A stretch of DNA of 64,000 bases from Takakia lepidozioides. Its lineage: Eukaryota > Plantae > Bryophyta. The stretch covers positions 53,816,001 to 53,880,000 of the forward strand of contig CM060731.1 of the NCBI GenBank assembly GCA_030704615.1. The letters are read 5' to 3'. The notes under the pieces are model-generated. The model saw only the letters and a program-made list of their open reading frames with translations. It had not been told where the DNA came from and searched no databases. Shown here piece by piece: positions 1 to 64,000 of this stretch. Position numbers and translations under genes: made by a program. The first letter of the stretch is position 1. The number at the start of each line of letters is the position of its first letter.

Positions 1-529
1 AGTTTTGCAATTTAAACTTCCAGACATGGTGGGACAACATTGTATGCCTCAGAGAATTCCAGTTAGAGTTCGACCGTTTAAACACCTCAGGGGGGACGAG
101 GATTCTGATACTACTGTTTCTTCAGCGGACTCTTTTGACATGGCAGAGGACTATGCAATTCAGATGGCACAGAAGAAGCGACGGGGGTCTCCGATGCCTG
201 AAAGATTACCTCGATATCAGCCTCCAGAGGGACTGACATATCCAGGCAGTGTTCAATCATCTCCCTCAACCAGTGACAGGACACGGGCTCGCACACGGAG
301 TCCTTCACGAGACTCTCAACGTCACAAGGGTGCTCGCTCACAAATGTTTGCTAATCCCAAATAGTAAACCGTGAGGACACGACTTTTGAGAGAGGAGAGG
401 GGTAAATGTTAGAGGGCTGCTTGGGACTTAGACGCTTTTATGGGATATGTGAGGTACCCTTAATTTTTACACAGACTGAGACCAACAGGAGCCTTAGGGG
501 TGACAGCAACAGGCTTTAGGGGGGGAGAT

Positions 530-656
530 ACACAGCCCGACACAGTCCATCACAGCCCGTCACAGTCCAACACAGCCAGTCACAGTCAACACAGCCCGAC
601 ACAGCCAGTCACAGCCCGCCACAGCCTGATACAGCCAGTCACAGCTCGGCACAGCT
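530..656. repeat. Tandem ~10-bp repeat (CACAGCCCGA/CACAGCCAGT variants)
   Basis: About 12 consecutive units starting ACAG(C/T)C, visible directly upstream of the piggyBac relic. Confidence 0.85.
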
Positions 657-863
657 GGGGAGTGGAGGAGGTGACAAATGAGTCATTTGTAAAATTGTTC
701 GCTCCTGGAATTGGGAGTGCAAGAAACAACCTTCGCCAGTGATAGAAAAAGTTCACTAGTCCTACACCTGGGCCTCTGTTGGGCAACGTGAGAGACTAGA
801 GAGAGGTCCTAATGTGGGGTTTTTTTTCAAGTTGTTCTGATCCCCCGCAACCCTGTTGCGAAT

Positions 864-2245
864 TTGTCGGGAGACGAATCGTTACGCTGCCAAAATAGTG
901 GCCTCCGGGAGGAAGACAGAGGAGGTCATCCCAGGGATGACGATAATGAACCTGGAGGTGGTGCTATGTGGAGGCCATCGGGTGTGCCACAGCTGGAAGC
1001 CTGGATTGGTGTTTGTTTGTCCATGGGGATAAAGAGGCTGCCGAACAGCCGCTGCTATTGGCAGCAGAGTGAGGTATTGTTTGCATGCCTTGTGATTAGA
1101 AAAGTCATGACAAGAGATCGTTATGAAGCAATTTTGTGTTGCTTGCATTTGGTGGATAACTCGACGTTGGAGTCTGATCGTAGCAGTCCTACGTTTGACA
1201 AAATTGGCAAAGTCAAATGGGCTTGTGCAGAGATTGCTAGTGCCTGCAAATGATATTGGAACCTGCACAAATTACTGACATTATGATAAGGTGCAAGGGG
1301 AAATACTATGCTATACGGCAGTATATGCCTAAGAAGCCAGCCAAGTGGGGCATCAAAGTGTGGGCCCAGCTTGCAGATGCAGATGTTTACTTTGGCAAGA
1401 ATGGGGGCCCTGAGGGGAGAAGTCTGGCATAGGTGAGGGATATGATGTGGTCACTCGGCTAGTGTCTCCATTGCATGGACTCGGCCATGTGGTGGTGACT
1501 AACTATTACTTTACATCACCACGGTTGTTGTACGAGATGGCTTATGCTTGGGGCATGGGCCACTGGCACTGTCAGGCTGAATAGAAAGGGGTTGCTCCCC
1601 TTCCTTGACTTGCTTGTCCAAGTCCAAGACTGCCAAAGCAAGGTGACACTTGGTGGCGTATGCACAAGAGCCGGCAAGTTGTTGTTGTTTGTGGTGGGAT
1701 AAAAAAAGGCGTGTTCATGGTGTCATCCGCAGCTCGCGGCCTGCATCTGGCCCGAATTCACCTGTGACGGTCAGAAGGTTTGTGGGGAATGCCAGAGTGC
1801 AGGTGCCTTCTGTTCCAATGCATGTTCAATACCAAACTTACATGCGTGGTGTAGATGTCCAGGACCAGGTGCGAGGTGCATATAGCATGCAGTTGAAGAC
1901 TCACAAATGGTAGCATATAGAGTTTTTTTCCCTTTTGGACACCACGGTTGTGAATTCTTATCTCTTGCATGACTATCACATGCACCGGAGGTCCGTCCGA
2001 TGACCCATCTTGAGTTCTCGGCACAAGGTCTCACAGCTCCTGCCAGGCTGCCTGTGCCCCCGATTCGTCCTGCAGTCTTCGTGACATCGCCTTTTTGCTG
2101 GCATTTCTCTTTGCACAGCCTGCTTCGCCATGTGTGCACTCAGTGCGGGGCACGTACCCATTATTTCTGTCCCCGATGCAATTATAATGTATTCCTATGT
2201 CTTGGCAGTTGTTGGCGTGAGGCACATATCGTCTGGGGTCGATGA
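864..2245 (+). mobile_element. Degenerate piggyBac (PGBD-like) transposase, frameshifted, with stops
   Basis: Fragments across frames carry piggyBac motifs: MGIKRLP..YW, VMTRDRYEAILCCLHL, IRQYMPKKPAKWGIKVW, HVVVT-NYYFTS, YQTYMRGVDVQDQ, and a C-terminal Cys-rich domain CTQC..T.YFCPRC...LC...CW...H. TIRs and TTAA were not identified. Confidence 0.85.
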
Positions 2246-4399
2246 ACATGTGTTTGTGTGTGTAGGTGGGAATCACATTTGCAAGTGGCCTTCGAACATG
2301 GCGGATAGGCTAACGGGAGCATGTGTGGGTGGGAGTGTGGGTATGTGTGTGTGTGGGAGTGTTCAATTCGGGTGTGTGTGTGTCGAGCGGCTTTTACTCA
2401 CCCATCCCTTCGCTATCCGAGGTGAGAACTCCAAGATAGAAGAGTTGGAAATCTCTAAGCACTCAGCCCGCTCAGAACAATCAGTCATGACCTACAACTA
2501 GTGTATCATGGGGGTGTTTCCTATTTGTACTCCTTCCCACATTCATGTTAGCGAGTTACCTTACTATCTGCAATTAAGTATCAGTTTGCTTCAGAAATCT
2601 ATCAAGTTCCATCCATTCATTCCACCGCTTCACTCAGGTCTCTCTACACAGTGTGAGTATGAAGAATGTATCAGATTAATACCTATCAAGTATCAGGCTG
2701 AAGCCATGGAGTCTCTAATTTGCTCTACATTACAACTCTACTGCTTGCATTCATCAAGCATCATCAGATCGTTCTCCTCCTACTCCGTGCTCTCCCTCTT
2801 TCTACTCAGAGATGCGCTCTCCGCTTCATCTCCCCCCCCCCCCCCCCCCCAAGTGATGCCAGAAGTCCTCCAAGAAGTATCCCCTTGACGTCCCCGCTCT
2901 TTGCTTTTTCTACCTACAAGCTGTTCTAACCGCTTTCCTAACTAACCGTCATCCCTGTAGTACACGTTCATTTTTCAGATGTCGTTCCCCCACTGTCATT
3001 CCCTGCCAATGATAACTGCCTCCAAGGGCCCATCATTTTCCCAGTCCATTTCCTCACATGGATCGCCTGTGGTGTGAAAAGACGGGCCTACACAAAAGCC
3101 CTAGTTACTAACCTTCTTGTACGCTCTCATATTCATACCCCGACACCTGGTGCCCTGCAGCGGAAGAGAAAAGGAAACAGGTGCGGGTCGCCTAATTATG
3201 CCGACGAGATAAATGATTGCATATGCCAGGGTTATGTCGATGTCGCAGTGGGAGCATCAATGTAGGGTGACATGCCCATGGGGTTGTCCTCAAAGGCTAG
3301 AACTCAATGCTTCACCATTTCATCAGAGGCCACTGGCTTCATTCAGCCCCCATCTACTCCCTCATATCTTCCTTTTTTCTCTCTCTCTTATCTTTTTATC
3401 ATTCATCCAAGTAATCCAGAAGGAACCAGACCGGCACCCTAATGTCACTACATTGGCTGATCGTGCACCCAAGAATATCACGGAATTCCAAACAGCACCT
3501 GCTGTCCCAAAGAATAGCAAGCACCCATTCACCAACAGCCCTAAGATACGAGCTTACAAGTAGCTAATGCATGATGCAACGATGGAACTGAGACAAAAAC
3601 CAGAGAATGCCCAAGTGTGCATGAATTAAAAACTCAAAAGTAGAGAGTGAATTCCAACTGCCTAGCTGCAGTGGGTTACAAATCAAGGTCCAGCCATCAT
3701 GATCCTCCTCCACTCAGAGACGACGAGGGGGAGCAGACTACTCATCAAGACAAGGGGGAGCAGCCTGGGAGCTCGGGGCCTCTTGCAGGGGATGGGGCCA
3801 TGGACATCGACCACGACACATCGCACCCGATCACTCTTGGTGGAACATTTATACTCCTGCAACATGGACTTCTCCCTATGCTGCCATTACTACACCTTCA
3901 CATCTCTCATGCATCACCACCAAGGGTCTGAACTACCACAATACCGCTCTAACATATCCCCAAAACAGAATAGTATGGAAGCGACAATGCCCTTCAACTA
4001 CATCAGAATCAAGTCTCCTCCTTGGTGGGCCTCCTCATCGTCACCCACAGCTCATCATCCCTAATGTCCATTTGTACCTTCCAAAAGTCTGGTGGAGTGG
4101 CAAAACTGATCCCCCGGTGTCACCACTTCGCATATCTCATAGGAGCCTTGTTATGCTTATAAAACCTCGCCGCTCTTTCCTGCTGCTCCTAGATCATGCC
4201 CCAGCTCTGCTAATTCCCGCCAGACACCATACTGACACACAAAACAGGATGCAGCCTTTGGGCTGTAAATGCTAACCGTTGATTATAAAGAAAACGCCGC
4301 AACACCTTCTTCAAAACCCTTACGCACACACCTCGTGCTTGAAGCCCTGGAGTGATCACTCTCCCTCCTGCACAGCTCGCGTCTATGCTAGAAACAACT

Positions 4400-6300
4400 A
4401 AGCAACACAGTCACCCGCGGGCAATTGCAACTGTCGCGCATCACTTCTTCTCCTCATAGGTGCTCGATGAGGAGGGGAGCACATCATTCACAGCCTCACT
4501 AAAGCCTTCTTTCTCACCTTCCTCCCTTCTCTCTTTCCACCCAAAATCAAAGACACATGCCTTCATAGTCAGAAGAAGGTTTTGTCTTTTTGCTCGGAAC
4601 TGTCTGAGCTTGCCTCAGGCCTGCCAGATAGATCAATTCCAAAGAGGAGACCCGAAGGGACGTTTTATATGATTGAATCCATGAGTTACCCATCGCAAGG
4701 ATGGCAGCCATCTGGTGTGTTTGAGGGGGAGGCATTCGTATTATTATCCACCACCAGAAATTTCCAGCAACCCCCCTCTGGCCCTAAGAACCGAGGTATC
4801 CATTTGCTAGTAGAGCTGTAATTTGTTTTTCTGGATCAATGATACCGAGGCCTCTTTTTTTCTTTGGGAGAAAAATCTGATTCCATGCCACCTGTGGTCT
4901 TTTCTTGTGGTTGGAGTTTTCAGCTCCCCAACTGAAATTCCTTATGAGCCTTTTCACCTCTTGAATTTGAGGGGAAGCAGGGCGCCATGCGGAGAGCATA
5001 ATACCAAATGCCAGCAGAGAGGATTTGGTTACCTGTAAGAGCTCTGCCTGTAATTGACAGGTGCTTGCATCCCCATTAAGCCAACTTTCTTTTCAGCTTT
5101 GTCAAAGTGGGGGCGAATCTTTGCTGATCTGTGAGATCAACTCCGAATGTATAACCCAGAAGAGTGGTAGTCTGCCCCGGTAGTAACCAGATCAAACCTC
5201 TGTTGGAACCCCAATTGGGAGGCGCCTAATGCTGAAACAGAAAGGTCTCCCACAAGGAGAGCACACATTTTAGTCCAATTGACTTTGAAGCCAGACGCGA
5301 CACAAAACCTATTAAAGTGCCTGTCTGCAGAATCAAGGTTTGTTTGGTTGGCCTGAAGCATAAAAAAGGTGTCATCTACAAACAATGCGTAGGTTGTGAG
5401 TAATGTAGTTGGTTATTCGAAGGCGCTGAATACTTTGCAACATGTAGCCCAGAGTGTTGGTGAAAGGTGCTAGGGGACAACACTGGCGCACAGAGTGTTG
5501 TAAAGGAACGAAGAGAGAAAACCATTCATGATAATGACTCTACTTGAGGAGTAACTGCTTGAAAGAATATTAACCCACTGGCAAAAGGAGGAAGGGAATC
5601 CAAATTTGGCCAAGGTTGCCAGCAGGAAGGACCATCCACCCTATCAAACATGCTTTTTCAAAGTCTAGAAGAAGAAGAGCGATGGCTTGGTTGGTGTGGA
5701 GGGCGAAGTGAGGAATTTCTTGAGCTAAAAGAAGGTTGTCAAGGATGAACCTGCCTTTGCTAAAGCTTGATTGATTTGGCCGAATGAGAGAAGGAAGTAA
5801 GGGCTGCAGTCTGAGCGCAAGGGCTTTTGCTATAATCTTGTAGGCCACATTCAACAGAGTTATCGGTCTATAGTTGGGGACATTAGTCATGTTCCCTTTT
5901 TTGTATAGCAAAGTGAAAACTCCTTGAGACATTGTAGACGGCAAGGCCTGTTGGGAGAAGACATGATTGGCCATTGCCGTGAAGTACTGCGAGATTTCCG
6001 GCCAAATGGCCTTATAGAATTCCACTGTCATGTCGTGTAATCCAGGTGACTTGTTGTTCTGAAATAGTCTAAGGCGTCTTCCAATTCCATGTCCGTGAAG
6101 AGACCCTTAGGTCTGGAAGCAGATTGAGTGTTCAAAATAGATGGAGTAGAAGCCATGCATGCCTTTTGATGTTCTGAAGGAGAGGTACCGAGTAAGTCAC
6201 TCTAGAATAAGGACCTAAAGTGGTCCGCAGCCAAAGAGGCCATATCCTTGGGGGATGACATGGAGAGACCGGAGGATTGGTCAATAAGCTCAGAAATATG
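4400..6300 (-). mobile_element. L1-clade non-LTR retrotransposon relic (RT region)
   Basis: Minus-strand fragments: EFYKAIW, NYRPITLLNVAYKIIAKALA.RL, NQSSF..GR.I.DN, LLLDFEKA, LFVDDT, F..ASG.KVN..K, VAW..I.LPK..RGLGI. Many stops and frameshifts. Confidence 0.85.
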
Positions 6301-7487
6301 TTGGGATTTTTTAAACTATAAAAACCCCTAAAATAACCATATCAATTAATATTATTAAAAATAATAGTCACATCCTTCTATATGTAAGCTGGCCAGAGCT
6401 CTTCTCAAAGGCTCGACAGACTGCCGGTCAAATCTCATCCCGCATTAGGAAAGTGGGGAGCGCTCCACATCTCCTGTTCCCTCTTCATGCTCCCCACCTT
6501 CAAGACCATGTTCCCAAACATTTTCCCATTTTTGCTTCTTTGTTTTCGAGCGGGGACCGGGAACAGGGGAGCAAGCCGCGTTTCACAGGGCAAAGGGGAA
6601 GCAAGATCGGGAACATGGGGAGTAGGCCCCATTCCACAAGGCGAGACAAGGCGAGGATGGGAGCATGGACCAAGAACATGGGAGCAAACACCGTTCCATA
6701 GGGTGAGGAGGGGAGCGGGGACCAAGGACAGGGACAACGGAGCGGCAGAGCGGGGATCTTGGAAGTCTTGTAATTATTTTCGAGATTAAAATTACTTCAA
6801 TCAATTGCAACTGCAACCATTCAATGTGCTTTGTTTGTCACAGATAGAACCTCACACCTCACACTGCATAAGATATGTCTTAGAGGGAGTTTCCTTGTGA
6901 GACCCCGCATCCGGATATTTTGCTTCAGAAGATCCCTCCAAACACAAAGGAAAGAAGCTAGAAATTCTTTACGTGTGAATTCTTGTATTGCCCTTATTGC
7001 TATGCACCCTAGTCAAAACCTGGTGGTGAAGGCACAAGCCACCTCATTAGTGGATGTGTTAAAAATTGGATGTTAAAGGTGTCAAGTGTCCAACTTCCCA
7101 CCAAAAGGTACCAGCCCCCTCACTTAAGCTTTACTTCAACGGAGTAATTGCAAGAGAACTATATATACTCCATATGACACATCCAAATAGATAGCCCACC
7201 GATTATAGTCAAACCTGGATAATTGTTATGCTCCTTGAGTATACAATGTATAACATTTAGGCAGTTATATCAAATAACAATAAAATAGGCTGAAATATTA
7301 AAACATAACAATTAGAAACATAAAATTCGAGGGCTACTTAGTACTATGCCCTCTTAATATATATAGGAAGATAATAGGAATAATGTAAGAACTTAATGCA
7401 CACGTGCAACCTCTGACAGGATGGTACGCCGGTTTTTGGCATGTCAAATCTTCCCCACCCACTCTTGAGAGTGACATGGAACTGAAG

Positions 7488-7797
7488 GAGTGTAAACTCG
7501 AGTCGGGGTTACACTCGGTTACACGACGAGGTGTGTAACTCCACTTGGGGTTACATCAGGTTACACGACGAGGTGTGTGACTCCACTTGGGTTACATCGG
7601 GTTACACGACGAGGTGTGTAACTCCACTCGGTGTTACACAGAATGGAGTGTAACTCCTCTTGGTGTAACTCACACTTGGTCTCGAAATTTGACTAAGTCC
7701 AAATTTGGTTAAGTATAAAATGGACTTACCAGAGTTACATGAGAAACCGGGGTTACAGAGGGTTACATTACCGAGGTTACACCCACCAGGGTTACAC
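7488..7797. repeat. GTTACAC/GTGTAAC motif cluster including three ~40-bp tandem units
   Basis: GGGTTACA..GGTTACACGACGAGGTGTG(T/A)ACTCCACT occurs three times at about 7505-7640, with further GTTACA motifs to 7797. Probably transposon subterminal repeats. Confidence 0.7.
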
Positions 7798-8766
7798 TAC
7801 AAGTGCCTTCCATCAAGAATCGATCCTTGAACCTCGCCATCTGATGCCCAAAGACTGTCTGATGAAATGAAGTTAGGCATAAAACTCCCCTGAACTTGTT
7901 TCCAACGCTTCCACCTTACCACCATGCTACCAACCACAACTTGCAACCCACTTGGATTCTTAAGTACTAGGGCTTCGCGTTGCTCCGCACTACTAGCGAC
8001 GAATTCTGAGAACTGCGTTCAATTGGTACAAAAAGGGGTGGGCACATCTCTGTATTTCATTGTTTGATGCAGCTACCTCTATCTATGCCCAAGAAGTGAG
8101 GGCGAGTGGAACCCCTTTTCTGTATTTTTGTATTTTTTTGTATTTTTCCTCTGTATTTCATTTCAAGATTCATTTGACGGTGTAATGATTGTGGCTCATT
8201 TTGATACAACAAGCAGATTTGGATTTGGATTATGAATGTTGTTTATATGATATCTTTTTCATCTTTATATGCAATTGGTGTAAATTTCGAATCGTTTATT
8301 TTGTCTGCCTCTCCGCATTAACATTTTGTTTTTCCATATTATTTGAAGTTATACATATGCCCAAGTTTTTATTGTTTACGGTGGACATTAGCATTTTGAT
8401 ATAATAGATAACGACCGTATATTCGAAGATACATTCTTAAAAAAAATAGTTGTCTACATAAACTCAGTGACAAATATTATTGTTTTGAACAAAATGTGTC
8501 TTGATAAAAAATACTGATGCGGATATGGTATTTCTCTTCGAAATTGAAGGTAGTTTGTTCTGTGAGCTTTCATGAATATGTTCAAAAGAGACCCACCTTC
8601 TTTCTTTCTTCATTTGTTAGCAGGATCTCAAGGTTGGACTTCATAAATGAAATATTCGAGTCATGTTGATAGATATTGCTACTGGAGTGAGCCCCTCACA
8701 AAGGTTTGCTCTTGTTCTGCCCAGATTGGGGGCACGACCACAATGCTATCCCTGTGTCTTCAGTTT

Positions 8767-8980
8767 GCCCCTGAGTTTAATTTTCAGTCTAGTGCCGAGG
8801 GTGGGTAAACCCTTGAGGTCATCCATAATGGCCTCTCCCATGTCACAGACTGGAAACAAGTTCAGAGAGGTCAGGCTCAGCCTAATGAGAATATCCCCAG
8901 ACATTGTAGCAGAAAACGGATATTGTTTTCAGGCCACCCTCACATTGGGCATTGACAATCTCCCTTTCCTCTTTGCATCT
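8767..8980 (-). mobile_element. Rearranged internal fragments of the LINE family at 21854-26587
   Basis: 8767-8871 is the reverse complement of about 26040-26142, and 8886-8980 of about 26170-26262. Confidence 0.8.
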
Positions 8981-9139
8981 TTTTTAGAAAGAGAGTTAGC
9001 ACATAATAAGTAGCTATATAAACTATTCTATGTGTCAAATTGTTGTACAAGGAAAAACAAGCTCATGTGAAATGTGATGGGACATACAGCTTGTTGTTAG
9101 GTGCTGGTAAAATGCAGAGAGAACATTCTGCTGCTTAGA

Positions 9140-10810
9140 TGGATCCCACCTGCCAGCTGCAGCATAGATGTGTTTGATAGCAATTGTAAATTCAGTGGAG
9201 GAGGAGGTGTCGTAGGGGTCGTGCAAAACCAATGGCCAGCTTCTCACTGTGGTGGCAAAGAGAAAATTCCTTTTCCTCCTCCCCCACATCATGCAATACA
9301 AAGCGCATGTCCGGCATATACCCCACCTCCTTCATCTGCCCAGACAATCTTCTCAGGTCAACATGGATTTCCTTAATTCTGGGATGCAACTTGTCATCTA
9401 CAACGAAGCTGTCCACCCTGTTGCCAACCTCAAAAGACTTGGCTATTTTCTAACCCCTCTGACCTTCATCATTTTCTCACCTTTGCAGTATCATCCCATC
9501 TGCCAGCTGCAACATAGATGTTTGATAGCAACACATAAGTCGCGGCATCCTGTTCATCCCACTTGAGGATAGATGTTGCCGCACGTTCAGCCATCTCCAC
9601 ATTACCATGGATTCTGCAGGCACCAAGCAAGGCCTTCCACACCACAACATCTGGATTGATTGGCATTTTATTAATCAGGTCCACTGCCTCATCCAGTTGT
9701 CCCGCACGTCCAAGAAGGTCCACCATGTAGCCAAAGTGCTTTACTGTCGTAGTAACACCGTGATCTTGACTCATGGAATCGAAGTAGCGTCTTCCTTCAT
9801 TCAGTAGGCCATTGTGGCTGCATGTAGAGAGAACACATATAAAGGTGATACTGTCCGGCTTCAAGCCGTTCTTTTACATTCCTTCAAATAGTTGCGGGAC
9901 GTCCCTATGACAACAATGCTGTGGGCATATCCTACAATCATCGCATTCTACGACACCACATTTCGTTCAGTCACATTGTCAAATACTCCCTTTGCATCCT
10001 CAATGCATCTCTTTCCCCATCATTTGCTAATAGGTCTCCAAGTCCTCCATCCCACGCCTCTGCTGTGCCTAACCTGCAAGCATGGCGTTCCATGACACCA
10101 AATCCCGTTCAGCCATATTGTTGAACACTCCCTCCGCATCCTCAATGCTCCCACATTTGGCATACATGTCCACGAGGGTATTGTCCAGAATCACATCTGG
10201 TACAATTCCAGCTTTGGTGATGCAACCATGCACCTCTTTGCTCTTTTCCAGGGCTGCCAGGCTTGCACACGCACTGCAAACGCACACAAACGTGATGTGG
10301 TCGGGCTTCACCCCTTCCCCCATCATTTGCTCATAGGTCTCCAACGCCTCCATCCCACGCCCCTGCTGTGCATATCCTGCAATCATCGCACTCCACGACA
10401 CCACATTTCGTTCAGCCATACTGTCGAACACTCCTCGATGCACTCACATTTGACATACATGTCTAGCAGGGCAGTGTTCAGGATGACATCTGGTACTAAT
10501 CCAGCTTTGACGATGTCACCATGGACCTCTTTGCACCTTTCCAGGGCTGCCACGCTTGCACACGCATTGCAAATGCAAACAAACGCTATGCGGCACATCA
10601 ATTGCTCATAGGTCTCCAAAGCCTCCATCCCGCGCCTTGCTTTGCATATCCTGCAATCAGTGCACTCCACGACACCACATCTCGTTCAGCCATACTGTCG
10701 AACACTCCCTTTGCATCCTCGATGCACTCATATTTGACCTACATGTCCAGCAGGGCAGTGTTCAGGATGACATCTGGTACTAATCCAGCTTTGACGATCT
10801 CACCATGGAT
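9140..10810 (-). pseudogene. PLS-E-DYW PPR pseudogene (frameshifted, DYW domain truncated)
   Basis: Broken ORFs with VVSWSAMIAGYAQ, TLVDMYAKCGS, MVDLLGRAG, YVLLSNIY..AGRWD and GYMPD.RFVLHDV.EEEKE..LCHHSEKLAI. No CxxC/DYW end. An E-domain piece is duplicated at about 9140-9190. Confidence 0.9.
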
Positions 10811-11249
10811 GCAAAGAGCAACGCAAGGCATCCCCAACTTACAACCTCGTGCAAAGCCGGCTGCAAACTAGGATTCGGATTCAGGCATGGCCTCCACATG
10901 TACTGCCTCAATCGATCACTCGCTCTCAGCAGCAAACGTGGGGCATCAATGGCCGTAATGCTATATGATAATCCAACATTCGCCGGGAACGGCATACGTA
11001 CATTCTCTCACAGCAGCAAACAGCCATCTAATTATGATCAAGACGAGCGCTCAGACTTGCAAGAAAACTCAAAGGAGGTCTAAACTTTGTATCCATCATT
11101 TATTCTGCTAATTCTGCTCGAGTGCATAGAACCTCCAGAACTTTGTTAGCATAAATTATGGATTGTGGATTTTTTTTCTAACTTCTTAAGACAAAAAGTG
11201 CTGGCTCACAATTCGGGCTTTTTCTGAGTGAGCCCGGGCCATGAGGATA

Positions 11250-13620
11250 CGGAGAAGTCCCTGGAGGTGCCCAAACAAGGCCATCCCAGGGATACAAGAT
11301 GGTAGCCCCACCGGGCTTATCTGGGTGCTGTACATATCATTTTCGAGCCTGCAATTCCTGCCAGTTTGCCAATGGTACCCAAAATTGGGTGAAGGCCGGA
11401 TGTGGATGGAAACTCGTTCAAAACCGAGTAGACTTTCTTGGATTCGGCCTCATGACGGATGTGGATCTAAAAACTTTACGATGAAATCTACACTCGAGAA
11501 TACAATGTAAATCCTAACTGACAGGGGTTCCAATTGAGATTCTCAGTGTACCCATCCCTTTCAAGTAGCAATCCAAACAGCAAGTCCGGATTTGAATACC
11601 TGCTATCTAGAGGATGGTTTGGGCAGGAGTCGAAGTTGTCTCGACTAGTATAGGTACAAATCAGGACTACATTCTTCTGAGATCTAGGAGATCAATATGG
11701 GGATGTGGAAGTCAGCTCGCAGCGCCCGAAGACCGAAGCCTGGATTTGAGTTAATCGTTGGTCAACATGAATGTCGTCTTGCTGGGAGCAAACTGCACAT
11801 GGGCCAGCAGCAGCTCGTGCAGGATGCGACATGTCTTCCCGAGTGGTCGACATGGCTAAGGAATGAAGATCGACAGGTCTGGTTGCTGACCTCTGGCAAA
11901 AACAAACAGCTCGCAATATTTTTGAGCAATCTCCCCTCAATTGTTGGGAAGGGTCCTTCCGACCAACTCTGGGTAGCGAGGAAGCTGTTTGGGCAAGGAT
12001 CACAGGTGCTTACAGCCAATAGCTCAGCTAAGCCTGGACGCGGTCAATGCCCAAGCTACTTTGATCGAAAAGCGGCTTCTTCAGTTCCCGGAAAACCCAG
12101 AGAGACAGAGGGTGGGTGAGGGAGTGGGTCCTAGAGCACATGGGGCAGATGGAGAACTGTGTCAACAATACTGTCAGCCGATGGATGGGTGGAGGTTATT
12201 TGGCTCTCAGGTCCTCGTCAATTCAGAAGAGACGGCTAGTAAGGCCTTGCATCCCACGAGGTCCAATTAACAAGTCAATATTTTTTCCCTGGTCCCCAAG
12301 TTTGGGACACTGGGGTCTCAGGGATCAGCTGGAAGTCCAGCATTATTGCACGTCCATTCCTGCCATGCAAATAAATGGGCTCCTTCGCTCCTTCCCTGAC
12401 TCAGATGGGGGGATGCAGGGGGAGTACTGAACGTTTTTCACCTGCATAATTTGTGCCCACATTTGAGGGGGATTCTGGGATGGATTTTTATCAATTTTTG
12501 CAAGTAGCCTCCCAATTCACTGACTTGAAGTGATACATCCACCAAAATATGAGTCACTCCGAAAATGTTGTGTTCAATATTTGAGTCCGAGGTCAAACTA
12601 GGCTTGGCCCTGCCTTTTCTCAGAAATAAAACAAAGGAAAAATGAAAAGAAAGAAGGTTGCCACCGCCAGAAATGATGGATATACATCTGTTTCCTGACC
12701 CCGACACTACAAACGAGGTACCTGAAAAATTAGAGGTAGGTGGTGTAGTGAGAGAACTCTACTCAAGGAGTCAAACGGGCTGCCATAGTTATGTATAATT
12801 CTGCCTCTAGTCTCTTCATCATGTATGTTTGATGATGCTGATCATAAGTAAGAGATTCTATCCCCTTGCGGATACTTTGGGGAGGGCTCTAGGTACAATC
12901 TTCTAAAGCCAATGGTGACGATTTTGCAATCTCCAAAGAAGAAAAGCTTGGGCTTAATCGTGAATCTCTTTGCTTCTTTGTCGCTACTTCACCCAAAAAC
13001 ATCAGCTGTATGTTTTCAATTCGAAGCTCAAAATCTCCTATAAAGCTGTAGCTAGCACGAAACGGGGCAAGTGGGGGCAAGTGGGGTGTGGCAGAGACGA
13101 ACTTCTCCACACTCATTAAAGACATCCCATTTGGTTGCTCAAGATGTGAGCTTCCAGGTAAAGCAGGGCACTTCTGCCATTCGATTTTAGATCTTGTGAG
13201 AGTAGAGTTCGTCTGTGAGAAACACTTTTACTACCTCTCCACAAACATTTATGCAGCTGTGGACAAGTTGCTGCTTCGACTTCTTGCCCATTATGCACAG
13301 CCAAAGAATAAGAGCCATCCAAGCGCAAAATTCGTGAAATGGGAAAATGGTAGGATGATCGGGAATAAGTTTTATCTCCCCCTGAAACGAAGGCAGACTT
13401 CCCAGGCAATTCAAGCATTCATGAACACAATCCTAAATCATGGAGATGTGAACAGGTTGAGAGAAACTACGCAGCAGACTGAAAATCCAATACACTGCCA
13501 CCATAGACAAAACCCAGCAAAAATGAGAGATTTATCAAACAAGTCTTATGTGCACTGTGCCTACAAGCAACACGGCCTGGCCAAAGAAAAACTGCAAAGA
13601 GGCAACTTGCTGACATCAGA
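11250..13620 (-). mobile_element. Possible highly decayed L1-like relic
   Basis: Only weak motif remnants on the minus strand (YHFPI resembling the endonuclease SDHxP motif; a GSPFDSL/VEF-like stretch near 12760-12790). No intact ORF. Confidence 0.25.
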
Positions 13621-14386
13621 GTAAGTCTTTACATTCAAGTGGCTGAACTCAAGCCCAGGGGGAATTCCCCCAACACAGCATTTTAAGGTACCTCGTTGAG
13701 AATATGGCACGGGCGCCTCTTTAGCGTCAGCCGCAGCATATAGATACCATGTACTGTCCATGGTTACATGATCCTCGCATGTAGGAATCGACATTCGACC
13801 CTCAATCTAAACATCTCAGAAAATTCCGGTAAATCTACAGTAGCTTTTGTAGAATGTACATTGTTGAGCTTCCTCCATCACACCTCGACGCGGTTGCGTT
13901 TATGTCTAAGCTAAACTAAAGAAGCCATAAAACCGTCATGATATGCAATGTTGACCACATTTACCCCCCCATGGCAATCCTTCCTATGTGATCAGACGCT
14001 TTTGAGTCGGCCTGAGCTCAACAACATCTATCCAACGGAGGAAGTAGACATGCATCAAAAGACGCACTAGACTTCGCAGATTTCGGCAGACCTCGCACTG
14101 ACAGACGCTCCTTCCCTTCATGCTACGCTACTGGTGACCCCTACCACTCTCCCTCTTCCTCTCGCTACCATACCATGCCCCCCCCTGCCCCACTTTTCAA
14201 CCTTTCTCCGGCACAACTCTCTTCATGAATAAAGAGCTCCGCTACACCAGTCGTCCGTGGACTTGGGTGAGACTGGGTCTGGCTTCTTTTCCAAGCTCTC
14301 CTCCACGTCCGAAGTAACATCGTCACACACAAAGCCGCTGAAGACACGGATCTCTTCAATAGGTGAGAGACCAGAACAAGCATTAG

Positions 14387-14758
14387 TTAATATTTGGTGT
14401 GACCCCCATTGGAAGTTATTTTTGCCGGCATACTTCCGTTTACACAGATCTTGGACGGTCCCCCACTCACTGTTATCTTGGCTTGATGCTTCATCACCAT
14501 TTGCTTCTGCTTCAGAGACTGCATTCGAGTACTGAACTCATCGAGATGCACTACCTCTACCCAATTGGCAGGGTGGCGAAGAAAGAACTCCCAATCTATA
14601 ACATTGATGAAAACTGTGACGATAACGCCGGCCAAATACGTGTACGCCATCGTCGTGTATGAGTGATTGGCATAGCCAACGACGGCGGCAAGTGCAACGG
14701 ATCCTAGGACAGTGCTTGCCAGCATCTGTTGTTGACACTTTGGGCTGGGCCAATCCAT
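14387..14758 (-). CDS. Signal peptidase complex subunit 1 (SPC12/SPCS1)-like protein, intronless, 123 aa
   Basis: MDW...Q start, two hydrophobic segments (AVVGY...TMAYTYLAGVIVTVFINVIDWEFFLRHPANW), matching the plant SPC12 pattern MDW.GQ...VGY...Y.GGV......VP.W.FF.RHP..W. ATG at 14758, TAA at 14387. Confidence 0.75.
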   Translation of the reverse strand: MDWPSPKCQQQMLASTVLGSVALAAVVGYANHSYTTMAYTYLAGVIVTVFINVIDWEFFLRHPANWVEVVHLDEFSTRMQSLKQKQMVMKHQAKITVSGGPSKICVNGSMPAKITSNGGHTKY

Positions 14759-16336
14759 TTCGCAATTTCGAGGGAACCCAAGCTCTGTTCGTAGAAGCGA
14801 TATACACAAGCAGGGAAGGTGTAAACCTTAATATTATCCCCGGCCACAACGACTCTCCCTCAAATATCTCTCGTTTCTCTTGCAGTATCTTCTCAGTACC
14901 CTTCACATGTATAATATCTCCCCACCCCGGCAAAAAATCTCACGGACCGCTTCCAACTCAATTCACAGCTATGTCTCCCCTTTCCCTCTAACTCTCTCTC
15001 TCTCTCAAGCTCACCTGCTGCTTCAGCTATCACCGCTCTATACTGCTTCCGACTTCTCGTTCAGGTCTCTCACAGTCAACAACACCCACCCAAGCTCAGA
15101 CTGCTTCACAACCTCTCTCTTCTCCCCGAACAAAATCTCTCTTCGTCCCAGATCCAGCTCAGTCTACCACCAGACACTCGATCTACCGCTGACTCCTGCG
15201 GAGCAACAAGCAGCCCTTTTATCCAGAGGAAGCGCAGCACTGTCTCGCTCGACTTCCTGGAAGCCAGGCACGCACGTAATGATGAGGGAGGGTCGCCATA
15301 GCCGCTGCTTCGCTCCTGCACCGTACGTGCCTACCCTCTCCGCGTCCAACCGACCGTCTGCCGTCTCCCACGCAGGACTATACGGCTTACGAAGGCTCGT
15401 TATACTCATATAATACCAGTACAAACATTGAATACATCGTGGCCACAGTGTGTTAGCTTCAAACTGCGAAGCCCCAATCTTTGGCACGTTCACCACGCTC
15501 ACTGCGAGCCTTCACTCAGAGCAACATCTCCGCGTTAGGGACCACATTTGCTTCAGCAACCTTCGACAAGTGTCACGGGGTGTCAGATCTCTTGTGTTTG
15601 CCTTCCTTTTTTGATTTGGGTTCTGTGCAGGCGCCTTGTGGCCATCTTTGAGAACCTCAAGCCTTGCATCTTTTTGGTTAATTGAGCCTCTTCCCATGCA
15701 ATCTAACCCTCTGGACCCCTCTTCCCATGCAATCTAAGTTATTCATTCCAATTCCTGCAGTCTTCATCGACAATCGATCGCAGCTACTGAATATAGATTG
15801 TCGAGGGAAGGTTACTCTCTACCTGTCCAGTGAGATCTGTCGACGAAAGAAACCAGTTGACTGGGATAGATCAGGAGAAGTTGACTCATCAGCAGTCCAC
15901 TTGTGGGCCCATTCTGCAAATCAATTCAAGCAGTTGACCTGTCAGAATTAAGTTAATGAGCACCTACCCTCACCTCCACACAGCACCGTGGGCTGTGTAC
16001 CTGCAATCAGTACTCACATGTACGCTGCCGACGGACACCCTGCCAGCTCCTCACATTTGAAAGCGGCGTAAAGTTGGGCACTGGAATCTCATCCTCAGTT
16101 TGGCGACATTTGTGGTACTTCAAGAGAGTGGAGTTATCGATTCATGGCGTACGGTTGCTAAAAATATAAGCTGACATTAAAGAAACACCAGCGATTTGTT
16201 TGCATTCAATCAACGCGCACTCTTTGACTCCACAATACCAACAAAAGAGGCCTGCCCCACTGTCATGGCCGTCACATATCTCGGGTCTCACACCTATTCC
16301 GAAGGATCCAGAAAATCTCGCCGCGGCGCTCTCCAC

Positions 16337-17264
16337 CAGTGTTGTTTTTTGACAGGTAGCCCTACCTTTTTTGTGACAGGTTTAATTTTGTTTTGACTGT
16401 CACTGTGACAGACAACTTCAAGAAAATGCCTTTCACATGACAGGTTGACAGATTTTTGACCTTTCACACAATTTTGTCATATGAAATTAAAACAAAAAAT
16501 GAAAAGAAGTGTGAATTTCTTACAACTACAATTAGTGAACCCCGTGGGAAAAAAATTAAAAATCCGTGAATACATATGGTATTGTCTTTTTGTTCATAGG
16601 TTCCAAGTCCAACTCAAACATAGCATTATCTTATTCTCTAACTATAAGGACTTTAGCATTTATTTCATACAAGCCCCAGCCTCTCTTCTTTCAGAGATAT
16701 TTTCTTGGCTTATCAATGAGCTAGGAAATACAATATGCGATTGTAAGTTTGTACTCAACACCCTTGTCACAAAAAAATAATAATAATAATAATAATAATA
16801 AGAATGGTGGGTAGAGCACGCATAGGAAACAAGCTTAAAATGCCGATTGGCTCTCTTGCTTTGGAAAAACATAAGAGGAAGGTGAGAGAGGGGCATGACT
16901 TAGCGCAACACACCAATCGGTGCCTTTACACGGTGTAATGGCCTTTGACCACATTTTCTCCATTGACTTCAACTTGATGCAAAGTCTCTCTCTACAAGAG
17001 AGCCAACAAAGACGGAGAGCCTAGAGGTTTAAGGCTTGAAATACAAAGAAGGGCAGTTGGCAGTGCCTCTCCTAGGTGGACTTAGTAATAAAATTACCCC
17101 TAATTATCAGAAATTTCTGCCTTTCTTTTGACAGGCTATTTTTTTTGTTGACTTTCACTGTGACAGGCTTTTTTTTCTCACTGCCTTTCTTTTGACAGGC
17201 TCATATTTTTTTTGCCTTTTTTTGCCTGTCAAATGCCTTGTGACAGGTGCAAAAATCAGCCTTG
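16337..17264. mobile_element. Non-autonomous hAT-like DNA transposon (928 bp)
   Basis: Perfect 8-bp TSD CTCTCCAC (16329-16336 and 17265-17272). Imperfect 15-bp TIRs CAGTGTTGTTTTTTG vs CAAGGCTGATTTTTG (11/15). Clustered subterminal TGACAG(G) motifs at both ends. Confidence 0.8.
16777..16800. repeat. (TAA)n microsatellite
   Basis: About 8 TAA units visible inside the hAT-like element. Confidence 0.9.
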
Positions 17265-18861
17265 CTCTCCACCCCCAACCCCTGCTCCAGTGCTCAGCAT
17301 ACATTCGAGAAGGCTCGAGATATTCCGACAACTGAACACCAAGGACAAGTGGCTGTTTGATACTTAGATGCACCAAGTCCTGGATTCATTGATTTTGCAG
17401 AGGGAGGCAGAAACGCTCCCTGGCCCACGTCTGTCGACAAGTCATTAGTCATTACACTCGACACGCGCAGCTCTGTGCGCTATCTCCACCTGCCAATGCC
17501 AGCTTCACTCTGATTTCTACATATCTACCACATCAGCATAGATCATGATCACTGCACGCGTGTCAAATCAGCCCACGGTATCCTGCTCCGACTCTGTCCA
17601 ACGCATCCAACTACCGTGGTGGGAAGGCTGATCCGGTAGTGAAGTGCCGAATATTTATTTTCTTTACAACAAAACACTTCGGCAAATTTCTAGATTTTAC
17701 GGCAATGCCATGACGAGAATTTAAGTAATTCGCCTGTGACTCCCTTCATGAACTTGCTCTATCTACTGTACCATTATGCACCAACAGTCAGTAGTTTAGA
17801 TGGCACCAAGTGCCACCCAGATGATTCTGGGGTCAAATCTTGCTACTGACGGGTGGTATATGGTTCCTGGGCGGTGTCCCACTAATTCGCCTCCATGGCG
17901 CATAAATGAAAGAGGTTATTTTCTCCTCTCACTACTAAGGGGCCAAATTTGTGATCTGGCGCTCCCAGGTGTTTCCCTTTTTTCAAAAAATAAAAATAAA
18001 AAAATAAATAAATTATGTGGGTTGTTAAGAGCCATGAGAACATTATGGTCAATCATCAAATGCAGTGATTGTTCAGCCAATTATTCTAGGATTTCTCAGA
18101 GCTAAGGAAAATATTTTCCTAGAGCTTTATGCCTTGAAACGTGCATTTGGAGATTTGATATTTGGAGTTTGTTTGAGATTTTAGGCATTTTTTTGTAAAG
18201 TTTTACCTAAATTTTCACTTAATTATTAGGCAGATTCATTTCTAATTATGTAGTGCCGGATCAGCCTTCCCACTGGTAATAAACAAGGTGAGAGATTGCC
18301 AAACTCCATGGTGACCATCCCAAAATGTCGAGGAAGATGTCTTTGGTTTGAGGGACATTCTTGCAATCTCAAATGCGCCATCTGAAATGTCAGTTTCCCA
18401 CTGATCTTTGAAGTTTGATCTCTTTGTGATTGAAAGACAATCCACAGCAGCCAAGCTAATGCGAAACCCGGTAAGTATAGTATGGCTGGAGGGTAAACAA
18501 CTTGTTTCTCCACAACTTCAAACAACCTCCCAAGTTCTCTCCAACTGTCTTTCATACATGACAGTATTTAGTCACACAGCTTGTATGAGCATACATCACT
18601 TAGATTCCGAACCCTCCCAGTTCCCAAATGACGTGTTTAGGCAGTTTAACATCAGGAAAGTTTAGCTGACTCGTGACCATATCTTTTAGCTTTATCAGAT
18701 TTTCAAGGCAAATGTCCCAGGTCTTCAGAATTGTGTTCCTCACAAAATGGAATACAACACTCTTCATGGTCCAACCACCATCCCTTGAAGAGAGAGAGAG
18801 CTAGGGAGGAATGTCTGCAGAAAGTCCCGACCCTGAGCCTCGATGAGGTGAAATCCAACAC

Positions 18862-21800
18862 TCAATCCACAGAATTTGCCAGGACTCTAAATGCTGTGAA
18901 TTTTAGCAAAAGCTCGTTTTCTACCCGATGCAGAACAAAAAGCTCCTTGGAAGTTATGAAGCTTGTCACAGTGCCACGCTCCTGTGTGATTGGCCGGCGT
19001 CCTGTTCGTCCTGCACGGTGGATGTAGGAAGTTACCGAGGTTGGCCACTCCAGGTTGTACACGTGGCTCACTTCTGGCAGGTCCAGACCCCTTGCCGCCA
19101 GCTCTGTTGCTATCAACAGACATCTGCCTTCCCTGAACTCCTGCAATGGTGTAAAGGCGAGTTTACTTTTTTTAAGTTGTTCAGGTTTTTAAGTGGAAGA
19201 AGGGTCCCTCTGGAAAGAGAAAGGGAGACCAAGTATTACACAACAACTGACATAACGGAACAAATGATGATTGTTTGGCCCTCCTACAAGGCCAGCCTTT
19301 CACCAGCCTTCCAGAAAGATGAATATTTCCAAGCCTCCCAAGTGGTGGCCACAGGTATGCAAAAGGCAAGGTAACCCTAATTCCAGTTACCAAAACTTTA
19401 GACCGAACTGTTCAAGTTTATACTAAAATCCTTGGCTCTCTGCCCTCACTGCTGCATGCCTACAATTCCCAAGACACAATGTAAGAGTGTTAATGCTTGG
19501 TTAACACAACATTTAAGGTCCAGTTTGTTTTTTAAAAAGCCTGTCTAATCCTCTGGTGAGTTGTTCTGCAGGTTTGTGGATTTAGAAAGAAAGAAGGAAA
19601 CAAAGAGGCCCTGTCTTGCTGCAGTCCCTTTAAGAGGTTTCAACCTGACACTATTTGGTGGTCCATTGAGACATAATCCATGCAGCAAAAGATTGCTATA
19701 GAGACATACAGATAGACTGGAAGCACGAGCATTGATGTGGGCATCTTCCTCCAAAATTAAGGGTTCCCATTGCCGATTGCTTTCATTCGCCACAACTGCA
19801 CTGTTCATCTTTGCCAGGAAGTCAGCCACGGCAACTGTTGAAGGTATGTCGCCTGCCCTACTTGACTTTTCAGACTGATGACACAAGACAGCACTAATGT
19901 GTGAATTCTTTTAACATGTTCATGGGTTGTACTCTGGCCAATTCCAAGAATGATAACCTTTGGTAAACTAGCTGCAAAGTTTCCTAAACCTCCACATCCA
20001 ATGAACCCCTCTCATGCAGAACACGAAGTCCAAAACTGTCTCACAGTCAAACAGGTTGGAACTCTATTGACTTTACCACATACTGACAGAATCGAAAGGA
20101 GCCTCTTTCTCACACCAAGTAGTGATGACTTGCATGCACAAAGTATCACTGTTATGGTTCAACATGCACTCCGAGGATAAGCACCTGGTCGTTCACAAAA
20201 ATGATAGCTGCCCTTGGCGCATCTGCTTCCAACACTGAAAATAGAGCCTGCAGTCTTTCTTCCTTCTCACACACCTGGGAGTCCCACATGTTGGGCACTC
20301 ATTACAACTACCTACACGAAACAGTCCACATTCCTCTGCTAGACTGGTGGGACCAGTAAAGAGATGCTGGGATATCAATGAATGGCATAAGCACTAGTCT
20401 ATGACCAATATACTCGACGGTTCCCAGAGAGTGAGAGAGAGGCATGCCCACAGAACCTGTTCCCAATTGCAGCAAATAACCCACCTTTCCCCCAAGTGCA
20501 GTGAAAAAATGCAGAGGCAGGTAGACTCCAACAAAAGACCCAATACAAGCAAAGGAGGACGTTTGGTGTAGACAGGGGCATACCACATAGCGGTGATGAA
20601 GAAAGGATGGTATCTTTTCTTCAGGAGAAACATGGATATGTACTATGTTCTCCTGCAAAATGTGAGTTATAAATAATCAAGAGGAAGTTCTGATGACATG
20701 GAGGATGATCAAGAATAGATCCTTCCACACAGTATGTAGCCCAAGACTCATCTATGTACTACACCACTCCCACTCTGACCACCAGTTCTCCCCTTTCCTC
20801 CATTTCAGAATAGAATCTGTTGTAAGATTTACCCGAGATCTCCATATACCTGCTACTTCCTTGCAATTCATCTTTGTTCATGCCACCAACTATCAGTTTA
20901 GTATTGCTTCTAGTTCATTTTGTCACCCTGAATGGAGGACACTCAGTACCAAATGCTAGGCCTCATGGAAAGTGATGGATTGTAGAAGCACCAACCTTGG
21001 CCCACTTGTTCTGTATGCAATCTATTAAGAAACGGCGATGCTGAGGAATAGTGGCGCTTGCGAGGATAGTTTGTCTTTCCTGGGGACGAGTGTGCACACT
21101 CAGAAGCTTCTGGAGAAGGCCACCTTCCTTTGCAGCGCCAACCATGGCATCCACCTGTCCTGCACAATTCAGTGATTTATTGTTTTAATGATGCACTTTC
21201 ATGCAAAGTGCTGGCGATACATATGGACACAGAAAGAATGTTCTTGTAAGACGTTGTTTGCTGTAGCCTTGGCCATAGACCCTGCGCCAGATAGACACTA
21301 ACTTTGTATGGGGCTCACTCCAGTAGTGGAACTTACCTTGGTATAAACGATATCCCGGAGCCTTTTGTGGGTTCACACCCACCAGGTTTGAGAGAGAATA
21401 TGCTCATAAGACATTTGCCATAGCCTTGTGGCCATAGCCCCCCCGCCCAGTTTGGGCAGAACAAAAGGGAAGAGATACTACCTGGCTCACTCCGGTAGTG
21501 TGATATAGACAATCAGTTTGGGTTTTCCAGATATCCTCTACAAAGCCCTTCACGCAAGCATCAACTTGCTGTGTGTGAGCTGCCCAGCAATTAGACCCCA
21601 ACAGGGCCAGGGCTTTAGGCTCAGCCTCAAATTTTGAAAGTAGGTGACCAGAGGTGCGGGGATAATGTTCTTTATATTCCTGCAGAGGGTCACTCCCTGG
21701 TGAGAATATCCCGGACAAAGTATCAGAAAGTGGATATTGTCTTCAGGCTGCCCCCACATCGGGCAATTACAATCTCCTCTGCCCCTCTGCATCTGTTTAT

Positions 21801-24800
21801 TGTTCAAAGGTAGGCTCCTCACCCTGAGTTTAACTATATACGTATATATAGAACCTCCCTGTCCTCTAGGAAGCCTATTGCCATTGGGTGGACTTGATAC
21901 GGGAGTACATTAATGTCTCTGTGACTAAATGCCGGCCTTGTGACCTCGTGTCCTTGTTTGTTTCGACCTGAAGCGCTTTGCTCCAGGTAAGGTAGTGCAT
22001 TGGATTTAGTTGGAAAGCTTGGGGCCTTTCCCTCTTTAGAATATGCCTACACGGGCCATTCCCTGCAACTCCCTGGAGTGTGATCTCTGAATGGTAACAA
22101 GCGGACCCCTACCGCTTGGGGGCAGCCCCTCCGCCCAATTTGGGCAGTCGTATGCTCTGTATAGCATACTCGGCACTTGGGCTCGGGATCCCAGGATGGA
22201 CGATGTGTCCTTTAAAACTACATGCTCTAGCTTAGGCTTGGATTTCTTGGCTAATGGTTCCATCTCGAGACTTGATAACAGGGGTACGTTGAAGGTTGCA
22301 ATGTCCAAAAGTGCTTCTAATAGAGTCCCACATCAATTCAATCTCAAAGAAGTTCGTCCCTTGACTGGCTGGAGAGCGGTCTTAGACATTGGTGATTCAA
22401 TGGGGCACTCTAGGAAGACAACCAAGGGCAAGGACTTCAACTTGAGAGTTTCTAATCGGTTTGATGCTCTGGATGAGGTTGAATCCAAACAGCCAGAAGG
22501 ACAAGATGCCCCTAAGTGTACAGAACCTGAACGTCCTGAATCTGAAGGATTTGGTACTCTGAATGGTTTACCAATCCTCAAGGTTTACACAAGACGAACA
22601 AATTCTATACACGGGGTAATTGTCCCCAAGCCGTCAGATGGACAATCTGTCCCTAAGTGTGCAGAGCCTGAACGTCGTGTAACTGAAGGATTTGGTACTC
22701 TAAATGGTTTACCAATCCTCAAAGTCTACACAAGACGAGCAAAATCTATGCACGGGGTAATTGTCCCCAAGCAGTCTGACGGACAATATGCCCCTAAGTG
22801 TGCGGAGCCTGTGCGTCGTGTAACTGAAGGATTTGGTACCCTGAATGGTTTACCAATTCTCAAAGTCTACACAAGACGAGCAAAATCTACACATGGGGTA
22901 ACTGTCCCCCCTTTGCAGAACGGTTTCCCGTCCAGGAGCAATCACAAGCTACCTAGACGACAAACAATTCACATGCAAAGGGCTGGCTTGCGGCTGGCCA
23001 CTTTCAACTTCTCAGGGCTTACTAACCAAAGGAAACAACTCGAAGTGGGACAAGTCCTTCGGACTAATGATATTCATATCTGTGCTGGGCAAGAAACATG
23101 GGAAACGTCGGATAAACTGGTTGGAGATGTCAATGGTTATAAATGGGCAGGTAGGATGTGTACTCTCAAGGCAGCCTCTGCCAAACGCGGTCAGAAAGGG
23201 GTTGGATTCTTTGTCTGTGATTTCTTGTTTGATAATTGTGAAATTATCAACAAGGGTTTGAGGTACGAGCATAGTATCTGGCTAAAACTGAATCTGAAGG
23301 GCGGCATGAGTACGAAGGACCTCTTTGTGGGTTGTGTTTACATGCCCACAGAGGGGACCCTTAGTGCTGACGCAGACAAAGCCTTCGAAGATGTAAAGCT
23401 GGACTGTGCCTCGTTCCTTGCCAAAGGTCAGGTAGTGCTATTGGGTGACTTCAATGCTCGGGTGGGCAAAGGGCTCCATCAGGACGATATCATTGGGCCT
23501 TTTGGTGAGGACGAGCTGAATTCTAATGGCTGACAGTTAATTAACTGTCTGGAAGAGCTTCAGCTTTTGACCTTGAATAACAGGACAAGAGGTGACCAAG
23601 TGCAGTGGACTCGTGAGAAATCCCAAACTGGGGAACGTTCCATTGTGGACTATATCATAATGGACAAAAATTTGTTTCCCCAGTGTGCCAATGTGTTGAT
23701 CGACAGAACTGATATTGGTACCTCTGACCACTTCCTGGTTTGGACTGAGATCAAAAGGTGTTTTCCCAACACCAAGAGATCTGTGAAACGTTCGATTCGG
23801 AAGTGGCGCATAGAAAAATTCCATAATGAGGAGGTCAAGGCTGAGTACGTCCAGGCCTTGCAAGAGGCTCTCCCTCATTTTGTCCAATCGCTCCAAGAAC
23901 TTCAGTCTCGCTCTGACAACGCAAGAAATGAAGTCGAAAGAGCAGTGGACTCTTGGGAGAGTTTCGTTTCCTCCGTGGCTGAAAAGATCATTGGGAGGAA
24001 ACTAATTGTCTGCGGTAGAGCTGTTAATTGGTGGACCAATGAGATCAAACTCAAGATAGCTGAGAGACGAGCCCTTTATAAAGAGTGCTGCAATTTGAAA
24101 ACCAACAGAGAATTGTGGGCGAGGTACTACCAGCTCCGTAAAGATATCAATCAGCTTGTTAGGTCTCAGAAGAAATTATACTGGGACAAGTTATACAGTG
24201 AAATAAACTCAAACCACCATGGTGGTAATGACAAGAAATTCTGGCTGGCCCTTCAACGTTTGTACAAGCCTAAAAACGGTCAGCAAGTACAAGCGCTGAA
24301 GACTACTAAAGGTGCAGTGGTGACTTCATCGGTTGACATTGTCAAAACCTTTGAAAATCACTACATTATCCTTGGCAGAACTTCTAGGTCTAACAGTGAG
24401 GGGTCTTCTGCTGAATGGAGGGACACAGTTGGAAAAACTGTTCCTATGATTCACAACAGCCCTGATGAACTGGAGTATATTTCAATGGCTTATAACGCTC
24501 CCATTAGTTCTTCTGAGATTGTGGAAGCAATTGAACATTTAAATGGATATAAAGCTGGTGGACCTGATGGTATTGTCAACGAGCTTATCAAGCACGGTGG
24601 CGATCCCATGATAGAGGCCCTAGTTCTCCTCTTTAACCTTATCTGGAAGACTGAAATGATCCCCTTTCGCTGGCGACAGGGGGTCATTGTCAATCTATAC
24701 AAGAAGGGTGACAGAGAAGAACCGGGGAACTACCGTGGCATCACGCTCCTCAATGCTGTTGGCAAGACATTCTGCAGAGTTATAAGTACTCGTCTCGAGG

Positions 24801-27800
24801 TTGATCTGGAGTCTAGAGGTTGTTTCCACGAAGGCCAAGCTGGCTTTCGGCGAAACAGGGGCTGTGTGGATCATATCTTCACTCTAAGCCAGATTATCCA
24901 GGGAAGGAAAAAAGAAGGGAAACCCACTTATGTTTTTTTCCTGGATGTCAAAAAGGCTTATGACACAGTGTGGAGAGATGGCCTATGGTTCCGCCTCTGG
25001 TCTTGTGGGATCAAGGGAAAGATGTGGAGAGTTGTCCACAACTTGTATGCTCACACCAAAAGCTGTGTCACTGTTAACGGACAGAAGTCCAACTTCTTTG
25101 ACATAGACCAAGGTGTAGCTCAAGGATGTACTCTCTCCCCTCTGCTCTTCAATGTTTTTATCAATCAACTCCTCGAGGATGTGGAAAGTGAGGGATTTGG
25201 GTTAAGGGTGGGTGATACCACCATACCAGCCCTTATGTTTGCGGATGACTTCGCAGGCATAGGGGAGACTCCAACCAATCTCCAGGAGTTGATTGATTGC
25301 GCGAAGAGATACTTTGATCTTTGGGGGCTAGAGGCTAATGTCAGCAAATGTGCAGTGGTAGCATTCAACGACAGAGGAGAGGGAGGAAGTGATCTTAAGT
25401 GGCAGTGGGGTAGCCAAGAGATCCCGGTCCTCCCTTCCTACACTTACCTGGGCGTTGAATTTTCCTCCAATTGTAATTGGGATGCACATATCCGGAAAGT
25501 TGTTCAAACTGGCAAGGGCAAAGCTCTGGGGCTCACTAAATTTTTCCACTGCAGAGGGGTCAACTCTGAGGTTAAGAAAACCATGCTTTGCCGCGTTATT
25601 AGACCTGCCTTGGAGTACGGATCTGCTATATGGGTTGATAACTCCAACCAGGCTAAGTCTCTAGAATCCATTCAAGTGGGGGTGCTTAAGGAGTGTATGT
25701 CAGCATGCTACAAAACAGCCAATGTGGCTGTTCGGGGTGAGTTTGGCATTCCGTCCTTAAGCTCCCGACGAGATGAATTCAAGGTCAGATGGTGGGGTCA
25801 GCTGCAACATACGCCCAACACCAGATATCCCAAGTTAATTGACTCTATATCTTGGAAACAGGACCGCCCTGTCAAACAGGCTAAGTCCTGGCAGAAGAGA
25901 GTAGAAGAGATTCTCAAGGTCCTGGACCTGGATCCGCAAGTCTTGACCCTGCTGGATAAATCTGATTTAGAGGCTGTAGTGTCCGATGCCATGTCTGTTG
26001 CCATGAGATTGTCTGATGAAAATGAAGTTAGGCAGAAAACCTCCCTGAACTTGTTTCCAGTCAGTGACATGGGGGAGGACATCTTGGATGACCTCAAGGG
26101 TCTACCCACTCTCGGCACTAGACTGAAATTTAAACTCAGGGCAGGAAGCCTACCTTTGAACAGCAAACAGAAGCAGAGAGGAAAGGGAGAGTGCAATTGC
26201 CCATTGTGTGGGCAATCTGAAGACAGTATTCATTTTCTGATACACTGTCCGGGGTTCTCTCACCAAAGAGACGCTCTCTTCAACTCTATCAAGGGAATTG
26301 TGCCTGTACCCCTGTTTACCAACTTTGAAAGTCTCGAGGCTGAGCCAAAAGCCCAGGCCCTCCTGAGGCCTAGTTTTTGGGCAAATCACACACAGCAGAT
26401 TGATGCTTGTGTGAAGGGATTTCTAGAGGATATCTGGAAAACCCGGATTAATTCTTTATATGAAGGTAAGTCTTACTACCAACGTCAGCCCCTGACAGAG
26501 GTAGGTTCTGTCCCTTTTGTTCCCGCTCAAACTGGGCGCGGGGTCAATGGCCACAAGGCTACGGCAAACAACGTCTTATGAATACAATATATATGTATAT
26601 ATAGAAAGATAGATGAATGTACTGATAAGATGTTTGCCGTAGCCTTTGTATAGACAATGCGCCCAGTTTGGATGGAAAGAGAGAGAGAGAGAGAGAGAGA
26701 GAGCACCTCATCAATGACAATGGTGGAGATGGCATTGGTTCGCAAGTGTTTAGTTTCAATCAGCCGACTTATGCTCTCTAATGTACCCACCACAACCTTT
26801 GGTGGCTCTGCCTGAACAGATGCAAACAAGAGGGCCAAGATCAATGACATGAAACCATTTGCAACTTCAGGATCTCATCAAAGACTATCAGAAACAAAGT
26901 CACAGCCATATGGTGCGAACAACCAAAGCCAAAGTGCCAAAGTGAAACTCGAGCTAGTGACCTAAAAGCTCTAACATACAGCTCCCACTAAGGGTGTACA
27001 GGCCAATCTGTCAAAGCAACTTTTACTTCTCTCATAATGGATTGAAATATTCTTAAATTCGACCAATATCAATTAGTAGCTTCGAGTTCACAAGTTGAGA
27101 CTGAGCTAAGCAATTTCTGATGCACCATGAAAAATGTTGGAATCACTATTGGGATGATGTAATCTGGAACCTTCAGCCAACTTTTCTGGCGGCTGGAAGA
27201 TCCACCATCCAACAAAGTCATCACTGTGACATTTCCCTTCTCCTTCTTCACCTTGCCTTCCTCTAGAGAACTCCACTCACCTTTCCCCACAAGCATACGT
27301 GCCACCCGAGCCACCTGCAAAGACTCACAATAACCAAAACAACCAGTTATATGTTGGACACTGGGTTCCAGTTTGCAGAAATGAGATCCATGCCAGGATA
27401 GAAGATCTTACACACACATGCGTGCAGCCTAATTGCAAAATGCCTATTTATGTGTGAAACCAAAACTATAATGGTGTCCAAGTGAAGAAAGTCCAAACAC
27501 ACTCTTTCATTTTGCAGAAATGAGATCCATGCCAGGATAGAAGATCTTACACACACACACACACATGCGTGCAGCCTAATTGCAAAATGCCTATTTATGT
27601 GTGAAACCAAAACTATAATGGTGTCCAAGTGAAGAAAGTCCAAACACACTCTTTCATTAACCTGCATTGAATGTGCCATTAGCTTTAACCCATATAATTT
27701 TTATGTCCATCCACCTGCTTCCAGTACTGTCTCCCTCTCTCATTTGCCAATCAACGTTACTGTTGATTTTGAAACTGGAATGCATGAGCTATGGAAGTCC

Positions 27801-29114
27801 CCCACACAGATTGTCACACAACCACTGTGACATCTGCAGAACGCAATGCATAACAGCACCGACTTGTTAATTCATTAGTGTCCAGTACCTGCATGCCCAA
27901 TTCACGGGTCGGGACAACCACTATAGCTTGCACAGCTGCTCGAGTCGGAACAATCTTGGTGAGAGTGGGAAGGAGGTAAGCCAGTGTCTTCCCAGAACCT
28001 GTCTGTATACCATATATGAAACAAGCAAGACAGAAATCATGTATCAAGAAATCCAAACCAGAGCTTCTACAAAGGGCACATCCCTCTTTCACACTAGAAC
28101 CTTGAAGTTACTACAAGAGTAGCCATTTGATGGACCTCATCCACAAATTGCTCATAGAACAGTTTCCCATGCGCAGTGATTAGAACTTATTTTGCAGTCC
28201 AACTTCAGATATAAAGTAACATGTTGAGCTGTCGGGAAATTAAACATTACCTGGGCATGGAGGATGCAGTCTTGACCAGAGAGAATAAGAGGCAAGGCCT
28301 CTTGTTGCACTGATGTGGGATATTTGAATCCCACCTCTTCTGCCCTGTAATTCGACTTCAGTCAGCAAGGATACAATTGAAAGCATCTCTTCCCTGACTG
28401 CGAAGTCTCAGGTCTTCAACCCAAACTCTTGAGACATGAATCCTTTACACCATGCTCTATGTAGCCTTATGAGGCTATGGCAAACAACGTCTTATGAGTA
28501 CATTCTATGTAGCCTTATGGCATCAGAGTACCAGATGAAGGGGAAGATATAAAAATGCACTCCCCAGTAGTGAACTTCCTTTGACCGGGTTTTAGTAGCA
28601 TCCTGACCTCAACTGCATGCGACCATCGATCATCTCCGCTTCACTGCTACCAGCGTCCTATCTGCTAAATTAAGCACTGGTCTGGGTGTCTCAAAACAAC
28701 ATTTATGTCTGGCCAGACGGAAGAACGAGAAAGTTCAAGAAAGATTTACCGTTGCAAAAGGTCTTGGGATACCATGCCTGAGCAAAGCTCCCTCAAAGTG
28801 ATCCTGTCGTCAGCTGTATCATCATTCGGGGTCCCTTCCTGCATCTCTCCATCTCCATTTTCTGTCTTGATGCTGCTCTCTCTTTCTTCCTCATCTCTCG
28901 GTGAAATTGTGGAGATGCCAGAATCACAAAGGGACGACCGTGCTCGCCAAATCAACTGTTTATCGCAATCGGAGCGAGGAAGCTTCAGGGATCTGTACCT
29001 TGAGCTATTATTCGGGAACAACGGAAAGAAAGAGAGAGATTTGTCGGTCAGAACGCTTCCCCAGGTCCTCGTCAATGCAGGGAAGTTTACCAAAGCTCGG
29101 AGCGGCATGGTCAT
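18862..29114 (-). CDS. RH58: DEAD-box ATP-dependent RNA helicase, RH58-like (chloroplastic), 10 coding exons
   Basis: Exons with GT-AG borders: 29114-28750, 28344-28251, 28002-27889, 27314-27171, 26811-26707, 21154-20996, 20652-20584, 20274-20185, 19874-19710, 19140-18862. Motifs: Q-motif GF..PT.VQ, HAQTGSGKT, VPTRELGMQV, DEVD, SAT, AARGLDLP, YIHRAGRTGR. Ser/Arg-rich transit-peptide-like N-terminus. Start codon inferred. Confidence 0.9.
21238..21389 (-). mobile_element. 5'-truncated, diverged 3'-end copy of the LINE family
   Basis: Reverse complement matches the LINE tail (GGCCAAGGCTACAGCAAACAACGTCTTAC..) and the CAAGGTAAGT region. The 5' boundary is approximate. Confidence 0.75.
21398..21833 (-). 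mobile_element. 5'-truncated 3'-end copy (~435 bp) of the LINE family
   Basis: Encodes CNCPMWGQPEDNIHFLILCPGYSHQ and HTQQVDACVKGFVEDIWKT...GHKAMANVL, homologous to the C-terminus of the 23567-26581 ORF. Confidence 0.92.
22091..26581 (+). CDS. LINE polyprotein: N-terminal repeats, apurinic-like endonuclease, reverse transcriptase, CxxC...HxxxxC; one internal in-frame TGA
   Basis: APE motifs ATFN, QETW, GVG, VYMP, LLGDFNARVG, VDYI, SDH. RT motifs NYRGITLL, QAGFR, FLDVKKAYDTV, GVAQGCTLSPLLF, FADD, YLGV. ORFs 22091-23533 and 23567-26581 share a frame (offset 1476 = 492 codons). Confidence 0.9.
22490..22910 (+). repeat. Three 141-bp (47-aa) coding tandem repeats in the LINE N-terminus
   Basis: CCTAAGTG starts at 22511, 22652 and 22793. 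Unit PKCAEPERRVTEGFGTLNGLPILKVYTRRAKS.HGVIVPK.SDGQ. Confidence 0.95.
26617..26671 (-). mobile_element. Short diverged LINE 3'-end copy next to a (GA)n tract
   Basis: Reverse complement reads CAAACTGGGCGC...AAAGGCTACGGCAAACATCTTATCAGTACAT. (GA)n follows at about 26677-26703. Confidence 0.85.
27372..27658. repeat. Tandem duplication of ~140 bp in an RH58 intron
   Basis: Units start at 27372 and 27511 and are near identical apart from the length of the (CA)n tract. Confidence 0.92.
28472..28503 (+). mobile_element. 32-bp LINE-tail insertion with 16-bp TSD
   Basis: AGGCTATGGCAAACAACGTCTTATGAGTACAT flanked by TCTATGTAGCCTTATG at 28456-28471 and 28504-28519. Confidence 0.9.
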
Positions 29115-29299
29115 ATTCGAACGAAATGAGGGCAGAGACGCATGTTCTGCCAAAAAGACCTTCGCCCGTAGTTGCGTTAACTGAATGGCACTCGTCTTCC
29201 ACACACCTGTATGCCCTGCCAATTGTTTCTTCCACAAGCAAGTACCCAGCCTGGGACCGCCTCAACCCGTGGACTCACTCATACCGGTAACAGGTATGA

Positions 29300-30000
29300 A
29301 TGAAGGGCAAGAAAGTTGCCTGCTATACCTGTGGCTCCCTTGAGCATTACACCAAATTTTGTACCTATGTAGATCTTGTACCAGGACTCATTGTCCAGTA
29401 TGAGAGAGACAAGAAAGGAAAAAGGTCTTTAAACGAAGGAGATTGCCTGTACAGGGGCCAGGCGATGACCAAGTCACAAACCCTGTTCAGCAGAAGCCTG
29501 TGAGGTCAGCAATATTATCTAGGGAGTTTAAATTGATGCATTGTGCAGCTGATAGAAGAATGAGGAAGGAGCCTGCGTGTGCATACATAGGAATGCTCCA
29601 GATTTGACCCAACTTTGCTCATATGGGGCCTAGACTCTGAAGCAGCAAATGATTGATTTCTTCTGGGTAACATCTCTAATTCTTCAAGGGAGATGCGCAT
29701 GATGTTTGACCTTCTTTCATTCTGATGGTTTTGTTGCAGGAAAATTAGTACATTTCTGTAAGTTTTAGAGAGATTCTGTTTTTGCTGATGCACACCCTGC
29801 ATACATGTACGCACACTCTCTGGGTGGAGCTGATGGCTTGCATACCTCCTATGGGGATTGAAGATGAAGGGAATAGCTGAAAATATGTGGATATTGACAT
29901 CTACAGTAGCTCCTCAAACTTATTTCCTCTATTTGCAGCAATCTGTGATCCCTGGCCATAAATGATGCTGTCGAGTGGAATGTCAGTTGTTAGGTGAGAA
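29300..30000 (+). mobile_element. LTR-retrotransposon gag relic (zinc knuckle)
   Basis: CYTCGSLEHYTKFC is an exact CX2CX4HX4C knuckle. Downstream sequence is stop-riddled and the extent is uncertain. Confidence 0.45.
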
Positions 30001-30304
30001 AACTTAACTCACCAAGTTCATCTCTCAAATGACCATGAACCCCCTTGAGATCCTCACATGACTAGTTAGCTGACGGCACCTGCTGGAATGGGATTGCTTG
30101 TTGGCCTTCCTAGGGGACCTCTATTTCAATTGCTCTCGTACACCAAGTGAGCATAGATCAGAATCTACTGCGTTTAATTTCCCGACTGATGACCTAAACT
30201 CAGATTGCAAAGACTTGGCTCTTTGACTAAAAGAATATGGACATATTACAACATTCCACCCTCACAGTTCTGCAACGCACTCCCTTTTTGTGCATGTTTT
30301 TCTG

Positions 30305-32281
30305 TCACCAGTAATCCCCGCAAGAGCAAACCCCATCTTGGAAGTGGTGAAAACGATTGGAGTCCCGTACAACAATTGCTCGCCTAACTATCTTTGAGAT
30401 GAATCTGGTGGCTGTGTGGCAGTCACCACACACACGAAGGTTTTTGATGATACGGAGAGGCATCCCGGGGGATGTGCTGATGAGGCCAAAAGCAATGGCC
30501 AGCTTCTCACTGTGGTAGCAAAGAAAAATTTCCTTCTGCTCCTCTTTCACATTATGCAACACAAAGCGCGTCTCAGGCAAGTACCCGGCCTCCTTCATCT
30601 GTCCAGACAGTCTCTTCAGCTCAGCATGGATTTCTTTGATTTGCGGGTGCACTTTGTCATCTACAATGAACGTATGCACGCAGTTGTTGACCTCAATGCG
30701 ACAGTGACCTGGATCCTTTCTGACACCCCGGTCCTTCATCATTTTCCTCACCTTTGCAGTATCATCCCACCTGCCAGCTGCAGCATAGATGTTCGATAGC
30801 AGCACATACGTTGCAGCATCCTGTGGATCCCACTGAAGAAGGCACTTTGCTGCACGTTCTGCTACACCCACATTACCATGAATTTTGCTTGCACCAAGCA
30901 AGGCTCCCCACACGGCAGCATCTGCTTTCATTGGCATTTTGTTAATGTAGTCTTCTGCGTCATCCAATCGCCCTGCACGGCCAAGAAGGTCTACTATGCA
31001 GCCAAAATGCGCCACTGTAGGGGTGAGGCCGTGATCTTGATTCATGGAATTGAAATAGTGACAACCTTCATCCACTAGACCCACATGGCTACATGCAGAG
31101 AGAACACTTATAAAGGTAACATTGTCCAGCTTCAAGCCTTTTCTTTGCATTTGTTCAAATAGTTGCAGGGCTTCCATACCACATCCATGCTGAGCGTACC
31201 CTGCAAGCATCGCATTCCAAGAGACCACATTTCGTTCAGCCATACGGTCAAACACTTGGCGTGCATCCTTCATGCTCCCGCATTTGGCATACATGTCAGC
31301 AAGGGCAGTCTCTAGAACAATGTCTGGAGCAATCCCAGCTTTGATAATGTCTGCATGAACCTCTTTGCCCTTTTCTAGGGCTGCCAGGCCGGCACATGCC
31401 TTCAGAATGCAAATGAACGTAACCCTGTCGGGTGTTACCCCTTTCCATATCATTTGCTGGTAAATCTTGACAGCCTCCCAACCACGACCGTGCTGAGCAT
31501 ATCCTGCAATCATTGCACTCCATGACACCACATTGGGCGTCAAGCCTTCCTGTTGCATTTGTTCAAGTAGTTGCAGGGCCTCCCTGCCACACCCACGCTT
31601 AGCATATCCTGCAATCATTGCACTCCATGAGACCACGTTTCGTTGTGCCATATTGTCAAACACTTGATGTGCATCTTTCATACTTCCACATTTGGCATAC
31701 ATGTTGACGAGGGAAGTCTCCAGAATGATATCAGGCACTATTTGAGCTTTGATGATGTCACCATGGACCTCTATGCCCTTGTCCAGGGCTGCCAGGTTGG
31801 CACACACCTTTAGAATGCAAGTGAATGTGACCTTGTCTGGTGTCACCCCTTCACATATCATTCTCTCATAGATCTCGAAGGCCTCCATATCACGCCCATG
31901 CTGGGCATACCCTGCCACAATTATACTCCACGTAAACTTATCTCGTTCAGGCATTCTGTCAAACACTAGGTGTGCATCCACCACACTTCCACACTTGATA
32001 TACATATTGAGAAGGGTGTTGAGAAGAATGATGTTTGGTTCGACTCCACTTTGAATAATGTGAGTATGCACCTGCTTTCCTTCTGCTAAGCCTCGAATCT
32101 TGATGCACTCCTGCAAGAGACAGACATAAGTACTGGAGTCTGCCGAAATGCCTCCTTGGTTCAAAATAATCAGCGCCTCATTCAGTTGTCCTGCCTTACA
32201 TAGTTTCCTCAAATCCTCAGAGGTTCCAGAAGACTTCATGTTGACTCCCACACCGGGTCCTCTTTCAAAAGCAGTGGTCAT
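30305..32281 (-). CDS. Intronless PLS-class PPR protein with E1/E2 and complete DYW deaminase domain (organellar C-to-U RNA editing factor)
   Basis: Uninterrupted ORF from the first ATG (32281), 658 aa: P-L-S arrays, VDLLGRAG, LLSNIYAAAGRW, PG box KDPGHCRIE, HSEKLA, LRVCGDCH, ending CSCGDYW. Confidence 0.96.
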   Translation of the reverse strand: MTTAFERGPGVGVNMKSSGTSEDLRKLCKAGQLNEALIILNQGGISADSSTYVCLLQECIKIRGLAEGKQVHTHIIQSGVEPNIILLNTLLNMYIKCGSVVDAHLVFDRMPERDKFTWSIIVAGYAQHGRDMEAFEIYERMICEGVTPDKVTFTCILKVCANLAALDKGIEVHGDIIKAQIVPDIILETSLVNMYAKCGSMKDAHQVFDNMAQRNVVSWSAMIAGYAKRGCGREALQLLEQMQQEGLTPNVVSWSAMIAGYAQHGRGWEAVKIYQQMIWKGVTPDRVTFICILKACAGLAALEKGKEVHADIIKAGIAPDIVLETALADMYAKCGSMKDARQVFDRMAERNVVSWNAMLAGYAQHGCGMEALQLFEQMQRKGLKLDNVTFISVLSACSHVGLVDEGCHYFNSMNQDHGLTPTVAHFGCIVDLLGRAGRLDDAEDYINKMPMKADAAVWGALLGASKIHGNVGVAERAAKCLLQWDPQDAATYVLLSNIYAAAGRWDDTAKVRKMMKDRGVRKDPGHCRIEVNNCVHTFIVDDKVHPQIKEIHAELKRLSGQMKEAGYLPETRFVLHNVKEEQKEIFLCYHSEKLAIAFGLISTSPGMPLRIIKNLRVCGDCHTATRFISKIVRRAIVVRDSNRFHHFQDGVCSCGDYW

Positions 32282-32353
32282 GGTGGTGGTGCCTGACTGA
32301 AACAACTGTGAGCCCACAAGAAGGTGCACCTCACACTTGACACACTCTAGAGA

Positions 32354-32869
32354 ATGTACTCATAAGACGTTGTTTGCCGTAGCCTTGTGGCCATTGACCC
32401 CGTGCTCAGTTTGAGCGATACACAAAGGGACAGAAACTACCTTTGACAGGGGCTGACACCGGTCGTATGACTTACTACACAACTACATCGCTGTCCACAA
32501 CCACACAACACATGTGCACACCAAACACTAGTCTATCACTAGTCCACCACTAGTGCACCACTAGGCTGTCACTAGACAACCCCTAGTCCACCACTAGGCT
32601 GCCACTAGCCACCACTAGTGCAGCCACTAGTCCAACCACTAGGCTGCCACTAGCCACCACTAATGCAGCCACTAATCCACCACTAGGCTGCCACTAGCCA
32701 TCACTAGTGCAGCCACTAGTCCAACCACTAGGCTGCCACTAGCCACCACTAGTGCAGCCACTAGTCCATCACCTTGATACAGACAATTGATCCGAGTATT
32801 CCAGATATCCTCCAGAATTCCCTTTACACAAGCATCAATCTGCTGTGTGTGGTTTGCCCAATAACTAGG
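32354..32869 (-). mobile_element. 5'-truncated LINE 3'-end copy split by a repeat-rich insertion
   Basis: 32771-32869 and 32354-32475 match consecutive parts of the LINE 3' region (about 26370-26587). Confidence 0.88.
32525..32766. repeat. CCACTAG-based tandem repeat (about 43-44 bp higher-order unit)
   Basis: CCACTAGGCTGCCACTAGCCACCACTAGTGCAGCCACTAGTCCA occurs about four times. Confidence 0.9.
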
Positions 32870-33659
32870 TAGAGTATTGATTTGTTAGGGACTAGTCTCT
32901 TGACATCTGTCAGGTTCCTGAGATCCTCTTTTCTTAATCAACCCGTGCAATCTAGGTGCCCACTTTCAGAAACATGGGGCGAATGTATGCATCCTAACGC
33001 TTGCAGTCAACGTCCTTTGAGAGCAAGCAGACCTCCCACATAGTGGAAAGTCCCATTTACACTAGTCCCAAGACATATATCATAGCTTCCATCCTCCTTT
33101 CTATCTCGACTCGTGCAATGTAGGGGCTCCCTTGCCCACCGCTCTTGCCTCCATATGCTTGCAATCACCCCCATATTAAGCAAACATGGCTCCCCCTTTC
33201 AATTTTCGAATGTGCCCAAATTTAACCAAAAACACTGACGGCTCCCACATTGAGCTTAGATCGTCACACCCAGCAAAATTGCAGAGCTCTTCAAACCTTA
33301 CCACTTGTGCCTAAATTAAACAAAACTTAATAAGGGATCCCCCATTCAACAGCAATCCGACATGGCTCCCCTTCAAATTTTCCAAATTAAACACAACATA
33401 ATGACCCCTCACACATGAACAGTAGCCGACTGCAATGCAATTTTCTTGCCAGAAAACCCCTTGGCACAGAACAAAATGAAGGGAATGTATGCCCAAACAC
33501 TCCTACATTTTCGGAAAACCCTCAATGCGTATGCAACCTGGCATTCAAAATCAAAACATAGAGTTGAAGATGCCAGTCGATTGGAACGCTCAGACTTCCG
33601 TACCTTCTTCAGTCAAGTGAACTACTTTTCTGTGAACGATCCCAGGATAAAGCTGCCAC

Positions 33660-33815
33660 TGTGCTGATATTTCTCCGCCGCATGCTTTGAACACAGATGA
33701 TTTCTCCATCACTACAGGCCCGCAAAGTGAATGGTATGTATGGCGGCAAGTTTCAACCGCCACATTCATAATGCTTGAGTACAATCCCAAACCACAGACA
33801 GGGCAGAAACATATC
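33660..33815 (-). other. RING-H2-like zinc-finger fragment
   Basis: CPVC-x15-CRHTYHSLC-x10-FKAC. The seventh ligand is F instead of C. No convincing gene model. Confidence 0.45.
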
Positions 33816-34150
33816 ACGATGCAGCAGCCGCCAGCAGAGCGAGAATCAATGCGCCATGCAAACCTTCCTCCACGCTCCACCACGCGAGACTGCAGCGTCG
33901 CCTGCTGCATTGCATGCTTGTGTGAGCTCTGCGTGCTGTAGAGTGAAATAGACGCTCAGAGGGATTTGAGCCCGTGACCTGTCGGTTGGGTTCTTGCCCA
34001 GTCCCGACGATTATCGTTCAGTGCGTTCATCGATCATCCGTTGGTTCTTTCTCTCGCAGACCGCGGGCCACTGGGACACGGACACGTGGGAAAGGCTGAG
34101 CAGCGTGCGGTGGTTTGTGGGAGGAGAATCGCGAGCGAGACGATCGATCC

Positions 34151-37100
34151 ATGGCGAATGAGAATGAGCATGAGCAGGATTGTGACAAGGATTGTGAGAA
34201 AGGGGCGTCTGTGCAGACGGCGGGGGTGCTTGACTCCATGGACGATGATCACTCAGCTGAGGCCGGCCATAGAAGCAAAGATGAAGATGAGGTGACGCTC
34301 TGCTCACCCTACGGCTGTGGTTTAACGATATTATTTGTCTGTATGATTGCTGAAACGTGGTGGTAGAACGTGGGGTTTGAGGAACAGTTTGCATCCTCCC
34401 CTCGTTTTTTCCATTGGTAAATTGCTCTTCAAATTCGATTTCTGCTGTAACTCAAAAAAATTTCAAAATTGTGAATGTCATCTTCTTTTTTACCTGCCAT
34501 CCGTTATCGAATTTCGAGTATTAATTCTCATCGCCACTAGAAGATTATGAGTGGATGGAATATTCATGAGGAGAGTGTGAGACTTTACAGGACATAACAG
34601 GATTTGAATTCCGACCTAAAATCGTCACCCGTCACTTTCCGTGTCAAACCTCCAGATTGGGAATTTGTGAATGAATAGCGAGGAGCTTGAAGCTGATGTG
34701 GTGGTGTCCATTTCACATTCCGTTTCGTAAATATATAATACATTGGCAATGATATGGAAGTCAGGCTCAGTGAATTCATGAATTGCCCCATGAACTAGAG
34801 TGTGTACTTCAGATTGTGATCAGCTCCCAACAAGTTTCCAATTCTTTCACATCATGCATGAGCTAGAAAGAAATACCTTAATAGTGGAGTGGTTTTTTAA
34901 ATGAGGTGATGCTTTTGGAAGGGGCTTGCTTGATGTAATCTGGAAGTATGGACAGACTGGGGGGAGCCTGGTGATGGTAGTTGCCCGAATCCTGCTCTCC
35001 TCTCTCTCTTTTCCTTTTGGTCTTTCTTTCTATTTCTTCTCACCGGGCCTTGTTCATTCTCCTCCCTGCCTTCCCTTTCCATTTTGTCTGAACATGTCAG
35101 GGTTTTTGATCCAAACGCGCAGGAGGCCCTTGCACGTATGGAGGAAATGAAGAAATCAGCAGAGGCTAAGCGATCCTTGCGCCAAGCTAATTTGGCTCCC
35201 GAAAGACCTGGTCTCTCAATTTCTCCCTCTCTTGTGCTTCCCCTGTACGGTTAGGGTGTGTTTTTTTCTTCTTTCCATGTTGTTGTACTGTGTTGCCGTG
35301 TCTCTGGACGTACTAAATCTCTTTTTGCCCTCCTTGCTATCTCCACTTGATGTATTCTGAAGTAGGTCTGGGTTTGTCCTATCATGTCGCATGTGCCCTC
35401 ATGGCCGTTGTCTTTCTTTCTTTCTGTCCTCTTTCTCTGTTTCTGTGTCTTTTTCTGTCCCTATTTATTCCAAGGTAAATCCGATTACGGAGTGTTTGTT
35501 CCCTTTTGTTCCGCCCAAACTAGGCACAGGGTCTATGGCCACAAGGCCACAGCAAACAACGTCCCATGAGTACATTCGTTTTTTGTCCCTGCATGTATGT
35601 CTATAGTATCGGACTTACCCTAATGTGAGGGAACCCCACCCCAGCTTGGAAAGGATATTGTCCCTACGGAGTCTACTCACAAGGGGAGGTGGTGGCCGAT
35701 GACTACGGGAAATGGTAACTCTGTTACATTTAGTACACGGTCTCTTACTCTTTTGTTGGGTCCTCATTTCTTTTTTGGAATGAATCTCTATTCACTCGGA
35801 GATATGCTTTAGTAGAAGACAGAGCACATCTCAAATATCTTTTGAGGGCTGTATGCTACTTACAGTTGTGTGCAAATGAGGCAGTATTCCAGTTTGGAGG
35901 AGCGCATTTCTATTCAGGTAATAAACTGACCTTGTGATCATGTCTTTACCTGGGTGGGGTTCAGATGCTAGCTTTTTCAAAACTCTTGACTCAAGCATCA
36001 AACGCAACACAGCTGTGATAAAGAAGCTGAAGCAAGTAAATGAGGAGCAAAGAGAAGGGTTACTGGAGGACTTGCGGGCTGTGAACCTTAGCAAGTTTGT
36101 CAGTGAGGCAGTCACTTCAATTTTGGATGCAAAATTGAAAAGCTCTGATATCAATTCAGCTGTACAGGTATTCGTAGTCTATGTTTAGTCTGTGTCTAGT
36201 TTGTGGATAGTATTTCGTGATCAGGAAGGTTATGATTGTTTGCTTGGTATTACATGCCACATAGTGTAGAAGAACACGTGGCGTTTCATTTGTCCCCAAC
36301 CCTCTCTTTCTCACACACACACAGGCACTCGGCTGGCAGGTGGAATTTTTGAGTGATACTGGTGGCATTGATTATTGTAACTGGACTGCATCTCATGACA
36401 ATCTGAAGTGCTAATTTCCTAATTTAGACCAGCCAGAAATATAATTGATCTTGCAAATGGGATACCAATGTACTGCAAATATTATGACATTCATACAATG
36501 GAAAAAAATGAAAACTTAGGCCATTTGTTGAAGGCCCCACTCTCTTTCTTGTATCCTGCTTTCTCTTGTCCCAAAAGCTGCTTGAGGTACTTTACATCAC
36601 GTTTTGATTCATGATGATTGATAAGATCTGTCTGTGTGTGGAGCCAGGTGTGCTCCCTACTGCACCAAAGATACAAAGACTTTGCTCCCACCCTCCTACA
36701 AGGGCTACTCAAGATGTTTTTCCCTGGAAAGACAGGTGATGAGGTTGATGCAGACCGGAGCTCGCGGGCCATGAGAAAGCGCAGCACACTCAGGCTTTTG
36801 ATGGAGCTCTACTTCTGTGGAGTGTTTGAAGATGCTGGGATTTTTGTTAGCATTATAAAGGATTTGACAAGTAGTGAGCATATGCGGGACAGGGAGACTA
36901 CTCAAACTAATCTGTCTTTGCTGGTCAGCTTTGCAAGACAGGGCCGGGGTCTCCTTGGCCTTCCCTTCTCTGGGCAAGATTTGCAAGAGGTATGTTTAAA
37001 CACAAGACAAACGCAGTTTCAATTCTTGAAGCATTTTAAGGGATGTGTATGTCTCTATCTCTCTCTCCTCAAGTCATCCTGGTGTGTGTCGGGACTGAGC

Positions 37101-40100
37101 CTTGGCTAATTGGTTATAAGATGTGAAAAGGTCTGCAAAGACGAAGCAGAGGTATGCAAAGTTACCAGCCACCTTTTGGAGCCAATCAGATGTTTGTGAA
37201 GTTGTTTTTGGTGAAAGCAGTTGGTTGTTGATGTTTATGCAGCTGTATAAGGAGCTCAGTGTGACTGCAGAGCAGAAGAAGCTTCTGCGCAAGCTGTTTC
37301 AATCCTACTTTGATGCAGTGGTTGATCTTCTCCAGTCAGACCATGCAGTAAGATTAGTTCATTCCCTCACGGTTGTGGCATCCCTTCCTCCTCGCAAGTA
37401 CCAGTTTATAGGAACCAAGCAGTAAATTGAGCATTACCGTACTAACTTCTGCATCCCCACAGAGGGGTCAGACCTTCAACATTTCAATGTCACCCACTTA
37501 CAAACTTTGTCTCTTCCAACGTATGATGCCTTGTATTCTTTTTCAGCTTTTATTTCTCTACACGCCTTGTGGCAGAGGCCGATCTCCTTTCTTGCGAAGG
37601 TTTCCAAGGATTTTGTTCTAGTGTTAGCAATCAATAGCAAAAACTTCTCCACCAATGACCGGAGTATGCTGAAAAGTACCTTTCTGATTGCTCTTCTAAT
37701 CTTTGTTTTATGATCCACGTCCCTAACTCGATTTCGTTTTTTTGCGTTACTTATCCCATTTTTCAAAGAGTTTACATCTGCGTTATAAAAGATGACTATT
37801 TCTTGCTATATATATGTGCCGTAAAGGGCCCATCCCCAAAAAAGGGCAGGAGCCGAAAGGTGGTGGCTCTTAGTTTTGCCAGCTGCAGCTGGAGTCCTCT
37901 CTCTCTCTCTCTCTCTATGTCCTAGGCTACGGCAAACAACGTCTTATGAGTACAATCTCTCTATGTCCTGCTCAAACTGGGCGCGGGGTCAATGGCCACA
38001 AGGCTACGACAAACAACGTCTTATGAGTACATTCTCTCTCACTAGGTGCCATGATCACTAAGTAGGTGTCAACATGAAGATACCTCATATAACTCTGTGC
38101 TTTGCTTGAAAAATACACTTTGCTCTTTTTAGAGGGTTGTTCAAGTTTCTTAGAAAATTTTCAGTTTCTTTGAGAAACATGACGTTGCTACTTAGATGCA
38201 GGTTATCATGCTCAATGAGAAGCTTGAATGGGTCTGTTTATTGTGATAGGCATTGCGTCAACTGGAACAAGAGAATGCACGCATGCTGAATGCCAAGGGG
38301 GAGCTTAGTGAAGACAATGCAGCCGCTTATGAAAAACTGCGCAAGTCCTATGAACATCTCTTCCGCAACATATCATCGTAAGTAGCTTGTACCCAGTGGT
38401 TCTTACCTGCTTGCAGCTTGACCCTGTCCCTGTTGTCATGGAGCGGAACAGAGGGAAGTAAAATTGTGTACTGTGCACAGGTTGGCAGAAGCTATGGACT
38501 TGCCGACCCCTGTAATGCCTGAAGATGGTCATACTACCCGGGTCACATCAGGAGATGATGGGACATCACTGTCTGTGGGGAAGGAGCCCACTGCACCAGA
38601 ACCTATTTGGGACGATGAGGACACCCGTTCTTTCTATGAGAGCCTCCCTGATTTACGGTACATGGTTTCCTTCTGCCTCATTGTGCTACAGTTGATTGAT
38701 GTCTGGAAGAGAGAGTATCGTGAGGCTGGAGCAGCTTGAGAAGGGGGTTTGCTATGTCCACAGGAGGCCACAAGGGCACACTAGACAGTATATTAGACTT
38801 GACTTTCCAGCCTTGTGTAGACATTCTGCTCACTGACCTGCAGGGAGGAAGGTAGGGAAGAACTCTACGATTAAAATTGTTGTACTTGGCATCAAATGCT
38901 AAGCAATCTTCCATGACTTGCAGAGCATTTGTGCCAGCAGTATTACTAGGAGAAACTGAGCCAAAGACTGGAGAGACTTCACACAAAGCCTCTGATCAAG
39001 TGGTAAGTCTCAAGATGCTCGATTTCAACGTCACTCTTTACGTGATCAAGTTTGTTGCTTTCTATGGGTTCTTCTAAAAGACCCTAGAGGTAATCCCTCA
39101 TGGATTAGTGAAAGAGTGTACTAAGTATACTTCACTTTGGTGGAGCTGTGGCCAAATGCTGTATACTGGTTTTTAGATGCAGAAACCCATAATTGGGTGA
39201 TTTGTTGCTTTGGTGATCCTGATTGTGTTCTCCACCCCTCACTGCTGTTTACATCAGTTTGTATTAAGAAATTGTGGATGATGACCATGCTATTATTCTG
39301 TATCTCCTGTGTGAGAGTTTGGGTGAAACATTTCACAGAGGCATTTCTCTCCTCAAAGAGCTAGGAGACCTCAATGTGTGGAAAAGGACAGATTATGAAT
39401 CTTTCTGTTGACCATTCCCTGTGAGCATGGCCTATGATGTTCCATTTGAGGAACAGTCCTTGTTACATCCTCCTCCATGATGAAGCAGGTTTTTTTCATA
39501 CAACAGGGTGTAGTATTTGAGACAGCTGGAAACATACAGAGAGAGTATGTGATGGCAGATACAGTGCCATTGTCTTGATCTGTCAGACATGACTGTGTAT
39601 TGATCCACCTGTCACCTGTCTATTTACTTTCCATGCAAGTTTTGCATTTCACAATGATCTTCCCTGATGACAGGAGCCTGAACCAGCTCTTGGGACAATC
39701 ACAGAATCACAAGAGCTAGGGCCAGAGTCAGACAGTCAGATTCTGGATACAGTGGTTGCCATGGCAGAAGAAAAAAGCACCTTTGCACTGGAGAAATCTA
39801 GAGAGAAAGACAGAGAAGAAAGGGACCGTGGGAAAGAGGCAGAGAAGGAAAAGTGGAAAGAGAAGGATGGTGAGAAAAAGGGGGAAAAGGAAGTCGAAAA
39901 GGAGAAAGTGAAAGGGGCAGAGGGCGCCAGTCTTGACAGTTTGCTGCAACGACTCCCTGGGTGTGTGAGTCGGGACCTAATTGACCAACTAACGGTACAA
40001 TTTAACGTGACCCCTGTCTCAATACTGATGGGCTGTTCATTCTGCTGCCACTCTTGCAGGGAAGAAAGAAGTGGAAAGGGTCGGGAATGTTGTGCTTTAG

Positions 40101-43100
40101 TTTAATGCCCTAGTTTGTGATAAGACTTCCTTTCAAGTACAAGCACTCCTTTTGTCAAGTGGGTATTATTTCATTGTCACAGCAGGAGGTATAACTCCAA
40201 TCAGGCATGCAGGACTGAGTTTCTCAATGTAGTTGGCCGTGCTTTGCCTTTGTACAGGTAGATTTCTGCTATCTGAATTCAAAGAACAGCCGCAAGAAGC
40301 TGGTTCGCACTCTGTTTAACGTCCCCCGCACCTCCTTGGAGCTTTTGCCATACTATTCACGGATGGTCGCAACCCTCTCCACTTGTATGAAGGATGTTGC
40401 TCCAATGATTCTCCAGTTGCTGGAAGAGGAGTTCAATTTCTTGATGAATAAAAAGGTTTACTCCTTTGGCATTTCCTTGTTTGGTGTTTTGATACGCAAA
40501 GTTATAGTAGAATTGTGAGACAGCAAGGGTACGTAGGGACTCAGTCTCCCTCCTTTCTCTGTCCCTCTCTCTCTTCATGTCTTGGGTCCGCCCAAACTGG
40601 GCGTGGGGTCTATGGCCACAAGGTTATGGCAAACAACTTCTTATGAGTATATTCTGTTCATGTCTTGTTTGTTTATGTCTGTGCCCTATCTCTGCACCTT
40701 TCTTTGAACTCAGTTTCTGGGATTATGATGGGTTGATAATCAGCATCCACGTCCCCGCTATGAAAGTACCTGTGGTGTGACTTAATGGGCATAGTTTGCG
40801 TTGTAGGACCAAATGAACATTGAGACCAAGATAAGGAACATCAGGTTTCTTGGAGAGCTTGCTAAGTTCAAGGTGGCCCCGCCTGGCCTGATCTTCAGCT
40901 GCTTGAAGGTGGGTAAGCTTAGAAACTGAACTTTCAGGCTTCTTATTGGGCAGAAGTACAGAAAGAGGCGGGAGGATTTATGCAGAATCTGGTCTGAGTT
41001 TTCTGGAGATAGATTGATTTGCAGATGCAACTCTGTTGCTGTTTAAATGTAGTAAGTGATGGCTGTCCAGCCCTTTCTACCCCAACAACTGTTTTGGCGT
41101 GGAGGTTTACTTGATGTATGTCAAGCTATATGCGCGTATAGCTATATGCGCGTGTTAAGTCACTTGTACTGGTGCTGCAGTCATGTCTAGATGACTTCAC
41201 ACACCACAACATCGATGTTGCATGCAACTTGCTAGAAACATGTGGGCGATTTCTGTATCGGTCCACGGAGACAGCCCTTCGCATGGGCAACATGCTTGAG
41301 ATCATTATGCGCCTCAAGAATGTCAAGAATCTGGATGCACGTCACAGTACCCTCGTTGAAAATGCATACTATCAGTGTAAGCCGCCTGAGAGATCTGCTC
41401 GGGTGTCCAAAGTGCGCCCGCCATTACATCAGGTAAGGCAATTCTCATCTTTGTTTGTCTGCCTGTGTAGCTCATTTTGTCTCTCCTTGTGTTATCACTG
41501 TTGCTGTGTTTATCTTGCATCTCCTGGATGAAATGACCTGACACAGAAGTGGGTTCGCCAGTATATTCGGAAGCTTCTGTTCTCAGATCTGGACAAATCT
41601 TCCATCGAGCGAGTGTTGCGACAGTTGAGGAAGCTCCCGTGGAGCGAGTGTGAGGCATACACTTTGAAGTGTTTTATGAAGGTCTACAAGGGAAAATATA
41701 GCCAAGTGCATCTGATTGCTTCTTTAACAGCTGGGCTGAGCCGCTACCATGATGCCTTTGCAGTTGCTGTTGTTGATGAGGTGATGGCTTGTACCATTCC
41801 CCAGTGTTATTTTGAGGCTTCTAAATCTTCTCAGGTTATCTCATGCAGTTCCTAATGTGAGTCTCCGTATGTGTTAGCAGGTTTTGGAAGAAATAAGAAC
41901 GGGACTGGAGATGAATGAGTATGGAATGCAGCAGCGGCGCATTGCATACATGCGTTTCCTGGGGGAGCTTTACAGTTACCGCCTTATTGACTCCCCTGTT
42001 ATCTTTGACACCCTCTACCTTATAATTTTCTTTGGCTATGGAACTCCAGAGGTACGTTTGCAACTCTATCATAGGCTCAAGGTCTTCTCTCACAAAGGTG
42101 GAATAACTTTGAGTTGGACAGCTATAGGACTCATTGAATTTTCGAACAAGCTTAGAGCTTGAATGTCAGCGAGAGAGAAGAGGATTCTATGTGTGGTGGT
42201 AGCATTCTTGTTCTCACACATGCATGGGGCAACATGTCCTTGGAAAATTACTTGTTTTCATTTGGTGAATTGTTTTGGACACAGCAAGAAATGTTGGACC
42301 CTCTGGAGGATTGCTTTCGTCTTCGGATGATGATCACACTCCTTGAGACGTGTGGCCAGTTCTTCGACCGAGGCTCGTCCAAACGCCGGCTTGACAGATT
42401 TTTGCTCTACTTCCAAAGATATGTGCTGAGCAAAGGCGTGATCCCATTGGATGTTGAGTTCGATCTTCAGGTAGATTGGTATCCTCTTTTATCTGTAAAT
42501 TGTACTTTCAGGTTGTACTTTTCAGCAGCTCTCCGTGTCTCACAAAGTCTCTGTCTCTGCTTTGTTTCCTGTAAACATCTGTGCTTTCACAGATCCACTA
42601 AATACATGCACTTTCCGTCTGGCAGGACCTCTTTGCTGACTTGCGGCCAAAAATGGTGCGCTATGCAACATTTGAGGAAGCAAATCAAGCACTTCTTGAG
42701 CTTGAGGAACGTGACCGTAGCTTAGCTGCCTCTGAGAAGGATAGGAATGCGAGACAACAGAATGCAACGCCTCAGGCCAATGGTGAAGTCTTGGGCAACA
42801 GTACAGGCTTTGGTGATGGAAGAGAATTGCAGGGCAATGGGGTGACACCTAATGGAACAGCACCTGTTGAGGACAACGGGACAGGGTTGGGTGATGAAGG
42901 TGAGAGCGACACGGAGACAGAGAGTGGGAGTATGGAAGCTGATGGCCAAGAAGAAGAGGAAGAACTAGAAGAAGATAAATATGCGGATCATGAAGATGAA
43001 GGTATGGGTGCACTATAGAAACAAGCATAATGCCATTTAGATCTATGATCGTTTAAGGTATCCTGTGCCACAAGGTCAAGTTTATAACCACTGGTTGTTG

Positions 43101-44030
43101 GGTGCTCCTCGATTGCCGCTTGACATGAGTTCGTGTGTCTTTTACATATGTAGTTTTAGCATCTGTAACTTTGATTGTGGTGGGTGAAGGCTAGGAGCAT
43201 TGTATGCCCATTTAGGTGTGCCACATGTTGCAGTTGTGATCTGTGGTAGATATCAGTAGTGCACGCCTTGGATGTACTAAGAATCCCTTTGATTTGAGCA
43301 GACCTAACTGACAGATCTGTTGTGATGTCTAGGCAAGCATGCAGCAGGTCTTCATATTCCCTCCTACTTACCCATGTTGTGGAATACAGGTGATGACGAA
43401 TTGGATGTGGAGGAGTTAGAAGGGGGGGAAACGGCAGGATCAGAGGAGGAAGAAAAGGTGAAACTCATGCAAAAGAAGGTGATGGAGACAGATCCCGCTG
43501 AGGAAGCTGAATTTGAGCGTGAGTTTCGGGCACTCATGCAAGAGAGTATTGATTCACGGAAACTGGAGATGCGATCTCGTCCAACTCTTAATATGATGAT
43601 ACCAATGAATCTTTTTGAGGGGTCGAGGGACCATGGCCGTGGGGGAGGTACTGATATAGAGTCTGGGGATGAGGTGGTAGATGATCAAGGGAGTGGTAAT
43701 AGTGTGACTTTTCGGGTGCTTGTGAAAAAGGGACATAAGCAACAGACAAAACAACTCCATATACCACGTGATTGCTCTCTTGTCCAAAGCACAAAGCAGA
43801 AGGAGGCTGCAGAGCTTGAAGAAAAGCAAGACATCAAGAGGCTAGTACTGGAGTACAATGAGAGGGAGGAAGAGGACCGCGCAGGTGCAACACCGCAACC
43901 AATGAACTGGGTGCATCCCTCAGCACCTGGTTCACTGGGTAGAGGACGGGGCGGTTGGGAGGGTGGTGGCCGATTGGGCAATTCCCGGCAAAGGCGTCCT
44001 GTTGCTGCTGGCTATGGTCGCAGGCGCTAA
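34151..44030 (+). CDS. UPF2: Nonsense-mediated decay factor UPF2 (three MIF4G domains, acidic region, UPF1-binding C-terminus), multi-exon
   Basis: Exon peptides EALARMEE..RP, LDSSIKRNTA..KKLK, NLSKFVSEAV, IWDDEDTRSFYESLPDL, LPGCVSRDLID, LPYYSRMVATL, DFTHHNIDVACNLLETCGRFL, FRLRMMITLLETCGQFF, KQDIKRLVLEYNERE. ATG 34151, TAA 44030, GT-AG introns. Confidence 0.95.
35463..35575 (+). mobile_element. LINE 3'-end copy (113 bp) in a UPF2 intron
   Basis: Ends CAAACAACGTCCCATGAGTACAT. Putative 15-bp TSD at 35448-35462 and 35576-35590 (13/15 identical). Confidence 0.85.
37924..38032 (+). mobile_element. Two tandem LINE-tail copies after a (TC)n tract: a 32-bp unit (37924-37955) and a ~65-bp unit
   Basis: The 32-bp unit AGGCTACGGCAAACAACGTCTTATGAGTACAA is flanked by TCTCTCTATGTCCT at 37910-37923 and 37956-37969. 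The second unit ends TTATGAGTACAT followed by TCTCTCTC. Confidence 0.9.
40585..40652 (+). mobile_element. LINE 3'-end copy (68 bp) in a UPF2 intron
   Basis: 15-bp TSD TCT(C/G)TTCATGTCTTG at 40570-40584 and 40653-40667, next to a CT-rich tract. Confidence 0.88.
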
Positions 44031-45659
44031 GCATATGGCAGGTATTGTTCTCCTCCCCTCACATAAACTTACCTTTCGCATGACTTCTCCACTTTTGTTG
44101 TCCCCACAATTTGATTGCTTTGACTGGCGTTATTCGTTTGTGTGTCTTCGTGTTGTGCAATAATTGCCGTGCATTCCACATTTTAGCATGATAACCAAAG
44201 TCAGGTTAAATTAAAACGCATCTTTTATCTTCCCATGTTAGGACCATAAAGTTTTAGATCCCATCCTTCCGGTAAGGAAGGGACATATGTGAGTCACCCC
44301 TTGTCTTTTGTTCTATTGCACCGGCAGATTGCGGAGCTCAAAACAGGTTTAAACTGGCAGTCACCTTGTGAGGAAGATTGCAGTTGCTACAGGGTGACCT
44401 TGGAGCAACAAGTGCTGCTTGCAGTGTCGAGATGCTTGATATCTGGATAGAACCTCTGTTTTGGCGTTCTCTTTCCCAAATCCCATGGTCAGTATTGACT
44501 CTTCTATGAGCATAACCAACCCTTTCTTTCTAAATAAGGTGTTGCCCTTACCTGTAATGTTGATGGCTGTTTGATATCTCCTCTTGCTGGATCTGTGCTC
44601 ATCCCCAACTGAGCTTCCTTTTTGCACCAGTTTTGAGGAAGACTCTTGACTTGTCAGTGTGTGTGTCCAGGCTGATGTTGGAGACTTGTACCATATGAAA
44701 TAGCCTATATCGACACTCTTGGTGAGGAACTGAGGACTGCCACTTGGTCTACACCATGCTGGTTCAGGAACTGTGATATGGTTCATAAACTTGAAAATCG
44801 GCATAGGACTACTCTTTTTGGCTGGGTAAGCCAGTGAGAAGGAAAGTTGTAAAAGATGGACCCTCATTCCAGCACTCTATAGTGAGTTTGCAATTGCGGC
44901 AGTTCAGTCGGGTGTGTGCATTAGATGATGATTGTCTGTTGTCAATATATCATCCTTAGCAATGAAGGATGTGTGTTCAATGGACATTGGACATCTTCCT
45001 ACAAGATCATAAACTCTTATGGCCTGCAGATGTCATTATCCCATTCATATCTAGGGACTCATTCTATGCCCTAGCGTACCAAATCTCTCTGCAACAGATC
45101 TTTGTCCCTAGCAATTACCACTACCAAGTTCGTCTACTTGGAGAACTCAGTATTTACACAACCTAGTAAGTCTCAGATTTGAGTGGCTATCATTTGTTAG
45201 TGGTGAAACACCATATGTAGGTTTGATTTTGTTTGTATGGTGGTTTAATCTGTTTCATACTCATATACAACAGTCTGCTAATTTGTTAAGCAAATGGTGG
45301 CTGCTGCTTGACATGTCTGAACGTATCTTCAAGTCAGGAAAGCAAACTTAACCCTTACTGCCTCGTGTATGGGTTCAAGCTCATTACAACCTTGGTTGCT
45401 AGCTGTGCCGGAGGTTAGTATGGATGAAAATCTAGTCGTTTGTATCTGCACCCACCTGAGCGAGCATGCAAAGAGAGGGAAGAAAGGAAGTGAGCACAAG
45501 GCTATGGCAGAACAGCCTGGTGGCAATGAAGCATGATATCTCTCTCTTTGCCTCCAGCTCTGCGTTGCCCTGTCGACAACATCTGGGGTTGCACACTGCA
45601 GCTTGAGAACGATGCCGCTTGCCCATGCAATTCTTGTCTGTGTAGCCCCCCGATCACCT

Positions 45660-45870
45660 CGTGGGGTGCTGAAGGATGCTGGGTATGTTCCTGACACAAA
45701 CTTTGTATTGGATGATGTGGAGGGAGAGCAAAAGGAACTTTCTCTGTGTCACCACAGTGAGAAACTGGCCATTGCTTTTGGCCTGATGAGAATACCCCCC
45801 AGGATGCCTATCTGCATGATTAAAAACCTTCACTGGTGTTGAATTGTGGGAATTGTGGAGACTCAGCTAC
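45660..45870 (+). pseudogene. Isolated DYW-domain fragment
   Basis: LKDAGYVPDTNFVLDDVEGEQKELSLCHHSEKLAIAFGL..PP.MPI.MIKNL then a stop. No PPR repeats upstream. Confidence 0.85.
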
Positions 45871-45929
45871 AGGTGGGAGTCAGTGAGGTCATTGCTTGCA
45901 GGCAAATGTTGACAGGGAACCTTTAACAA

Positions 45930-46290
45930 CCACAACATCAGTCGCATGCAAGTCCCATTCGGCGGAGCTCAAATCTGCTCTCAAATCTGCTCTTCTCTGC
46001 AAGCCACATAGCAAGCACATCCTTCTCAACAGCCTCCGAAACTGGCCACTCCACAACCGACATCCAACAGTATACGTACAATGTTCTTTGATAGTCACTC
46101 AATGCGAACCCACCCAAACAATGAGAGATCTTCCAGTGACTTAAGTCTGCCAATCTCAGCTGGCAATGTGGTGATCCTGTATTGGGCCAAGAAGAGATGG
46201 CTAAGTTCTTCAATTTGCTGAGCTCGCCAGGTAGTCAAGGCACTTGCAGAGCATGAGGTTGAGCGTGAGAAGTGATTGAACATTAATAAG
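45930..46290 (-). pseudogene. Leucine-rich-repeat gene fragment
   Basis: IEELSHLFLAQYRITTLPAEIGRLKSLEDLSL fits the LRR consensus. Neighbouring sequence is disrupted. Confidence 0.6.
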
Positions 46291-46412
46291 GTGGTGATGT
46301 TCGTGCACCCTACGCCGAAGCGACCCTCCTGCAGATGGATGAATTTATTGTATGGTCCTATAAATCCTGCAGGGTGTTACGTTTCACATAGGCCGCGTGA
46401 GTCACTGAACTG

Positions 46413-46447
46413 CTAGCCTTGTGGCCATAGACCCCAGTGTGGTTTGC
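46413..46447 (-). mobile_element. Small LINE 3'-region fragment lacking the terminus
   Basis: TAGCCTTGTGGCCATAGACCCC is the reverse complement of the conserved GGGGTCTATGGCCACAAGGCTA. Confidence 0.7.
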
Positions 46448-46496
46448 GGTCGATCGGAGGGGTGGAGGAGGCCCTGAGAGAGAGAGAGTCCGGGGA

Positions 46497-46727
46497 GCAC
46501 CATCGACCGACCGTGATCTTCTGTGAAAGGTTTGAGTGTGTGCATACCTGCTGGGACCCGAAAGATGGTGAAATATACCTGAGCAGGGCGAAGCCAGAGG
46601 AAACTTTGGTGGAGGCTCGTAGCGATACTGACGTGAAAATCGTTCGTCAGATTTGGGTATAGGGGCGAAAGAGTAATCGAACCATCTAGCTGGTTCCCTC
46701 CGAAGTTTCCCTCAAGATAGCTGGAGC
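46497..46727 (+). pseudogene. Dispersed fragment of nuclear 26S/28S rRNA (~230 bp)
   Basis: Conserved LSU strings GGGACCCGAAAGATGGTGAA, GAAGCCAGAGGAAAC..TGGTGGAGGC, GGTATAGGGGCGAAAGA.TAATCGAACC, CTGGTTCCCTCCGAAGTTTCCCTCA.GATAGC, with substitutions and a short deletion at normally conserved sites. Confidence 0.95.
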
Positions 46728-46818
46728 AAGTCAGAGAGAGAGGAGCCAGGGAATGAAAGGGAAGCAGATTAAGCGCCGCCACATCAAGCTGCACATCCGG
46801 AAAGGTTGGGGTTCGGTG

Positions 46819-46918
46819 TTCAAGGCGTCTCTAAACAGCCATGTCAAGCTGCACATCCGGAAAGGGTTCAACCCTTTCCCGATGTGCAGCTTGATGTGGT
46901 GGTTTAGAGACGCTTGAA
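46819..46918. repeat. Near-perfect ~100-bp palindrome, with a partial extra arm copy at about 46778-46807
   Basis: TTCAAGGCGTCTCTAAAC...GGAAAGGGTT-C-AACCCTTTCC...GTTTAGAGACGCTTGAA. Confidence 0.9.
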
Positions 46919-48798
46919 AGAGTTACTTTGGGAGTCAAGTTTAGCCCATAGTTTTAAAGGAATGTTACATCATCGGTATGGGCGGAGAAGGGTGGCTTTG
47001 CAAACCAAAAGATGCTGCTGGTCCTAGCAAGTTCATGTTTCTGCCAGCAGTAAGGAGTCAGTTGCAACCTCACTTTCGACAGATGCTAGAAAGTTTTCCC
47101 CTTTGCAGTTTGCGGCCTCAAGGTTTCCCAGGACTCGTACAGTTTGGACAAGTTGCCTGAAAGATTGCATCCAACATATAATCCTAGCGTATCCGAACCA
47201 AGGATTAAGGACATACCTCACAAGAAATTGTGGCCAGGTCTGCGCCAAGCTAGAGTGTGACATTATCCGCCGACTGTATGTGTGCATTTTTTACCCTTAT
47301 AGAACTAGCAAAACTCAATGTGTTCTTACTCCCTCTGCTGTTCAGAGGAGCCTCTTTTGCATCCTATGGCTCTGAACTCTTCCCTGTCAGAGTTGTTCCT
47401 TCTTCCCCTACCACCCTCTTCTCCTGACTAAAAGAAGAGATCTTGAAGACACCAAATTAAAGTGTTGAAGCAGAGTGTAGGCTTATGACAAATCCACTGC
47501 CAAATCCTGCTCAAGAAGGGCTCAAGAGAGCTGTGGCAATTTTCCAGCATTGTTTCTGCACTGTGCTGCTGTGCAAATGATCCCCATCCACAGCTCAAGT
47601 CCATAATCACCCCCCCCCCCTTGCTGATTTCTGGGCTATTTTAAACTGAAACACCCCTCCGGAGCACTGTATCAACACCAATTCTTGAGTGCATTCACCC
47701 AATGATAAAAATCTGCAGACCGAAGTTTTGAGAAGGTATGATTGTCCTCGAAGAATTTGGAAAAAGCTCAGCAGGTTGGAGGACGCTCTCGAAGTATGAA
47801 GCACAAATTTTAAGAGAGATGGTTTCCCTTCTAGGAAGTGGCAGTATTCTCCCAAATGATACCAGTCCAACACTGTTTGTACAATTTTTGGGGTGGCCCA
47901 CCGAAATAGGTCTCGTCCTTTAAGGGTTAAGGACGCGCTGCAAGAAACGTTACATGATGCATCCAAAGGTGGTGACATGTACATGACTAACTCCATGTAA
48001 CTTCAAGTCTGTGATTGAACTCTCTTAGTCAGCTCTGAGATTGAAACTTACCTTGCCGAAACCTCTGAATCAGCTGTCATTCAACTCTCTGTGAAGAACC
48101 TTAGAGGAACTTTGTCAATCAACTGAGAGTGGATTTCAGTGGTGAAGAAACGTGGAACTCTCAACCAGCTTTGCCAAATCATTTGCACTGAACTTGTAAA
48201 ACATTGTCGATGTCACCAAAAATTCTGTGATGTATTGCATTTGCAGTGTGGACCCTCCTGTACGATATAAGAAGTATGATGCACTGTGAGGATTGAACGC
48301 CTGTTTCAAGATCTTCTCTCAGGCACATGTTTCTGTTAACAAAGAGAGTGCTTGGATTCAGCTTAAAACTAACAAAAGTGTTCCTCTATTGCACCTTGGA
48401 AGGCTGACGTTCTTTCTGCACCAATTCTTTCTTTCTTTCTGCAAATGCACCTGAAAAAGTTTTCTCAAAACAGAATAGAGCGTAATATTTGCCGACATTG
48501 TCAATGAGATATAGAAACATACAGTTGGTATGTAGTACAATGAACTTCCACTCTCTTTGAATCTCAATATGAGCTGCACTCTTGTCATGCTCTCTCTTTT
48601 ACCATCGCTCCTACCTCCAACCATGGTGAGGGTCCCTCGTAGAACTGAAAGACAAAACCTAGCGGCACCAAATCACCCCAAGGTGGGGAAGGGCCAAGCC
48701 CGTCTAACTACCGTATCCGCCTGTACAGTACTTTCAGCTCAAGCAATTAACAAACCTTCTTTGATTGCTACTTGCCACAATTAGGAAGCTCGACTACT

Positions 48799-51773
48799 CT
48801 AGAGAGACCGTAGAAGAGGATAGTCGCGAAGGAGCTCCCGTTCACTCAGTGTATCATTCTCATGTTGAGGAGTCCAAAGCACCTCCACAGCCTGCCACCA
48901 CCCAAAACAAGCCTCAGTTGATACCTTGCCTGCAAACTTTCACACATTTCTCCATACCTCTCACCCAATTAGACAATGCAAAGCATGATCTCATGACTCA
49001 TGATATCTCGATGTGAGTCTGAGAAATCACTACCTCTGAATATTCTACTTAAGTATTGTCTGTTGTCAAGGCTTGCCAAACGACACTCCGTTTCCTCTGA
49101 AATATATTTCAGCACAATAGTGGAAAAGAATGGACAGACCTGCATGGAGTCCACTGGTATGGAAGCCAACTTCTTAAGACCCTCCTTCAAATCTGCATTG
49201 CTGTTGATTAATGGCAACTCGTACCCTCCTTCAGCAGCCACCAGAATCGTCACCTGTTAAAAGAAACTACTATCATTCCAAGTCCCTTATCTACAACATA
49301 GGCATATTGAAACACTCATATTACTTGTATACAGGCTAACATCAGATAACCGAGAGTAAATGATATAAGAAATAGCTGCAGCACTACCACCAGAGTTCCC
49401 GTGAAACTCCTGCAAATGACGGGAAAGAGGAAGAAAGAGACCGATTTGACAACCCCTTAGGACAAGCACCTTCCATCAATCTGGTAAAGATAGACATATC
49501 TAGTGAGCCAAATGTCTTAAACACATAGTGATTGGACACTTACAACAATGTACTCGTTGTTGAAACGATTGGCCTTGGGTGCTGTCATCATGCGCTTGCG
49601 CAAGTTGTTCACATTTATTAATGTTTCCTCGTCAAACTTCCCCCTTTCTTCCAAAGAAAGCTGGTTAAATCGTTCCTCGCCATTATTGATAGAACGCTTC
49701 ATGTCGGACTGGCAGACACATGAACAACAACACAAATATATTTACTAGTAGTATCCTACAACTTTCCCTCACACCAAATAACACTTCATACGCTTATGTC
49801 AAAGCCTAGGAGAGCAACCAGCTTAATGTTTTGGACTTTGTGGCAAGACTGACAATCCATTGTTTAGACTCGGACATATTTTGGTAGCAGAGAAGTAGGC
49901 CACCAGAAAATGCCAAAACATCGTGGACAATCCCCTATCATGTAAAGTATGCCCTCTACTGTTCTAAAAGCATTCCCCAAAAAGGTCACACCAGCAAGAA
50001 TCACCAATTGGTGTGCAGTAGCAGTGGGGATCAACCTAACAAACAGGTACAGGAAAATATGCTGTAAGATTATCCTAGCCAGATTGTTTCCAATCATACC
50101 AAAAACAACCCAACAATCCACTCAGAGCAGAAGAAATAGTGGAAGATGGACCACCTAGCCACTGCATGCAATGGGCATCTAGAATCAACCCTCCGCAGTC
50201 CTTTACTCCTACACACAGTCCTTGACTAAAGCCAGGATAGGTAAACATACCGACGATACTCCTGAAATGCAGAAATCCGGATGCCGCATCAAGGCTAAAC
50301 ATGTCTCTGCATTCATCCACCATACGTGTTAGTCACACCTAGTCTCTAGAAAAGTGATGGTTCGGTTAAGGGGTAAGAACCTGGTGAGAGTCTAGTACCA
50401 AACTGGAAAGGCTGGATTCTGTCACAACTTCAGAGTGAAAAGCTTGGCCCAAGTAAGTACCTCAACATCAATCAGTTCACCGAGAAAGAACACACCTGTG
50501 AGGACATAATGAAGGCCTTCTGCTGTCGTTGTATCTGCTTGCTCTGCAATCTGTTCTAAATCCCGTTGGAGTGTGCGAGCCATGCCCAACAACCCCACCT
50601 TTTGTCCCAAACCAAGAACCAGTCAGCATCCTCACGCCAAACTTCCAACTACCTTTACATTTCTTGCTACAGAAAATCAGATTGTTGAAGCAATTGATTG
50701 AGGTTCATTCAAAATCTTGTGCACAATCAGCCAAACAGCTGGTCAAGAGAGAGAGAGACACAGATGACTACAAACATGTATGTCTCAAGTATCCTTAAGC
50801 AAAATGTGTAAGTGTACATGTTGGCTTAGACATGACCAAAAGACTCGCTGGGTAGGAGTACTGCCACCTCTGCAGATTGAAAGGACCCAGCAGTGAGGTG
50901 AAAAAGGTATTAGACCAGAAAATGTCACCAAGCAATGAAACAGGGAAATCACAGTACCTGTAATTTCATCACACTGCACTTCCGAGTGCTTGATAGAACT
51001 GAGCCATCCTCGTATCGTTCAGATACAAAACCAGAGACAGCTTGTAAAACGATAAATCCCAGTATGATGAGGAAAAAAACGCTGCTGCCGCCTCCCAACC
51101 CGACCCCATAGGCAGGGCCGACATATAGCCCGCCGCCCAAACCACCTCCAAAGAAAGGAGATGGAGTTGCATAAGGTACGGAGTACGAAAACCCTGGACT
51201 AGGGGCAGAATACGACCGTGGCATTGAGTAGCCCGACGAAGGCGCAGAATATGATTTCGAGGAGGAAAATGAGCCACCACCACCAACTCGTCCCCCAACT
51301 CTGCCTCCACCAGCAGCAATTGCCATCTCTGGATTATGCGTCAACAACAAGCTCAGCAATAGAGCTACCATTGCGGGCTTCGGCACCAATTTTACAAACT
51401 CTGTAATGGCACGTAATACCGCTTTCGAGAGCTTTGGCCAAATCCCATCCCCTTGGCCAGACTCGGCAGTAGGGGTCCCCGCAGTTCTCTCTCTCTTTGC
51501 CACCAGAAATTTCGTCCTCTTTCCATCGCTGCTGGCTCTCAAGGAAGCTGTCCGCTGATGGCACCTCCTAAGCACTTGGTCGCAGCTGGATAACAAAGCA
51601 AACGACAAGGACGAACCAAAAAATTGGCTACGGCTCCCGCCTACTGTAGGCACCGCAAGTGGATTCCAGATGGGTTTACGAGCAGCTTGCCCAGATGCAA
51701 GCCTGCCAGCTAGAGGACGCAGGCTAACTAATGGCTGGCCACAGACCAGCGCCCCAACGGCCATACCCGGCAT
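48799..51773 (-). CDS. FLAP1: FLUCTUATING-LIGHT-ACCLIMATION PROTEIN 1 (DUF1517), chloroplastic, 6 coding exons
   Basis: Exons 51773-50958, 50598-50496, 50306-50251, 49708-49544, 49253-49140, 48891-48799. Motifs GGRVGGGGSF, KLQVGLLG, LALMRHPD, FNQLSLEERGKFDEETL.NVN, EYIVVTILVAAEG, AVEVLWTPQ.ENDTLSERELL.DYPLL. Start codon uncertain (51773 or 51764). Confidence 0.92.
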
Positions 51774-52476
51774 CCACCACAATTAACGGATTGCAAGCCT
51801 CCCTGCGCCAAATTACTCCAGGCCAATCACAATACCAATTCTTAGTTCCCACGGAAGAGGCCCACTTCAACTACCTGCAATTCAGCTGAGACGGCCTGGT
51901 TCTCTCTCCCTATCTCTCTCCTTGCCTCACCAGCACAAAACAAACCAGCTACTACAGCCACAGAGGTGGGCTGGCTGCAACAATTTGAATCTTAGGACAA
52001 GCCCAACCTTCTTGAAGAGTGCAGGAGAGTGCGAAGCTCACTGGGGCTGTCTAGGCTGTGCTGGGCAGCACCATCTCCTTCCCCTCCGCCTCCCACGCCC
52101 CATTTCCTCGCCACGCTCGCTGCCACCGCTTCTCGCGCACCTTCTGGGAAGGCTTGCACGCGGCCACCCAAGATTTGACCCTTCCCCCTTTCATCCATAT
52201 TTCATCCATAGACCGTAGCCGTTGTGGCGGGAATGAACTAACGACCTCGTTGACGACGCACGTAGTATCCTCCCTCGATATGAATTTCTGGTCTCTGCGA
52301 AGTCACGCGGCACCCGGATCCACAGCGTTCTTCAGGTGAACTGTTTCCTTTCTCCATCAGCGAAGGAGCACTCTATGTAAAGAAGTGAATGCGTTCAGAA
52401 TTTATTAGGAAGAAAGCCTTCCAGGTTCTGTGAGAGGGCAGAAAAGCTCCTCAAGTGCCCTTGTAAAAAGCTGATA

Positions 52477-55400
52477 ATGCTGCAATGGATGGGAGGATCG
52501 AGGCGAAAGATCAAAGAAGTAGGTGGCTAATTCGTGATGTGTTCTCGTCATTTGACTCAATTACCTTGCTTTCTTGTTCTGTCTAACCTCTTTATCTCAG
52601 CTCTTTCGTTGTCCTAGTGTTTCTCATGCCTTATTAGTTTGAGCCTGGGCCTGGTCTTTACCGAATCTTGTGTGCGATATTTGGCATGTGATGGCGGACA
52701 TGAAGACAAAAAAGTCTATATTGAGCAGGTAAGTGGTCCCTCTTCTCGACTCATTCATATTGAGCACCTAAGATGTGATTTTAAGCAGAGATAGAAAGGA
52801 TGATTTGGAAATCATCTCATGCTGAGCATGCATGCAGTTGAAGACATAACAACTCGACGAAAAGGCAGTAGGGGACATTAAAAGTGACTGTCGTCCATCA
52901 ACTTGAATCTGCTCTTCGTCTCTCTCAGGCAAAAGCAGTTTTTTCAACAGCGAAAGGAGCAGCAAAGAATTCAGGCTGCAGAAGAGCAGTTAGCAGGGAA
53001 GTCTGGAGAGTCCCTGCAGCAAAATCTACTCCCGCGTTCAAGGGACATTACTGGCCTACTGAGTTTATCGGCCATCCTTCCTGGAGGTAAAGTATTACTA
53101 TGCAGGACAATCCAGTGCTAGGCTCTGTGTTTCAACATCAGATTAACCGCTCTGAACCAGATGGGATAGCACGATAATGTATTGCTGGTACAGTAACATT
53201 TTTCACGGAAATGAAATGAAGGTCCTTTGAATAGAGGATTCAAAAAAATTGTGGACGGGTCTTTTTGTTGGTGAGGGGGAGGAAATAGTTCAGTTGCGAG
53301 TAGTGTTAGGCCTTAGCTTGCTCCAAACATGAAAAGAGTGTAGGGGATGGGAACCTGTGCTGGGGAATTGCAAACCTGCATCAAAACCTATTCATATCCT
53401 TAACAAAAACCTTCTGTCACAACTCCACTCCTGACTTCTAGCCTCCTTTTAACCTCCAGGTTCTAGCTGTGAAATTTGTTACAACTATGACAAATGGTAT
53501 ACCAGGTGGTACTCAGAGAAGTGAACCTCGTACAACATCTGGACTGGAGGATCGTGCTTGTCAAGCGTTACAGGAAAACATCAGATCAACTGAACAGTGG
53601 TCTGATGCACCTGGTATTGTCCAAGTGTCTGGTCCTGTGCTGAAAAGGTTCATTCAATTGAAGGCGTCATAGTCATTGTCATTGTTCCATTTTGTCCCGT
53701 AAGCTCTACGAGCTTTCCGCGAACGTTATAAAGCACCATTTCATTTCTGTTCTTGCCTCTGTCCTCTAATAGGCTTGATCATTGTCAGTCATTCTGATAC
53801 ATGCACTCTAAGAAGCTTCAATTTGCAGGTCTCCTCAAGTTAGTAAGATTCTGGTGTGTGACGGTGAAAACAGGTATAATGAAAGAGTCTCGGACAAATA
53901 ACCATCCAAGAACACCAACATGTCTCACACAAGAGTAAGACTTCACACTCAAGTGACTATGCTGTTCATTTTGTTTCCTTCAAGATACTGAGAGGATATT
54001 TTGTTTCCTACAGTGTCAATACTCAGTGGACACCTGGGTCTGCTGCTGCAGCAGCATCAGCTCCTCAGGGTGTGGAGAACATTCAATCCCCAGAAAGAGC
54101 AAAATGTGTGCTAGGAGAGAAGGCCCAGTATTTAAAAACCACAATCAAGAAAGGTCCAGCAAAGTCAGCTGATCCTCCAAGATGTAATTCGCTCAACTTG
54201 ATTTGAATCTGGTTGTTGCTTGGATTCACAGCAATTATATTTATGTGTAGGAAACGATTATGCCTTGTGAATGTTGTTGTGACAATCTGTCACCAGGCTT
54301 ATCTTATGGTTGTGCAGGGTTCAACCTCCTCGACAACTCCAGTGAGGAAAGAAATAGTATTAGCCATGGCAAGAGAAGATCACCTTCTGAGTTGTATGCT
54401 GCATTCCCTCTTGAAGGTGAGATTAATTCTATCCTCAACGAGATGGGGGCTGCTAAAATGGAATGAGTATATCAAAATTCCTGTAGGAACTTCTTGGTAG
54501 GCATTGACCACATAGTAGTTCTAAAGGCTATTCAGATCAAACTACTTTGTTCAAAGGAGGAAAGGAAACTGAAATGTGATTTAGAAAATTCAAATGTCCC
54601 CAAGATTGTTGCCCCATTCCTCGCAACCAGCTGGACAACGAAAAAGACCAGAGAGATCGCTAAAGATTGATAATGGTTGGAGAATATCACGTGGCTTTTG
54701 TTCTGGGGCTTGTCTCCAGGAATTGGAAATGTCAACAAGCATACACCAGATCAGATGTTTGCAAGGGTCATCCCTGACGTTATTCCTGACAGGTATTTAG
54801 TTTGTTCTGTGAGAGACAATTTTTCAGAGCTGCTACTCTTCCTTAGCCTAACAGCTTGCGCCGATTGTCAGCCTCACAGGTGCACACTCGAAGATGTCTG
54901 TTACTGTGGCAGAAGAAAAAGGTCCTATAGTCTCCCACACAGACCATTGTATTACTGCTTCCAGAAGCACTTCGAAACCTTTTCTTATTTGAATTGCATA
55001 GCCTGCCAGGTTTTTGTGTTCTCTTGCAGGTACAGAGTGGGTCTAATTAGATACATTGCTTTTGACAGAAAGATATCTCCACTCACCAGAAAGTTCAAAG
55101 AGCAAGGAGAACTTACAGGGAGGAAGGAGAAAGGATTGGCAGCAGGAAGTGTTTTGCAGGGGACATATGACACTCCTGCTGATCTGTTTAAGAGTGGAGA
55201 GGAGTTGCAGTTCAGTCCATCTAGTCCTATGATTAGAAACTATGTGATTTCTCGAAAGGCTCAGGTGCACCAGGAGAAGATTGATAGAGAGGTAAGAATT
55301 GCACAGGCTCTCTCACAACTTATGCAAACATAATATTTCATGCTGCTAGCTGCTTACCCTAGTAAATAGGGATTCCTTAAGAGGGGAGCTTCGTCTGAAC

Positions 55401-58400
55401 AACTAAACATCAGCTCTGAAGCTTGTTCCCATAAAATTTTCCAAAATTCATGTGTAACTACTGTCTGCGAAATATCACCATTAAGGACAATGTGTGGGTG
55501 ACAATTTGTGTGCAGGCAAGACGGTCCACCCTTTTGAACCACACCGGTATCCATGGTCGGCGACAATCATGCCTTTCGAGTGACTGGCCTGTAGGAAAGG
55601 ACAGGAAACCCTACTTGTCTCCTCCCTTTGACAATCCCAAACTTTATAACAACAACTTCGGCGTGTCTGAATGTCTGGGGCTTGCTTTCATCGATAATGG
55701 CCAACCAATGAAGGAAGAATTGCTTTTCTCACCTGTACTACATAACAGCTGGGATGCCCATGTCTCTCCTGATTTCAAATTCGACTCCAACCTATTGATT
55801 CCAAAGGAAGAGTTGGCTCCTCCTAATTTCTTCATGGATGCTACTGAGAAAGTTCGACAAAGTGCCGGAGCTGTACTACATAACAGCTGGGATGCCCATG
55901 TCTCTCCTGATTTCAAATTCGACTCCAACCTATTGATTCCAAAGGAAGACTTGGCTCCTCCTACTTTCTTCATGGATGCTACTGAGAAAGTTCGACAAAG
56001 TGCCGGAGCTGTACTACATAACAGCTGGGATGCCCATGTCTCTCCTGATTTCAAATTCGACTCCAACCTATTGATTCCAAAGGAAGAGTTCCCAAAGGAA
56101 GCCCCTCCTAATTTCTTCATGGATGCTACTGAGAAAGTTCGACAAAGTGCCGGAGCTGCAGACAGCTGGGGCGGCTGTGTATCCCCTGATTGGAAGATAC
56201 AGTCCGAACTGTTGATTCCTAAAGTCATTTTGCCTACCCCTGATGTCTTCAGGAACACCCATCACTATGTATGTCAGAAAGCTCCAGGCAGCAACCAAAA
56301 ACCCAAGAACATCAGCTTGTCTCCGGTTAAAGCTATGGATGTGCAAGTAGGTCTTGGGTTCTGCAACATCAATGAAGGAACAGGGTTTTCTCAGGAGAAT
56401 ATTGACATGCAAAGTATATCAGAGTATGAAACAGGACATTCTGTTGCAATATAGGGAACCTGGATTCTTCTGTGTCCTGTTTCCTTGCAAGGTGTCGAGT
56501 TCCAAGCAAGTGGTTGAATGCTGTCCCACTGCTCACTTTTCCTTGGGGGTGTTGCATCAGTATTCCAGTCAGCAGAATGTCCTGTTTCATACTCTGATAT
56601 ACTTTGCATGTCAATATTCTCCTGAGAAAACCCTGTTGCAGTATGGGACAGACTACTTCTGAACTGATGGTTAATTGTTGTGCAGGAGGGGTATGAGGTT
56701 GACAACCTGCAGAGAATGTTTGAGAGTCCACAACTTCCACAACCCGACTTTTTGCCCCCTCTTGATATGGCAGCTGAAGACTCAACAGTTTCCTTTAATT
56801 TCGATTCATTGCGAAGATCTGAGGGGAATCTGTGAGTTGCTTCAGCACACTCTTTAATGCAACACTTTCACAGATTGCTCAGAGAATGAGAAGAATTACT
56901 CACAATCATCAAGACCAAGCTGTCCAAAACCAGCATTATTGGTTCCCATTATACCAGCTTTTTGCTTTTCAAGCTCTACGCTGCAGTATAAGCTTAGGTG
57001 AATTCAGTCAAACAATCAGTTGAACTTAATATTTTTCCCTGAATTCTGCCTTTGGAAAAAGTGCAACTGATGGCTTCACAATCTGTATTGTTGGCCATGT
57101 TGGATAGCCAGAGGTTTTAGCCTCTTAGTCTAACCATCTTTCCCCAGTTTTAAAGCAAAGTAGAGGCTTCTCTCATCTCTATGCTATGCTGATGTGATCC
57201 TCACTATTGTTTGACTTTGCCTGCTGTTGTGGTTGGCTCTCTGTAGATACAAGGAGAATGGTCCCAACTCTCCATCAGCTTGCCACACACCTGATTTCTT
57301 CAGGAGTGTCAGGAACAACAGGCAAGGTGATAGCCTTCACAAAACTCATTTATTTTTCCTCTGTACTTCTAAACTACATGTGGGGATTGACAACGGAAAG
57401 GAAGGTGGTTGAGGTGTTTTTCAAGAATGTCCAGTCGATTGCAGTCAATTGTCGTACAGCACATTCTCCATCTACTGCTGAATGATCACAGGAAAAGGGA
57501 CTATGAAGAAACTGGAAGCCAATGAGGAAGCTCCAAACTTCTCCATGGACACACTCTTTCATGTTGGTCACTCTGGCATTCCCTCTTCGCCAACTAGGCC
57601 CCTCATGTGCAGAGGGTGGACGTTTGGCAACAGGGAATCTCCAACAAACTTAAGTAGTGGAAGGTAAATACATGGCTGGATACGAAAGGGACTTGCTCAA
57701 ATCCTAACAACAAGCTTGCCAACCCCAGTGTAGCATCCATCTCTACCTGATTCTGACTGCCACTTCTGAGTCTGTGATCATCAAGGAACAATAAGCCATG
57801 TCCTGACTTGTTTTAGTTGAGGAGGATATTAGGTATGAGCTGAAACTGAAACATAGTGATTTAGTTGATTACTTTAAATTTCAAAGTTGCCTCAGATGAA
57901 CATATTGGTCATATTGCCTGTCACGAATCACTTGGTCGTTCCATAGCTGGTATACCATCACCTAAGTGTTTCATGAGCATGTGGCAGTGCAGGCACGTTG
58001 GCTTTGATGGTGATTGCAATGCATTCCTATCTTCAAACAACAGTTCAGGTACTTCAAGAAAAAGACTGTAACTCACCAAGCAGCAGCTTGTGGCCCGGTT
58101 GAAACAACTGTAGGTGTAACAGCTGGTTCGCGATGTATGTGACATCCCACTCCTTTTCCTTAAGGTCTGTAGAATTTCCAAAATTCACCACAATGAGAGT
58201 GCATTGTTGGCAAAGTTGTCTCTGAAATCGCCACATGTTGGCAAGTCTGATACTGAGAAACATACGGAGCTTGTAAACCCTCAAGGGGTATCCCTATAAC
58301 GTGCAGAGCAAATGTTCAGAGGATTATAACTCATCATTTCTTGGAGTTTCTTTCAGGTGAGAAAAGCAGGATTGCAGATAAAAAGGGGAACCCAAAAAAT

Positions 58401-61400
58401 TGGCACGGATTTGAAGACACGGACTCAGATGTCACAGCCCTTAAAAATCAGGACAATTGCGTAATCGTTTTCTTCCCCACAAGTGAGGACTCCGCAAGTC
58501 TGGGAGAGGACACTGCCAGCCTGCCTGATAAGCAAAGGAAAACTCCCAGCAACTTGCTTGAAGCTGCCCAGATACCTAGCAATTCCAACCATGACATGCC
58601 ATTCTCATCTAATGCAGAACTTCTAACTAGGTACATCATCTGTTGTGAGGATTCCGCTTAAGACACCATCTGAATGCCTGAAATTCTGCAACTATGCTGT
58701 ACTACCCTCCACCTGTAAGCAAATTGCAAAGAGGCCGAGACCTCTTCAAAGTTGTAGTTAGGCTCCAGCAAGCATGTTTCTGGCTTACTCAAAGCTGTGT
58801 GCTTGATGCCTTACAGACCATATAACCAGAACAATATGAAAGGGGCAGCTAATACATACATCTTCAAAGTTTATGGCAGGGATGATCTTTTCCTACTTGA
58901 AATTACGAGTTTGTTGCTTTGCAGGAATCCTACTGACCAAAAAGTCAATTTCCATCACCTCTTTCTAGAGGAGTTGCCAGGTGATAGAACTTTCCTCATG
59001 AGCTGAGTTTCTCGTTTCTTGATTATAAAGGGGGGAAACTAAAGAGATCAATGTGAAATTAAATTTCTGGAACTGGAATAAAGCTCCAGTCTTTCTTGTT
59101 ATGGCATGCAACTGCACAATTTGACTTTTGATTGTTCCTATCAGACCCTACCAGAGGCTATAAGTGAGCTCTGCTCTGAGCAGGCCAGAATTGCATGAAG
59201 AAGTTTTCATATTCCAACCTCCTTTTTGATCACATGACTTGTGAATAAACAGATCAGGTGGAGAGAACAGGGGACAGCACAACCATGGCACCAATTTATC
59301 CACAAACAAACTTGGAAGGAGAAGTCAAGAGAACAGGATCACACTCCCTTGATGCAAAATCTCCACATGGACACACACATTCAGATACATTTGACAGTTT
59401 TGATCAAGCCAGGAGAGCGATCTTTAAAATAGAGCAATCTGAAGGACGTCATTGCAGACCTGAACCTCTGCCACACCACAGCATTACCTTATCCAACCTG
59501 GACCGTATTCCAGAAAAAATGGCTTACTGCCCAACAGCCATTTCTCATGACAATGGTACCCCCTCCTCTGTGCTGCTGAAGAGTGCTGAAACTGAAGGAA
59601 TTACAGGTCATGGTTTTCAAACGCCTAAAGCCAGGTACTTGATTTGGTGTAGACTGCTCAATTTTAAAAGTTCAAATCATACATCTTAGTTTTGGAGTAA
59701 TACCTGCAAACACTGTACAACATGCGTATAAGCCAAGGAAAACCACAGCCATAAAGAAGTATGCAGGTCTCTCAAGGATCTTCCATTTAATGTGACCTCA
59801 CTTACTGTAAAGCGTACAGTTGGCTCAAACATGTTCCTCAGAGCCATTGGTCAGAATGAACTAACTCATATGCTGCATTTGGCTGCTCTTACAGGACTGT
59901 GTTTCAAATGTAAATGTTTGTGGCAGGAAAATCTCTTGCCACCATTCCTCAGCAGATGGTTGGCCTGAAGTGCCAGGTCAGCAAACAAAGAAACACGACT
60001 GCACCACGGCTGTCTTAGGCCAGAGGCATAGCCCTGAGACCTCAAAAATTGAGACAAGGGGTGGCAGTTCTTCAATCAGTCCATCTGAACAAGCGAGCAT
60101 TGCTCCAGAAACAAAAGTCGCAGCAAGTGATGAAGACTTTCCAGGGCACTGGTGTGGAAAACAGCCACTGGGTCAGGATGGAGACCAAGAGTCATGTTCA
60201 AACCGCGAGGGAGGTCACTTGCGACGCCGAACCAATAGTATACAAATGGTGCTCGCTAAATTGCGAAGACCCTGTGCATCCAGCCAAGACTGGAAGGAAA
60301 ATCACCGAGTTCCAACAGGAGAGCCATTTTTAAATCAAGATGCCTCACTTGGATCTGTGGCAAGACATCAGGACCAGAGACCACAGAGTCCAGCAGCGGA
60401 AAACAAGCAGAACCAGGACAATTTAAGGTGAAAAACTGGAGTTTGGTAACATCCCAAGGCCATTGCATGTTTGTCCTCCCATTTTGCGTGGATTCAAGAA
60501 CTATGGATGGAGGGGGGGGTTTGAAGAATGGGTGAGGTGGAGTCGTATTCAGCCAAGAAAGAAAGGTACCTTATTACTAGTCGTGATGCTTGCACGTATT
60601 CTAACCGTTGTGCCTGCATGTGCAATAGGGTGGCTACAGATGTCAACTTTATTTCAAGCGGACAAGGATTCACATCTTTGCAAAAGGGTATGATCCTCTG
60701 CTTGCTCTTGCTTACCACCATCAGTAGTCTCTCTGCTTCCCCTATCCCAAGCTTGCTTCTTGACCTTGTTTCCTCTCTCTGTCAACAGTTCCTCTCTATT
60801 TTTTCCTCCAATTATACCATTCCATGCATATACAAAGCCATTGACATTTGAAGTTAGCAAGGCTAGTCTTTTTCTATGGAAACATGCTGCCAATATGCAA
60901 AATGGGCACACTGGTAGATGGTTTGGATGCTCGTCCGTTCCTCGCTGTCTGCTAACCCAACCCACACGCATCTACGTGTTTCTTTCTTCTTTCTTCAACC
61001 AATGCTCCACATTGCTGATTACTCTAATAAAAGGGAATGTCTGACCCCAAAGTTGTTCAGTAATCATTGTCATGTTTGGCTTCGAGCTTATCAGGTGACA
61101 CAGGAGGAAAGAAGAAGCCAACTCAATTGCCTTTCAGTGTACCATTCCCTGAACCACCACAAGACTTGGCTGAAAAAGCAAAACTTGAAACCAAAACGCA
61201 AAGCAGTGTTGCGAAGGAAGCCAGGCTCAGATTTGATGACATAGAATCAGCAACAAGCCAGTTACAGAGGCCGAACAGGTATCCAAACTTTCAGTCGAAT
61301 ATAATTTTCTCACACACCTCCCAGGAGCACAAGAAGCAAGAAAGGACCTTGCTGAGTACAACAAATAACGAGGCTAGTCTGCATATGAGAGAGGGGCAAA

Positions 61401-62242
61401 AAAATGCCGCTGAGCTTTCCCAAGAGGAAAACCAGTCATCTCTATCACCCAGGAATTCTATGCTGCTATCACAAGGGAGCACAGATATGAAGTTTGAATC
61501 GCGTGTGATCCTGCAGCCACCTATAACACGCAAAAGACCCTTGGAATTTCCATGCGAGAAGCAGCCTGCAAAGGACAGAAAAGACAACTATGCAGAAAAT
61601 TCAGCACGCTCTCTGTTCTCTGAACTCAAGCATGACAAGAGGTTACCGCAGATGCTTGCATTCTCTTCGAGCCGTTCTGACACAGGGGCGTCTATGAAGA
61701 AGACTGAAGAGGCGTCCAGAGCAACTATGAAGGACAACCGCACACTACCTTGCTCCTCCCAATCCCAGAATCCCACCATCCCTCATGAGGATGTGCAGGG
61801 AATTACAAATAATATTCCTCTTACATCTGTCGGCAGCGAGGATCCCTCTGTCCAACTGGATGGAGAGAAGGAGCTTCATAAGGACAAAGAAATCTGCAAT
61901 GACCTACCTAGAGGAAAGCTTCATGCGAAACGGAAACTGAGTTTCACGGATACACCCAACACTGATAGGAAATTGATTGGTTCGGGCAGACTCACATCAC
62001 CTGTATGCGATTCAGACTCTGCTAGGAATCAAGGCTCCACACTAAGTGCACATCCAGCCGCGGAACACGAAGCTCCACTGGGAGCATCGGATGAGGTTGC
62101 AGTGCCTCACCGGGTCACCGAGATAGAAACTGGAATGGGCTCATCCTGCGATGTGGCCTATGTAAAAATGCTGGAGAGCTATGTGGTGCAGTTGAAACTT
62201 CAGAACACGGTGCTGCAGTCAATTGATGGTAAGTGTCTCTGA
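52477..62242 (+). CDS. HEIP1: HEIP1 / C12orf40 (REDIC1)-like meiotic crossover protein, multi-exon, largely low-complexity middle
   Basis: Spliced N-terminus MLQWMGGSRRKIKE|TKKSILSR|QKQFFQQRK (exons 52477-52518, 52706-52728, from 52929) and C-terminus MLESYVVQL match the conserved ends I recall for this family. Internal exons only partly traced. Confidence 0.75.
55733..56240 (+). repeat. 138-bp (46-aa) coding tandem repeat, three near-identical copies plus a diverged partial copy
   Basis: Units start at 55733, 55871, 56009 and 56156: VLHNSWDAHVSPDFKFDSNLLIPKE.LAPP.FFMDATEKVRQSAGA. Confidence 0.95.
56379..56637. repeat. Perfect 65-bp inverted repeat with 129-bp spacer
   Basis: 56379-56443 is the exact reverse complement of 56573-56637. 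Confidence 0.95.
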
Positions 62243-62720
62243 GCTTGATGGGGGTGACAGAGCCAAACTGATAGAATGTTACACGGTATCTAGGTTTGTG
62301 TAGCCATTCCGCACTTTTTCTGATCCTTCATCACTGTCTTCCTTCTCGCTTGCCAATCCTTGATGCAGCACTTTCTGATGCCGACTGATATACCAGTCAC
62401 TGCAACTTGAGAGAAAACCTTGTAACTAGTGACATCTCTGTTCATCCATAATGAATGAAAAGCCGTCCCATTTTTTTCCTTTCATTCGTTGTTCAACCAA
62501 TGGATCAATGTTTACATCTGTTTTTGACACATTTTTTTCTTGGCACTAATTGCCATGTTTTCCTTTTTTCTGTTTAAGGTAGGAGACCCGAGCCACAGGG
62601 GCCACAAGGGATTGAACCCCAGACCCACATGGCAATGCATAGGATGCCATACCACCAATATCTATTTATTTAGCTATCTTTTTCTCGGATCAATTCGACA
62701 ATTTGAAAAATAAGCACATC

Positions 62721-62947
62721 GGCTGGTAGCTCAGCTGGTAAGTGCACGGTGTGTCGCCCGGTGGTTTGGGGTTCAAACCCGCTGCCCCTGCCCCTGCCCC
62801 GTGTGTGGGTTTGTTCGTGACGGTATGTCTGGGCGTGGATCGTCCTGTAGGCCTCATGGCCCATAAATGAAAGGGGGTTAATTTTTCCCCCTCCTCAAGG
62901 GCCTAAATTGTGGGCTGTCGCTGTTTATAAAAAAAATTTAAAAAAAA
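62721..62947 (+). mobile_element. tRNA-derived SINE
   Basis: A box TAGCTCAGCTGG, B box GGTTCAAACCC, unrelated body and an A-rich tail at 62929-62947. No TSD found. Confidence 0.75.
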
Positions 62948-62949
62948 CT

Positions 62950-63720
62950 TGAGGCAAAGGGTACCATACCCTGAACCCTGAAGAGAAATAGCAAGGAGAG
63001 AACAAGGGTCCATCAGGAGACATACCTACATACCTACCAACAGAACAAGGGAAGCACAGATCATAGAGCAAAGAGACAAGAGCCATCCTTGCTTTCCTAA
63101 ACACAAAAACAAGCTACCCAGGACAAACATCGGACACGATCGATTTGACCAAATTGAATCCTCTGACCGCGTCTGGTTCTGGTACATTATTCCAAGACTT
63201 GCACACCAACTGTTTGCAATTGGCGAGTGTGATCCGTAAAGAGCCTGCCATTGTTTTTCTTTGTATTTTATTGGATCTCCCTCTACCCAAAATTCGCCCC
63301 TCTTTACCCCCTAATGGACGAGCCCGTTTTTGGTGGGCCCATTCCAAAACGGAGCATGCGAGGTGTTTGAGGGCATGTTTGACATTTGACAAACATCCAT
63401 GGGGATGAACCCTATGAAAGTAATCCTACCTACTTCAAGAAAAAATTCAGTTGATTTCAACGTGTCATTATGAAGATTATAACAAAAATGCAACCTGTAA
63501 ATGTTTATTGTGCTCTAGTTTTGGAGTGAAAAGATGGTTTGACCAAGCAATTGGCCTGGCAAAATGAATTTTCATTGATACAGGCCACCCACATTCTAAT
63601 TGTCTGGCATGTACAGCACCTTGGGCCAAAATTCCAGAACCAAATTCCAAAACAAAAAAGACCGTCCATTACAATTGACCCCAAATCTGCCTCAAATGTG
63701 TCCAAATTTCATCACAAGGT
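62950..63720 (-). mobile_element. Possible decayed 3' part of an L1-like element
   Basis: Weak zf-RVT-like remnant (CQM...NTSHAPFWNGP) and a pyrimidine-rich 3' region on the minus strand. Confidence 0.25.
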
Positions 63721-64000
63721 GTAAATTCCTCTGATCATATTTTTCCTTGCGTGGAAACTCACTACCATAAAAAAATTGGAAGCATTCTAACCTATCTACA
63801 TGCATAGATTTCCATTTGGGCCAATTTCTACTTGAATCCGAATTCCGGGGAACTCATGCCTGAGCCGGCAGAGGATTCCGGCCCAAAAAATCGGGCTACG
63901 TCATCGATTTATGGGGAATGCATGACAGGGCCCCAAAACGCAGCACCCGACGAACACCAAGGGAGGCCCTTTCTTTCATCGTGCAAACCTACAAGTAACC

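Follow-up and report, generated by a model that had tools for sequence, protein, structure and literature searches.

A LINE family of Takakia lepidozioides that has a fixed 3' terminus and lacks poly(A) prefers TC-rich and (TC)n sites for insertion, and the TC that follows its terminus belongs to the duplicated target; both points are supported by the junctions described below.

Copies of the family

The window, a 64,000-nt stretch of assembly GCA_030704615.1 (CM060731.1, 53,816,001-53,880,000, forward), was searched with BLAST and nhmmer, and all positions are given in its coordinates. It carries one 4.7-kb copy and nine 5'-truncated copies that bear the terminus (Table 1). All ten end in ...TGAGTACA(T/A) or close variants: GTACA followed by T or A closes seven of them, and GTATAT, GCATAT and GAACAT close the remaining three. 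A poly(A) or repeat tail is found at none of the ten. The core observation of the initial annotation is thereby confirmed at the coordinates of Table 1, including its claim that intact termini end in a fixed sequence and have no tail. It had counted one 4.7-kb master-like copy and about ten 3'-end copies; the 4.7-kb copy and nine terminus copies stand, and position 46413 is rejected as a terminus copy, being an internal fragment.

Table 1. Positions of the copies and their parts in the window
Feature	Position	Strand	Remarks
5'-truncated copy	21238-21370 (5' limit approximate)	-	diverged terminus …CAAGAACAT, then TCTTTCT
5'-truncated copy	21398-21833	-	~436 nt; 75% identity to the full copy; terminus …TGAGCATAT, then TCTCTCTC
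5' TSD copy of full-length element	21835-21853		19 bp, TA-rich; 1 mismatch against 26588-26606
Near-full-length LINE copy	21854-26587	+	4,734 bp; 5'UTR ~237 nt, single ORF, 6 nt after the stop
Single ORF	22091-26581	+	~1,496 codons; one in-frame stop, 23531-23533
Three tandem 141-bp (47-aa) repeats	22485-22909	+	BLAST self matches 88% and 85%
APE-type endonuclease domain	22997-23741	+	interrupted by private stop
Reverse transcriptase (RT) domain	24704-25459	+	PF00078 E=9.7e-34; human L1 ORF2p E=7e-35
Zinc-knuckle-like motif CX2CX7HX4C	26198-26248	+	downstream of RT; PF13966 zf-RVT only E=0.09
Predicted conserved 3' hairpin	26543-26565	+	GUC..AUGGCC-ACAA-GGCUA..GGC, in last ORF codons
3' TSD copy of full-length element	26588-26606		
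5'-truncated copy	26617-26680	-	~64 nt; in element sense: (TC)14, copy, TCATCTATC
32-nt copy (28472-28503) with TSDs	28456-28519	+	exact 16-bp TSDs TCTATGTAGCCTTATG
5'-truncated copy	32354-32869	-	two blocks, 32354-32475 and 32771-32869, then TCTCTAG; 26 nt upstream of a same-strand PPR-DYW ORF
113-nt copy (35463-35575) with TSDs	35448-35590	+	15-bp TSD TC[T/G]TTTT[C/T]TGTCCCT; upstream of UPF2 exon 35925-36185
32-nt copy (37924-37955) with TSDs	37910-37969	+	exact 14-bp TSDs TCTCTCTATGTCCT, cut within (TC)9 tract; UPF2 intron
63-nt copy	37970-38032	+	head-to-tail behind 37924-37955, then TCTCTCTC; UPF2 intron
68-nt copy (40585-40652) with TSDs	40570-40667	+	15-bp TSD TCT[C/G]TTCATGTCTTG, at TC-rich tract end; UPF2 intron
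Internal family fragment	46414-46436	-	23 nt, without terminus; nhmmer

Target sites

TC directly follows the terminus in all nine short copies, as had been claimed, and TA follows the full-length copy (9/10 in total). TC makes up 6.6% of the window dinucleotides; a binomial P of 1.4e-8 was computed for 8/10, the actual count being 9/10. On the element's sense strand the flanks are pyrimidine-rich and often (TC)n. Over the 15 bases next to each terminus, 109 of the 150 flank positions (73%) are pyrimidines; the null expectation is 75 +/- 7.6, and none of 200,000 simulations reached the observed count (P<5e-6). (TC)n with n>=3 stands at only about four of the ten sites; the preference is for TC-rich tracts generally and not strictly for microsatellites.

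It is highly improbable that this pattern arose with no insertion preference, through random insertion followed by survival or tolerance in TC-rich intronic DNA, or through TC microsatellites growing from a TC-rich stretch of the element. Such a stretch, …TTCTGTCCCTTTTGTTCC…, lies 65-85 nt from the end and could seed repeats, and for Waldo in Drosophila it has been suggested that copies build up passively close to CA repeats (PMC3812793). However, TC begins in one constant register, exactly one base past ACA, in 9/9 short copies; it lies inside exact TSDs; and the 32-nt copies, too short to include the internal TC-rich stretch, are nevertheless found at TC sites.

Four short copies in the window have confidently readable TSDs of 14-16 bp, two of which lie within TC repeats and have ambiguous boundaries. 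The duplications are exact at 28472 (16 bp) and 37924 (14 bp) and contain one mismatch at 40585 (15 bp) and two at 35463 (15 bp). All four open with TC, as the initial annotation had read them, and because TC also stands in the 5' TSD copy, it is part of the target. No leftover TC unit separates ACA(T/A) from the TSD in these four. The full-length copy had been singled out as the exception in a TA-rich site. It does have a TA-rich site and a 19-bp TSD, TATATA[C/T]GTATATATAGAA, with TA after its end, so that the TC preference is strong but not obligatory. With this copy included, the TSDs of the new copies range from 14 to 19 bp.

Genome-wide evidence was drawn from contigs of public runs: X2 (DNA), and X7 and X8 (RNA by guess only). 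The family is very abundant in this land-plant genome, 47,205 X2 contigs matching the element. X2 depth climbs about 20-fold along it from 5' to 3' (~7e4 to ~1.7e6), and contig depth falls about 600-fold immediately past 26587. The fixed terminus with its TC flank recurs beyond the window in 194 X2 contigs whose loose ends behind 26586 give the consensus TTCTCTCTCTCTCTCT (agreement 0.44-0.49), a consensus of contig overhangs and not a per-insertion TSD logo, which alone cannot separate target from tail. TC-rich loose ends past the terminus recur in 38 contigs of X7 and 30 of X8; loose ends ahead of the 5'-truncation points are TC-rich too. Contig joints run from the 3' end of one copy through a TC-rich spacer of 7-15 nt into the next copy; repeated targeting of the same TC tracts accounts for these head-to-tail arrays.

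The TC run might instead be a 3' microsatellite tail of the element itself, derived from the RNA or from RT slippage and equivalent to the (TTA)n of its relatives, with no target choice involved. Three relatives (L001, L005, L006) end in GTA(TTA)n, the overhang consensus right after ACAT is (TC)7, and such tails are common in stringent LINEs (PMC3472496, PMC6007223). This origin is nonetheless improbable, given that TC(T) is present in the 5' copy of all four readable TSDs and that TC-inclusive TSDs of 14-16 bp fit the 15-17 bp of the relatives. At 37910-37923, moreover, the (TC)9 tract upstream exceeds its downstream counterpart in length, sequence 5' of truncated copies is TC-rich too, and the full-length copy has no TC past its end.

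The full-length copy and its protein

The family is an APE-type non-LTR retrotransposon (LINE), a single-ORF 4.7-kb unit without 3'UTR or poly(A), and the 3' end of its RNA is fixed at ...UGAGUACA(U/A). The ORF stop, TGA at 26579-26581, lies only 6 nt from the element end at 26587, in agreement with the earlier reading. The in-frame stop at 23531-23533 is private to the full-length copy, nearly all other family contigs having a sense codon there, and rules out that the 4.7-kb copy is intact. The APE region matches PF03372 (E=2e-4) and PF14529 (E=0.011), both below Pfam cut-offs in the full-length copy; relatives aligning over this region contain both domains. Protein homology to full-length APE+RT elements spans ~aa 296 to the C-terminus, and the 47-aa repeats sit in the lineage-specific N-terminal ~300 aa, homology to relatives running from ~aa 296 on.

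Relatives and the 3' hairpin

The relatives are single-ORF elements of 4.4-4.6 kb whose proteins, between the endonuclease and the C-terminus, are 35-41% identical to that of the plant family. They come from TARA ocean metagenome scaffolds (L002, L006), other ENA assemblies (L001, L004, L005, L007), Ectocarpus (L008) and an SRCR-gene-rich (animal) contig (P0014). The 120 best protein matches, from marine metagenomes and Ectocarpus, include no land-plant protein. Relatives and plant family share the C-terminal peptide …G(R/C)VVNG..AMA.., a nearly identical nucleotide block, CGCGTGGTCAATGGC–N6–GCTATGGCA, and the absence of a 3'UTR, TGA being followed by GTA within ~10 nt of the end; in the relatives only 6-12 nt come after this GTA. 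The tails of the relatives are of the (TTA)n type in L001, L005 and L006 and GTACGCC… in L007 and L008, whereas the plant family has no repeat tail. Their 15-17 bp TSDs open with the tail unit (L001, L004) and start with TTA/ATT in place of TC, and the N-terminal repeats of the plant family are absent from them.

A predicted hairpin in the last ~50 nt of the ORF is conserved in sequence, synonymous sites and pairing, across kingdoms. Pairing is maintained in 95.8% of cells over the plant family and six distant relatives. Two pairs have compensatory changes, and the covariation score, obtained from nine sequences and within coding sequence, is matched by 1/500 shuffles. Over the last 26 codons, 80/119 cells at four-fold third positions are identical, versus 805/2500 elsewhere.

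Proposed mechanism

The LINE probably spreads by target-primed reverse transcription, with site choice at the nicking and priming step. The RT would recognise the 3' hairpin, as in a 'stringent' LINE, and begin copying at a fixed distance from it. An element protein, most likely the endonuclease, would favour polypurine/polypyrimidine duplex, and the purine-rich strand would be nicked to leave a primer end ...AGA-3'. The last bases of the primer may in addition anneal to several U/C residues at the RNA 3' extremity, a pairing modelled on the relatives, whose TSDs open with a (TTA)n tail unit. The second nick would fall 14-19 nt downstream.

Targeting might alternatively be achieved mainly by base pairing, if a read-through U/C tail from the flank of the source copy annealed to GA-rich nicked DNA, a self-reinforcing process not encoded by the endonuclease. 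A function of this kind has been suggested for 3' repeats (PMC6007223), the TSDs of the relatives open with the trinucleotide of their own tail, and the element is without its own terminator or poly(A) signal. X7 and X8 contigs, which are RNA by guess only and as contigs cannot show RNA ends, overrun the terminus into TC-rich sequence. Long (UC)n tails in varied registers would, however, be expected to leave extra TC units before the TSD, seen in 0/4 readable cases, and pyrimidine richness reaches upstream of the nick, where primer pairing is absent. We regard this alternative as unlikely and favour site choice at nicking and priming by the element protein.

Introns and strand

Copies lie between identifiable exons at three sites only, 35463, 37924/37970 and 40585, all in UPF2 (+); the intron holding the 40585-40652 copy separates two exons of UPF2's second MIF4G domain. 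The initial annotation had seven of nine intronic copies in sense orientation. These three sites are the ones that can be demonstrated, and although all are sense, the bias is not significant (P = 0.125). Nor is a strand bias of pyrimidine tracts supported, TC-rich candidate sites in the UPF2 region numbering 189 on the + strand and 208 on the - strand. With just three intron sites demonstrable, the proposal that the family is steered into introns, and there mostly into sense orientation, by its TC preference is not sustained, and the earlier interpretation as a whole is partly supported.

Comparison with known elements

Kibi and Koshi of teleost fish (Tx1 clade) are described as APE-type LINEs specific to (TC)n or (TTC)n microsatellites, and crocodilian Tx1 families as inserting into (TTCC)n/(TTTC)n (Kojima & Fujiwara 2004, as reported in PMC3812793 and PMC4494074). 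The accepted explanation of (TC)n targeting by Kibi is that it is determined by the endonuclease, and the analogy drawn earlier to microsatellite-specific Tx1-group elements is apt (PMC3812793, PMC4494074). Like Kibi and Koshi, the plant family is an APE-type LINE with fixed orientation at TC-type polypyrimidine repeats and repeated use of tracts. It differs from them in its plant host, one ORF, absence of a poly(A) or repeat tail, stop 6 nt from the end, and use of TC-rich tracts generally. PMC4494074 describes Tx1 as an animal clade, and no Tx1-type name is annotated among the 120 best protein matches of the plant family.

The stringent LINEs eel UnaL2 and zebrafish L2 carry a 3' stem-loop and a short repeat tail, both recognised by their RT (PMC4176376). 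The plant family resembles these in a 3' end and hairpin conserved among copies and distant relatives and in having no poly(A), but its hairpin lies inside coding sequence, and 3'UTR and repeat tail are absent. The first TSD base of RTE-clade LINEs correlates with the 3' microsatellite base (PMC6007223). A very short 3'UTR and, in the relatives of the plant family, first TSD bases equal to the tail unit recall RTE, whereas a ~370-aa C-terminal region with the CCHC motif and a 300-aa N-terminal leader do not. The LINEs of land plants so far comprise an L1 clade with a poly(A) end and an RTE clade with a (TTG)n end (PMC3472496). The present family shares with them the host kingdom, APE+RT and target-primed reverse transcription with TSDs, but has no poly(A), (TTG)n, ORF1 or RNase H, and its zf-RVT match is sub-threshold (E=0.09). 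No report of a TC-tract-targeting LINE in a land plant was found in the literature searched, which did not extend to Repbase. TC-tract targeting is known in fish LINEs; here a tailless LINE in a land plant shows such behaviour.

Structure of the long copy and its protein

The LINE family is represented in the window by one long copy and nine 5'-truncated short copies that share a single 3' terminus, as determined by a BLAST search of 21700-26700 against the window and by nhmmer with a profile built from their 3' ends. The reading frame of the long copy specifies, in order, a ~300-aa leader, an APE-like endonuclease, a reverse transcriptase (RT), and a C-terminal region of ~370 aa. The RT domain matches PF00078 (E=9.7e-34). 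In a PDB sequence search the solved structures closest to it are those of human L1 ORF2p (E=7e-35) and R2 (E=1e-28), L1 being slightly better than R2, and the ESM Atlas returned generic RT clusters. The endonuclease region of this stop-interrupted copy gave two weak domain matches, PF03372 (21.6 bits, cut-off 24.5) and PF14529 (E=0.011), and no PDB sequence match; the relatives that align across this region carry both domains. PF13966 (zf-RVT) scored E=0.09 and 13.8 bits against a cut-off of 27.5, and a Pfam domain search found no RNase H match after the RT. The ORF ends with TGA at 26579-26581, followed by just six bases to the end of the element. The number of leader repeats differs between genomic copies, with contig joints that skip 179 and 406 nt. 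Speculatively, the 300-aa leader might be a targeting module.

An in-frame stop at 23531-23533 is the sole break in the frame of the long copy. Almost all other family contigs differ at that base. The stop is therefore private, and the 4.7-kb copy is not the master-like element that the initial annotation took it to be.

Coordinates of the LINE copies, their sequence features, and the neighboring genes
Feature	Position	Strand	Remarks
Long copy	21854-26587	+	TA-rich 19-bp TSD at 21835-21853 / 26588-26606, 1 mismatch
Single reading frame of long copy	22091-26581		~1,496 codons
Three tandem 141-bp (47-aa) repeats	22485-22909		In N-terminal leader of ORF
CX2CX7HX4C motif	26198-26248		C-terminal region, after RT
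Predicted hairpin	26543-26565		RNAalifold
Conserved end block in relatives' loci	L001 6425-6460, L002 4375-4410, L004 13985-14020		Equivalent in L005-L008
TSD, 16 bp, exact	Flanks 28472-28503		32-nt copy
TSD, 14 bp, exact	Flanks 37924-37955		32-nt copy
TSD, 15 bp, 1 mismatch	Flanks 40585-40652		
TSD, 15 bp, 2 mismatches	Flanks 35463-35575		
PPR-DYW ORF	30305-32329	-	Intact, intronless, 674 codons; starts 26 nt past 3' end of same-orientation LINE copy
UPF2	MIF4G + Upf2 exons between 35925 and 44027	+	

Termini and target sites

Read in the element sense, the terminal sequence of seven copies is GTACA followed by T or A, and the diverged ends of the other three are GTATAT, GCATAT, and GAACAT. 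No A-run or repeat tail is present at any of the 10 termini. Together with the position of the stop codon, this bears out the first description of the family as a poly(A)-less LINE with a fixed terminus. The terminus common to nine truncated copies and the target-site duplications (TSDs), 14-19 bp overall, constitute a TPRT signature, and by this and by its RT type the element is a non-LTR retrotransposon. A further terminus copy proposed at 46413 proved to be a 23-nt internal fragment.

Each of the nine short copies has TC as the dinucleotide following the terminus. The long copy has TA there and, as initially stated, lies in a TA-rich site; its TSD is 19 bp long. TC accounts for 6.6% of the dinucleotides in the window, and the binomial P of 1.4e-8 was computed for 8 of 10 termini, the actual count being 9 of 10. 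Pyrimidines make up 73% of flank bases 1-15 after the terminus, where the null is 50%, and none of 200,000 simulations reached as high a value. Insertion orientation relative to TC is uniform in the nine short copies.

A TC run at this position could also be the tail of the element. All four readable short-copy TSDs, however, start with TC directly behind ACA(T/A), and the TC is found in the upstream TSD copy too, so it is target sequence, in agreement with the initial claim that it is duplicated; there is no extra TC unit between terminus and TSD at these four sites. Clean TSD calls are precluded by arrays or TC repeats for the minus-strand copies at 21238, 21398, 26617, and 32354 and for the copy at 37970. 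At two of the four TSD sites the cut fell within a (TC)n or TC-rich tract or at its end, and (TC)14 lies directly ahead of copy 26617-26680 in the element sense. True (TC)n with n of at least 3 occurs at ~4 of the 10 insertion sites; the remaining sites are merely TC-rich.

Arrays, neighbors, and introns

Copies 37924-37955 and 37970-38032 are arranged head to tail. The minus-strand copies 26617-26680, 21398-21833, and 21238-~21370 are one head-to-tail array that predates insertion of the long copy into a TA-rich spacer. This former array (21238-21833 and 26607-26705) has TC-rich spacers and adjoins a (GA)14 tract. The 3' end of the long copy and its inverted neighbor 26617-26680 form a ~140-nt palindrome. 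A miRNA identity of the 3' end was rejected, since the Rfam matches were all sub-threshold and arise from this inverted pair.

Other mobile-element remnants are scattered through the window. Older fragments of the same or a sister family are present at 7840-7904 and 8668-8999, and the minus strand carries at 5600-5968 part of the RT of a different LINE, 27% identical. A short plus-strand ORF at 29300-29500 encodes a CCHC zinc knuckle (weak PF00098) and is possibly a gag remnant of another retroelement. The host is a land plant, and the window holds a PPR-DYW ORF and UPF2; a DYW pseudogene piece is found at 45537-45839 (+), just beyond UPF2.

Gene assignment was feasible for the UPF2 copies alone. 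Four copies at three sites are located within introns of UPF2 or shortly before the first of its exons that can be recognized, all in the sense orientation (P=0.125). TC-rich candidate sites are equally common on the two strands of the UPF2 region (189 vs 208). With three sites and no strand asymmetry, the sense-intron bias is unsupported, and the view that seven of nine intronic copies are sense because pyrimidine tracts are targeted gains no support from the window.

Copies elsewhere in the genome

Contigs of four public sequencing runs were aligned to 21700-26750. In the DNA run X2, 47,205 contigs match at no less than 88% identity. The summed depth is ~7e4 at the 5' end, reaches ~1.7e6 at the 3' end, a ~20-fold rise, and falls to ~2.6e3 right past 26587. 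This is the profile of a very large family whose copies are 5'-truncated and share a sharp 3' boundary.

The overhang consensus past the terminus is TTCTCTCTCTCTCTCT… (194 contigs of X2), i.e., (TC)7, and GTACATTCTCTCTCTTTCT… in 57 contigs that differ from the long copy in its last bases. Overhangs past the terminus are TC-rich strings in runs X7 and X8 as well, and those ahead of the truncation points are likewise TC-rich. These strings are consensus sequences with an agreement of 0.44-0.49 and not per-site TSDs. The genome-wide TC bias of the flanks is a finding at the level of the consensus. Contig joints were also found in which the 3' end is followed by 7-15 TC-rich letters and then by another truncated copy; arrays like those of the window are therefore present in other parts of the genome too.

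X7 and X8, guessed to be RNA, were discarded as proof of expression, as their contigs show no RNA ends. X10, a DNA run labelled as another organism, yielded a few low-depth contigs 95-99% identical to the long copy, which could be from a close relative, a hybrid, or contamination. A scan of JGI metagenome contigs for further insertion sites with the 21-nt terminus gave a sole match, contig L003. Positions 63-88 of this contig match the end of the long copy exactly over 26 nt, including 3 nt of flank, and nothing else. The contig is unrelated, and the match was taken as chance in a very large collection rather than as an insertion site.

Relatives in other organisms and a hairpin at the end of the ORF

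The best protein matches are just 35-41% identical and nearly all unnamed; their sources are TARA ocean scaffolds, other ENA assemblies, and Ectocarpus, and the best 120 include no protein from a land plant. One relative's contig is full of SRCR-domain genes and is therefore animal. Homology begins at the endonuclease; the N-terminal 300-aa leader has no counterpart and is lineage-specific to the plant family. All seven relatives' loci examined have a single ORF, are ~4.4-4.6 kb long, and end in the C-terminal peptide …G(R/C)VVNG..AMA... The DNA block CGCGTGGTCAATGGC–N6–GCTATGGCA is nearly identical among them. In six of the seven, TGA is directly followed by GTA and just 6-12 more bases; in the Ectocarpus locus, L008, the annotated ORF stop is TAA and the end motif GAGTACGCC lies ~17 nt further on. 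Three relatives end in GTA(TTA)n. Clear TSDs were seen in two, L001 (15 bp) and L004 (16-17 bp), and start with the tail unit, TTA/ATT. Thus, the lineage as a whole lacks a 3'UTR and has TSDs of ~15 bp whose start matches the tail; an ACA(T/A) end and TC targeting are peculiar to the plant family.

Over the last ~50 nt of the ORF, nucleotide conservation is far above what the protein needs. When the plant copy was codon-aligned with six relatives, whose proteins are only 35-41% identical and come from different kingdoms, 80 of 119 pairwise cells at fourfold-degenerate third positions were identical over the last 26 codons (67%) vs 805 of 2,500 elsewhere (32%). The hairpin predicted here has 95.8% of cells paired over nine sequences, with compensatory changes at two pairs, and its covariation score was equalled by 1 of 500 shuffles. 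Plant copies alone yield an identical prediction. In "stringent" LINEs the RT recognizes its own 3' end (PMC4176376, PMC3472496). The predicted hairpin would fit such an element and lends support to this assignment, short of proof given the small sample and its location in a coding region. The two 32-nt copies at 28472 and 37924 are independent and have an identical 5' end, consisting of the last loop base and the 3' arm of the hairpin, which suggests a favored RT stop or an RNA cut at this point.

Comparison with known LINEs

The plant family and its relatives have a single ORF, in contrast to the two-ORF layout (ORF1 and ORF2) of Tx1 and L1. No Tx1-type names occur among the annotated proteins in the best 120 matches or in the 76 of a second protein search, which argues weakly against the Tx1 clade. 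Members of the plant L1 clade have a 3' poly(A) and carry zf-RVT or RNase H after the RT, whereas the plant family has no poly(A), a sub-threshold zf-RVT, and no RNase H match. A single ORF and an extremely short 3'UTR are shared with the RTE clade; the RTE repeat tail, (TTG)n in plants, is absent. RTE elements, according to what Malik and Eickbush reportedly described in 1998, encode a compact APE+RT protein of ~1,000 aa without a C-terminal Cys-His motif, whereas the plant protein is longer and has such a motif. As in stringent-type LINEs, the 3' terminal sequence and predicted stem-loop are conserved beyond coding need.

APE LINEs specific for (TC)n are known from fish and crocodilians, namely Kibi and related Tx1 families (PMC3812793, PMC4494074). 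Kibi-type elements insert inside (TC)n; the sites of the plant family in the window are partly (TC)n and otherwise TC-rich, with the orientation rule kept in the nine short copies. In RTE, the 3' repeats are linked to the first TSD base (PMC6007223). The LINEs reported from land plants are L1 with poly(A) and RTE with (TTG)n (PMC3472496), and the plant elements described as targeting microsatellites are MULEs and MITEs (PMC5907723). No LINE of the TC-targeting kind is mentioned in a review from 2025 on plant TE localization (PMC12477314). A literature search, with Repbase outside its scope, found no published description of the plant family.

Proposed model for target selection

Insertion is of the TPRT type, with a fixed terminus, and repeatedly hits tracts that are pyrimidine-rich on the sense strand. 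A first nick would be made on the purine-rich strand, generating a primer ending in …AGA-3'. The RT, docked on the hairpin, would then start copying at the fixed end, and a second nick would follow 14-19 nt downstream. The target might be chosen by pairing alone, or a protein, most likely the endonuclease, may recognize the polypurine/polypyrimidine duplex with short pairing as a helper. Recognition by the protein is favored for three reasons: the pyrimidine-rich stretch covers the TSD and continues upstream of it, no leftover TC units are found, and Kibi-type targeting is accepted to rest on the specificity of the endonuclease (PMC4494074).

Implications

The broadest reading of these data is a tentative one, held with rather more doubt than confidence: that the elements form a LINE lineage, as yet unnamed, that spans kingdoms (marine protists, brown algae, invertebrates, and a land plant) and in which an RT-recognition hairpin in the last ORF codons makes a 3'UTR unnecessary, and that the plant branch, having independently evolved Kibi-like polypyrimidine/(TC)n targeting, forms intronic head-to-tail arrays and numbers tens of thousands of copies. 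Accounts of LINEs in land plants usually name L1, which has poly(A) and is relaxed, and some RTE. If the cross-kingdom reading is true, a third, target-selective type would stand beside L1 and RTE in land plants. The coding-embedded 3' hairpin, kept across kingdoms, is a compact and testable candidate for an RT-recognition signal. With the plant family there would be two independent examples of (TC)n targeting, from which to ask how a polypurine/polypyrimidine duplex is read by an APE endonuclease or through RNA-DNA pairing. A hugely amplified, tailless, TC-seeking LINE would alter the annotation of repeats and introns in the host genome, and would account for clusters of odd 32-110 nt repeats beside TC microsatellites.
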